DNA from: Stegostoma tigrinum
Lineage: Eukaryota
NCBI RefSeq assembly: GCF_030684315.1
Contig: NC_081378.1
Span: forward strand, 35,016,252-35,080,251
DNA: 64,000 nucleotides
Direction: 5' to 3'
Shown here: positions 1 through 64,000 of the stretch, piece by piece
Layout: every line of letters starts with the position of its first letter
Numbering within the stretch: the first letter of the stretch is position 1
Position numbers and translations under genes: made by a program
Notes under the pieces: model-generated
Seen by the model: the letters and a program-made list of their open reading frames with translations, nothing else
Told to the model about the DNA's origin: nothing
Database searches by the model: none

Positions 1-2169
1 CACATTCATTTTTTGTATTCCTCCTTATTTCCAAGGGCATAACTGTTGTCGAGTACTCCACTACCCCAATGTCCCTATAACACCTTTGTGTTAATGCATT
101 TTTCATAATATTCTCAAACTCAGTACTCAGATCCTTGATGTTTAGGTCACTTAACCGGCAGATGGAACCCCTGGCTAAGGCAAGTAAATCCTTCTTGCAC
201 ATATATTTCTTACTGCTAGTTTTCTTTGTTTGAGTATTTTTGGTTAGAGATTCAATTTTAGTGCTGCTGGCTCAAAGGTGGCTAAATCTTGAACCAGAAA
301 ACCCAAATCGATTTGTTAGCAAAAGCCATCTTGATACATGTAAATTAATAGGAAAAGAAATGTAAATGTTAAATGTGGTTCCAATTGTCCATAAGAAAGG
401 CAGGATCAAGCCAGATTTCAAAAAGAAAATCTAAAATATTTTGCTTTAGCACAGATCCAGCTTATAATTGCTTCAAAAATATCCTGAGAAAATGTGCATG
501 TCTTTGTGGAAAACTCTACTTACCAAAAAACAAGACAACCAACACTATAATTATAGTGAGAAATGCTCTATTCCAGTAAGAAGCAATTTTCTCCCATAAA
601 CGGAAATTGAAAACTTTTAACCACCTGAAACACAACCACAAATCAGAATTTAAATTTAAGATCATCACCAAAGGAACAAAAAAACATAATTAAAAATGTG
701 TTTGTTACATAGAATTTGCAGGATTGAAAGAAATCATTTAACGTAAAGGAACCACCTCCTACCATATCAGGACATCCACCTTTTTCCTTTATGTATTGAT
801 TTGGCCTTATCTTAAAAGTCATCTATGCCATTCGTTTCAATCAGTCTGTGTACCAGCAAGTTCCAAATTTAACCACTTTCTGTGAAAAGCGTGTCCTGAA
901 TTACGCATAAGATTCATTAATGACTATCTCATATTTTGTTAACTACGCATTCTAGATTCCTTAAAAAGGGATTTATGAAGTTGATTCTATCAACCTACTT
1001 CATAAATTTAAAAGGCCTTCATTGAGTTACCTTTCAACTCACCTCTTCCAGAGAATAGAGCTCATACTGTTAATTATTTATTGTGGGTTATTCAATTCTG
1101 TCATAATCATTGCAAATTATTTTTGCACCTTCTCAAGTGCTTTTATATTATTTCTTTAATTTGGAGACTGGGTCAGACTTGCCCGGACCAAAGCTTGGCT
1201 CAAAGGCATTAAATGGGCTTTAAAAATTGTGGGCAGAACCTGAGTCAGGGATTTCCTGTAAACAGCAGAAAAACAGCATTGTCAAAACTTAAGTCATTGG
1301 CTGCATTAGAATAGATTTTTTAACTGGACAAAATATTGCATGGTACTGTATAGTATTCAAAGACTTGTCCTGCTTGAAATTGGAGTTACTACGTGAAATG
1401 TGCCCTTTGTTTGTACTTTTTCCTCAAAAAAAGTTCAATCATGTGACTATTTCAAAGCTTGTCTCCAAGCTTCTGACTGTCTTCAAAAGGTTCTAACAGA
1501 TACCGTTCAGAGGAAAGTTGTTACATAGTTGTTCAAGAAATGTAAATTTGTTTGCATATTCCCAATAGATACTGCTCAGTAGGGGTTGTTTATACAATTG
1601 TCCAGTCTGCTTGTTTACCTTTACATGATTTATGAGCTTTTGCAGGGAATTAAGTGGCTGTTCAAGTACATTTTGATTATTTTGACAGATCTGACACCGA
1701 ATCACAATGAGATATCAGGACAGGTCACCAGCAACCTGGCCAAAGAGGTAGGTTGTAAGGAGTGTCTTAAAGGTAGAGAACAAAGAGCACATACGCAGCC
1801 ACAGATACAGGTGTGAACAGTGGTCGCATAAAAAGTCAGAAAGTGCATGAGATCATATTTGGAAGGACTCAGAAATCTCAATAGTTTTGAGGATAGGAGG
1901 AAGTTACAACTAAGGCGGAATTTAACATGTTGATAAAAATGTTAAATGAAAGCTTTGCTGGATCTTAAAACAACCCAGATCAGGGAACAGGGGTAACAGG
2001 TGAATTAACTAAGTGAAAGTTAGGAGATGTGTAGCAGAATTTGGATTAGATTGAGGTTACACAGGGTGGAAGATAGGTGGCCAGTTAGAACAGCATAAAA
2101 CAAATGAGAGATAACAAAAGCATTAATGAGAGTTCACCAGTAGGTGTGCTAAAGCAGTGACACAGTAGG

Positions 2170-2292
2170 TGAAGGGTCTAGGCCCGAAACGTCAGCTTTT
2201 GTGCTCCTGAGATGCTGCTTGGCCTGCTGTGTTCATCCAGCCTCACATTTTATTATCTTGGATTTTCCAGCATCTGCAGTTCCCATTATCTC
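2170..2292 (+). mobile_element. Short PLE 3'-terminal insertion
   Basis: Matches the family 3' end; TSD tgacacagtagg at 2158-2169 and 2293-2304. Confidence 0.88.
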
Positions 2293-3889
2293 TGACACAG
2301 TAGGGCAACTTTGTGAAGATCAAAGTAGGCAGCCTTGATGACGAAACTGTTGACTGGTTGCTTGTTCACATTACAGCAAATATAGCACCAAGTTGCAAAC
2401 ACATTGGTTAAACCTGTTGTTGGAAAGAGGGATAAAGCTGTTGCCAGATAGATGGCTACAGAATGGCATTTCTGGCAGTTATTATAGACAATTGTTTTAG
2501 TCCTCCCAAAATTAAGTATAAGGAATTTTCTACTCATTTAGAAGTAGATGTCAGATTTTGAGGTTGGTTGAGGTTATTATCTAAGAGCTAATGTTTCATC
2601 ATCTGTACCTGGCTCACTAATCAGTCTGACATCATCATAGGTATGGGCTAATCAAGATTCCATGACAGTAGATAATATGTCTGTACCATACACCACTGTG
2701 TTTGATGGGCAAATTTTACTTAGAAAGGCAGTAATAAAGAAAAGTTAATCCAACGCATTTCCTGGAAACTAAGTTCACAGCTGGAAATTGTTACAATTAT
2801 GAGAGTTAAGGGATTCTTATGTTTTGGTACTGTGTAATTTAGGATTGTAAAGAAAGGGAACCACATGACCATTTCTGAAGTCTGTCTGCCCATAGGCCTG
2901 GAGAGGGGCCTATTAAAGTTACAGGAAGACCCAGATTGTTTGCTGGGCAAACGAGTACAATGCTCACAAATGGCTATAATGGCAGCATAATCTATGTTTT
3001 ACACTAGTTAGAACGGTAGCCTCCAATGTCCAAGCAAGGTTAAGAATGACGAGTTGTAAACAACTATGTTTTATATTCTTTATTTAGTTTCAAGACTTTC
3101 AAGAATAGTGCAGCAGTATTTCTTTCTGGATACAAGGTCTACATGACTCATGGTACCATAGGGATAGGCTTTGAACAGACAAGAGTTTCTAATAAATCCC
3201 CAAACTCTCCGACACAGGCAGTCTGCCAGAACCTTGCAGAAAGAGCAACTAGACCTAGAAATTGTCTGTGGTTCACTGCAAAGGAATGCATTTGGGAGTT
3301 TGTACTTGGATTAATAGGACCACATTCATAAGGATTTAAACTGAGGCTGGAAGGTTTGTTTCGCTTGCGCTGAAGAGATAACCTCCCAGAAAATCCCTAC
3401 TATGAAGGTAACTTCTGTGGTTATAATTTACTAGGTTATAAAAGGAAATGAATGCAAGCAAACCCTTGGGAAAGAAGAATCACTTTAATCTAGCTGGGAG
3501 AACAGAATGTCCACTTAAAGTATGTGAATTCCATACATCTGCACTGGGTTCTTTTCAATTGTGATAACTGTAAAATTCAAATGTTCTATTCTATGGTTTA
3601 AAATGTTAACTTACCTCCATAAAAAATGGACTCAATAGTGCCTGTAGTCTGTTTGTCACAGTCGAAGACTTAACATGTGAATTCTTGATGATTCATTCTT
3701 TCAGCTCTTAATTAGAAGTGTTTTTAAAAACGTTTTTGGTTTCTAAGATCATGACTTTTGTCATATATTTATATGCCACAGCTCTAGTAATGTGGACAAC
3801 ATGTATGTGCATGAATTCTGATAATTCTGAACTAGAGAACAGATCCCACTTAGTTTAACATCATAATCAATTGTGTTTGGCAAACCTAC

Positions 3890-3981
3890 CTTCGAGGGGA
3901 GATGAACGGTAAACACAGAAACAAAACGAAGCCAATTTCTGCATACAAGAAAGATGCAACAGCAACCCACTGCAATGTCAT
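3890..3981 (-). CDS. BCAP29: BCAP29 (B-cell receptor-associated protein 29), first coding exon; gene continues off the left edge
   Basis: Reverse strand reads ATG ACA TTG CAG TGG...CCT CGA AG|gtaggt = MTLQWVAVASFLYAEIGFVLFLCLPFISPR(R), the BAP29/BAP31 N-terminus. 92 coding nt; acceptor ttctcctggtag with exon start at 3994 (13 nt UTR). Called BCAP29 rather than BCAP31 from its position downstream of DUS4L. Confidence 0.9.
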
Positions 3982-5879
3982 TTTACTTGATGACCTACCA
4001 GGAGAAACCACAATAGCATAATATATATTAGAATCAGTTCTTCATTTAAAGTATGACTTAATCATTGATGGCAATATCTATTTTCATTTTATTCCGAACT
4101 TGTTCATTGGATGACATGTTCAAACAGTTGCTGAGGACATTCAGTAGAGTGTATACCTCTGCCATGCGATGATACTACATTGACATAGCTATTTCGCGAC
4201 GCTTTTCCCTACCTGGTTAATGCTCTATAACAAAAATCTAAACAAATTGAGGGCTTTCATCAGAAAGGCTTCACAACAATCTACATCCAACTAGCTGCTC
4301 TGAAAACACTCTTCACATTTTGACATCCATGACAAATTTGCATCAGAGCACCTGAGACAATCCATAACATTCTAACATGATCAGCAACATTCTAAGAAGT
4401 GTCAATTGTTGGTATCTTGATCTCAATCTTCACCAAAAACTAATCAGATCTTCCTTGGGTTGGGTCCTGTATGTTTAGCAGGTGTCATTGAAACCTGTTC
4501 ATCAGCTTTTAACTTCACTTCTTCCAGACCGACAGGGGCAAAAATATTGCCATCTCCCACTTTCAGATAGTTTGTAGAAGTAATAAGGCTAAATCCTAAT
4601 GCAAAGGGTTAGGTGCAATTACTTAAAACATTTGCTATAGAATTGAGCCATTAGCTTAATCAAACAGAGATCTTCAGAGTTTTCAAAATGGCCTTTATTG
4701 CTTACTTCAGACAAGTTTTTAATGTTCTACTTGATTCTTCTCCCATTTTTCCTCTTCTCAGGACACCGTTCTAACACTCTTCTCCATTCTCCCTCAGACA
4801 GTTTTAAATCATGCTGTTTAGTTACTGTTATGACGTACCTCTGGAGCAGGTGAGACCTGAACCCAGGCCTCTGGATCAAAGAAAGGAACACGGCCACTGC
4901 ACCATATGGGCCCTTTCTTCTCCCTTACATGCTTGCTCTGCTTCTCTTGAAATGTATATCTTTTGCTTCAAGCACTGACCATTGTAGTAAAATTTGACAT
5001 TATTACACTGTTTCTTCTAAATTCCCTCTCAGATTTCTTAGTGACTATTTATACTGATAGGAAAGAGCATGACAAGGGACTATCAATATACCCTGATGTA
5101 CAAAGCCTAGTAGTACGTGCCCCCATGAAATAAAAATGAACCATATTGTGTCCCAATAAAATATCGCAGTTTAGCCCCACTCGGACATTTTAAATTTGCT
5201 TTATAACAGTAACAATTAGAATTGAAAATTCTAATAGTAGTAGTGATCAACTTGAGACAATTTTTCACATAGTACAGAAGCAATTTTAGACCACAGATTA
5301 ACTCCAGCTGAGTCCAGGGCTGACAGCCCAACTTACTACCTCTAGTTTTCTTTTTGCCCTGCTAAAGTGATGTTTTCGTGAGGCTATATTAAATAAATTC
5401 CAGGGATTATCCAAGTCTGCAGTTTAAAATCTGAGGCAATGACGTGAATAACCCAGAAGAACACAAGAGAAATTTTCTTCAAGCACCTTTTGATTAACAA
5501 AAAAATGTTAAAATGTTGGGAATGAGGATTAAAAAAGAACATATTTGCCTGGGCAAGGCAGTGGAAAGCAGCAAGTCACGTGACAAAATAATTAGGTACC
5601 ATTTGACATTTTAAATTAGCAAACATTCTTCAAGAAAAATTATCACGCCCCAACATGTCAGTGAGTAAATCTGGAATCATTATCAAAGATTGAATCCTTT
5701 AAACACAGAATCAGGTTTCTATCACTCACATAGCATTGAATTGGTCCAATAAAAGTCATGACCAATATTCTTGATGATGGTGCACTACCACACCCCCTGC
5801 ATCCCCCCCCCCCGCCCCGCCCAACCAACCTGCAGCCTTTCACACTACTCTCCTTAACTCAGTTGGCTGAATGGCTAAG

Positions 5880-6045
5880 ATGACAAGGTGTAGAGCTAGA
5901 TGAACACAGCAGGCCAAGCAGCATCATAATTTCTGAAGAAAGGTCTAGGCCCAAAACGTTAGCTTTCCTGCTCGGCCTGCTGTGTCAATCCAGCTCTACA
6001 CCTTATTATCTCAGATTTTTCAGGCTCTGCAGTTCCTACTATCTC
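5880..6045. mobile_element. Older miniature palindromic PLE derivative
   Basis: Diverged inverted arms; TSD tggctgaatggctaag at 5864-5879 and 6046-6061; decayed hammerhead at 5933-5960. Confidence 0.8.
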
Positions 6046-6389
6046 TGGCTGAATGGCTAAGTTTGGTATGCATAATGACACCAACAGTTTGGATATATTT
6101 CTGGATAAATTGTCTAACATTCTGCTAGGTAGTGGATTGATTGAAGCCATCATTTTTATCATTCTCGGTAAATTCTATCTTCTCCTCAGGCACTTTCTCA
6201 AGTTGAACCCAGTTGGTGCACGTTTAACAACGTATTAAGGCCCTTAGCTGACCTACTTTCTCCAGGACAAGTGCCATCAGCCTTCTGTTCAAGTATTGAC
6301 CTGGCTAGTCTCCATCTTTGTAAATGTCAGCTCTTCAAAACCGTTTCTCACATTCTATTGCACAAATTATCCTACTTGTCCACCATTTT

Positions 6390-6680
6390 GGGTAGCATGG
6401 TGTCTCCATGGTTAGCACTGCTGCCTCATAGCACCAGGGACCCAGGTTTGATTCCACTGCCAGGTGACTGTCTGTGTGGACTTTGCACATTCTCCCCGTA
6501 TCTGCGTGGGTTTCCTCTGGGTTCTTCGGTTTCCATCCATAGCTCAAAGATATGTGGGCTAGGTGGAACAGCCATGCTAAACTGCTCATGGTGTTCAGAG
6601 ATGTGGAGATTAGGTAGGTTAAAGGGGGATGGGTTGGTGCAGACTTGTTGAGCCGCAGAGCCTGTTTCCACACTGTAGGG
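6390..6680 (+). mobile_element. tRNA-derived V-domain SINE (HE1-like)
   Basis: A/B-box-like head (tggttagcactgctgcctca...ggtttgattcc) followed by tgtgtggactttgcacattctccccgt..gcgtgggtttcc. Confidence 0.75.
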
Positions 6681-7433
6681 ATTTGATGACGATCTATGAA
6701 TCCTATACACACTAATGCTCTCAATCCTCCAGTGTATTAAATTTTGAGCTAATTTTTGTCTATACATTCCTAACTCCATAATCTTTTCCAGCAAAACAAA
6801 TCCTCTTCAAAATTCTTAATTTCTTTGACCCCAGATTCTTAGGTGTTGTGATGTTGACATTTCCTCCCTAATCTGCATGATGTTATTCATCTGCTGAAGT
6901 GCAGGTATGTGTTACTTAAAGATACCTTCCTCTGCAGGAGGTGGGGCCAAACCAAGGCCTCATGGCTAAGAGGTAGGAACACCACCAAGCACCATAAGAC
7001 TTTTGTGTTTTGCTCAAAGACTACAAAATTGAACAAAAGCAAGCACCAACAATTAACTTTTGAGTAATTCAACTCAAGTCTAGAGGTTTAATCTTGCAGA
7101 AAGCTCAATCAAGATAATGAAAACATCTATAGCTTGAGTTGTTCCTGGAGATTTTATGATATAAAAAATAATTGTTTACTTACTTGTGTTGGTATCTATT
7201 GACACAAAATACTTACATATTTACGTGGAAAGAAGACCTCCTGTAAAATTGCTCATCAAGTCAGAAAACCCATAAGATCGTCAAGATGTTAACCAAAAAT
7301 TAACTTTGAAACTCCTGTTTATTCCATCATTTCAATTTTGCACCATCTTGTGTAATTTAGGAAAATCTTTGCCTCATTTGCACATTTTGATCAGGCACTG
7401 CCAATGCAACTGTTTGGCTTATTCTTTTGGGTG

Positions 7434-7512
7434 GCCGACAGCTATGCTTGTCAGAAAACACTGGATCTCGTCTGATCGTGGAAGCTAAGCAGTCTCAGGC
7501 ATTGGATGGGAA
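7434..7512 (+). pseudogene. 5S rRNA-derived fragment (pseudogene or SINE3-type head)
   Basis: gatctcgtctgatcgtggaagctaagcag...ttggatggga closely matches vertebrate 5S GATCTCGTCTGATCTCGGAAGCTAAGCAG...TTGGATGGGA; diverged 5' end and an internal deletion. Confidence 0.7.
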
Positions 7513-8879
7513 TGTGATTGGGAATAGGAGTAGTAGTAGGCTTACAGCAATTGTGTTGTACTGCAGTGGTCGTGTCCCCACCCCTGAATTGAGAATCCCG
7601 GGTTCAAGCCTCATCTGCTCCAGAGGTGTCTAATAACTTTTCTAAATAGGTTGATTGGAAAGATAGGGTAATATTAAAAATATAGTTCTGGGTGGGGCTT
7701 GTGGTGCGGTGGTTGTACCTCCATTTCTGAACCAGGATTCAAGTTCTGCCTGCTCCAGATGTGTGCAATAACATTTCTAAAGAGGTTATTTAGAAAGTAT
7801 CTATTTGACCCATTGAACAAGCTACGTGAAACCAGTTAGGGAGGGGATTTTCGGTGGGGTGGGCTGGAAGATGTTACTACGTTTCTGACACTGCAGACCA
7901 GGGATCGATACACCAGATCTGAACTAAGCCAACAGGAAAACTGATGTCCAGACCAGTGACAAATAGGTAGATTTCCTCAGTTCATTCAATGAGTAATAGC
8001 CAATTAACAATACTATAGCTCCAAGCAATAAGCAATGGAGTTATGCAAGACAAACCTCCTCTTTATACCCAAACAGTAATGTCAGGATTTGGGCCCTAAT
8101 CCAAGCACGTGCTAAATTCAGATCGAAATAACAATGGTATTCTGCATAGTGGTCATCCAGTCATATTTGGTCTTCTCATTGGATAGGAAGTTGTATTATG
8201 ACCCAATATAGAACACCAAATTGATAGAACAAGTAGCTCATTGTTTTGCAAGGGCTGTTAAGGACTTTGAAAAGAGGAAATAAAGGGAGATTTGTGTCAC
8301 CTATGTTTGCATAGTGCTAGAAGAAAGGGAGAGTTGGGAATGATTAAACATGATTAAGAATGATTAAGGGTTAGACTGCCAGAGGTGGTAATCTTTTCAG
8401 AACGCTGTAATGGTGATGAAGAGGAAGCTATGCTCGGTGACAGTATCAAGTTGAGAGATGGCCAAAGTGATAACAAATAACCTGCTGAATGTGCAGGCTG
8501 GTAGAGAAGGGGAGGATGAGATCTAACTTAATCTTTGCCTAGACTAAAAGATTTCCTTTGTCACTGGTGGAAGAAAAAGGGTAGGACAGAAAAAGGCAGA
8601 AGCAAAGAATACAAGAATGCCAATTCCACAGTTCTTGCTTTATTATCAATTCTCAGCCCAATGGGGACATTCGAAGCTTAGGAGACTGGTGTAACAACTG
8701 TGTATAACTTGGCTTGAAATCCAGCCCATTCTTACGGGATCGTTTGTCTTTTCCTAGAAGGATCTACACAATTCAAAACTGCAGCTTCTCTTCAATTTGC
8801 ATGAAACAAAACTGGCAACACTTGGTAGTTTCCATCAGATACCAGAGGAAAAACATGACTATTGTAGAGCAGAACTTTC

Positions 8880-9790
8880 TGGTCGTAGACATACTCACTG
8901 AGCCAGTGCATTTCACTGCAAACATTTCATCATCCTGCTAGGTAACATGATCAGTATGCCTCTGGTGAAGCATCAGTGTTCTGTCCCACTATGCCTGGGG
9001 TATTTGGTATTACTTCCGGTTTTGTTTCTCAGTGGTTTGTACACAGGGTCTAATTCAATGTGTTTGTGATGGAGTTCCAATTGGAATGCCAGGCCTTCAG
9101 GAATTCCCTGGTGTCTCTGTTGGCTTGTACGCTTATCAAGGTGTTGTTCCAGTCAAATTTGCGAAACTCATTGTCCGTGTGTAGCAAGACAAGTGAGAAT
9201 TGGTTGTGTCTTTCGGTGGCTAATGGTGTTCATTTATCCGTATAGTCAATTTTCTTCCAGTTTAGTCTATGTAGTGTTTCTCACAGTCTTGCATGGTATT
9301 TTGTATATTACACCAGTTTTGCTGTTTTTGGGTATGAGTAAACAAAATAGGACATGCAAAGACTTGTGAGAAACACTACGTAGCCAAACTGGAAGAAAAT
9401 TGACTACATGGATACATGAACACCAACTAGCCACCAAGAAAGACTATCAATTCTCACTTGTCTCACTATACACAGACAATGGGGAACACTAATTTGACTG
9501 TGCTAACACGTCGATAATTGCACAAGCCAAAACAGACTCACCAGGGAATTCCTGGAAGCCTGGTATTCCATCCAGAACTCCATCAACAAAAACAATGAAT
9601 TAGACCCAATGTACAAACCACAGAAACAAAACCAGAAGTAATACCAACCACCCCAGCAAATACAGGCATACAAATAACAAGCAGGACAGAATATCAGCGC
9701 TTCACCACAGGTGCAGTAATGAAACATTTGCAACCAAACCCACCGGCTCGGTGAGCATGTTTATACCTCATCCACAACCCAAGCTACAGA
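8880..9790. mobile_element. Degenerate Poseidon-like PLE inverted pair
   Basis: About 9245-9295 is the reverse complement of ~9353-9404, with homology extending outward; plus arm contains REFLEAWYS-like GIY-YIG C-terminus; decayed hammerhead at ~8920-8954 on minus. Confidence 0.7.
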
Positions 9791-10438
9791 AGTTCCCAAT
9801 CTTTAGGCAAAACCTTTGTTTTAAGAATGGCATTTAACAACATTAGTTAGGAATAATATCAGCACCAATGAATGTTTTTTTTAAGTAGAGAACAAATGCA
9901 GGTCCAAGCATTAGGAATTCAAAGTTGAGTAGAGGTTAGAGAAATTGGATTTTAAAAAATTGAAACAGACCTTGTAACTTTCATTAAGTTTACAAAATTT
10001 GACCCAAATTGTTCATGAATGAATAATTAGATAATAGGAAGCACAATTAAAAAACTCAACTGTGGAATAAACAGGGAAATTGGGTTACAAAACAATAAAA
10101 CTGTCAATTAGTTGTCAGATCGCACAACTGAAGCTGGGGAAAAAGAACTACTAGTCACATGGATGATTTTCTCAGGAAAAACGATCAATACAATCTGCAA
10201 GAGATATGATAGACTTGTCAATGAAAAGGCTAGATGGGTTCAACCAAAGCACAAGGTAAACATCATACTCTGGAGTTCTGTTTTATTGATGTCATATAGA
10301 CATTTTCAATAGTATTCATTTCAGCATTGTACATGTTTACACATTAATGGGTGGGGGGAGCCTGAGGGCAAGAGGCACGGAAACATGCGCAGACTAATTA
10401 TTATTCCAACTCAAGAGGCGAGGACTACCTAGCCCAAG

Positions 10439-10644
10439 ATAATAAAATGTGAGCCTGGATGAACACAGCAGGCCAAGCAGCATCTCAGGAGCACAAAAGC
10501 TGACGTTTCGGGCTGATGAAGGGTCTAGGCCCGAAACGTCAGCTTTTGTGCTCCTGAGATGCTGCTTGGCCTGCTGTGTTCATCCAGCCTCACATTTTAT
10601 TATCTTGGAATTCTCCAGCATCTGCAGTTCCCATTATCTCTGAC
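10439..10644. mobile_element. Miniature palindromic PLE derivative
   Basis: Near-perfect inverted arms of ~75 bp; TSD actacctagcccaag at 10424-10438 and 10645-10659. Confidence 0.9.
10513..10540 (+). ncRNA. Minimal hammerhead ribozyme motif (PLE-associated)
   Basis: CUGAUGA-A-GGGU(CUAG)GCCC-GAAA-CG-UC: intact core, 4-bp stem II, palindromic ACGU in place of stem III. Confidence 0.7.
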
Positions 10645-10959
10645 ACTACCTAGCCCAAGTCGGTTTTCCCCCTAAATTATTTACTTTTTAAAAAAATCCT
10701 CCTGTGGGCTCGCACCTCCAGCATAGCTGCACTAGAGATTCGAAGAGCACAGATTAAAAAAAAACTAGCAGAACTTCCGTGACTTTGCAGTTAGGTTTAC
10801 CATTCAGCCTCCCAAGAATAAGTCTTTACTAAATAAGGGCATAATTTGCATGGGAGGGGACAATTGACACTAACCATTCTCCTCGCACGCATGAAAATCA
10901 ACAACCACCAGGGAAGTGACAGTGAGCAAGACAGATCTCACGGCTTCAGGGCCTTAGAG

Positions 10960-11380
10960 GTAAAAGACCTGTGAAGCTCGCCCGTGCTGTGCTGTGGGGA
11001 GTAATGTGGGCCGCGCCCACTCTTCCACAACGGCGCCGGTTCTGCAAAGGGAATCTGCAGCGGCTCCTCCGTAACTTAATGAGAAATAAAACCACCAGGC
11101 AGCCCCTCAAACTGCGCCACAGTCTCCCAGCGCTCTGCGAACGGGTCTAAAACACCGAACAGACGGAAACTCCAGACAGCCCCGACTTGCCTTTTCAAAC
11201 CGTTTCCAGCAATACTACCGAAACCAAGCTCTTACCTTGCGAACGGCACTGCGCCTGCGCGCGATCCAAATCGACGTCCCGCCCCCAAACCGAGCGTCGT
11301 CCTCGGCGTCAAATTACACCTCCATGTAGAACTATAGCCCGGTCCTCCTCATTCCAAAATCGTGTCCGAATCTGTGATGC
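10960..11380 (-). promoter_or_regulatory. BCAP29: CpG island, probable BCAP29 promoter and non-coding exon 1
   Basis: Local CpG/GC enrichment; NRF1-like TGCGCCTGCGC at 11250-11260; strong minus-strand donor GCAAG|GTAAGA (exon ends 11236) that could join the acceptor at 3994. Confidence 0.7.
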
Positions 11381-11808
11381 GTTGTATAGGGCATTTCTCT
11401 CGACTGTACTGGTATTAACTATACCCTGAAAAAAATAAACCTTACAATGAAAAAATGGAATGAGCGTTCTCAAATGTTTGTCAATAATACCTTGTACCAG
11501 CAATTTTTTGGTCCATTTGTGTGCTATTGACATTGATCTGTATCAATTGACCATCAATAGTTGTTCTTCCAAAGTTGGTATTGAAATGTCATCCACAATG
11601 ATTGGAGAGACCAGCACAATAATTCAAAATACAACGTTGAAGCATTTATACAATTAATGGTTGTGTTGTAGAATAGAGGGGCCTTGGAGTGCAGGTACAT
11701 AGTTTTTTGAAGTTTGCGTCGCATCTCGGCAGCATGGTTAAAAAGGTAATGAAATGTGAGGCTGGATGAACACAGCAGGCCCAGCAGCATCTCAGGAGCA
11801 CAAAAGCT

Positions 11809-11836
11809 GACGTTTCGGGCCTAGACCCTTCATCAG
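11809..11836 (-). ncRNA. Minimal hammerhead ribozyme motif
   Basis: Reverse complement = ctgatgaagggtctaggcccgaaacgtc. Confidence 0.72.
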
Positions 11837-13610
11837 AGAGGGGGATGGGGTGAGGGTTCTTGAATAAATAGGGAGAGAGGGGGAGGCGGACCGAAGATGG
11901 GGAGAAAAGAAGATAGGTGGAGAGGAGAGTATAGGTGGGGAGGTAGGGAGGGGATAGGTCATTCCAGGGAAGACGGACAGGTCAAGGAGGTGGGATGAGG
12001 TTAGTAGTTAGGAGATGGAGGTGCGGCTTGGGGTGGGAGGAAGGGATGGGTGAGAGGAAGAACAGGTTAGGGAGACAGAGACAGGTTGGACTGGTTTTGG
12101 GATGCAGTGGGTGGAGGGGAAGAGCTGGGCTGGTTGTGTGGTGCAGTGGGGGGAGGGGACGAGCTGGGCTGGTTTTGGGATGCGGTGGGGGAAGGGCAGA
12201 TTTTGAAGCTGGTGAAGTCCACATTGATACCATTGGGCTGCAGGGTTCCCAAGCGGAATATGAGTTGCTGTTCCTGCAACCTTCGGGTGGCATCATTGTG
12301 GCACTGCAGGAGGCCCATGATGGACATGTCATCTAAAGAATGGGAGGGGGAGTCGAAATGGTTTGCAACTAGGAGGTGCAGTTGTTTATTGCGAACCGAG
12401 CAGAGGCGTTCTGCAAAGCGGTCCCCAAGCCTCCACTTGGTTTCCCCAATGTAGAGGAAGCCACACCAGGTACAGTGGATGCAGTATACCACATTGGCAG
12501 ATGTGCAGGTGAACCTCTGCTTAATGTGGAAAGTCATTTTGGGGCCTGGGATAGAGGTGAGGGAGGAGGTGTGGGGGCAAGTGTAGCATTTCCTGCGGTT
12601 GTAGGGGAAGGTGCCAGGTGTGGTGGGGTTGGAGGGCATTGTGGAGCGAACAAGGGAGTCATGGAGAGAGTGGTCTCTCCGGAAAGCAGACAGGGGTGGG
12701 GATTGAAAAATGTCTTGGGTGGTGGGGTCGGATTGTAGATGGCGGAAGTGTCGGAGGATGATGCGTTGTATCTGGAGGTTGGTGGGGTGCTGTGTGAGAA
12801 CGAGGGGAATCCTCTTTGGGTGGTTGTGGCAGAGGCGGGATGTGAGGGATGTGTTGCGGGAAATGTGGGAGACGCAGTCAAGGGTGTTCTCGACCACTGT
12901 GGGGGGAAAATTGCGGTCCTTGAAGAACTTGGACATCTGGGATGTGTGGGAGTGGAATGCCTCATTGTGGGAGCAGATGCGGCGGAGGCGGAGGAATTGG
13001 GAATAGGGGATGGAATTCTTGCAGGAGGGTGGGTGGGAGGAGGTGTATTCTAGGTAGCTGTGTGAGTTGGTGGGCTTGAAATGGACATCAGTTACAAGCT
13101 GGTTGCCTGAGATGGAGACTGAGAGGTCCAGGAAGTTGAGGGATGTGCTGGAGATGGCCCAGGTGAACTGAAGGTTGGTGTGGAAGGTGTTGGTGAAGTG
13201 GATGAACTGTTCGAGCTCCTCTGGGGAGCAAGAGGCGGCGCCGATACAGTCATCAATGTAACGGAGGAAGAGGTGAGGTTTGGGGCCTGTGTAGGTACGG
13301 AAGAGGGACTGTTCCACGTAACCTACAAAGATGCACCCACTGCATCCCAAAACCAGTCCAACCTGTCTCTGCCTCCCTAACCTGTTCTTCCTCTCACCCA
13401 TCCCTTCCTCCCACCCCAAGCCGCACCTCCATCTCCCACCTACTAACCTCATCCCACCTCCTTGACCTGTCCATCTTCCCTGGACTGACCTATCCCCTCC
13501 CTACCTCCCCACCTATACTCTCCTCTCTACCTATCTTCTTTTCTCTCCATCTTCGGTCCGCCTCCCCCTCTCTCCCTATTTATTCCAGAATCCTCACCCC
13601 ATCCCCCTCT

Positions 13611-13638
13611 CTGATGAGGGGTCTAGGCCTGAAACGTC
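13611..13638 (+). ncRNA. Minimal hammerhead ribozyme motif
   Basis: ctgatgaggggtctaggcctgaaacgtc. Confidence 0.65.
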
Positions 13639-13742
13639 AGCTTTTGTGCTCCTGAGATGCTGCTGGGCCTGCTGTGTTCATCCAGCCTCACATTTCATTG
13701 TCTTGGATTCTCCAGCATCTGCAGTTCCCATTATCACTGATA

Positions 13743-14395
13743 CATGGTTAAAAAGGTGATCGGCGTATTTGCCTTCATTGCTCAGTCCTTTGAGTATTGG
13801 AGTTCCGAAGTCATGTTGAGGTTTTTCAGGACACAGGTGAGGGTCTTCTGGAATACTGTATTCAGTTATCAGAAAGATATAATGAAGATGGAGAGAGTTC
13901 AGAAGACACTTACCAGGATGTTGCCAGGTACGGAAGGTGAGTTACAAAGGAGCCTTGGATAGGCATGTGTTGCTGTCCCCTCCCACGCAAATTATGCCCT
14001 TTTCACTGGAGTGTAGGAGGCGGAGGGGCAACCTGGTAGAAGTTTATAAAATAAATGGGAGGAATAGATAGAGCTAACGGTAGTTGCTTTTCCATGGGAT
14101 GGGGGGATTTCAAGACTAGGGAACACATTTCCAAGGTGACAGGAGAGAGATTTAAAAAAGAAATGAGGGGCAATTTTTTTTTAAAGAGGGCGGTTTGCAT
14201 GTGGAATAAACTTCCTGAGAAAGTAGTGAATGTGTGTAGAATTACAACATTTGAAATACATTTGGAGAGGTACATGAATAAGAAAGGTTTGGAGGGTTAC
14301 AGACTAGGAGCAGGCACGTGGGAATAGTTTAGTTTGGGATAATGTTCAGCATGGATCAGTTGGACTGAAGGGTCTTTTTCCATCCTGTCTGGCTC
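13743..14395 (+). mobile_element. CR1 LINE 3' fragment (5' part continues at ~11670-11747)
   Basis: Translates to CR1 ORF2 C-terminus-like peptides (MERVQKTLTRMLPG; FFLKRAVCMWNKLPEKVV). Confidence 0.8.
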
Positions 14396-17300
14396 TACCT
14401 GAACAATCTTCAGCTCGAAGTGTTGAGTGGCCTTGACCAGAGGTCCCCAGCAACATATGCTACTTTTCAGTTAATTTCATCCAATCTAATGATATCCAGA
14501 AACCTTTGGTGTCAATGGATACTGCAAAATCTATGGGCCCTGACAACATTCCAGTAATCGTACTGAAGACTTGCTACATTACTAAGCAAGCTGTTCCAGT
14601 GCAGTTAATTATCTGCCCAACAAAGTGAAAATTCACCTAGGTATGTCCTGTGTAGAAAAGGGGACAAATCCAACCCAGTCACTTACCACCCCACCAGTCT
14701 CTTCTTGTTAACCTGTAAGCTGATGGAAGGAGTCATCAAAAGTTAAGTTTTTCCCTTACTGATTAAGAACCCCTCTGTCTTAAATTCACTCAGACTCGGC
14801 TTCCACAGCCTTCTGCAGGAATGAGTTCCAAAGACTAACTACCTTTTGGCTGAAGACATTCCTCCTCATTCTCAGTTCTAAAGGGTGGTCCCTACACTCT
14901 GAGTCTGTGCCCTTAGGTGCCAGTCTCTTCGACTAGTGAAACCACCTTCTTCAGGTCCACTCTATCAAAGCCACTCGGTATTTTGTAAGTTTCAATAACA
15001 GCCTGCTTTCATCTTTCTAAACTCCGTTGAGTACAGACCCAGAAACCTTAACTGCCCCTCATATGACAAGCCCATCACCCCCAGGATCATTCTTGTAAAT
15101 CTCCTATGGACTCCCTTCAACACCTACACATCCTTGCTTAGATATGAGGCCCAAAACTGCTCACAATATTCCAAATGCGGTTTGACAGCAGCCGTACAGA
15201 TCCTCAGCAGTACATTTCTGCTTTTACATTCTAGTCTTCTTGAAGTGAATGCTAACATTGCATTTGCCTTCCAAAATGCCAACTGAACCTGTATGTTAAC
15301 CTTAAGAGAATCATCATGTAAACTCGATCTTCAGGTCCCATTGTGCTTCACATTTCTGAAGCCTTTGTCTGTTTAGAAATTAGTCAGTCTCTAACCAAAG
15401 TGCATAACCTCACTTTCCTATATTGCATTCCATCTGCCACTTCTTTGCCCACTCTCCTAGTGAAGTCCCTTTGCACCTCTCCCTGCTCAATGTTGTAATT
15501 ATGCATCTCTGCAGCAAGTGAGGGTTGAACCTGAGCCTTCTGGCTCAAAGATAGGGACACTACCAATACATCACAAGAGCGCTTAGTTCCTCAGCGTAGT
15601 ATCTTAGGCCCAACCACCTTCTGCTGCCTCAAAGATCTTCTCTCCATCATCAGATCAAAAGTGGGAATGTTTACTGATGTTTGTGCAATGTTCAGCATTT
15701 GACTCCGCAGATACTGAAGCAGTCCATGTCCAAATGCAACAAGACCTGGACAATATCCAGTCTTGGCTGAAAAGTGGCAACTGGCATTTGTACCACACAA
15801 TTGGCAGACAATTTAATTGCCGCCCTTTGACATTAAAGATGTTGCCATAACTGCATCCTGCATTATCAAATCCTGGGAGTTACCATTGACCAGAAACCGA
15901 ACCAGACTTGCCACATAAATACAGTGGTTATAAGAGCAGGTTAGATGCTAGGAAATTTGAAGTGAATAACTTCACCTCCTGACTCCACAAAGCTTACCCA
16001 CCATCCACACAGTTTAACTCAAGAATATGATGAATACTCACCACTGCCCACATGAATGGAACTGCAAAGATCAAAGAAGCTTGACACCATCAAGGACAAA
16101 GCAGCCTGCTTAATTGTTTGTGAATGGGGTGCCATTCAGTCACTCCAGTACTGACTTGCAGAGGCAGTAACGAGCACTATCTAGAAGATAGTACAGCTAG
16201 ATGCACTGCAGAAATTCACAAGAGATTCTTTGAAAGCAACTTCCATACCCATGACCAATATCATATAGAAGGTCAACAGCAGCAGATATGTGGGAACAAC
16301 ATCACTTACAAAAGTTCCCTTCCAAGTTACTCACTAGACTGACTTAGAAATGTCTTGCATTTTCTTCAGTGTCACTGGGTCAAAGTCTTGGAGTTCCCTC
16401 CTTTAAATCGATGTGCTTTGGCCCAGTGTGAAAAATTGCAGTGGCTCATGAAAGTAGCTAAGTCTGGCCTATTCAGCAATGTCCAAATTCCACGAGCAAA
16501 TTTAAAAAAAAATCTGCAGTCCATCAGGTGTACATGCGCCCATAGTGTTTTTAAGTATAGAGCATCATTTGTTTGTTATTGGGAAGTAACACATTAATTT
16601 GTGTAGATTTGGTTTACTTGAAATTCCAGCACAGATTTAACAGCTCAGACTACAACTGTGTGCAACCTCCTTGTAGCTTACTTCTGCTGGTCTGTACATA
16701 GTAGCCATGATGTGGCGGTGCCGTGTTGGACTGAGGTGGACAACGTCAGAAGTCACACAACAACATGTTATAGCCCAACTGGACTACAAATAAATTTGGA
16801 CTATAACCTAGTAGTGTGTGACTTCTGACCTGGACATAGCAGTTAGTCAGGTCATTATACCCTGATCCTTGCTACATTACCACACCCAATTCTTGCAGGT
16901 GGCTTTCACTGTTCTTCTAGAAGGTGGAGACTGTAAACTTGTAAAGAGCTGTTGAGAAAGCTTTACTGAGTTGCTGCAATACACTTTGTAGATGGTACAA
17001 TCAAATGTTGCATTTTCCTGGATGTTGCCGAGCTATGTGAGATCTGGCCTCACCCAGGCAAGCAGAGGGATTGCCGAGGAATATAAATGGTGTGATCACT
17101 GGTATCCAACAACTACAGTCATGTTCCTCTGTGTGTATTAATCCAAGCAATGTAGGATTTTTTTTTTTTTTACTTTAATCTCCATGAATTTAAACGTTTC
17201 TACAATTCCTTAATTTTGCACTGGGTTAAATGCCACCCTGACGTCAAGGACAGTTAATCTCAGCTCATCTCACCTCAGGAATTTAGCTCTTAATATTGAA

Positions 17301-20300
17301 ATGCTATCAACAGAAGGAAGTAAGGAATACTAATTAATATAGATGTTTGTTACAGAAACTGAACTCATGAACAAATGAGCATTTGTATTAAAATTTTATT
17401 ACAAATTTCAAATGAGGAAATATATAATTATGGCAATAATTTATTACAAGTTACAACATCTAAAGTATCAACTAAAATGTAACTGACAAGAATAGCCCCA
17501 AACTTGTTACAGGTAATACAAGCTACTAAACTGTGGCAGTGTTAAACACAATAATTTTCACATTATAGCACACAGTAAGTTAACCTCCATGGCTCTCTGG
17601 ACCTGTATTTATTGTCCAGTTGAATTACCAACTATCACAGCCAATCTCCTATTTTCTGCAATCCTCAAAGTAGTGGTATTTACCACTATAAAAAGCATTC
17701 TGTTATTCTAAGGAAGAAATCATTAATAATGGAAGACAACAATTTCAGGTTTGGGTTTATAATTCAGGCCCATACACTGTCTATTTTATTGTAAAATGCA
17801 GGTCTTTCCACATTGAGATAAATGTCAATGTTTTCATTGGAGTATCAATGTTTAGTTAAGAAAAGTGATATTCAAAAAAAAAAGAAACAAATGCAGATAC
17901 TGGAGATCTGAAACAAAAACAGAAATTGTTGATGAAACTCAGCAGGTCTGGCAGCATCTGCGGGATGAAAGCAGAGTTAATATTGCGAGTCTGGCAACGC
18001 TTCACATATGCATAAAAATGTTTTGTGCAGATTGATGCTGGGGAATGGAGCATCCTCCAATCCAGATAACCAGGGTTAACATTATGTATTGGCAAGTCAG
18101 GCATAACAAATCAGGCACAGAGCAAAGCTCTCTCCGACCATTCCCCAACAATGTAGCTCAAAAGGGCACTCTCCATTGCATCAGTCTGGGATTTTTTCTC
18201 CATCTTCCACACCAACCATCCTTTGCCTGACTGGAGGCAGTAGCAATGTTACATTACTTCTGCCCAGTAGAAACTAGAATAAAACTAGTGAAATTAGTTT
18301 ATTTTAATTTCTACAGCCACCTGCCAGAGGAAAATTATCTTGTCAGTTTGGGTTGCTAGCTAGATTTGAAAAGGTAATGTCTAACTTATGACACCACTGA
18401 GTTCCAAAAACCATTGCTTCTTTTTCTTTAGGTCATTCTAAACTTTGGGAAAAGGCAAGGAAAGTAGAAAAATATCACAATTTCATAAAACATAGTGAAC
18501 AAAGTTAATGTGCAAACATGTAATAAAACAATTAAAAATTATTTCACTCTTCTACTTCAGTAAAGTTCAGAAGTGTTTCATCCTAAAAATAAGTATTCAT
18601 ACAAAGTTGACTGAAATGGTGTTTTACTTAATCATCCATTGGACGACCAATGGAAATATTGGGCAAAACAGCAAGGACTGCAGATGCTGGAATTTGATAT
18701 AAAAAGCACAGAATGCCAGAAATGCTCAGATGAGGCAGCATCTGTAGCCAGGGTCAACATTTTAATCATCAACAGCACTAAATGTTTCAGGTCTTTAACC
18801 TTCCAAGAAATTTGACAAAGTTGAATATAACAGGTTCTAATTAAGTACAGAGTTCAGGAAAGAAACTGGGGAGAAAGCAAGGTAAGAAAAATGGCAGAAG
18901 GAATGGTCTGTGATAAAAGGTGGAAGACACGAATAACTAAATTACAAATGGAATGACAGTGCACATTAAAGAAAGTCATAATGGGACAATTGAAGGAACC
19001 AAAGGCAGATCAATAAGATCTGTAAAAGATATCTGCTATCTAATTAAAAATAAGCAGTGCAATGGTTTAAAATTATTGAAGTCATTGTCAATTCACAAGC
19101 ATGTAATGTGCTTTGTTGAAATAGGAGGAGTTCTGATTTGGGATTAAATTGAGTGTCATCAAAACTTTGAAGGATATTTAGTACAGAGAGGCTGGAGTGA
19201 GAGTGGGGAGGTGAATTAAAATGGAGTTACTGGGCAATTGTTACTTCTTATTCAATATACAGAATAGAGCATTTCTCTGCAATGTTAAAATGTGACATAC
19301 TTAGGTTAAAGTTGTGCAGTTTGTTTTCAAAAAATTGTCTCATTGTTCCAATACTGCTGAGGTGAATAAAATTGGACCTGTAATTTTCCATTTGTACAGA
19401 ACTGGAATTTTGTTTCAATAATGAACAGAACACAGCCTGAAGCTCTTACTGTGAAGCAATCACAAACATTTAAAGCTAGTAACCAAATTTTCCAATATAT
19501 GTGCAAATAAAAAAAACTGCCTGTGTATGTCTGTGTACATAATCAATGAAAATTCTGACCAATGGTTAATAAATTTAAAACAAATACAAGTAGAAGAAAA
19601 TACTCCCTTTAAAATCCTTTGGTTGAAATATTACATTCATTTTAAAAATAATGTTTATATTCACTCCCAGGATGTGGGCTAAGTTGCTGGGAGATGACTT
19701 GAGAATCAATCACATTGCTGTGGGCCTGGGTCACATGCAGGCCAGACCAGCTAAGGATGGCAGATTTCCTTCCTTAAAAGGACATTAGTGAACCAGATGG
19801 GATTTTCCTGACAATTGACAACAGTTTCATGGTCATCACTAGACTATGAATTCCAGATTTCCACGCAGAATTTGAACCCGGGTCCCTACATTAATAGTTC
19901 AGTAATAATACCACTAAGTCTCCCTTACTTTCACAATATTGTATTAAAATGTAAAAACAATTTAATTGTAATGCAATAACAAATCCAATCACCAACTGCC
20001 AACATAATACAACCACTTCAAAAACTACTCTGCTCCTCAGCTCCTAACACTTTGAGAGTCTCAAAAGTACATGTGACACTGATTGTGTATTGTCACTAAG
20101 GTTTGCTTATTTCTTTCTTCTACGAAATATCTTAGGATTTTAATCTACGTTAAATGACCGTGCACTGACCGTTTTTTTTCATATACTAAATACAAATTTA
20201 AAGGTTAGTTACCTTCTATCACACGTGATGGAGTGTGACGCCTCGCTGGAATAATAGGGTGTTTCTAGACATAAATATGGCAGTTAGCCCACTGCATTAT

Positions 20301-21666
20301 ATTCATGATGTAAAAAAGCTCAAGACCCTTTGGAAACAGATTTTATGCACAGAATTATCTCTATTCAGCATAATGAATTTCTATTCCATTGATCTCATGA
20401 ATGGAGGTAGTTATTTTAGGTGTTTAGTTCATCAGAATAGCAGCATTAATGCTGATCAGAAATGCTGGGTCGGTGGGGTATTTTAGCAACTTTTAAATAG
20501 AAATCTTTTCAAAGCGTACAGTCTCACTTGTAAAGAAATACAAGATACACTTATTTTAAAATTCTGAATTTTTAGACAAGAAACCGTATCATAGAACTTT
20601 TGGCGAAGTATAAGCTGCACTGATTCACCTTATTCTTGTGTGTGATTCTATCCCCATCTTAACATGTGCCATTCCCAGAAATAGCCATTCACCAGATATC
20701 CATCAACCCTTTCACCTGCACCATCTTGAATGGTTGTTGTGAACCCAGATAAGCACGGTCAATCTTGACCTGCTGTGCATGGTTTCTGACATTTCCCCTG
20801 GACGTGGCAGATAGGGGAAATTGGCATCCTGCTTGTGACAGGGGACCTTACTTTGGGGTGGTACACAAGTTCCAGTCCCTGAGCTGGGTGTCTGTCCCTA
20901 AGCGCACAGTGTTCTTGATTTGGTGATAGTTGTCACTGCATCCCGAGGTTCTCATGTCAGATGCTTAATGGGGTACATATGGCCAGAACCCATAACGTTG
21001 GTGTCAGTATCTATCAATGGAGGTTTCTGCACAAACAATGAGCAAAATCACCAGGTATCTGCTCAGATTTGCACATCAAGATTTTCTGATGTCAGTCTTG
21101 TTTGGCTATTTGGTAAGATTGGAAGCTGAATATTAACGAAGCGAGTTGATCATGAATAAGGCATTTAACAAGCTCTATTCCCCTTGTTTGACAACTTGTG
21201 TTGCATTGTGAGAAACCCATCAAAAATACAGCGAAAGGGTTCTTGTGGTGCAGTGCAAGTGTCTCTATCTATGAGCCTGGGGAACTGAACTTATTTTTAC
21301 ATAATTAAAACTAATGGCAAAATACAAAATTTTATTTAATAAGAATCTGCGGATTTGTCATTAAAATAGCGTGAAAGACTGAAGTCCTCAATGCTACTTA
21401 AGAGTCTGTTGATGTTAAAACTACTGAGAAGGTAAACAGCTACCTTACAACCCTAGCTGATTCGAAATGTACCTGTAATAACACATTTGTAGTTAGTAAC
21501 TTCTTTGTTACCACAGGAATTCTAGGTACTAGGTCAAAAGGTCATCTAAACTTGTTTTCTGCTCAAGGTTTGTTTACTAGGTCCCAGCAAGTGATTTTCT
21601 ATCAAATCTTTTAAAATCTTGTAAAATGTGCAGCTTAGCAGACATTTTATTAAAAAAAACATGATC

Positions 21667-21914
21667 TCATAAACCATAATTGTCACAGAGATAATCGAGA
21701 ACAGCTGACATACTTGATAACGCATTAAAGATTTTCTTCTCTTGTTTTGAAGTTATTCTTTCCAACATATACATCAAATGGTGATGAAAACAAGTGTATG
21801 GTGTTCCATGTTCCAAAGCAATGTCTACCCAGTCCCGAACACACTGTAAAGGGGTTTCTTCATATCCGGCAAACATAGCAGGATTTGCTAAAAGGCCTCG
21901 TGCAGCCATTACAC
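21667..21914 (-). CDS. DUS4L: DUS4L tRNA-dihydrouridine(20a/20b) synthase-like, last coding exon (6 of 6)
   Basis: gtccag|GT GTA ATG GCT..., (G)VMAARGLLANPAMFAGYEETPLQC...DYLCDNYGL-stop; 248 nt; matches the DUS4L C-terminus. Confidence 0.95.
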
Positions 21915-22639
21915 CTGGACACAGTAAACAAAGGGAAATAGTTTAAAGGCAGACAAAATTGAAAGCGTGTGCATTTTTGACAAAACCTGACAAATTAACA
22001 ATAGTGTCTTCCATCAAAGTGGCTAGATAATAAGGATGCACATTGCTAATTGCCAAGTGTGCTGAGTGACCTGGACAGTAATTTTCTCTGGTCAGTTTTC
22101 CAACTGCTCAGTCAAGTTTTTAATGCAAGCCAACTCAGACCCTCACAAGGACATAAGATTCTACAATTGCAGCTAAGTTGTCATAATTTAACTTTCTAGA
22201 ACTAACAATCACAACACATTTAAAATGTCCATTACTTTCTTGGTCTTCTGGAGCCCATTTTCGTCATTGTACTTGTTGGTAGTGGAGGTGGGGAGGTGTA
22301 GTTATGAAAGTGGAGTAACTATATTTAATGGTGTTGGGAACAATTTTTATTACTCCGCACCCTGGCAGCTGCACCATCTGCAGTGAAACTGCAACTATTC
22401 AAATTCAGAAATGAACTTCAACTCTGGGTTGAAAGAATCATAGAATCCCTACAGTGTGGAAACAGGCCATTTGACCCATTGAGTCCACATGGATTCTCTG
22501 AAGAGAATCCCATTAAGACCCACCCCCAAACCCAATCTCTGTAACCTCATATTTCCCATAGCTAAACCGAGCCTGCACATCTTTGGACTTTGGTAGAAAC
22601 GCACACAGGCACAGGGAGACTTTAAGGTTTTCTCTAAGC

Positions 22640-23305
22640 AGATTTGCAGCCTGGGTTGTGGATGTTGTGGTTGGTTGGCTCACGGAGCTGGTTCGTTGTT
22701 CCGCAGACGTCTCATTACCCTGCTGTGTAACATCATCAGTGCAGCCTCCAATGAAGCACTGTTGTGTTTTCCCGCCTGGTATTTAAACTCGAGTCCGTTG
22801 AACTGGATGACCTCACTTCCAGTTTTCCTTCGCAGTGGAGTGTATACAGGGTCCCTCTCTCTGTGTTTGTTGATGGCCAATTGGTGTTCTTGTATGCTTG
22901 TTGTTAATTTTCTTCCTGGTTGTCCGATGTAGTGTTTGTCACAATCTCTGCATGGAATTTTGTATATGACACTGGTCTTCTCCACAGTGGGTAGCAGATC
23001 TTTGATTTGGGTGAGCAGTTATCATAGGGCTGATGTGGGTTTATGTGCTACTCTCATGCCCAATGGCCATACGAGTCTTACTAAGACCACTTCTTACCTC
23101 TACGACCACTGGGCAGGAGAGTAGCACACAAAGCCACATGACCCTACGACAACTGCTCACCCACACTGGAGAGGACCAATGTCATATACAAGATTCCCTG
23201 CAGAGACTGTGACAAACACAATATCGGACAGACAGGGAGGAAATTGACAACAAGGGTACACGAACATCAATTGGCTACAAAAAGACACGAACAATACTCA
23301 CTGAC
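22640..23305. mobile_element. Second PLE family (Poseidon-like) as an inverted pair
   Basis: Minus: SVIYKIPCRDCDKHYIGQPGRKL..IQEH. Plus (~23178-23300): NVIYKIPCRDCDKHNIGQTGRKLTTRVHEH. Symmetry centre near 23090. Confidence 0.8.
22703..22742 (-). ncRNA. Hammerhead motif of a second PLE family, one core substitution
   Basis: Reverse complement gca-CTGATGA-t-gttac(acagcagg)gtaat-GAGA-cgtc-tgc: stem I gca/tgc and 5-bp stem II present, GAAA changed to GAGA. Confidence 0.55.
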
Positions 23306-25080
23306 TGGAGTTACGCCAAGCGAGAGTGCAAAATCATGGGCAAACCATCATTTGACACTGAGACCTCTGTGAAACAATGCTCAAACCCTGCAAATATCAT
23401 TAAGTCTGAGAAAAGTTAAACGTGCTTTCTAAGGTCTTGAAAAGTTTTTGGATGTCTTCCTATTCTTCTGCCTGTTTCCCTAGCTTGAAGACACAAAAGC
23501 AATAGAGATGTTCCAGGATTTCACACTGCAGTATGAAAACGTCAAAATTTGACTGCATAAGTGATGACATGCAGACTGTATTGCACTCATCTAAAGATAG
23601 ACCAGGTCTTTCAGATTTGATTCTTAACATTTTGAAGACCTTTTAATGTCCAAGGTCAGGTTATCAAAAGTTGCTAACAGATTGCAAAGTTTTTTTTTTC
23701 TATTTTGCTGCACAACATGGCTTCATGTTTTTTAAGAGCACGTTGTAGGCCAATCAGTTACATGTGGCTTCCTCAACTATGCTGAAACTATGGTTATCCG
23801 AAATACGCAGGCAGGATCCCTGCTGTTCAACTTAGTGACTTTACGATACAAGACGCACTGCAGAATCACACCAGGGATTTTTTGACAGCACCTTCCAATT
23901 CCATAGCCCTTACAAACTAAAAAGATAAAGTCAGCACATGCATATGGCAGCACCATCATCTCCAAGTTTCCCCCCCAAGCCACATATAATCCTGACTTGG
24001 GGCCATATCACTATGCCTTCACAACCTCTGACCAAAAATTGTTACATAAAGGAATTGAGTACCAACATGCCTTATTATATTGCCCTATCTTTATATAGTA
24101 TTATTAAAAAAATCAGTTCCGTGTTTTGTACATCTTCATTTAAAAAAAACACACCTGAACAGAAATGTTTGAGTGAAAAATAAACTCACTTTCAAGTAGA
24201 TGGCAAATGTTTTGAGGAGGTGAATATATTGATAATTTTGTCATAAACACACTAAAGCCTTTTGCATTTGGCTCAGTGAGTTCAGTTTTAAGCCGCAGTC
24301 ATACATGGCCAGGAGGATTTTGGTTCAGTTCCTGCTACTATGTGGGGAGTTAGCTAATCTCAGTTGAGCAGCATTAGGAACATCACATTTGCCTCAAAGC
24401 TATTGGTTTAACAAGAAGTGGTGGAGGTGGAAGAGTAGAACAAAGATTCCCATTCCTAACGGCTATTCAATGTACTTATTGGTTGCAAGTACAACATTTG
24501 GGTGTTAATAGAAAACATAATTGACTTTGCCTAAAAACACTGCTCCCATTACTAATGTACTGTTGGATTTGCTGCTAGGGGTGACTTATAACCTTTGGAG
24601 ATATATTGCAACAAGACGTTTATGCTTCCATAAAAAGGAAAGATGGAGTTAAAAAAAAACAGAAAAAAAGTGACAAAACGTAATTGCTTTTGGATAAAGG
24701 CTAACATTTACTGTAAATTGGGCAGGGAACATCAAAATTCAACTACCATTGCTGCTTTCAATGGAGCAGATTAAATATTTAAGAGACATCAGTTCCAGTG
24801 CCAAGTATCTAAGATAGATAAGTGTTGGAAAGCTCAGTGAATCTGGCAACATAAAGTAACATTGCACGTAAAACATTTGCTGTGTTACTTTTCCTCAGAA
24901 TTGCCCTCAAATTATTATTAATTAATTTTAAATGGTTGTTGTACTTTTTCCGAAGATTTTTGAAAGAGATTATTAAATAGCCTGTAAACAGAAGTTGTTT
25001 CCTTTAAACAGAGCTTATGAAAAAAGTATTAAATCTTAAAATTTTGGAGTTAGTATATTTTCTTCACCAAAATTCTTTAC

Positions 25081-25307
25081 CATCAACTCCGGTCAACTGA
25101 TGCACAGAATCAATATCTTTATGACTCCTTATATCTCCATTTGCTATTACTGGTATATTTAAATTTTCCTTAATAATCTTGATTGTATCATAGTGCACTG
25201 GTTGATGTCGTTCTTCTATTGTTCTGCCATGGACAGTTATCCAAGAGATTCCAGTCGCTTCAACCTTTCGACAGAGATCTACTGTTCTTGCTAGATCTTT
25301 GTGTATT
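25081..25307 (-). CDS. DUS4L: DUS4L coding exon 5
   Basis: cattgcag|A ATA CAC...GTT GAT G|gtaaag; IHKDLARTVDLCRKVEATGISWITVHGRT...PVIANGDI; 227 nt; contains the Dus-family VHGRT and ANGDI motifs. Confidence 0.95.
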
Positions 25308-26289
25308 CTGCAATGAAGACAAATCATTGAATACTACAGATGAATTTAAACCTGGAATTAATTGAATCATATATCAATCTTAGATTAAGTAATTTCAGAA
25401 CAATATTTAAACAGTAGCAGTAAGACATATATGTGGGGTTCTCGTGTCTATTGAACAGATCACTGTCTTATTTGGTCATTGATGAATATCTATCTAGTAC
25501 CAAAACCCCTCAAGTCCTGAAAGTCCAAGAGGAAGATCCATTTTACAGCCCTAAAGGAATCTGCCCAAGAGGAATTCCAAGTACAGCTCATGACCCATCT
25601 GGAAAATGTCCACATATCTAACAGTGGGATCAAATAAGGTAAGTTATAGCACATTCCTTGCCTAGACCATCGAGGTCGAACATTAACATTAACAGCAATT
25701 GTTCAAGGAAAATCATGTCGTAAATGTGACCTCTTAGATTAAAGTCGAGGAACCTACATTATTTGACAGAACAAGCAACGGTTGCAAATCAAGAAGGCAG
25801 TGTTCTAATAGCTCGAAGACAAATCTGTAAATCAAAGGAGAAGGGAAATCTTGAGATATCCGACACTATTTGATATCATGACTTACAGGATTTTTTTAAG
25901 CCACCTGGACCATCTACAGACTAAGTTCAATTGACAAAATCCCATTCACCCACAAGATGGTGTTCTTCTTCTCTGATTACAATATGATCCACCAATGCTT
26001 GACAAAACAGTTTCAGCAACTGTGAATTCACTACGGCACGAGACACTTCACAGGGGTGAATCGTCATTGATTGGAGTGTTGCATTAAGTAATCAAATTGA
26101 TGATAAACGTCAAAGTTTGTCATCCTAATGCATCACACTTTTGGTTTTCAAAGCTGGCAGACTTTACCTCACATCCAGTACTCATGTAATCATTTTACAG
26201 ATTGACAGAAAACCGAACTCTCCCTGTAACCCGACGCTCAAATAGAGACATGCATCATCAGAAATCATATATATGAAAGGAAATAAATC

Positions 26290-27060
26290 CTATTGTCCAT
26301 TGTAGGCTAAATCCTGATATGCATATTCCTGAATCTCTACTTGCTGTGGCTGAGACAATCCTCTCAGGGATAGAGTGTGGACTTCTCTGGCAACAAAATC
26401 CAAGAACAATGTCAAAAACAAGACTAGGACTTCTTCACTGCGTTCAGCAACTTGGCGAAAGCATTTGATCCAGCAAATCACAAGGCACCGTTGATTGTGT
26501 TTCAAAGCTTTGGATCTCCAAGAAGCTTCACAGTTATGCAATTGCTTCATGATGACATGGCTACAACTGTCCCGAGTGGAACTCTGAAACAATTTACACC
26601 AAAATCTGGACGGGGTCAAATAAGGTTGTGTCATAGCTCCCATACAGTTTGCAGTCTAGCCAACAGAGGCCATTCACCTCCGATGCCAGTATTCAATACT
26701 GTTTACATGAAAAACTCTAACCTCAGTTGCCACTGAATCAAAACTGACCACCATGGATATATATGGTATAAAATTTGCAGGTAATCAAATTGCAATTACG
26801 CACTCAAGACCAGGCTTGAAAGCTACTCTCAATCTCAATTCCGCATTAAGTACCTTTGCCTGTCTTTGAATGTTGCCTATCAAGACACAAATCAATGCCC
26901 ACCTGGTCAGTCAAACATTCCATCACCCATACAAGTTAAACAATGGCGGTGTATGATGGTGTGTCTGACGTCAACAAAAATCCCAACATACAAAGTGGTT
27001 GTCATTTCCATACTGCTATATTTCAGCAAGACTCTTTCTAATCCTGTGGCGTCAAATGGA
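26290..27060 (+). mobile_element. RTE-clade LINE RT relic
   Basis: QEQCQKQD*DFFTAFSNLAKAFD...QSFGSP...QLLHDDM resembles RTE RT (QEKC.EQ...AFIDL.KAFD...KFGCP...LLHD.M). Confidence 0.65.
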
Positions 27061-27085
27061 AGGCCACATATACCTTATGTATGCA

Positions 27086-27124
27086 ACGCGCGCGCACGCA
27101 CACACGCGCGCACACACACACACA
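27086..27124. repeat. Mixed (CG)n/(CA)n microsatellite
   Basis: cgcgcgcgcacgcacacacgcgcgcacacacacacaca. Confidence 0.9.
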
Positions 27125-27415
27125 ACGTTCTGGGGACCAAGGTTCGAATCCTGCCACGGCGGGTGGCGGACGTTAAATGCAGTAAATATCTGGAAGTAAG
27201 AGTCTAATGATGACCACGAATCCACTGACGACTGTAGGAAAAACCCATCTGGTTCGCTAATGTCCTTTAGGGAAGGAAACTGTCATCCTTATCTGGCCTA
27301 CATGTGACTCCAGAGTCAACCACATTGTTGTGGAGCTGAACTTTAACTTTAACAATTAGGGATGGGCAATAAATGCCACCTAACCATCCCGTGAATGAAT
27401 AACGAAGAAAAAAAA
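27125..27415 (+). mobile_element. Abundant SINE family; other copies at ~19670-19920, 30160-30485, 40985-41275, 48285-48540, 57475-57810
   Basis: Shared core aaaacccatctggttc.ctaatgtcctttagggaaggaaa.tg..catgtgactccaga with B-box-like ggttcgaatcc. Confidence 0.65.
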
Positions 27416-27864
27416 TATAAATACATGTCAGTATCTCTCTTAAGGCTGGTTCCTCAAGTCACAAGGCAAACCACTAAGAAAATCAACTACAAATGCTGTG
27501 TCTGGATGGCTAAGAACTGTTGCCCACACCAAGTGCTGTTTTCTCAACTTCCAGATAGATAATTTTCCACAGAGTAACAAAGAAAATGCTCAAAGATATC
27601 TTGAAACTCTCCTTTAAGTATGGTGATGTTGACTGGGAGCAACTTGCTATCAACCTTCAAGGTAGGTGGTCTTATGCCTCCAAGCCAGCAGTATTTGGTT
27701 CAAGTCTCAGCTCAGGACCTGTGTCACAATGCAGCTAAATGTGTTGATTATCAATCTATTAATCCTTCGCTACATCTGTGGTAGACATTAAGAGCAAGAG
27801 TAGCCAGCCGTAACTATATGGTAGTTGCAGTGCAACAGTCCCCTGCATCAACAGACTCTATGCA

Positions 27865-28800
27865 TATAGAGTCACAGAATAATAAAGCCATGCAACACAG
27901 AAACAGACTCTTTGGTCCAACTCGTCCATGTCGACCAGCTATCCTAAATTAATCTAGCCCCATTTGCCAGCATTTGGCCTAGATCCCTCTAAGCACTTCC
28001 TATTCATACACCCATCCCAATGCCTTCTAATTGTACCAGCTTCCACTACTTCCTCTGGTAATTCATTTCATTCACACATCAGCCTCTGCATGAAAAGTTG
28101 CCCCTTAAATCTTTTTAGATCTTTTCCTGCTCACCTTAAACCTGTACCCTCTAGTTTTGGACTCTGCTAGTCTGTGGAAAAGACCTTGGCTATTCACCCT
28201 ATCTATCCCCTCATGATTTTATAAACTTCTTTACAGTCACCCCTCAGCCTCCAATGCACGAGGGAAAATGGTCCCAGTCTATTCAGCCTCTCCCTATAGC
28301 TCAACCCCTCGAAACCTGGCAACATCTTTGTGAATTTTTTCTGAATCCTTTCAAGTTTCACAACATCTTTCCTATAGCACGGAGACCAGAATTGCGTGTA
28401 ATATTCCAAAACTGGCCCAACCAATTACCTATACAGCTGCAGCATGACCTCTCAACTCCTGTACTCAGTGCATTGACCAATAAAGACAAGCATACCAAAC
28501 TTCTTCACTTCTCCTGTCTACTTATTTTCAAGGAACTATTAACCTGCACGCCAAGGTCTCTTTATTCAGCAACACTCCCCAGGACCTTACCATTAAGCAT
28601 ACAAGGCCTGCCCTGATTTGCTTTTCCAAAACACAGCACGTCACGTTTATCTAAATTAAACTCCATCTGCCACTCCTCGGCCCACCTGGCCATCTGATCA
28701 AGATGCTGTTGTACTGTGAGGTAACCTTCTTGGCTGTCCCCTACACCACTAATTTTGGTGTCCCTTACTTCCTATGTTCACATCCAAATTGTTTATATAA
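27865..28800 (-). mobile_element. CR1 LINE 3' fragment
   Basis: LEYYTQFWSPCYRKDVVKLERIQKKFTKMLPGFEGLSYRERLNRLG. Boundaries approximate. Confidence 0.85.
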
Positions 28801-29796
28801 ATGATATGTAGGTTCTGGCCATGAGAAGGCATCATCTTTGTTCTGAGATACACCAGTCATGCAAAATAGCAACAACTTGGTCATCAAGCTGTATCACACT
28901 TTGGGTCAGACAAGGCACAGCAGTGGCAGACAAGGTAAGTAGTAGTAAAAGCTGCATTCTGGAATTCAGTACCTTGTGTGATTCCTGCCTGAGATATCCA
29001 AACATCTGTGGGTCACAAAAATGGCCAAGTGACACAGAACTCATGGAAGAAACTAGTGGCCCTGACTGGACATTGTCTACAAATTGAGGAAGAGCCATTT
29101 ATGCCCAGCAAAATGGGATTAGATACAAATGAAGTTTCTCAGATTTTGAAGAAAATCTTTTGGTAATGCCATTCATTTAGATTCATTGAGTTTTTGTAGC
29201 TTCTCGTTAATACTGCAGTGTCACAAACACTGTCACACCCAGTCAAACACATTGTCAGACAATGGGTAAGATGAGAAGAAAAGTACTTGTCTGATAAGAC
29301 TCGCAGCTTTGAGTGATTGTTTTGCAAAGTTAAGAGCAACTTGTATGAGTTAAATTGAGGAGGACAATTATGCTGGAAAATGTACAACAAACGAGAGTGA
29401 CATCTCCCCCGTTTCTCTGTTCTAGCTTACCATCACAGTAAAATAACAGAGCTTTCAAGCTGTTAAAATTTTGGATTTTTGTTCAAAGAACAATTAATGA
29501 TGAGTGTGTAAAGCAAAGGAACTATGTTCTGCAACATTTATATGAAAATTTAGCTAGTTTCCGACAAATTCACACAAATTTGTTTCTTCCTATGTTAGGA
29601 AGATACCACGAAATCAATATTATGATAACTGTTCCATCTCCTACGCTGTGAAGAAGGGTCTCACTGTAAAAAATTTTTACCTATTTTATTAATCCTAGCT
29701 GTATAAGAGCTGCCTCATTTCAACATGAACATTTGTGTAAAATCATGCAATTATAAACCTAATATACTCTTGCATTTTTATCACTAAAGTATTTAC

Positions 29797-29919
29797 CTTA
29801 TCTTAATTGAGACTGAAAAATTAGGATGTTCCACTTGATTCCTGACCTGACGCACCATGTCCTGAACCAATTCTGGTTTATTTATTAGGCAAGCACCATA
29901 TCCTTCTGCTATTGCCCAC
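29797..29919 (-). CDS. DUS4L: DUS4L coding exon 4
   Basis: ctaacag|G TGG GCA...AAG ATA AG|gtaaat; WAIAEGYGACLINKPELVQDMVRQVRNQVEHPNFSVSIKIR; 123 nt; phases compatible with neighbours. Absent from the ORF track. Confidence 0.95.
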
Positions 29920-30019
29920 CTGTTAGAAAATTTAAATGTGCATTATGCATACTGCAATATCAATGAAATACAAAATAGCTGAAAAGTTGATAGATGTGTC
30001 TCACAAATTGTCTTTTCTT

Positions 30020-31150
30020 TAAATGCAACAGTAGATGGAGTAAAATGAGGGAAAATGAGGTTATTCACTTTAGCAGGAACAATAGAAGAGCTGAATACTA
30101 CTTAAATGACAATTGACTGCAGAAAGCTGCAGCACAGAGAGTTTTGGAGGTCCCAGTGCACTATGCAATGGCCTATTGATCATTCATCCAGAGACCAGAT
30201 AATGTTCTGGGGAACCAGGTCTGAATCCTGCCAGGGCAGATGGTGGTATCTGAATTCATTGTAAATCTGGAATCAAGAGTCTAATGATAACTACAAAACT
30301 ATTGTTGAATGTCAGAAAACTTCACTTTGTTCACATGTCATTTCAGGAATGTAACTGTTGTCCTTAACTTGTCTAGCTTACAAGTGACTCCAGGCTCAGA
30401 GCATTGTGTTGACATTTAACTGCCCTCTGGGCAAGTAATACTGACCTAAGTAGTGTTGTCCACATCCAGTGAATGAATTTTTAAAAACATCTCAACATGC
30501 TACCATCCAAGTTCAGTAGGTAATATAGAAGGCAAATGGAATGATGGCCTTTATTTCAAAGGGCACGGAATATAAAATAATCTTGCTAAAACTATACGAG
30601 ACACTGGTCAAACTACAGATGGAATGTTGTGAACAAGATCTGGTCCCATTATCCTAGCAAAGATATACTAACGTTGAAAGCAGTTGACAGAACACTCACT
30701 AGGTTGATCCCAGATATGGGGGATTTCTTCGGAGAGATTCGAGTAGGTGGACTTGTACAAGTTAGAATTTAGGAGAATGAGAGGAGACCTAACTGAAACA
30801 TAAGATTCTCAGGAGATTTACAGGGTAGATGTAAACAAGTTGTTTCCTCCTGTGGGAGAATCTAGGATCACAGGACACAATCTCAGAGTAAGGAGTCACT
30901 ATTTAAGACAGATACAAGGAGAATTCTTTTTCTCTCAGAAGGTGAAGATGGAATTCTTTACTACAGACAGCTGTCACTGCCACTTAAGTATATTCAAGGT
31001 TGAAATACAAAGTTTTTACTTAATAAGGGAATCAAGGCTATGGGGAAAAGGACGGAACGTCAAGTTGATGATTGTCAGATCAGCCATTATTTTATTGGAT
31101 AGCGGAGTGGAGCTGGTGGGCTGAATGGCGTATTTCTGCTCCTATATTTT
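30020..31150 (+). mobile_element. CR1 LINE 3' fragment interrupted by a SINE (~30160-30485)
   Basis: FPPVGESRITGHNLRVR-type CR1 C-terminus. Boundaries approximate. Confidence 0.7.
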
Positions 31151-31379
31151 ATAACCATACATTAAAGCAAAGTAATAGATTGCACACATTTGTAATACGT
31201 AGAACAGAAACAACATTTAAAAACAACTGGAAGCAAAGTCAAAAGGCAACACAAAACTAAAAACAGCAATACAAATTCTTGTGATAATGGGAACTGCAGA
31301 TGCTGGAAAATCCAAGATAATAAAATGTGAGGCTGGATGAACACAGCCGGCCCAGCAGCATCTCAGGACCACAAAAGCT

Positions 31380-31407
31380 GACGTTTCGGGCCTGGACCCT
31401 TCATCAG
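31380..31407 (-). ncRNA. Minimal hammerhead ribozyme motif (sense to DUS4L pre-mRNA)
   Basis: Reverse complement = ctgatgaagggtccaggcccgaaacgtc. Confidence 0.72.
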
Positions 31408-33462
31408 AGAGGGGGATGGGGTGAGGGTTCTGGAATAAATAGGGAGAGAGGGGGGTGGGGGGCGGACCGAAGATGGAAAGAAAAGAAGATAGGTGGAGAG
31501 GAGAGTATAGGTGGGGAGGTAGGGAAGGGATAGGTCAGTCCAGGGAAGACGGACTGGTCAAGGAGGTGGGAAGAGGTTAGTAGGTAAGAGATGGAGGTGC
31601 GGCTTGGGGTGGGAGGAAGGGATGGGTAAGAGGATGAACAGGTTAGGGAGGCAGAGACAGGTTGGACTAGTTGTGGGATGCAGTGGGTGGAGGGGAAGAG
31701 CTGGGATTGTTGTGTTCTGCAGTGGGGGGAGGGGACGAACTGGGCTGGTTTTGGGATGCGGTGGGGGAAGGGGAGATTTTGAAGCTGGTGAAGTCCACAT
31801 TGATACCATTGGGCTGCAGGGTTCCCAAGCGGAATATGAGTTGCTGTTCCTGCAACCTTCAGGTGGCATCATTGTGGCACTGCAGGAGGCCCATGATGGA
31901 CATGTCATCTAAAGAATGGGAGGGGGAGTGGAAATGGTTTGCGACTGGGAGGTGCAGTTGTTTGTTGCAAACTGAGCGGAGGTGTTCTGCAAAGCGGTCC
32001 GCAAGCCTCCGCTTGGTTTCCCCAACGTAGAGAAAGCCACACCGGGTACAGTGGATGCAGTATACCACATTGGCAGATGTGCAGGTGAACCTCTGCTTGA
32101 TATGGAAAGTCATCTTGGGGCCTGGGATAAGGGTGAGGGAGGAGATGTGGGGGCAAATGTAGCATTTCCTGAGGTTGCAGGGGAAGGTGCCGGGTGTGGT
32201 GGGGTTGGAGGGCAGTGTGGAGCGAACAAGGGAGTCACGGAGAGAGTGGTCTCTCCGGAAAGCAGACAACGGCGGGGATGGAAAAATGTCTTGGGTGGTG
32301 GGGTTGGACTGTAGATGGCGGAAGTGTCTGAGGATGATGCGTTGTATCTGGAGGTTGGTGGGGTGGTGTGTGAGAACGAGGGGGATCCTCTTTGGGCGGT
32401 TGTGGCGGGGGGTGGGGTGTGAGGGATGTGTTGCGGGAAACGTGGTCAAGGGCGTTCTCGACCACTGTGGGGGGAAAGTTGCGGTCTTTGAAGTACTTGG
32501 ACATCTCGGATGTGCGGGAGTGGAATGCCTCATCGTGGGAGCAGATGCAGCAGAGGAATTGGGAATAGGGGATGGAATTTTTGCAGGAGGGTGGGTGGGA
32601 GGAGGTGTATTCTAGGTAGCTGTGTGAGTCGGTGGGCTTGAAATGGACATCAGTTACAAGCTGGTTGCCTGAGATGGAGACTGAGAGGTCCAGGAAGGTG
32701 GGGGATGTGCTGGAGATGGCCCAGGTGAACTGAAGGTTGGTGTGGAAGGTGTTGGTGAAGTGGATGAACTGTTTGAGCTCCTCTGGGGAGCAAGAGGCGG
32801 CGCCGATACAGTCATCAATGTAACGGAGGAAGAGGTGGGGTTTGGGGCCTGTGTTGGTGCGGAAGAGGGACTGGTGCACGTAACCTACAAAGAGGCAGGC
32901 ATAGCTGGGGCCTATGGCCACCCCCTACACCTACAACCTACTACAACTACATCTCCCAGTCGCAAACCATTTCCACTCCGCCTCCCATTCTTTAGATGAC
33001 ATGTCCATCATGGGCCTCCTGCAGTGCCACAATGATGCCACCCGAAGGTTGCAGGAACAGCAACTCATATTCCACTTGGGAACCCTGCAGCCCAATGGTA
33101 TCAATGTGGACTTCACCAGCTTCAAAATCTTCCCTTCCTCCACTGCATCCCAAAACCAGCCCAGTTCGTCCCCTCCCCTCACTGCACCACGCAACCAGCC
33201 CAGCTCTTCCCCTCCACCCAATGCATCCCAAAACCAGTCCAACCTGTCTCTGCCTCCCTAACCTGTTCTTCCTCTCACCCATCCCTTCCTCCCACCCCAA
33301 GCCGCACCCCCATCTACCTACTAACCTCATCCCACCTCCTTGACCTGTCCGTCTTCCCTGGACTGACCTATCCCCTCCCTACCTATCTTCTTTTCTCTCC
33401 ATCTTCGGTCTGCCTCCCCCTCTCTCCCTATTTATTCCAGAACCCTCACCCCATCCCCCTCT

Positions 33463-33490
33463 CTGATGAGGGGTCCAGGCCCGAAACGTC
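33463..33490 (+). ncRNA. Minimal hammerhead ribozyme motif
   Basis: ctgatgaggggtccaggcccgaaacgtc. Confidence 0.68.
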
Positions 33491-34689
33491 AGCTTTTGTG
33501 GTCCTGAGATGCTGCTGGGCCTGCTGTGTTCATCCAGCCTCACATTTTAGTACCAATTCTTGTTCAGGGTTCTGAAGAACAGTCTCATTTGACTCAAAAT
33601 GTTAAGTGTGTTTCTCTCTCTTCAGCACTTTCCAATTTTATTTTTCATAAAAGTAAAGATGTCATGCTGAAGCTATACAGGATACTGATGAGATAACATC
33701 TCAAATACCTTGTGCAGTTTTGGTCTCCTTACTTAAGCATCTAAATGCTTGGGAGATGTTGAGTGTAGATTGATACCTGGAATGAGGACGTTGCTTTTTG
33801 AGGAAAGGAGGTAGCTGGGTTTGTTTTCACTGAACTTTAGAAACAGCAAGGGATGATATGACTGAAGTTTATAAAATCGAGACTAGTCTTTATAAAGTGG
33901 ACATGGAAAGGATGTTTACTCTTGTCAGTGAATCAAGAGTAAGAGGACACAGTTTTGAAATGAATGGTTGCTCTTTTAGGACAAAGATGAAGGGAGATTT
34001 TTTCTGAGGGTTATGCAACTTTGTAACTCTCCGCCTTGGAAGGCATTGGAGGCGATGTCATTGGATATTTTTAAGGCAAATGTAGACTGGGTTCTTATCA
34101 GGTTGTGGATATTGGAGCTAATTGGGAATGTGGAATTCAGAACAGAATTGAAAAGCCTGCTTACGTTCTCAATTCATAAGAATGTTTAGCAAAAAAACTG
34201 GTGAAACATTGGCCTTTTTAACTAGAAGACAAGACAATAATGAATGATGAAGTCATGACTCAAGTGTACACAGCTCTGGTTAGAATACTAAGATCTGGGC
34301 ACTACATTTGGGAAGGATATTGGTTTTGTAGAGAGTGCAACACCTCATCTCTACGGGTTCTATTACAGCCATATTTAGAAGGCTAAATGGTGATTTGATT
34401 AAAATTTCAACATATAAAAGAAAACAAATAAGATGTGGGGAGAAAAAAATATTTCTGCTTGTTGAAAAATCTAGCACTGGGTTAACTGTCTAAAATAAAA
34501 AGGGCCAAACGCTAAAAGCCAAAGAGTAAAAGTTTTAACTCTATTCCACAAGCAGCAGTACATGCGCAATTAACGCTCTTTTAAAATCTGAGATTTTGGC
34601 TTCAGGGATACGTGGAAAAGTTGGGCAAAATCGCATCTAGTCATAGATCAGTCATGACATTGCTGAATGTTGGAACACTGTCAGCTGTG

Positions 34690-35065
34690 CTTCAGCTGCT
34701 AGCACTCCATCAAGGTTCTGTTCAAGTCCCACTCCAAGATGTGAGCATGAAAAATCAAGTTTGACACTGCAGTGCAGTGCGGAGTGATCACTGCACTGTT
34801 ACAGATGCTGTCCTTTGGTTGAGGTATCAAAGAAAGACGCTCTCCACCCACACATATGGGCACAAAAAATATTATGCCACTATTTGGAAGAAGAGCAGGA
34901 ATCATTCCCAGGTTCCTGGCCAATATTTGTAACTCAATAAACATCACAAAACAGAATTGCGGCTTGTGAATATATCCTGTTTGTGGTAGTTTGCTGAGCA
35001 GATTTCCTACATTGCAACAGTGACTATATTCCACAAGTGTTTAATTGGCTGTAAAGCACAAAGGT
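34690..35065 (+). mobile_element. Deu-domain SINE-like relic (SacSINE1/AmnSINE1-like)
   Basis: B-box-like gttcaagtcc followed by cactatttggaagaagagcagg...cctggccaatattt, resembling the Deu core as I recall it. Confidence 0.55.
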
Positions 35066-35206
35066 GCTTGCCGTAAAAAGCACTTTTTTTTTCTATATTT
35101 CAAATAGACCTGAGCTGAATTGCTAACTTCTGTTACTAGATTCCTGTAAATAACATAACTTTCAGCATTTACAGAAGCAAAATGATTATTCTTATGTTTA
35201 TCCTAC

Positions 35207-35324
35207 CTTTGTGGACAACCACAATTCAAATCAACACCATCTGCAAACGGAGAAACTATACAAGCAGCATCAGCTAGATCTTGCGATCGATTAGCAGCAA
35301 ACTGCACAACCAGAGGATGATCAA
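35207..35324 (-). CDS. DUS4L: DUS4L coding exon 3 (catalytic NCGCP motif)
   Basis: tgacag|TT GAT CAT...CCA CAA AG|gtagga; DHPLVVQFAANRSQDLADAACIVSPFADGVDLNCGCPQR; 118 nt. Confidence 0.95.
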
Positions 35325-36133
35325 CTGTCAAAATAAAGTGTGTGACATGTCATTGTAGAATTTTCTTTAGACTATTTCAGTCAAGTTTAAGTTGTTTCTA
35401 CCTCCTTTGGTTTGGCAGCTGACCCAGCAATCTTCTGTACTAAGAATGTAATTAAGTTGTGCCCCAAACTTGATAAACACTGAAGACTCTGACTGGTGAT
35501 TAGTTCAACCTGTAATACCACGTTGGAATATCAACACTTTTAACAGGAACTCGTCCAACAGAGCAGGCGTCCACATTAGAAGGGCGTAGACTGGAGACCC
35601 ACTCACAAGAGAACAAGTCAGCAGAGATGGGATATTAATTGAAACATAAATGTCAGTCAGCATACATACTAGATGAACTCCCTTCCTCTTTCGTATATAG
35701 TGACGAAGGACAGTGACTGAATTTAGCTATCTCATTGAAGATGGGTTCAAAAGCCTATATATTATTAACAGAAGGCCCCAAATGGAGCTGGTATTTGTAT
35801 TAAAAAGTACTGCAGGTTGAGTGTGGCATGATAAGCATGTAGAAAATGTCGTTAGCGGTGTGTGGAGTTGAAGCTCGAATAAATACCAGCAGCTGTAATT
35901 CAAGTCCTATTTTCAGGCACAATGCGCAACCAAACTTAAATGAAACAGAGAACTGCAGGTACTGGAAATCTGAAACAAAACAGAATTCACTAGAGAAACT
36001 CAAGGGGTCTGATAGAATCTGTGGAGATAAAGCAGAATTAATGGTTTGGGTCCAGTGACCTTTCTTCAGAATTCAGAGGATTCTGCAGGGTCACTGGACT
36101 GGAAATGTTGGCTCTGCATTCTCTTCACAGATG

Positions 36134-36490
36134 TGGAAGCGCTTGTGTTAGACTGGGGTAGGCAAGGTCAGAAATCACATGGCCCAGGTTTATAGTCCAA
36201 CAGGTTTATTTGAAAACACAAGCTTTCGGAGCCTTGGTGCTTCTTCAGGTGTTAGTGAGAGGGGTAGAATCAGACACAGAACTTAATAGTAAAAGGTCAA
36301 AGTTTCACACCATTGTCGAGAATGTACTAAACAAACTTAAGATGCTGTTAAATCTTTAATCAGTTAGAAAGTTTTAATTGACTAATATGTATATGTAAAT
36401 CCCTGAATTCCTTTCAAGTCACAATCCTGAGAGAACTGAAGGTTTTATCACTGTAAAGAAGGGGTGACATTTTAGGTCAGACATTGCATG
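36134..36490 (-). mobile_element. Third PLE-like 3' fragment nested in an older palindromic relic (~35940-36545)
   Basis: 15-bp TSD ttctcttcacagatg at 36119-36133 and 36491-36505; minus-strand CTGAAGA...GAAAGCTT motif at 36220-36248; related pieces at ~16708-16830 and ~50490-50620. Confidence 0.65.
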
Positions 36491-36821
36491 TTCTCTTCAC
36501 AGATGCTGTCAGATCTGCTGAGATTCTCCAACAATTTGTTTTGGTACAATTAAAGTTAGTGTACAATATTGATGAGAAAAATATGTATGCTTTTAAGCTC
36601 TAGAAATATATTTCCGACTCCTTTAAAATAATTTAAGATACATAGTACATTGTATTCAGTGGGAAAAAAAAATCAAACAAATAACACTTTTGCTCAAACG
36701 GCATATTCAGCAAGCTGGAATTGGACAGAAAACCTTACTTTTGAAAAGCTAGAGAGTGTTGATTAGCTTGTTATAGCATTGACCATACGTAAAACAGCTG
36801 CAATTCAAAGATATACATTAC

Positions 36822-36943
36822 CACAATTTGTTGTAAATTCACTATCTCTGGCCTTGCCGGATCTCAGGAAGGCAGACGCAACGATCATTGGGGTAAAACA
36901 CAGCTCACAGTCATACTTTCTGACAAGTGATCGAAATGCCAAC
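36822..36943 (-). CDS. DUS4L: DUS4L coding exon 2
   Basis: gttcag|G TTG GCA...AAT TGT G|gtaatg; LAFRSLVRKYDCELCFTPMIVASAFLRSGKARDSEFTTNC; 122 nt. Confidence 0.95.
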
Positions 36944-37043
36944 CTGAACAATAATGGCAGAAATATCTTTGAGTTCTTATGACAAACAAAGGTATGTAAT
37001 GAATGATGAAACATTGTCGCCACGAGACAATCATATCACTCAC

Positions 37044-37153
37044 TTTGAATATCGTACCATAGGGGCACAAATCTTCACAACGTGACCGGGCTGGAACAAA
37101 TCGACCAGGCATCTTCGTTGCCAGGATCCGGAGGAAAAGTATTCACCGCTCAT
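37044..37153 (-). CDS. DUS4L: DUS4L coding exon 1
   Basis: ATG AGC GGT...TAT TCA AA|gtgagt; MSGEYFSSGSWQRRCLVDLFQPGHVVKICAPMVRYSK with the Dus APMV motif; 110 nt. The six exons sum to 948 nt in one frame. Exact start codon is inferred. Confidence 0.88.
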
Positions 37154-37661
37154 GAAAAATTACTCGCCACAGAATGGGGTGTAACTAGGCTAAATGACGT
37201 GACCGACGGTTAAATTAAAACCATCAACTGTTTACGATTAGAATCCACATTTGGAGGCCTGAACCCACAAATGCAATTCTCTCCTCTTACACCTGACCTC
37301 TGACCTCCACCGCATTCTTATGGAACGCGCTGTCGGCTCTCCCCGAGCCTGGAGCCTCATTTACTGCCCATTGGCTGCGGATTCCCCGAGCCCCCCGATG
37401 TCTCCGATGATTGGCTGCCCGTGCGGCAGGTCCATTAATGATTGGCTGCCCGTGCACATGACCTACCGATGATTGGCGACTCGTGTATCAGACGCACCAA
37501 TAGCCGGCTGCCGGTCCTGCAAACTCACCAGTGATTGGTTGCCGGTGTCCCCTGGCCGCTTATCCTCAGGCTTCAAACCAAACGGTTAACCCTTTGCTTT
37601 CGGCGTTCGGCTTAGCAGATTAGTAGGCCGCATGCGTGAGCCTCTGTCAGGCTCCGCCAAC
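37154..37661. promoter_or_regulatory. Bidirectional CpG-rich promoter region between DUS4L and COG5
   Basis: About 510 bp between divergent ATGs; CpG-rich; ATTGG at 37370, 37410, 37441, 37472, 37534 and CCAAT at 37497; NRF1-like CGCATGCG near 37629; CRE-like TGACGT near 37195. Confidence 0.8.
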
Positions 37662-37719
37662 ATGGAAGGAAGTGGAAGTTGCCCCGTACGGGACTCGGTC
37701 AAGGAATTGCTTCTGGATG
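37662..37719 (+). CDS. COG5: COG5 (conserved oligomeric Golgi complex subunit 5) exon 1
   Basis: Kozak GCCAACATGG; MEGSGSCPVRDSVKELLLD; donor G|gtaagg; 58 nt, phase matches exon 2. Confidence 0.88.
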
Positions 37720-37912
37720 GTAAGGGTGGTCAGTCTGATTTAGCAAACTGCATTGTCACGGGGCCGGTGAATGTTGACCGTAACTTGTCCACCCATCAAA
37801 GCGTGAACATTTGGCTTTTACACTTTGGACTCCATTTTGCTTTCAGCTGAAGCTCCAATGTTTATAAATCATGTTAGTTGTGTGACCATACTATACAAAG
37901 TGAATGGTATAA

Positions 37913-37981
37913 CGTCAGCTTTTGTGCTCCTAAGATGCCGCTTGGCCTGTTGTGTTCATCTAGCTTCACACTTTGTTATCT
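37913..37981 (+). mobile_element. Short PLE 3' fragment in COG5 intron 1
   Basis: cgtcagcttttgtgctcc...cacactttgttatct, flanked by a tggtataa direct repeat. Confidence 0.75.
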
Positions 37982-38985
37982 TGGTATAATCATGCATTAT
38001 AAGTTGCTCCTAGATGGAGCAGGTGAAGAGTGCAAATAATTATGTGGCATCAGACCAGCCCTTGCTGAAGATTGCTGTAACCCTGAAGGAATCCACGTAT
38101 GATGGAAATGAGTACTTCTTATTTTGAATATTACTTATAGTGAGAAGTGTTGCATTTAATCTACGCCCACAATATCACTGTTTGCAAGAATTGTCCGTTT
38201 CTTCAAATAGCTGCTACTCAGTTGACATTGAGATTGCTAGATTGAGTTATTGTAGAAATCATTATGATTGACCTAGTGGATGGGAACTTTTACAAATTTT
38301 AAATACACTTCTTAAAAAATCTCTGCTATAATCACTATGTTTATTCCTAGTACTAATTATGAACATTAGAAATGTTCGCAAATACTTTTCCACGTTTGCT
38401 TTCATTTGATGTTTCGTCGTTGGTGTTTCCACCCAATGTTGACAAGGTCTGTTTGGGAAAGATGTATCATGGGAGTTCTTCTTGCTTCTGCCCAGAGTAT
38501 TGTATCTCAACAATTCATGTACTGACAGCCAAGTAGAACACTTAAATAAGGTCTTCCTGTTTAGAAGTACATCACCCTTCAGATGTTTTATAGTTTAGTT
38601 TTAAACGTTTTTGCTTCATATTTCAGGTGGACACTGGCAGTGGTTACCTGATATCCATCACCTATCACCACCATTCCGCCTCCACTCCTCTTCTCTCCCC
38701 CCCCCCCCTGCTGCCGTATGTTTCCACAATTTGTCTCTGCTCTCCTGGTTGAAATGGCAGTTTGTAGGTATGAAAGATCGAATTGACATAGACAGTGTAC
38801 AATATTAACTAAACAATGAAAAGTTATTGAAGAATCACATTGCACAAGGGCAGAATTCTGTGTTCACAATCTATGTATACTCGTTGTACTGGTACTCTGG
38901 CCTAAGTCAATGTTGATGCACATGTTTCCAATGTCATTTTAATTTTGATTTAATGAAATATTTATAAAAACTTAACCTTTTTCAG

Positions 38986-39125
38986 AATGTTATTTGGACT
39001 TCTTGAAGGAGGGGTTTGATGTGAAGACCTATACTGCTCAATCCATTCATCAAGCAGTTATAGTTGAACAATTAGCAAAACTTGCCCAAGGAATTAGTCA
39101 GCTTGATAAAGAACTTCATATACAG
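38986..39125 (+). CDS. COG5: COG5 exon 2
   Basis: ttttcag|AA TGT TAT...ATA CAG|gtaag; [46 protein letters not shown]; 140 nt. Confidence 0.95.
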
Positions 39126-40039
39126 GTAAGAAAAAGACATCTTGTTACTATGTGAGTGCTGTATCTGAGTGTTTTAAGAGGCAAGGCAAAACTAATGAGC
39201 TGTACTAGAAATGACATTGAAACTGTTGGCTTCACTCGCATTGTATCATGCTAAATATAGCTCATCTGTGAAATGGTGAATACAAGAATGATAGTGTAAG
39301 CCGTATATTTAGTAACCCCAACAGCATGGAAAAGTTTGTCGTAAAAAGCATCCCTGTCACTGTCGTCCATGTCACTGCAGTGCTCTCCTCCTTTTGCGGT
39401 TTGTATCCGTCAAGTGTTCAGGAAATTGCATTATTTCATGCTGAAATAAAAAAAACTTTCTGCTTATGAGTTTATTTCTGAAATTCAGGAGATTGTTCTC
39501 TTTGATTCATGCTATGAAAATCAATGTTAATGTTGCTGCTCTAATGGTTCTTTAGAAAAGGGTTTTATTTTGGGGAAAATAAAAACAAATATTGTATTCC
39601 TTCTATTGTTCATTTTTAGAGAGGAAAGTAATTGCAGAAGTAGCCTGAACTAGATTCTGGGTGCCAAAGTGCAAAGACAATGACTCGACCAAATGTCCCC
39701 CTCAGAGACGTCAAGGGGTTACATTAGTCTTCTATTAGAAAGTGTTGAGTTTTAATTTTTTTTGTTTCTTTCATCTTGCAGAAGGATTTTTAAGTGGACA
39801 TTGTTTTATCTGTATTTTTATAATTTTAATTGACTTTGGCATATTTATGCCGATCATAATGATATTAGCGCTTGAGAGTTGCTACATATCAACTCCTAGT
39901 GCTCATGGTCAACATGAAAGATGAATGTATATGGCGGTTAGACATAAGGTAAGCAGCCTTTCCTTTAGCTAGGCTGATAATATGGCCTTAAAACTCAATC
40001 TCTGGAATGGACCAGCTATGCCAAACTGTTCACTTAGAT

Positions 40040-40475
40040 AATGTGCAGACTACAGGAAAATAAATGCAATCACAAAGACAGATTCATACCAGATTCCCAG
40101 CCTAGAAGATTGCATCGATAGAGTTGGTTGCTCATCTTTCTTGTGTAAAATTGATTTGTTAAAAAGATATTGACAGCAGGAACTAAGGAACTTTGTGTTT
40201 GTCACACCTTGTGGATTCCACCAATTTTGAGTTATGCTATTTGAATTTAAGAATACTGCGCTACGTTTCAACAATTAATGAATACAGTTATAGCTGAAGT
40301 ACCTGAATGTGTAGATTTGTTGCATGACATCATAGTACTATATTAGATAGAACATACAGAAATGTTAGAAAACTTGTTTACACAATTACAGTCAGCCAGG
40401 ATTGGTGTTAAATCTAGCAAAAAGTATATTTGCAAAAGCCAAGGTGACTTTAGTTTTGGTCATTTGTGGGATGTG
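40040..40475 (+). mobile_element. Gypsy/Ty3 LTR retrotransposon RT relic
   Basis: DYRKINAITKTDSYQIPSLEDCIDRVGCSSFLCKIDLLKRY*Q matches the Gypsy RT DYRKVN..T..DSYP.P...D....IDL.KGYWQ pattern. Confidence 0.75.
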
Positions 40476-40625
40476 GGCTGGCTCGCAATTATTGCCCATC
40501 CCTAAGTGCCCTTGAGCAAGGCAGTCTTGAAACAATGCAGTCTGTGTGCTATCGGTTGATCCATAATACCCTTAGAGAGGGAATTCCAGGACTTTGATTC
40601 CTCATCCATCTTTGTCATTGCTTGA

Positions 40626-40791
40626 GAGATAATGGGAACTGGAGAATGCGACATAACAAAGTGTGAAGCTAGATGAACACAGCAGGCTAAGCAGCATCTT
40701 AGGAGCACAAAAGTCGAAGCCAGAAACGTTAGCTTTTGTGCTCCTAAGATGCTGCTTGGCCTGCTGTGTTCATCCAGCTTCACATTTTGTT
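40626..40791. mobile_element. Miniature palindromic PLE derivative
   Basis: Inverted arms; 18-bp TSD atctttg(t/a)cattgcttga at 40608-40625 and 40792-40809. Confidence 0.85.
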
Positions 40792-41633
40792 ATCTTTGAC
40801 ATTGCTTGACTAGTTTGTGAGACACCTCTCCCAATTTTGGCGCTAGCCCCCAGAAGCTATTACAGAGGGCTTTGCAGGGTCCATGTAACTGTTTCTGCTG
40901 TTGTCTTTTCTGGTGCTGAGGTCAATGCCAGATGGTCCATCTGGTATCATTACTTTGTGGAGACTTTATAGCAATTAATACAACTGAGTGGCATGCTAGG
41001 CCATTTCAGAAGGCAGTTGACAGTCAATCACATTGCTGTGTCTCTGGAGTTGCATGTAGGCCAGACCAGGTGAGGATGGCAGATCTCCTTCCCTGAAGGA
41101 CATTAGTGCGCCAGATAGGCTTTTCTTGAAATCAGCAGTGGTTTTATGGTAATCAGGTTCTTTTAAAAAAAAATCCAAATTACACCATCTACCATAGTGG
41201 CCCCCAGATCCCCAAAACATTAGCTGAATTTCTGGATCAATAATCTAGCGGTATTGCCACTAGATCATCACCTCCCCTATTTAGGGCACGTTGTAGAACA
41301 ACAATAGGCATCACCCAGAACTAAGTCTGTTTGTCTGTCTTTGATAGTGGGAGTGGCTAGAATCACAAGATTGGGTTTAAATCATTGGCTTTAATTTGAT
41401 TACCTTGTTTAACTTTGCTCTGTAAAGTCACTATTATTAAAAAACTGTTGTATCTTTATTTAAGCTATAAACCTGGTGTCTGGTATTGGTTATTTTCAAA
41501 GTCTCTGGTACTAGTTATTACAAAGCTCTGGGTAGTAAATTTTTAAAGGCCATTAGGTATTTTAATTTTACTGCACCGCAAATACAGGGATAGGGAGAGT
41601 CATTTGATTTGGTGGTCTGTCTCTGTGTTGTAA

Positions 41634-41765
<132 letters not shown>

Positions 41766-44752
41766 TGAAAAATCAAACACCCTCTCAGTTCAAAATTTCC
41801 AACATTTAGAGCAGGTCCAAGCCGTGAAATCATGAATGTTTGCAGTTTGCCAATTATGAACAGTTTTCAATATTCACAACATAAACACACAAAAAGTATA
41901 TGAAAACAAGTGCAAACCACTTGTGCAATGGAGGTCTTCTTATTTAATATGCATAGTGGCAAAGAAACAATTATGTTGCTGAGATGGAATGCTTTCATGG
42001 CTTTCTCATGGGGCAAAGGGTGCCTTTTTTTTAGTGTCATGAAACTTGGATAAAGATATCAATTTCATGAAAGCTGTGAACTGCTGGTCAGATGGATGGT
42101 TGATGGTGGTAGATTACAAGGAAGCTTCTGATATTGAGGATCTAGAAGTTGAGGAGAGAGGAAGACTGATTTGGTGGCTTGGGAGATTGGTGTTCAGGAG
42201 GCAAAGAGAATGGTTTCTCATTTCTTTTTACCTTTCTTAGACTGTTGGACCTGAACATCCTCACATAATAAATGTTGGAACAAAACCATATTAACATCCT
42301 TAGCTATAGATGACACCACCATAGTAAGATTAATTTTTTTTTAACATTTACTTGTGAGATGTGGGTGTTACTGGCTGGATCAGTGTTTATTGTTGATCTG
42401 AACTTGCCCTTGAGAAGGTGGAAAGTGAGCTGCCTACTTGAATCATGGCAGTCCATATGCTATAGGTAGATCCACAACACTGTTGTTGGGGCAATTCCAG
42501 CGCACTGAAAGAGCAATGTATATTTCCAAGTCAGAGTGGGTTGGAGGAGAACTTGAAGATGATGGTGTTCCCATGTGCCTGCTCTCCTTTTCCTTCTAAA
42601 TTGTTGTGGTTTTGGCCATAGGAGATGCTGGCTAAGAATCTTTGACTTTCTGTAGTGCATCTTCTGGATAGTACACATGCCGCTTTGCAACTTCTCATGT
42701 TATCTGGGGATGGTCACTGTGAAGGTCAAACCACCATCAGTCATCTCTCTCAGCCTGGTAAGACTATGACAACTTTTTTTTAGAGCCTCTAGAATGTCAT
42801 TGGATCTGTAACTATCCAGGCAACTGGGGAGTATTCCATTACACCCCTGACTTATGCCTTGTGGATGGTGGACAGGTTTGGGAAATCAGGAGGTAAGTTA
42901 CTCACTGCAGTATTCCTACCTCTGATCTGCTCTTCTACAAACCTGTGTTTAATGGCCATTCCAGTTCAGATTCTGATCAATGGTAACCCTAAGGATGTTG
43001 ATAGTGGCAGATTCAGTGATGGTAATGCCATTGAATGTTAAGGTACTGGTGAAATAGTCATTGCCTAGTATTTGTGTGGCGCATATATGATTTATCACTT
43101 GTTAGTCCAAGCCTGGACGTTATCCAGATCTTGTTGCATTAGGACACAGACAGTTTAAGTATTTGAGGAGTTGCGAAAGGTGTTGAACATGATGCAATCA
43201 TTGGTGAACGTCCCCACATCTGACCTTATGGAAGGAAGATCATTGAAGTAGCTGAAGATGGCTGGGCCTAGGACAGAATCCTGTAGAAATGTCCTGGGAG
43301 ATGAAATGATTGACTTCTAATAATCTTAACTGTCTTCTCATGTACGAGGTATGATTCCAACCAGTGGAGAGTTCACCCCAATTCCTGTTGACTCCTGACT
43401 TTGCTAGAGCTCCTTGATGTCACATTTTGTCAAATCTAGCCTTGATGTCAAGTGCAATCACTCTCTCATTTCACCACCTGTGAAATTCAGCTCTTTTGGA
43501 CTGGTTTCAACCAAGGTTGTAATGAAGTTAGGAACTGACTGGTCATGGTAGAACCCAGTTTTGGTGTCAGTAAGCAGATTATTGCTGAGCAGTGATAGCA
43601 TTGTTTATGACATTTCCTATCACCTTTTCTGATAATTGACTAGACCGATGGGGCCATAATTGGGCATGTTGATTAGTCCTGCATTTTGTCTACATGACAA
43701 ATTCTGAACAATTTTCCAAGTTGTCAGGTAGATGCCAATGTTGTAGCTGTTCTTGAACAGTTTGGCCTGGGGGTATAGTAGGTTTTGGTGCATGTCTTCA
43801 ATACTATTGCAGGAATTTCATCATAGCTTTTGCAGTATCCAGTGTCTCCAACCACTTCTTGACATTATATGGAGTGAATCAAATTGGCTAAAGACTGGCA
43901 TCCATGTGATGATTGGGACCCAAGTCTTGAGTTGCTAGATCTGTTCAAAATCTAAAACAGTCAGCTCCACAGAACGTGATTAAAGATATAATGAATGTGA
44001 AGGCAGGACGTTGTCACCATGAGGATTCTGCAGTGGTCGCTCTTAAGGATACTGACATCCACAGATGCATCTGTGGCAGGCAAATAGGTGAAGATGAAGT
44101 CAAATATGTAATTCCCTTTTTCTTCATTTCCTCACTACCTGTTGCAGACCCAGTCTAGCCGCAGTGTCCTGTAGTACTACACTGGATGGATCAATGGTAC
44201 TGCTGCAGAATCATTCTTGGTGGTGAACATTTGACATTCCCCACCCAGAGAACATTCTTTGTCGTTGGCACCCTTAGTGCTTCCTTCAAGTGTGGCTGCA
44301 CGTGGAGTATTGATTTATCAGCTGAGGGAGGGTAGTATGTGACAATCAGCAGGGGGTTTCTTTGCCCATGTTTGCCTTATTACCATGAGATTTTATGGTG
44401 TCTGTTTACCAATGTTGAGGACTCCTAGGACAACTCAGTCCTCACTGTTCCACTCTGCTGCTGGTTCTGCTGAGGCAGGACACCTCCAAGGATGGTGATG
44501 GGACATTGTGAGATATGATTCTAACTGGGTCAGGCTGCTTCTTGATTAGCCTGTGAGAAAACTCTGACAATTTTGACACTAGCCCTCAGATTTTTATAAA
44601 GAGAATTTTGTGGCGCCCTTTTTGTCCTTATTGTATCTAATGCCTACGTCAGCGTCCGATGGTCTGTCCGTTTTTAATTTCTTTCCTCCTTCCTAGCATC
44701 GGATACAACTGAATGGTTTACTAGGCTGTTTCAGTGAGCAATTAAGAGTCAA

Positions 44753-44892
44753 AGATAACAAAGTGTGGAGCTGGATGAACACAGGAGGCCAAGTAGCATC
44801 CCAGGAGCACAAAAGCTGACGTAAGGTTTCAACCGGCTCCACACTTTGTTATTCTTGGATTCTCCAGCATCTGCAGTTCCCATTATCACTGA
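44753..44892. mobile_element. Miniature palindromic PLE derivative nested in a SINE/LINE tail
   Basis: TSD agcaatt(a/c)agagtcaa at 44737-44752 and 44893-44908. Confidence 0.85.
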
Positions 44893-45069
44893 AGCAATTC
44901 AGAGTCAACAGCATTGCTGTGGGCCTGGAATTACGCATTGGCCAGATTACCTAAGGATAGCTGTTTCCTTCCTTAAAGCCCATTAAATTATCCAACTGGG
45001 TCTTTCTGATAAGAGTCCGATGGTCATCATTAGACTGTTAATTCCAGAACCCAGGCAATGTTCTTGGGA

Positions 45070-45158
45070 GATAATGGGAACTGCAGATGCTGGAGATTCC
45101 AAGATAATAAAATGTGAGGCTGGATGAACACAGCAGGCCAAGCAGCATCTCAGGAGCA
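45070..45158 (-). mobile_element. Short PLE 3'-terminal insertion
   Basis: Reverse complement of the family terminus; TSD caatgttcttggga at 45056-45069 and 45159-45172. Confidence 0.88.
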
Positions 45159-46471
45159 CAATGTTCTTGGGACCTATGTCTCTGGATTAATAATCTAGCA
45201 GTAATGCCACTAGGGCATTGCACATTCAAAGGTGTTGCCCCATATTGTAAAGGCTGCATAATTTTCTTTCCTTTGTTTGGGACTATGAACTAAAACCATA
45301 AATTTTGACCAGGTGATCATTGGTTATGGGCAGGAGAAACATCTAGTTGCAAAGTGAAGGTGTAGGATATCATTCACTGTGTTGGCCTCTTTCTGTGAAA
45401 GTCCCAGAAAATCTCGAGTGATGGCCCCCCACTCTCTTCTTTCTCTGAAATTTCCTTGTTGAAAGGAGAAAAGAAACCTTGCTCTGAAAGGGGAATATTC
45501 TTAACCAGTGAACAACATACAACATTGGCGTGCAAACAACCTCATCTCATTGAAGACCTAAAAGGAACTGAAACAAAACCACTCATCAAATCCTGTGGGG
45601 CAATTGAACTGTTTGCCTTTTTTGCATCTTTTTCCTAACATTCATGTCTCATCTGCCTTTCTGTCTGTGAAGGTAGGGATTTAAGAAATAGTTTCATTTA
45701 AGTGGTGAAGTTTTGTTTGCCGTTCATATTCACAAATGAGACCATGAGCAGTTATTTTCTAAAGTACAGAGAACCAGTGACTGACAAACTCAGGTTAAAA
45801 GAAAGCAGTCAGCTAAACTGGGTTCTTGGATATTCTGACTAAAATTTTTTCACATTTTGTAATGGCTTTGGCAATATTTGGGCTTGATTTCCACTGCATT
45901 ACCCCAACTGGTCATGACGATGTAATATTAAGTTAAAAGTTATGTATTCGAACATTGTGATCAAATCTGCAGGCATGCCTCTAACTAAAGTTCCTGCTTT
46001 TTTCTGTACATGATGTTATTGCTACTGATGTTCTGAAACGCTCCTGAGTGTGGTGGCAACAATACATACCATTCTCCTCCCCATCTTTTGCTGGGATCTG
46101 CTTGGCACTCTAGCCCTAAGGCAGACACCTTATCTTGCACAGGTTGCCGAAGTAGCAGATCCCAGGGCTTAGGATGTCCCTTTGTCTAAAGAAAAGAATC
46201 TTGGAATGACAACAGAAGTAGGGAACCTAGTAATCCAAAAAATGAGCTGACAACGTACTCAGCAGGTCTCTAAAATCAGGCATGATTCCAGGTGGGTGTG
46301 AAAAAACACAAGGGTCACTTCAGTCTTGCATCACATTGAACAATGCAATATTTTGAAGGGTTTAATCATTTACTTCTGTTACTGTGTCTAAAAGAACTTA
46401 AAACAATGTTTTAGGAAAATTAAAATCTTTGTTTGTATGCTGTTAAATAAGTTGATTGTCATGTATTTTAG

Positions 46472-46526
46472 GTGTCCTTCAGATGATGCAGACCCGGATT
46501 GCTGCGCTTCAGAGCACTGTTGACAG
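46472..46526 (+). CDS. COG5: COG5 exon 4
   Basis: ttttag|GT GTC CTT...GAC AG|gtagag; (G)VLQMMQTRIAALQSTVDR; 55 nt. Confidence 0.95.
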
Positions 46527-47880
46527 GTAGAGAGCTAGTTTTGCAATTTAACTATAATACACTACTGCAAAGTCTCCTTGTGCATGTAAAATAATCGTAC
46601 CAGACGTCTCACTGCATCTGATTCACTGAACAGTTGTCCGCGATGACAACGCAACATTTGGAGTCTATAATAGGAGCATAGGAACAGGAATAGGCCATTC
46701 AGCAAGTCAGGCCTGTTCCACTAATCAGTGAGATTGTGGCTGATCTCTGGTATAATTCCATATACCTTTGGCTTATATCCCATTTAATACTATTGCCTAA
46801 CAAAATAAGACTATCTCAGATTTAAAATTAACAACTAATCCAGCATCCATGCCATTTGTAGAAGAGAGTTCCAAACATCCATCACCCTTTGTGTAGGAGT
46901 GCTTTGTAACATCTCTGCTGAATGGTCTGGCTCTAATTCTCTCTCAATGCTATAGAATTCAAAAATCCCTGAACAGTGGTAGGAATTTATCATTATCTAG
47001 CCTGTTTTTTCCTGTTAATATCTTGAAGACTTCGATCAGATCACCCATTAACATTCTAAATTTGAGGAAAGTGCAATAATGGAAACTATAACAATAGTTA
47101 TAAAGTGGCAAGTGATTAAAATAGAAAGCAGTGTTCTGATAATTTGCATGTGACTTGCAAAAATCATAAGCATGATGTTTAACTGCATTGTGTTTGTTAA
47201 CGATATCAAAGAATATGGAACAATGGAGTAATTATGGTGGAATTAATTTTTCTATCAACTGGATAACTAGATTTGCAGTAGCCACTTGGATGAATAGTTC
47301 GTAATGTATACAAAGTGACTTCAAGGAGTAAGGAACCAGCCAGGGAACAGACTTTTTTAAAACTGGTTTTGCGTAATGAGAGAAGGTTAATTTCCAATTT
47401 TGTAAAATAGAATCTTTACCAGAGAATGTCATAAATTTGAGAATGATATATAATGTTTGGGACTGAGTACTAGAATCTGAAATCTGAACAAAACAAACTA
47501 CATGTTCATAAGGAATGAGTTGGTTAAGGCATTTGGAAAATGAGGTTAAAACACATGGGAGATGAGCAATAACAGAGATTTAAAAATTAATGTTCAAATA
47601 ATGTATATTTTCTTAAATAAAACTCGATTGGAAAATTTATTTGCGGTGGCTTACAAGAACATAAAGATGACATTAGATTAAAGGTGGAAGCTTATAATGT
47701 TGCTAAAACATTTTAAACCTGAGGATTAATTGCATTTTTAAAATCGGCAAATGAAGCCTATGCTCCTAGAATGTAATCAACTTCATAATTTATAATCTTC
47801 AGTTGTGCACAATACCTCCTGTTGAAAATGATTATTTGGCTGTTGGCTATTTCTGCTTTTTTTTGGTCTCTTTTCAACAG

Positions 47881-47950
47881 GATCAGAGGAAAAATTGTTG
47901 ACCCCTATAACAAGATTGTTGCTCGTACAGCACAGTTGGCCAGATTACAG
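47881..47950 (+). CDS. COG5: COG5 exon 5
   Basis: ttttcaacag|G ATC AGA...TTA CAG|gtatac; [23 protein letters not shown]; 70 nt. Confidence 0.95.
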
Positions 47951-49585
47951 GTATACTATTTTGATGTACAGCTGTACATCAGTAATGCACATTAGATAGC
48001 TCACTTTATGCTTTTTCTTCCACAGAAGCTGCCAGACTCACTGAGTTTTTCCAGCAATTTCTGTTGTCGTTTCAGATTTGCAGCATCAACAGTCCTTTGT
48101 TTATCCAAAAGAAATCTGTTAGTTATACTAAAAGCTGCAGGTTTCAGGGTGCATACTCAAAAGTGGATTTGATACTTGGTGATGGGTAGAAAATATTAAG
48201 TACTCATTGGATGAATTACACTGAGTAACCAGGAGGACTGAGTGGGCTCTGGTAAATTAGAAATTTAACGTGGGAAGACAGCTTAGTTGCAATGTCACTG
48301 GGCTGGTAATTCAACTGTCATGCTCTGGGGACATAGATTTAAATCCCAGCTGCTGAATTTCAAATTCATTTAATATATCTGGAGTATAAAACTGGAGTCT
48401 GCAACGGTCATGATTATATTATCGTGGATAGTCATAATAACTGTATGGTTCGCTAATGTCCTTTTTAAGGAAGGTAATTTGCTATTCTTGCCTGGTCTGG
48501 CCTACCTGTAATTCCAGACTCAGTAATCTGGTTGAACAGCAGTAGGTTATAGCTCATGGTGTAAAAGGGTCAGTAGAAACAGATTCTAGATTGGCTGAGG
48601 AATAGGAAATAGTGTGGTTAATGAGTATTTTTGAGGTTTAAAAGTTTATAGTGGGTTTCCATACAGGTCAATATTGGGAGTTTTTTTTTCCGATGTGTTC
48701 TAGATATTGGAGTTCGGAACGGTTTCAAAATCTACAAATGTTGACAACATTTGGAGACATAATTATCTGTGAGGATAATGTAAAAAGCATAGAAATATTA
48801 AAAGTAGAGCAGGAATAGTAGATCTTCGAAAGAACATTGACAAGTTAGTGAAGTGGGTGGACAGGTGTTGGATGAAGTTCACTTGACACTTAAGCACAAT
48901 GTTCATTGTCATAGGAATGAGTGGAAGCTATAAAATACAGTGTAATAGTCAAAAGAGGGTGCAGGAGCAGAGAGACCTGCAAGTGTCTGCATAAACCTTT
49001 TTAAAGGTGACAGGACGGGAAAGAGTGGTTCATGTACAGATTACAAAAATTTATTCATAGCAGCATAAATATAAGAGCGGGGATGTTTTGTTAAACCTGT
49101 GTACAATACTAAATTGCAAGTTAAATTTTAACTGGGGTGTTATGTAACATACTCAGTGCTACACTTCAATGCATTAGAGAGAGTATAGAAGAGATTTACA
49201 AGGATGGTTCTGCTTTGAGAATCATCTGTTATATGAAACTAGATTGGAAAAATTGGGATTGAGGGGTTGGCTGCTTAGGATCCAGTGGCAACAGAGTGCT
49301 GGGGATTGGCTGCAGAGTGCAGAATGTCTGGAGAGTTACATTATCTCGGTGCGTAAAGTTAGGATCTGGGGATCATATATGGTCTGGTGGTAGTATAGCT
49401 GGGGATGTGTGAGGCAGATATAGTGACAGTCTAATAGTTACTCAGGAGTTAGACTATGCACATAATTTATTAAATACAACTCCAATCTATTTGCATCAAG
49501 AAATATGGGTGGAAGTAGGATGTTCCAGCCTGCCTCACCACTTTATGTGATCATGGCTGATCTACCCAGGTCTCATCTACTCTCT

Positions 49586-50174
49586 GTGATAATGGGAACT
49601 TCTTTAGATTCTTTAGAAATTCTTTAGATGACATGTCCATCATGGGCCTCCTGCGGTGCCACAATGATGCCACCCGAAGGTTGCAGGAACAGCAACTCAT
49701 ATTCCGCTTGGGAACCCTGCAGCCCAATGGTATCAATGTGGACTTCACCAGCTTCAAAATCTCCCCTTCCCCCACTGCATCCCAAAACCAGCCCAGTTCA
49801 TCCTCTCCCCCCACTGCATCCCAAAACCAGTCCAGCCTGTCTCTGCCTCCCTAACCTGTTCTTCGTCTCACCCGTCCCTTCCTCCTGCCCCAAGTTGCAC
49901 CTCTATCTCCTACCTACTAACCTCATCCCACCTCCTTGACCTGTCCATCTCCCCTGGACTGACCTATCCCCTCCCTACCTCCCCACCTATACTCTCCTCT
50001 CAACCTATCTTCTTTTCTCTCCATCTTCGGTCCGCCTCCCTCCCTCTCCCTATTTATTCCAGAACTCTCACCCCATCCCCCACTCTGATGAAGGATCTAG
50101 GCCCGAAACGTCAGCTTTTGTGCTCCTGAGATGCTGCTGGGCCTGCTGTGTTCATCCAGCCTCACATTTTATTA
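49586..50174 (+). mobile_element. PLE 3' fragment with a 15-nt inverted terminal stub
   Basis: Encodes the GIY-YIG C-terminus (RRLQEQQLIFRLGTLQPNGIN); TSD tctcatctactctct at 49571-49585 and 50175-50189. Confidence 0.9.
50085..50112 (+). ncRNA. Minimal hammerhead ribozyme motif (sense to COG5 pre-mRNA)
   Basis: ctgatgaaggatctaggcccgaaacgtc; one stem II mismatch. Confidence 0.6.
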
Positions 50175-50189
50175 TCTCATCTACTCTCT

Positions 50190-53100
50190 TTTTCTACCAG
50201 TTCCTCATGGCCCTCAACTCCCCGATATTTCAAGTACCTCATCTTTTAAATACTCCTGTTGACTATCCTTCATAAATCCGTGAAAAGGAATTCCCAACAT
50301 TCATTGCCCACAGGGAGACACACCTTTGTATTTCAGTTTAAATTAATATCCTGTTATTTTGTAAATGGGTGTCTGCTTGTTTGGGATTCTGTCATTCGTA
50401 GAATTGACCTCATTTTGAGTCTCTCAGAATTCCTCGTATTTCAATATCCCTTAGAATCTTGTGCGTTTCAATAAGATCACCCCCGGTTCCATGATGTGGA
50501 AGTGCTGGTGTTAGACTGGGTTGGACACGGTCCAACCTGTTGAAGGAGCAATGCTCTGAAGGCTAATGTTTTCAGTTAAACCTGTTGGACTATAACCTGG
50601 TGTCTTGTGATTTTGACCTAACCCTAGTTTAGCTGTTTTTGATAGATCAACCCAATTATGAGTCTACCTTGTAAATTTCTTGAACTGCCTCCAATGCTAG
50701 TAAATTTTTTGTCAAAATGGAGATTAAAACACAGAACTCCTGATGAAGCTCACCAACGACCTGCATCAGGCGTAATAAGCCTCCATCATTTTCACACTCC
50801 AACACCTGGCAATAAAGGCTGAAATTTGTTTTGTTTAATTACTTGCTTCACATGCTTGCTAATTTTTTGTTTCATGTGGAGGAACACTCAGATTCCCCGA
50901 GTGCTGCATTTTACTTTGCGGATTTTTTTCTCCATTTAAATTTAGCTTGCTTTTGATTCTTCCTGTCAAAATGCGTGGCCTCTCACTTTCCTACATTCAG
51001 CTTCAACTGCCAAGTTTTTGCCCACTCACTCACCTAATCAATATCCCCTTGCAGATTCCTTACATCCTCATCACAACATGCACCCCTCTCCGCCTACTTC
51101 AGTATTGTCAGTAATTTAGGCACATCACACTCTGTCCTGCATCTCCAAGCTGTTACAATAAGTAATTGAGCCACAAGAACGGACCGTTAGGACACTCCAC
51201 TAATTATATGTTTCCAACCTGAAAAGAAACCCCATGAATCCTGACAATCTTCTGTGCGTTAACCAATCCTTAATCTGTGATTATTACGTTGTCTCCAATA
51301 CAGTGAGCTCATTTCTTGTGCAATAACTTTTAATTTGCTACACTTTAATAAATGCCTTGAAAATCCAACTATACTAAATCTACCATTCCACCACCTCTTT
51401 TCCCCCCCCCCCCCACCCACCCTCGCTATGTTTAGTCAACTCTGCTTGCAATATCTTCAAGGAATTCTGGCAAGTTTGTCGAACATGATTTACATTTCAA
51501 AAAAACCACGTTGGCTGTATTTAATTGCATGAAGCTTTTTGAAGTGATCTGCTATTTCACCCTTAATAATGGACTCTAGCATTTTTCCAATATCAGATTT
51601 TTGCCCTAACTAGCCTATAGGTTACTGTTTTCTGTCTCCCACTTTTCTCTAATAGGGGCATCACAGTAGTGATTTTCCAGTCGACTTGTTGTGTAATGTT
51701 TCAACTAATGTGTCTAGCATCTTTGCAAGCACTTCCTTTTGAGACTCTTGGACGCAGACCTTTTGAATCATGCAGTCTAATTTGCTTTCAGTCCTAATAA
51801 GTTGTCAAATATTTTGTCCCTCACAATAGAGACAGTTGCATATTCTTTTCTACCTATAGCAGCTTGCTGATTAATATCTTTGGGATGTTTACAGTGTCCT
51901 CTGCCATGAAGATGCATGCAAAATATTGGTTATAAATTATTTGCCATTTCTCTGTTGCCCATTATCAATTTCGCAGTGGCATCTTTCAAGTATCCCATAC
52001 AGTTTAGCTGCTGTATTTCTTCCAGTGTACCTGTAAAAGCTTTTGCGGTTTGTTTTATATTTCTTGCCAATTTACCTTCATAAACCGTTTTCTCTCAGTA
52101 CTAACTTTTGTAGTCATCTTTTACTGGTTCCTGAAACAAATTCCGAATCCTGAGGCCTACCACTAATTTTTGCTGTTTTGTATGCTTTAATTTTTCAAAA
52201 TTCTCCTCAGCCATCTTTGTTAACCACAGGTGTTTCAACCTTCTCAATTTGTCTTCCTTTTCGACTGGAATAAATGTTTGCTGATTCTTATGAAATATAT
52301 TGGTAAATGGCAACTATTGCTTATCTACTGACCTTCCTCTTAATCTACTTTCCCAGCTCACTTCATATAACTCCTTCTTTATGTCTATACATTTGCCCTT
52401 CTTTAATTTGAGGACCCCAATTTGTTATTCCTCAAACTGAACTTGAAATTTTACCAGTTGTTTGCTACATGTTAGAAGACACTTAATTACAAGAATTCTT
52501 GTTGTACTGTACAAATCAAATTTCTATAAAGTTAGCAAATCTAAAATTGCCTGTACCTGACTAGTTCATGCAATATATTGCCCTTGAATCTCAGTTGCAC
52601 TCAAATTTATCTCCAATATTACCCCTCTTGATCTGATCGGTCCTGTCCATATGCAGATTAAAATTACCCACGACAATTGTAGTGCCTTTATCATGCATCT
52701 CAGTTATTTTCCAGTTTATACTTTGTTTTATTTTTCTAGGGACTTGGAGATGACTTCCAATCACAACTTCTTTCCACCCCACCTGAGTTCACATCACAAT
52801 CTACTTGGGACACTACTCCCCACACACTGATTCCTTTATCAATAAAGCTTCCTCATTATCTTTTTCTTTTTGCCTATTCTTGTGGTGCATCAAATACCCT
52901 TGGATATGAAGTTTCCAATCCGGGTCCCTTTACACCTATGTCACTGTAATAACCATCAAGTCATTTATTTATTTCTATTTGTGCCCTCGACTTATCTATC
53001 CTGTTACAATACTGTGCATTCAGATAAAGAGCCTTCAACTTTGACCATATTTATTTAGTCAGGTTGTAATTTCTGCTGCACACTTTTTCATGTCTATTTT

Positions 53101-54120
53101 TCCCCCTTCCTGTCATATTGTGATTATGGTTCCATTGTTGTCCTGCATCTTTGCTCTCTGCTTCTTTCTGATTTGTTAAACTTGCTTCAAGTTGAAGCCC
53201 CTAACCCCATGAATTTGTTTAAGCCCCTACCTACTCACCGTTGTTATACATCTTCCAGGATCCGGGACCCAGCATGGTTCAAGTGAAGATCTTCCCAATG
53301 GACCAGCTCCCTTCTTATTCAGAGCTGGTGCCAGTGCTCCATGAATTGGAACCCGTTTCTTTGAGACCAGTCTTTGAACCACAGATTTACCTGCCTGTCC
53401 CATGCCAATTTGCATGTACTTCAGGGTAGTGATCTTGAAATCATTGCTTTTGTGATTCTGCCATTAAATTGAACCTCAACTTGCTCATAATCCCTCAGTA
53501 GAAACCTTGTTCCTAGTCGTTGGTACCAGTGTGGAGCACAATAGCCTGATCCTCCGTCCCCACTCCAAATAACCTTCCAGCCAGAAGAGATGACCCAAAC
53601 CCTGGCACCAGGTAGACAACATAGGCTACAGTATGTTTTGTGTTTGCTGAAGGGAACAGTATCTATTCTCCTAACTGTGCACTCTATTATTTCTACATTC
53701 ATGTTTACTCTCCCACTTTAATGTCACCCTATGCACCATGGTGCTCTAATCAGTTCACCCATCCTCCCTGCAATCTGTGCCCTTGTCTCCACTGGGAGAA
53801 AGGACATTTTACCAATCAGATAAGGGTACTGCATGAGGCTACGCAAAGCTAATTCTTGATCTCAGAGTCTGCTTCATTTTGAAGTCATACCCTTGTCCCT
53901 GATCACAGACTAAACTTGATATTGTCAGTCTAAAGGGTGTCACTGTCTGTTGGAGGAGGAGAGCTTCCAAGCTTCGTGATGTGTTGTAGTGCCTGCAGCA
54001 CAGACCCTAACTCATTAGTTCCAAGCTGAAATTCCTTGAATAAGCTATGCATTGCTACTGTGGTCACTGAGATTGTACGTGTATCTATCAGCTCTTGCAA
54101 GCTGCAGGTGTGAAACATCG
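50190..54120 (-). mobile_element. Long degenerate CR1 LINE (ORF1 esterase-like and ORF2 remnants)
   Basis: CCLPGARV (CR1 ORF1-like) in 53421-53702; IVVGNFNLH (APE GDFN-like) in 52591-52782; CR1-like 3' region toward 50.2-51 kb. Confidence 0.65.
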
Positions 54121-57100
54121 CCTAGCCATCTCTATTCTATTCAATTCATTAATTTGAATGTTAAATATTAGAAATGTGAGTTTTTTAACAATACTGCTGC
54201 TGTAATAACATCTCCTAAATTAAAGTGCTTAGCTGCTCAAAGGAGATACTGAAGAAATACCACTAATAACCTAAATCAGTGCTGACTTACATTGGCAGGC
54301 ATGATGGGCGGAATGGTCTTCTGCACCATAACAATTCTGTGACTCTTGGCAGCCCTAATAAGTCACTAGTACAAGGGCATTTACACGTGGAGAACAAATG
54401 CTGACCTTGCCAGCTCTATCCATCACCCGTACAAGAACAAAAAAAAATCTAAATCAGGAAGGAAGGGGAAAATATTCCTTCTGTAGCTGATACTGGCCTC
54501 ATCCAATGAAAGAGTAAGGGAAGCAATAGAGGAATGTGGAAAAATAACTAAATGGAAAGTCTTTGATAGAATGGAAGTCAGGAAATATTAAAACACAAGA
54601 GTTCCTGTTATGGAGCCAAAGGCACCAAATTTTGATTGGCTAAATAACATTTAAAAAAAAACAGAAGATGATTTTGAAGGTGGCATAATATGGAGGACAA
54701 TAAAGAGATACCATTCAAAAGCCAAATCCCAAGTGTTTGCTACTGAATCTTTTATAATGGACTCACTTATTATCCCCAGGCTGATGCCAGGCTAACTGGT
54801 CTATAACTCCATTTTCTCTTCACTAAATTTACATTTGGTCTTGCCAGTGTTGAGCAGACGGTGGTGTTGTTCTCGGGTTACTGCTAAACAACCAATGGGC
54901 CAAATTGATGGTGCATTTTCTATAATAATGTAGGTGAGAAATATTTTGGCAGATTTACAATAATCCTGATGGAAATTATTTGTAATGCAAGGTGGAGCAA
55001 CCCACATACCCCTACAAAAATTATTATTTGGAACTCATTGCCAGCAATAACGTGTATGCTGGATGTGGGCATTACTTTTCAGTCCAAAGAATCTGAACAG
55101 ATGGCCCAACCCAAGATAACGTAACACAGAAGGAAAGGGGTAATGAAGGCAATTTAATCGACATCAAAACATTTCAAAGTGGCACTGATTCAGAACTTTC
55201 TCCTGTTCTATTTTGGCTCTTTTTCAGTAATATATGCATACATGCCCTGGAAACTTGTAAAAGTTGAGCTTTATTAAATTTGAAAAAAATTGCAAAAATG
55301 CTGACAACATAGAATATCGAACATAGGGCTTGTACAGCACTCTACAGGCCTTTCGGCCCTTGATGGTTTCACAGGTCAGCACAACAATCTGAAGCCCATC
55401 TAACCTACACTGTTCCATTATCATCCATATGTTTACCCAATGACCATTTAAATGCCCTTAACGTTGGCGAGTCTGCTACTGTTGTAGGCCTTACTACTTA
55501 GTACATGCCCTTACTACTCTGAGTACAGAACCTACCTCTGACTTCTGTCCTATATCTATCCCACCTCAATTTAAAGCTATGTCCCCTCATGCTAGCCATC
55601 ACCATCATCATGCGAGGAAAAGCTGAAATAAACAGCCTACGACTTTAATAAGACAGTCCTGAATGTGACAAATATGTTAAAATATTTTTGTCACAAGTTA
55701 TTCAATTGTGCCTTAAACTGCGAGTATATTCAATATTCCTACAGAGGTACAGTTTTTTTTGTTTAGAAATTTTATTCAGAAATTTTACAAGTGATACAGG
55801 GATCACAGAGGGTATCATTAACTTTTGATAATTTTGGTACATTTTTCATGAATTTTGAACTTTATATTTTGGCTTTACCATCATTTATGTCATCAAAACA
55901 AAGTGTGCTAGATTGTTGATGAGTGCACCAACTGCACAATATTATCTGAGAAGAAATGTGACAAATTATGGAAATGTTTAGAACTGACACTGTAGCTGTC
56001 TATGTGATACCATTCAACAACTATTTGGAGAAACCAGAGAGAGCAAAATGAAGATTCCCCTTTTTTTTTAAACAGCCTGCTAAGGTTATAATAAGTCAAA
56101 CTTCACAGAATAGATGATTAAGCCATACCCACCAAAAGAGAGTTGTGGGGGTGGTGGGTGAAAAACGAAAACCAGAAAAATTCAGTCTTATAAAATTCAG
56201 TCCAAGCTTCACATCCATAATTGCTGCCTCAGAATTTGCAACCCCAACAACTCGCCTTGCAATCCATAGCTTGGGACGCCCACCTAGCAAAGTATATATT
56301 TAAAGCATACATGTTGCAAATAAGACACATACAAAAGGTTGAAATGTACCCCTTTTGGTCATGAAGATATGTACTATTTGTCAAAATCAATATGAAAACT
56401 GGTGCAAGCCAATTTGCATTGTATTATGTCAAAGTCACTTCCTTGCGCGTTTGTTCTGAGAGCAAAATCCAGTCTGCTCATTTTGCAAAGTTTCTGTTGT
56501 ACAATAGTACAAAGAATTATCTTAAGATGCACTTATTTATGCAAGGCTTTTTGGTACCCATTAAAAAATATTTGATGGAATGTGGGGATTGTTGGCAAGA
56601 CCAGAATTTGTACTCAAAGCCTAATCTTCTTTCAAGGGTCACAGTGAACTATCTCCATGAACTGCTGTAGCTCATCAGTTGCAGGCATACCCAAAAAAGC
56701 TGCTGGGAAAGTATTTGGGAAAGTCCAGAATTTTGACCCAATGACACAATGGAATGGTGATATTGTTCCAAGTCAGTAGAGTGTGGCTTGGAAAAATCTT
56801 TGAGGAGGTGGTGGCATTTCCATGCATCAGCTGCTTTTCTCTTTATGGACATTCAAGGTAGCAGGTTTAAAAAGTGTTGTAAATAACACCTTGGTGAGTC
56901 GCTTTAGTGCATCTTGTAGATAGTATGCACGGCTACCACTGTATATCAGTGGTCTTTGACGTGCATGGCCACCTCTTTGATTGCACATGCAAATTCCATC
57001 TTCAGAATAGCTGGAAGAATACAAAATAACTCTACACAGTATAGTATCAAGAATGGTATTCTGTAGTTATTTAAGAGTCTGCTGTAAGTTCTACGCAATC

Positions 57101-59928
57101 ACACTTGAATAAGGAAACAATGTTTCGCGTATGGGGATTAAAATTTACGAACAGCCAATTTACAAACACTCGTACCTATATACATCGTCCTGTACAAGAA
57201 TGAATGAATAATAATTTTAAATATGTGACATATGTACATGTCCCTGTACTTAAGAACAGCTATTTTATGTTGCCCTGCATTGTGTTTCAACTTGCATACA
57301 AAATGACATGTGAATAGGCTCAACGGATCCTGTTCATAATCCATGAACTGTCTGTATGTATTAATCAAATGTACAATCTCCATATATAGATGGGGAGATG
57401 CTTTAAACTTAAAACAAAAATAATTACCGTTTATGTAGTACATTTTTGTAGGATCAGGATCATTTTAGAAAGACACTGGCGTAATGTTGATGTAACTGGA
57501 CTTTGAATATGGAATATCAGGATAGTACTCTTGGCACATGAGTTCAAATCCCCCTCAGCAGTTGGTGAAATTGAATTCAATAATAAAAGAATCTATGAAA
57601 AGATGGTCTAATGGCAACCATGGCAGCATCATTTGCTGAAAACACATCTGATTCACTGTTGTCTTTAGGGAAGGAAATCTACTGTTCATCTGGCCTAAAT
57701 GTGACTCCAGACCCACAGCGATTATGGATGACTCTGAACTGCTATCTGGGCAATTAGGGATGAGCAATAAATCCTGGCCTAGTCTGTTGCGCCCATAGCC
57801 CATAAATATAGTATTTTAAAAGACAACGGGGGGGAAAAAAGCAGGGGAGTCAGACTAATTGGATTATTGGTTCAGGAAGCTGATTCAGGCACATGGGCTC
57901 CATTGCCTCCTTGAGAGCGATATGGTTTTATGATCATTGGTTCTGAGAAACTTCTCATAACCTTTTAAAGTGAAAAACTTAAGCAGGCAACAGTGGCTGC
58001 CCATTTGTGAACAGCTAGATTCCATAGCACTAGTGAAATTAATTACTCAGTTGATTTTATGTGATGGTGATTGACGGACGTTTACTGATATGGTTGGTGG
58101 GGAAATCAATACTCTTAAGTGTGATGGAACTGTTGATACCCACCTGAACACTACACATGCAACAGCATGAGAATTATGAACAGGAGTTCACCATTTGACC
58201 CCACAAGCTTTAAGTTCATGGCTGATCTGATTGTGGCCTTGTGTCTCTTACTTGTCAGCACCTGGTAATCCTTGCCCTTCTTGTCAATCAAAAATCTGTC
58301 TATCTCTGCCTTTGCTGCTCTTTGCGAAAGACAATACCACAGTGTCATATTTCACTGGGAGTAAAGATTTATCCCGCTCCTGGTCTTAAATGGGAGCACC
58401 CTACTTTTTTTTTTAATTGTGTGTTCGAGTTCTAGACTTTCCGACAAGTAGAAACATCTCTCGGCATCCGCTGTGTCAAATCCCCTCTGAACTTGCATTG
58501 TTCAATAAAACCACCACTTGTTTTTCTAAACTCCAATGAGTATAAATGAACCTTCTCAATCTTTCTTTGCAAGGTAACCCCTTCAACTCAGGAATAAGTT
58601 GATTGAACCATCTCTGGACTGTTTCATTTGCAATTAAATACTTTCTGAAGTACAGAAACTACAACTTGACACAGTACTCTGGATGTGGTCTTCATGAAAC
58701 CAAGAGCAGTTGTATAAACACTGACCTAATTTTGTACTTGATTTCCTGCGTAATAAGCATTACATTCCATTTCCTTTCCAAATTACTTGCTGTATCTACA
58801 TACTAACTAATGCACCTCTGTTCTGTGGAGTTCTGCACACTCATTCCACTTGCTAAGAAGAATGTGAGATATAGCAAGACGAGTAGGCTAATGGCTGTGC
58901 TATTTGCAAAGATCTGCCCCAGGCATTAACTGCTGTTTTGTGCGAGCTCATCAAAGCCCTCAGCTCACTATTGTTTCAAAAATATGCGCACCTCTTCTTT
59001 AAATACTTTGTGTTTTATCTTCCACAGCTCTTTGGGGTAGAGAATTACAAACAATCATTACCCCTCCAGGGAGAAGAAAATTCTTCTGCATCTTGGTTTT
59101 AAATGAATATCCCCTTATTCTGTAACAATGTCACTTAGTCTGAGATTCCCCACTAGTCGAAAAAACTTCTCAAAAGTTGCCCTGTCAGATTCACTCAAGA
59201 TCAATAAGGTCTTTTCAATAAAATCACCCTTAATCCTTCCAAACTCCGAACAGATCCATTACTGTTTTTGAATATGGCTCAACTGTTTCATTTTAATGGG
59301 GTTTTTTACAATTTTAAAATTATTCAATTTTACAATTATTGAGAAATTGAAAGTCAGCATTGCCTCATACTTGCTTGATTGCACAAAAATATTATGAAAA
59401 CCCAAGAGAGACAATTCTAACTTATTCAAAAGTATTGTATCAAGTCAATGCTTGGTATACAAGTGATAATCAGACTAATGATGTATGAATAAGAAAAACA
59501 ATGAAAGTAATTGAGACAGAGGTGGGAAGAAACGTATGTGGGATTTATGCTAATATTTTCTTACTTTGAGAAGAATCAACTTCTGTCTGATCAAATGGCG
59601 TTACTCTGACGTTAAAGAAGAGATTTAAGGTTTTGGAAACGATGAATCTTAATCATTTATGTTCTAGTTAGGAAAAGAGCATTATAATTCTTGATGGTAT
59701 TGAGCAAATGGTCTATTATTGTGGGATTCACATGTGAACTGTACGAGTAAATGACATGATGAGGTTTAAATCTGTACGAGTTTGCATTTAAGAAAAAGAA
59801 CATAATCTCACATCTTTTAAGACATATGAGCAATACAAGTTGAACTTTTGTAAACCTAAGAAAACTAGTTCACAAGGTCACAGCCTCCAAAATATTTAGC
59901 AAATCAGTATTTTTTGAATTTCATTCAG

Positions 59929-60049
59929 GCAGCCTGTGATTTGCTTCGAAGAATAATCCGTATCTTGTACCTAAGTAAGCGGCTCCAAGGTCAGCTACAG
60001 GGAGGAAGCAGGGAAATCACTAAAGCTGCTCAGAGTCTCAATGAGTTGG
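59929..60049 (+). CDS. COG5: COG5 exon 6; gene continues beyond the window
   Basis: cattcag|GCA GCC TGT...TTG G|gtaagt; [40 protein letters not shown]; 121 nt. Confidence 0.95.
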
Positions 60050-60236
60050 GTAAGTAAATAAACCTTTTAGCTGTCTTAAAAAGTCAGTCACTGCTTCTAC
60101 TAAGTGCTTTTAACATTGTTATTTGATCTGTTTCAAAAAGTAGACTATTGGAATTGCAGCAGTGTCATCAACTCCATTTCATGAAACGCAACAGCCTGCG
60201 TAGATATATTTCCCTCTCCACCACCACCACCTATTA

Positions 60237-60560
60237 GGGTGGCACGGTGGGCTCAGTGTTTAGCACTACTGCCTCACAGTGCCCGTGACCTGGGTTCAAT
60301 TTCACCCTCTGGCGACTGTGCAAACTTCACACAGTCTCCCCGTGTTTGCGTGGGTTTTGTCCGGGTACTCTGGTTTCCTCCCACAGTCCAAAGATGTTCA
60401 GGCTAGGTGGATTGGCCGTGCTAAATTGCCTGTAGAGTTCAAGGATGTGTAGATTAGGTGGGTTGTAGGGGAATGGGTTTGGGTGGGTTGCTCCAAGGGT
60501 CGGGGACTTGTTGGGCCAAAGGGCCTGCTTACACATTGTAAGGATTCTCTGATTCTATTC
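60237..60560 (+). mobile_element. tRNA-derived V-domain SINE (HE1-like)
   Basis: gggtggcacggtgggctcagtgtttagcactactgcctcacag...ggttcaattt head; body homologous to 6390-6680; gattct-like tail. Confidence 0.75.
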
Positions 60561-60940
60561 TGTGAACTCTATTCCACCTCGGGAGCCTACAGCCCAGTGG
60601 CCTAAATGAGGATTTTACTAGTTTCAAAATCTCCCCATCCCTAGCCTTGTCCCTGCCTCCTTGACCTGACACAACCTGCCCATCATCTCTTCCCACCTCA
60701 CTGACCAATCCTCACACTGCCTACGTGCAGTCACTTATCACCATCCAGCCTACCTTCCCCAGCCCCACCCCTTCTCTCTTTTATTTCTGAGCTCCCCTCC
60801 CCGTCCCCATTTCTGCAGAAGGGTACTCATCTGAAACGTCAACTTTCCTGCTCCTCCAGGGCTGCCTGGCCTGCTGTGTTCCTACAGCTCCACACTGTGT
60901 TATCTCTGACTCCAACATCTGCAGTTCTTGCTATCTCAGT
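60560..60940 (+). mobile_element. Older Neptune-like PLE 3' fragment
   Basis: Diverged similarity to the young family's 3' end; decayed hammerhead ctgcagaagggtactcatctgaaacgtc near 60813-60840. Boundaries approximate. Confidence 0.6.
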
Positions 60941-61048
60941 CTGTGTGGATACTTGTTTAGTGAAAACTAGGCCTTTCCAGGATAGTAGATGTTTGAGAAT
61001 ACAATGATATTATTTTAAGAATCAAGAAAAACATGCTCAGAAAGCAGT

Positions 61049-61694
61049 CACGAATCATTTCAACCCCCCACCCCCACCCCCACGCCTCCCATTCTTTAGA
61101 TGACATGTCCATCATGGGCCTCCTGTGGTGCCACAGTGATGCCACCCGAAGGTTGCAGGAACAGCAAATCATATTCCGCTTGGGAACCCTGCAGCCCAAT
61201 GGTTTCAATGTGGACTTCACCAGCTTCAAAATCTCCCCTTCCCCCACCGCATCCCAAAACCAGCCCAGTTCGTCCCCTCCCCCCACTGCATCACAGAACC
61301 AGCCCAACTCTTTCCCCCCCCCCCCCCACCCACTGCATCCCAAAGCTAGTCCAACCTGTCTCTGCCTCCCTAACCTGTTCTTCCTCTCACCCATCCCTTC
61401 CTCCCACCCCAAGCCCCACTTGCATTTCCTACCTACTAACCTCATCCCACCTCCTTGACCTGTCCATCTTCCCTGGACTGACCTATCCCCTCCCTACCTC
61501 CCCACCTATACTCTCCTCTCCACCTATCTTCTTTTCTCTCCATCTTCGGTCCACTTCCCCATCTCTCCCTATTTATTCCAGAACCCTCACCCCATCCCCC
61601 TCTCTGGTGAAGGGTCTAGGCCTGAAATGTCAGCTTTTGTGGTCCTGAGATGCTGCTTGGCCTGCTGTGTTCATCCAGCTTCACACTTTATTAT
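61049..61694 (+). mobile_element. PLE 3' fragment (same family)
   Basis: GIY-YIG C-terminus plus 3' UTR; TSD ctcagaaagcagt at 61036-61048 and 61695-61707; degenerate hammerhead at 61604-61631. Confidence 0.88.
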
Positions 61695-64000
61695 CTCAGA
61701 AAGCAGTAGACCTGATTTAAAGATTTTGGGCTGAAGCAACTGTCTTTTTATAGGATGAAATCTAAGCTACGTGTCCTAACATAATAGTTTAAAATATTTG
61801 AAAAAATCTGCAGTGGAATGGCCATTATCACCTCCAAATTTCAGTTATTCAAATTATGACTAGTAGTTGATTTAATATAAAAATATGAATAAATGAAAGC
61901 TAATGAACCTCTGGTTCCACATAAGCCACAGCTCACAGGAAGATTTGTTTCCAAGATTAAATTTCCAAGACTCCATTGTATTTAAATTGGCACAAGACGA
62001 CGGCTGTAAGTTAGCAACAATAGTTTTTTTCTGCCACCCCCCCCTCCCCCACCCCCCGCCTTAACTACGGCATATTTCATTAAAAACACATTAATTTACA
62101 AGCATCATCTGTGACATCACGTTTTACTGGTTTCTGGTCTGCTATGTTATCCATTTGCCTCATAGAGACTAGAAGCAGGAGTTCGCCATTTTGCCCTTTC
62201 AGCCTGCTCTGCCATTCAGCATGATCCGACTGATAATCTCATCTCGACGCCAGTTTCTCACATTCTTCCCATGCATTTAGATGCCTTTTAAATCTAAAAA
62301 GACTATTTCTTCATTTGAATATATTTAGTAACTTGGCATCTGCAGCCTTCTATGATAGACAATTCAACAAGTTCACTACTGTTTGAATGAAGAAAGATTT
62401 CCTCGTTTTAATCCTAAATAGTCAATTCCCAACTAAAGGAAACATCTGTCCTTCATTTAGTCTGTATACCTTTTTTTAAAAAAAAAATTATACGTTTTAT
62501 TCTTCTGTCTGATTCTTTCAACCTCTGGTGAATACAGACGCTTCCAGTACTGACCTTGCCTGGCAAATATGCCCTCTTACACTAGTGAGCCAATCAGCAG
62601 CAACTGTGGGGAGAATTGGCCTGTGAATGGAAGTGTAGTTCCTGTCAAAGGTTGTTAGTTCCATGCATGGTACCAACTTTTTTTCCATTTGGCTGTTCTT
62701 TCATTCACTTTTGCTGGAATCACCTTGTGGGGGTGATATTGCTATCTGGCGCCATGAATTTGAATGCTGAGAGAGAGAACTAAGTCACTAAGACTAGACT
62801 GCAGAGCTTAAAAAGTTGAATGATCCTGCGAGGATGAAGAGATTTTAAAAGAGTTAAAGTCTTGGTGTGCAAGTAGTAGATTAAATTTGCAGGAGTTTGA
62901 AAGTAAACCAAAAAAAATTCAAGGCCATTTGTGAGGGTTTGGAGATAATCACTGATAGGAAAAAGTGAAGACTTTCATTGTAGACTTGAGTTCGAGCTTG
63001 TGAAGGGGTTTGGCAAGGAGACTGACGAGGGATCAGAATTGAACTTGAGATGGTGATGGCATGAACTCAGGGTTTCCAGAGTAGAAAGGATTCGAATGTA
63101 TTTTCTGCATAAAGCATGGAAATGTTTGTACATTTTCCTGATTATTATTAAATCTTAAGTACTTTTAATTTCTGAGTAACAAGATCAAGGTGGGGGTGCA
63201 GAACTGTATTTGGAACAATATTGGTAGAAACCATGGATTGCAGCATGCTGTAAGGTCATTTGACTCATCTTATACAGCTAAGAAGCCCTTTGAAACAGCT
63301 GTTCAATTAATTTCATTCATCTACTCTTCTTCCATAAGAACTAGGAACCGGAGTAGGCCATTCGGCCCTTCGAGCCTGTTCCGCCATTCAATAAGATCAT
63401 GGCTGATCTTTTCATGGACTCAGAACCACTTATCCGTGTTCTCACCGTAGCCCTCCACAGCCTCCAGTGCCCTGCTGAAGTTTTCCCTTTTCAAGGATGT
63501 TTATTCAAATTAATTTTATAACTTATTAAATCTGAATTGTGTTAGATTGCAATCCTGATTGATTATTTTTCTCTTTAGCCATGTTCCTTTATGTGGCCTC
63601 TAGTTGTCTTCCAATCATTGTGACAAAATATACATGTTATTGCTTTCTTCCTCTAACCTGTGCATCACCCAGACATGTAAGTTGGACAAGGTCAGGTACA
63701 GTTTGGACTAGCATTAAACAGTTATCCATTCAGTAGTTACAAAGGTTTTTCTTAATAAAGGCAGGGAAAATATGTGAAAAGAAGATTCTTTTAAAAAAAT
63801 GACTTTATTATGAAAATGAAATTGGACCCGACCTGTTTGTTCGAAATTTGAGTTCTGTCACCTCTACAGGCTCTTCATTCTGCCTGAGATGCGAGACAAA
63901 GAAGTGGATGGTAGTGGCAATCCTCTCCATTCCTTTGGCTCCTGGATTGTTAACTTTAGCCTTTCCCTGTCTGCTACCAGCAACATGTGTGAATTTAATT

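Follow-up and report, generated by a model that had tools for sequence, protein, structure and literature searches.

Paired distal and proximal ends suggest two-site twin priming by a Penelope-like element in a shark locus

Why do the two arms of a Penelope-like element (PLE) insertion lie head-to-head, with a tail at one end only? Papers from 2021 and 2024 leave the formation of the inverted arms and the one-sided tail open, and the question is raised here by 11 insertions in the window, the whole stretch of 64,000 nucleotides of shark DNA that was analysed. As an earlier note on this sequence had proposed, end positions, pairing, flanking direct repeats (TSDs) and microhomology were tabulated within the window, which gave two terminus windows, mixed pairs in 7/7 two-armed copies, a median TSD of 15 bp and 37 nt of microhomology. 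We consider it probable (roughly 0.7) that the copies are ordinary 5'-truncated products of a PLE with an endonuclease, inserted by two-site twin priming. If each target end primes at its own RNA site, the inverted arms and the tail would have a concrete answer that is testable in the existing in vitro system, and a telomerase-related reverse transcriptase (RT) would have its own route to the second strand, unlike that of L1 and R2.

The insertions and their element

All 11 insertions that the earlier note had listed with flanking direct repeats were recovered (Table 1). The TSDs measure 8-18 bp (12-18 bp in ten, 8 bp in one), and three of the 11 contain one mismatch. To gauge chance, pairs of random 40-nt windows were searched for their best exact repeat in 2000 trials; 12 bp was reached in one trial and at least 8 bp in 59. 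Ten TSDs are secure by this control, and the 8-bp TSD of the 37913 copy (copies are named by the first position of their left arm) depends on its placement at the two edges of the element. No target-site consensus motif was found at the 22 nicks; T was slightly over-represented 6-8 nt past the nick, which was unconvincing after multiple testing. The family had been described as young, which fits only part of the set, as sister arms are 89-99% identical.

Table 1. Positions of the insertions and other features in the window
Feature	Positions	Strand	TSD	Arms, inner junction or basis
One-armed insertion	2158..2304	+	2158-2169 / 2293-2304 (12 bp)	2170-2292, distal end
Two-armed insertion, older subfamily	5864..6061		5864-5879 / 6046-6061 (16 bp)	Proximal 5880-5925 (-), filler of at most 6 nt, distal 5932-6045 (+)
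Two-armed insertion	10424..10659		10424-10438 / 10645-10659 (15 bp)	Proximal 10439-10513 (-), distal 10513-10644 (+), inner overlap 1 nt
Two-armed insertion	11733..13757		11733-11747 / 13743-13757 (15 bp)	Proximal 11748-13335 (-, 1.6 kb), distal 13334-13742 (+), inner overlap 2 nt
Two-armed insertion	31270..33563		31270-31282 / 33551-33563 (13 bp, 1 mismatch)	Distal 31283-32925 (-, 1.6 kb), 17-nt repetitive filler, proximal 32943-33550 (+)
One-armed insertion	37905..37989	+	37905-37912 / 37982-37989 (8 bp)	37913-37981, proximal end
Two-armed insertion	40608..40809		40608-40625 / 40792-40809 (18 bp, 1 mismatch)	Distal 40626-40713 (-, tail with 9-nt deletion), proximal 40713-40791 (+)
Two-armed insertion	44737..44908		44737-44752 / 44893-44908 (16 bp, 1 mismatch)	Proximal 44753-44822 (-), 5-nt filler, distal 44828-44892 (+)
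One-armed insertion	45056..45172	-	45056-45069 / 45159-45172 (14 bp)	45070-45158, distal end
Two-armed insertion, arms non-overlapping	49571..50189		49571-49585 / 50175-50189 (15 bp)	Distal 49586-49600 (-, 15 nt), 18-nt filler, proximal 49619-50174 (+)
One-armed insertion	61036..61707	+	61036-61048 / 61695-61707 (13 bp)	61049-61694, proximal end
Older diverged sister-subfamily copy, absent from the earlier note's list	60565..60940	+	None secure	Distal end
5'-truncated ORF remnant	12172..13362	-		RT C-terminal half (YIDD), CX4CxxC-type linker, GIY-YIG endonuclease with CCHH
Second ORF remnant, frame-broken	31724-32924	-		
Predicted minimal type I hammerhead ribozyme core, example copy	10513..10540	+		Motif: CUGAUGA box, short stem II, GAAA box, palindromic ACGU loop
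Predicted long-range stem, weakly supported	10557..10623	+		MFE folding: 10557-10564 with 10616-10623, loop holds proximal site
Proximal ATTATCT motif, example copy	10599..10605	+		
PLE tail, example copy	10606..10644	+		Distal motif at 10633-10639

The insertions are those of a Neptune/Nematis-type PLE, a known element type. Its nearest named proteins come from Stegostoma tigrinum (89%) and Rhincodon typus (84%), and the window remnant was aligned over its whole length with 499 proteins. In the remnant and its relatives, a YIDD-type RT motif is followed by a C-terminal GIY-YIG domain in one ORF, which is a trait of EN+ PLEs. In the endonuclease CCHH, C283, C286 and H327 are invariant and H305 and H321 nearly so; the 11748 copy has lost one His of this set. 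Longer relatives and the ORF of locus L001 have the DKG motif that EN+ PLEs carry upstream of the RT core, and the window copies are truncated downstream of its position. The full-length relative P0077 matched Pfam RVT_1 (E 1e-6) and GIY-YIG (E 5e-7); the window protein fragments alone had no significant Pfam match. A search of solved structures with P0077 returned four matches, all with E > 0.09 and none of them a PLE structure.

The Neptune and Nematis clades are defined by a CX2-5CxxC zinc-finger-like linker between RT and endonuclease (PMC8557442). A CX4CxxC linker is seen in the 31283 copy and in relatives (its first Cys is altered in the 11748 copy), which identifies the window element as Neptune/Nematis-type. 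Membership of the Penelope/Poseidon clade was rejected since it requires absence of this zinc finger. A microsatellite or AT-rich insertion bias, which is a tendency of Neptune and not part of its definition, was not seen: GC is 39% at the 11 target sites vs 41% in the window, and 0/11 sites are microsatellites. Partial tandems that form direct pseudo-LTRs (pLTRs) around a full ORF, and retained introns, are further traits of EN+ PLEs; the window holds no such tandem and no full-length copy. The 3' arm had no match in a phage collection, and a tRNA scan found none.

Two terminus windows and their pairing

Family coordinates were set with the hammerhead start as 1. Nine proximal ends lie at 88-93 and nine distal ends at 125-132, and none of the 18 ends of the 11 insertions falls at 94-124; the left arm end of the 5880 copy was placed at 91 from the alignment. 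A profile-HMM rescan (23 matches; one weak match in five shuffles) found no missed copies with an intermediate end. The earlier note had claimed two fixed termini about 33 nt apart. Two separate windows with nothing between them hold up, but they are 6 nt (proximal) and 8 nt (distal) wide, and the end-to-end tails of the seven two-armed copies are 36, 40, 43, 37, 38, 37 and 37 nt; the figure of 33 nt is the motif-to-motif distance. Measured from the last motif base, proximal ends are offset by -5 to 0 and distal ends by -1 to +6 (p = 0.0013), and the distal site reads ATTATCA in several copies. Because the ends are offset differently on the two motifs, and because the distal site of the L002-L006 family has no motif, ATTATCT was rejected as a universal signal or common ruler. 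Equivalence of the two sites as ATTATCT signals is unsupported on the same grounds, together with their differing predicted stem context. The two-armed copies (7/11) have the PLE form of an inverted 5'-truncated copy, a tail of 36-43 nt at one end and a TSD.

The motif in the terminal repeat is a predicted hammerhead ribozyme, as in EN+ PLEs, and minimal PLE hammerheads have been described (PMC4209133); an Rfam scan gave no match at the gathering score. Hammerhead cleavage was rejected as an explanation for the short arms: of the 18 5' ends, 10 lie at 0-46, none is at the predicted cut (29), and seven are upstream of it, which means that these seven were copied from uncut RNA. The proximal site, about 90 nt after the hammerhead start, may lie inside a loop closed by a weakly supported predicted stem, with the distal site 3' of this stem. 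Its pair probability is 0.38-0.90 in three copies. Among 11 shark sequences the stem is 89% paired with no compensatory pairs, RNAalifold picked another weak structure, and folding z-scores of the main family (0.2-0.7) were not significant. Two compensatory changes distinguish L005 from L007 in the folding helix register only; the MAFFT alignments, in which L007 is shifted, lack them.

Every two-armed copy has one distal and one proximal end (7/7), as the earlier note had observed. For this small sample, the window alone, the probability is 0.008 under independent choice, 0.016 when the 18 labels are permuted and 0.037 with 7+7 fixed. The one-armed copies comprise two distal and two proximal ends. 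Arm length does not differ with end type (Mann-Whitney p = 1.0), which bears out a further claim of the note. Seven loci on MAG contigs were also used. Three of these were scorable (L002, the first insertion of L003, and L006), all from a distant family (46-49% at the amino acid level) with a tail of 57-58 nt, and they gave mixed pairs in 3/3 with TSDs of 13, 17 and 15 bp. Left unscored were L001, which has no 3' end, L004 and L005, which are cut short by the contig end, the second L003 insertion, whose left end is unresolved, and the single-armed L007. The window also has four older two-armed copies from three further PLE families; these were mixed in 4/4, with a recognisable TSD in only one. 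Pooled, mixed pairs make up 10/10 with the MAG-contig family (p = 0.001) and 14/14 with the older copies added.

The two termini are not new. Earlier work lists them, along with the one-sided tail, inverted arms and TSDs, among the hallmarks of PLEs, and a 2024 study mapped two RT start sites (PMC11167929). What these data suggest, for an element already known, is an apparent use of each start site once per double-armed insertion. Strict one-each pairing, or a twin-priming origin for it, was not found in print; the older PLE literature may say more on the tail.

How the two arms could be made

Under two-site twin priming, the GIY-YIG endonuclease would nick both target strands about 15 nt apart, a stagger taken from the TSDs, and leave 3' overhangs. 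Each target 3' end would anneal to the sense RNA by 0-6 nt and prime reverse transcription at an internal start window; judging from the genomic copies, one end would use the distal and the other the proximal window. The two sites would be inequivalent, with the proximal in the predicted stem-closed loop and the distal 3' of the stem. A dimer with one protomer at each site of one RNA would be the simplest reason for one-each use, and an asymmetric complex on two RNAs is the alternative. Both cDNAs would be antisense with variable stops, and their 3' ends would be united by end-joining, with 1-2 nt overlaps or short fillers, some of them templated. Each cDNA would presumably template the other's second strand, which would yield an insert of two head-to-head arms, only one of them with the tail. 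A second end that fails to prime on RNA could capture the cDNA end and yield a one-armed copy of either type.

Microhomology between the target end and the continuation of the template was present at 15 of the 18 scoreable ends. It totals 37 nt, compared to 10.9 +/- 3.8 nt under the null, and 0/20000 simulations were as high; both proximal and distal ends show it. Two inverted fragments in one TSD with microhomology at the outer junctions are the trait of L1-type twin priming. The inner junctions differ in position and type in 7/7 copies (1-2 nt overlaps or short fillers) and, therefore, represent independent insertion events; the 18-nt filler of the 49586 copy is built from repeats of sequence at the 5' end of its other arm. 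The number of minority alleles common to sister arms is 18 vs a mean of 6.8, the top of 720 permutations (six pairs), a result that is confounded with subfamily age and later gene conversion. The proximal arm reaches further 5' in 4/7 copies and the distal arm in 3/7, and in 4/7 the shorter arm has the tail and the longer arm does not. Arms overlap in 6/7 two-armed copies of the window and are non-overlapping in 49586 and L002. Against two-site twin priming, both arms copy the same RNA stretch in these 6/7, which needs strand displacement or a second template.

End-joining of a DNA intermediate is another possible source of the microhomology. In this alternative the ends are cuts and not starts: the endonuclease makes a staggered cut within element sequence, in a DNA or DNA/RNA intermediate, and end-joining follows (PMC8557442). 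One end of each type would arise naturally, with the tail kept at one and lost at the other, the D. virilis endonuclease recognises element DNA only when the tail is present (cited in PMC11167929), and the reported ATT preference (PMC11167929) agrees with the ATT in both shark motifs. We nevertheless regard it as unlikely, since RT initiation on RNA was mapped in vitro to exactly these two positions (PMC11167929), the ends are offset differently on the two motifs, the distal site of L002-L006 lies 57-58 nt away without the motif, and non-overlapping arms (49586, L002) are hard to derive from one cleaved duplex.

Head-to-head geometry is also expected if one strand, either the cDNA or an antisense transcript as in PMC3846280, turns at a palindrome and copies itself. 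Palindromes at inner junctions are reported in Adineta, the 44753 copy stops at a palindromic ACGT and the 31283 copy at an imperfect palindrome, and variants common to sister arms would follow. However, a copied arm must nest in its template arm, which fails in the 4/7 copies with the tail on the shorter arm only; the type of the longer arm varies (4:3), the arms of 49586 and L002 share no sequence, inner overlaps in the window are at most 1-2 nt, and microhomology is found at both outer ends. Fold-back is thus very improbable, unless secondary deletion is frequent. Slightly less credible again is priming on two independent RNAs with a random choice of site at each target end, so that mixed pairs are luck. 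Two templates are the simplest source of overlapping arms, the one-armed copies split 2:2, and the in vitro start site showed no strand preference (PMC11167929), but such luck would have to extend to 7/7 (p = 0.008), 10/10 (p = 0.001) and 14/14 pairs, and according to the literature the tail is often at one end only. Amplification of a two-armed master copy that arose once or a few times would account for arm-shared variants and fixed pairing, but can practically be dismissed given seven inner junctions that all differ in position and type and a pattern that recurs in unrelated families.

Two-site twin priming with head-to-head joining, as the earlier note had proposed, therefore remains the best fit because of the microhomology, the non-nested arms, the shared donor variants, the distinct inner junctions and the recurrence in other families; its stagger of about 15 nt comes from TSD length. 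It also agrees with the biochemistry of another PLE (PMC11167929). More tentatively, and with somewhat less than even odds in our view, twin priming may be the default, hard-wired mode of PLE integration: two structurally distinct start sites per RNA, a dimer with one RT at each, nicked target ends that each go to their own site, a trailing RT that displaces the first cDNA, and cDNAs that prime each other's second strand. If true, the inverted pLTR of the various PLE clades, their one-sided tail and their way of making a second strand would all come under one scheme.

Comparison with known systems

Canonical PLE insertions have an inverted 5'-truncated copy at the 5' end, a tail of 30-40 bp that is often one-sided, and a TSD (PMC8557442, PMC3846280, PMC2377424). 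The shark copies share the inverted arm, one-sided tail, TSD, strong 5' truncation and hammerhead in the terminal repeat. Unlike canonical PLEs, there is no direct pLTR partial tandem in the window, and the L002-L006 family has its longer tail; TSDs in Adineta are 8-10 bp compared to the shark median of 15. In the same three papers the tail is optional and credited to endonuclease resolution, and the inversion is credited to self-priming.

The likeness to L1 twin or dual priming (PMC2837659) is that both target 3' ends prime cDNA, giving two inverted fragments within one TSD, with microhomology at the outer junctions and little at the inner. Unlike L1, the shark element has no poly(A) priming, its second site is a fixed window and not a variable internal position, and two-armed copies are the majority outcome in the window. 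Classical L1 twin priming leaves fragments that flank a deletion, whereas most shark arms overlap.

The closest biochemical parallel is PAc, a Poseidon element of Anolis carolinensis, in which two internal RT start sites flank the tail in vitro (Frangieh et al. 2024, PMC11167929). In that system each strand of the target is cut and then extended on sense RNA, and AlphaFold2 predicts a dimer; target-template homology, TSD length and within-insertion site pairing are not reported in the paper. No intact N-terminal region matching the dimer interface is present in the window or in L001. The shark element differs in clade, as Penelope/Poseidon is expected to lack the linker zinc finger, in its ATTATCT sites (PAc sites are AC-rich), and in showing no AT-rich target preference (TSD GC 39% vs 41%). 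Both have two start sites downstream of the hammerhead that bound the tail, with a PAc start window about 8 nt wide, and in the PAc RNA (Methods of PMC11167929, compared by eye) a 6-bp stem encloses the upstream site and the downstream site is 3' of the stem. The window element would work like PAc, outside the PAc clade.

The element and its insertions

The 11 insertions claimed in the earlier note were all recovered by comparing the window with itself and by scanning it with one real terminal copy, and each is flanked by a direct repeat (TSD). The TSDs measure 12, 16, 15, 15, 13, 8, 18, 16, 14, 15 and 13 bp (median 15), with one mismatch in three of the 11; among 2000 trials with random window pairs, one reached 12 bp and 59 reached 8 bp. 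A profile-HMM rescan of the window added one older copy (60565-60940) and revealed no missed copy with an intermediate 3' end.

The coding sequence in the long arms covers an RT (C-terminal half), a CX4CxxC linker and a GIY-YIG endonuclease that has the CCHH residues. Zebra shark (89%) and whale shark (84%) supply the best named protein relatives, which makes a carpet shark the probable host. Because the linker fits the definition in PMC8557442, it marks the main family as a putative Neptune/Nematis-type PLE, the two clades being taken together. A minimal hammerhead, called by motif, opens the terminal region; it agrees with minimal hammerheads as described in PMC4209133, and no match was found in Rfam. 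The element is a new member of an already known PLE type.

A scan of prokaryotic genome contigs found relatives, 46-49% identical, at seven loci (L001-L007). These animal-type retrotransposons lie on contigs of two MAGs and are likely animal DNA present as eukaryotic contamination; locus L001 holds a 775-aa RT-endonuclease ORF.

Two end windows and their pairing

With position 1 set at the start of the hammerhead core, the 3' ends of the main family form two groups, nine at 88-93 (proximal) and nine at 125-132 (distal), with none in between. The two fixed termini ~33 nt apart described previously are windows 6-8 nt wide and not points; ends are separated by 36-43 nt, 33 nt being the distance from motif to motif. 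Both sites carry the ATTATCT motif, and proximal and distal ends take different offsets on it (p = 0.0013). As the earlier note held, each of the seven two-armed copies combines a proximal with a distal end, the 3' ends pointing outward. Under independent choice this has p = 0.008; permuting the labels gives 0.016, and fixing 7+7 gives 0.037. End type is, as also noted there, unrelated to arm length.

The same pairing was seen in 3/3 scoreable two-armed MAG insertions, with TSDs of 13 bp (L002), 17 bp (L003) and 15 bp with two mismatches (L006) and outer overlaps of 0-6 nt; the distal arm of L002 is tail alone. In this family the proximal site again lies ~90 nt past the hammerhead start and retains ATTATCTTG, while the distal site is without the ATTATCTTG motif and lies 57-58 nt beyond the proximal one. 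A one-sided tail is likewise seen in four older two-armed copies in the window, which belong to three other PLE families. Pooled, mixed pairing holds in 10/10 insertions with TSDs and 14/14 overall.

Further PLE copies and other repeats in the window and on locus L002
Feature	Coordinates	Arms and tail	TSD	Remark
Older two-armed PLE copies	8885-9790, 16709-16831, 35943-36545, 50490-50625		recognisable in 16709 only
Second shark PLE family, two-armed	16692-16846 (copy 16709)	tail on left arm only	decayed, ~17 bp
Second shark PLE family, two-armed	50490-50625	tail on left arm only		one arm almost tail alone
Second shark PLE family, one-armed	36119-36505	distal	perfect 15 bp, 36119-36133 / 36491-36505	inside third-family copy
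Third PLE family, old copy	35943-36545	two-armed, distal left, proximal right		related to main family; interrupted by second family
Third PLE family, other old copies	17881-17990, 48006-48102, 18670-18790			related to main family
Another PLE, head-to-head	8885-9790	tail on right arm only		GIY-YIG remnants; probably Poseidon-type, by eye
Another PLE, head-to-head	22640-23305	right end lost		GIY-YIG remnants; probably Poseidon-type, by eye
Different PLE family, two-armed, single copy	L002:203-2261	3' ends only ~14 nt apart	10 bp
Other old dispersed repeats	6380-6683, 13997-14380, 15602-16043, 19699-19863, 27124-27374, and partners			copies 66-85% identical; SINE- and LINE-like by appearance

Folding predicted a long-range stem that closes around the proximal site, leaving the distal site 3' of it. 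Its probability was 0.99 in L005, L003 and L006. L007 gave 0.68, with two compensatory changes in this register; two older shark families gave 1.0 and 0.77, but the main family reached only 0.38-0.90. Two further old copies fold differently. No covariation was found among 11 shark sequences, though the stem is 89% paired, and the prediction is best taken as suggestive. Separately, a hairpin directly 5' of the distal site (L005:2113-2128, L007:1359-1378) is kept between the families of L005 and L007 with two compensatory pair changes; no clear counterpart was identified in the shark family.

Junctions and the origin of the inverted arms

Junction microhomology, a check named beforehand, was tabulated for the 15 of 18 ends with at least 4 nt of known template continuation. 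Matches between the start of the TSD and that continuation added up to 37 nt, where a null allowing chance overlap in both directions gave 10.9 +/- 3.8; 0 of 20000 simulations reached 37 nt. The other three ends are all distal: 10439 (a match at the only base known), 11748 (unknown) and 44753 (0). In a post hoc comparison that included the MAG loci, outer overlap was larger at proximal than at distal ends (3.0 vs 1.5 nt, n = 12 and 10, p = 0.024).

If the inverted arm had been copied from its sister arm by fold-back, it would have to be nested in its template. This explanation therefore fails in four of the seven two-armed copies, whose arms are not nested. The proximal arm reaches further 5' in four copies and the distal arm in three, and the two arms of 49586 have no sequence in common. 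Among the six pairs with overlap, sister arms have 18 minority alleles in common, the top value among 720 permutations with a mean of 6.8; some of these alleles are private to 5880, 11748 and 31283. This points to one donor locus; it is compatible with one RNA molecule or two, and is confounded with age.

The inner junctions of the seven copies are all unlike, with overlaps of 1-2 nt in three, short fillers in two and repetitive fillers in two. The insertion events were therefore independent, and such variety is as expected from end-joining. Fillers at inner or 5' junctions (49601-49618, 32926-32942, 61049-61085) consist of repeated short copies of adjoining sequence and resemble polymerase-theta templated insertions. 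Arm stops also recur: the longest arms of two shark copies (13335, 32925) and of L002 (L002:2848) stop within ~30 nt of the RT GVAMG codons, arms 32943, 49619 and 61049 stop at most 45 nt apart in the endonuclease region, and 10/18 arms stop in or adjoining the hammerhead. These are possible RT pause sites.

The mechanism first proposed for these copies, two-site twin priming, is the best reading, with a probability of roughly 0.7. Both target nicks would prime reverse transcription, one at each RNA site, distal or proximal, and the two cDNAs would join head to head. From this analysis, the pairing, microhomology, non-nesting and donor variants common to sister arms argue for it; from published work, two start sites and the cutting and extension of two strands. 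The process would further involve a 3' stagger of 15 nt, the use of a single site by each end, a dimer on one RNA, strand displacement and end-joining.

Comparison with published elements

The two termini are not new anatomy: they correspond to the PLE tail already in print, with its two RT start sites. PMC3846280 describes an inverted pLTR, a TSD of 9 bp and a tail of 31 bp carried by one of the inverted repeats, and proposes self-priming on an antisense template; PMC2377424 gives a 34-37 bp repeat for D. virilis Penelope. In PMC11167929, a purified PLE from anole, predicted to be a dimer, cut both strands, extended them and used two internal RNA start sites bounding the tail; there, the start site showed no strand difference and later steps were left unvalidated. 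For L1, PMC2837659 describes twin and dual priming. Neither strict distal-proximal pairing nor PLE twin priming is stated in the literature searched; older PLE-structure papers were outside its scope, so absence from print is unproven. With two-site priming, an acknowledged open question on PLEs becomes reducible to one experiment. Most of the anatomy was already known, and the two-site reading unites published pieces that, as far as we found, had not previously been united.
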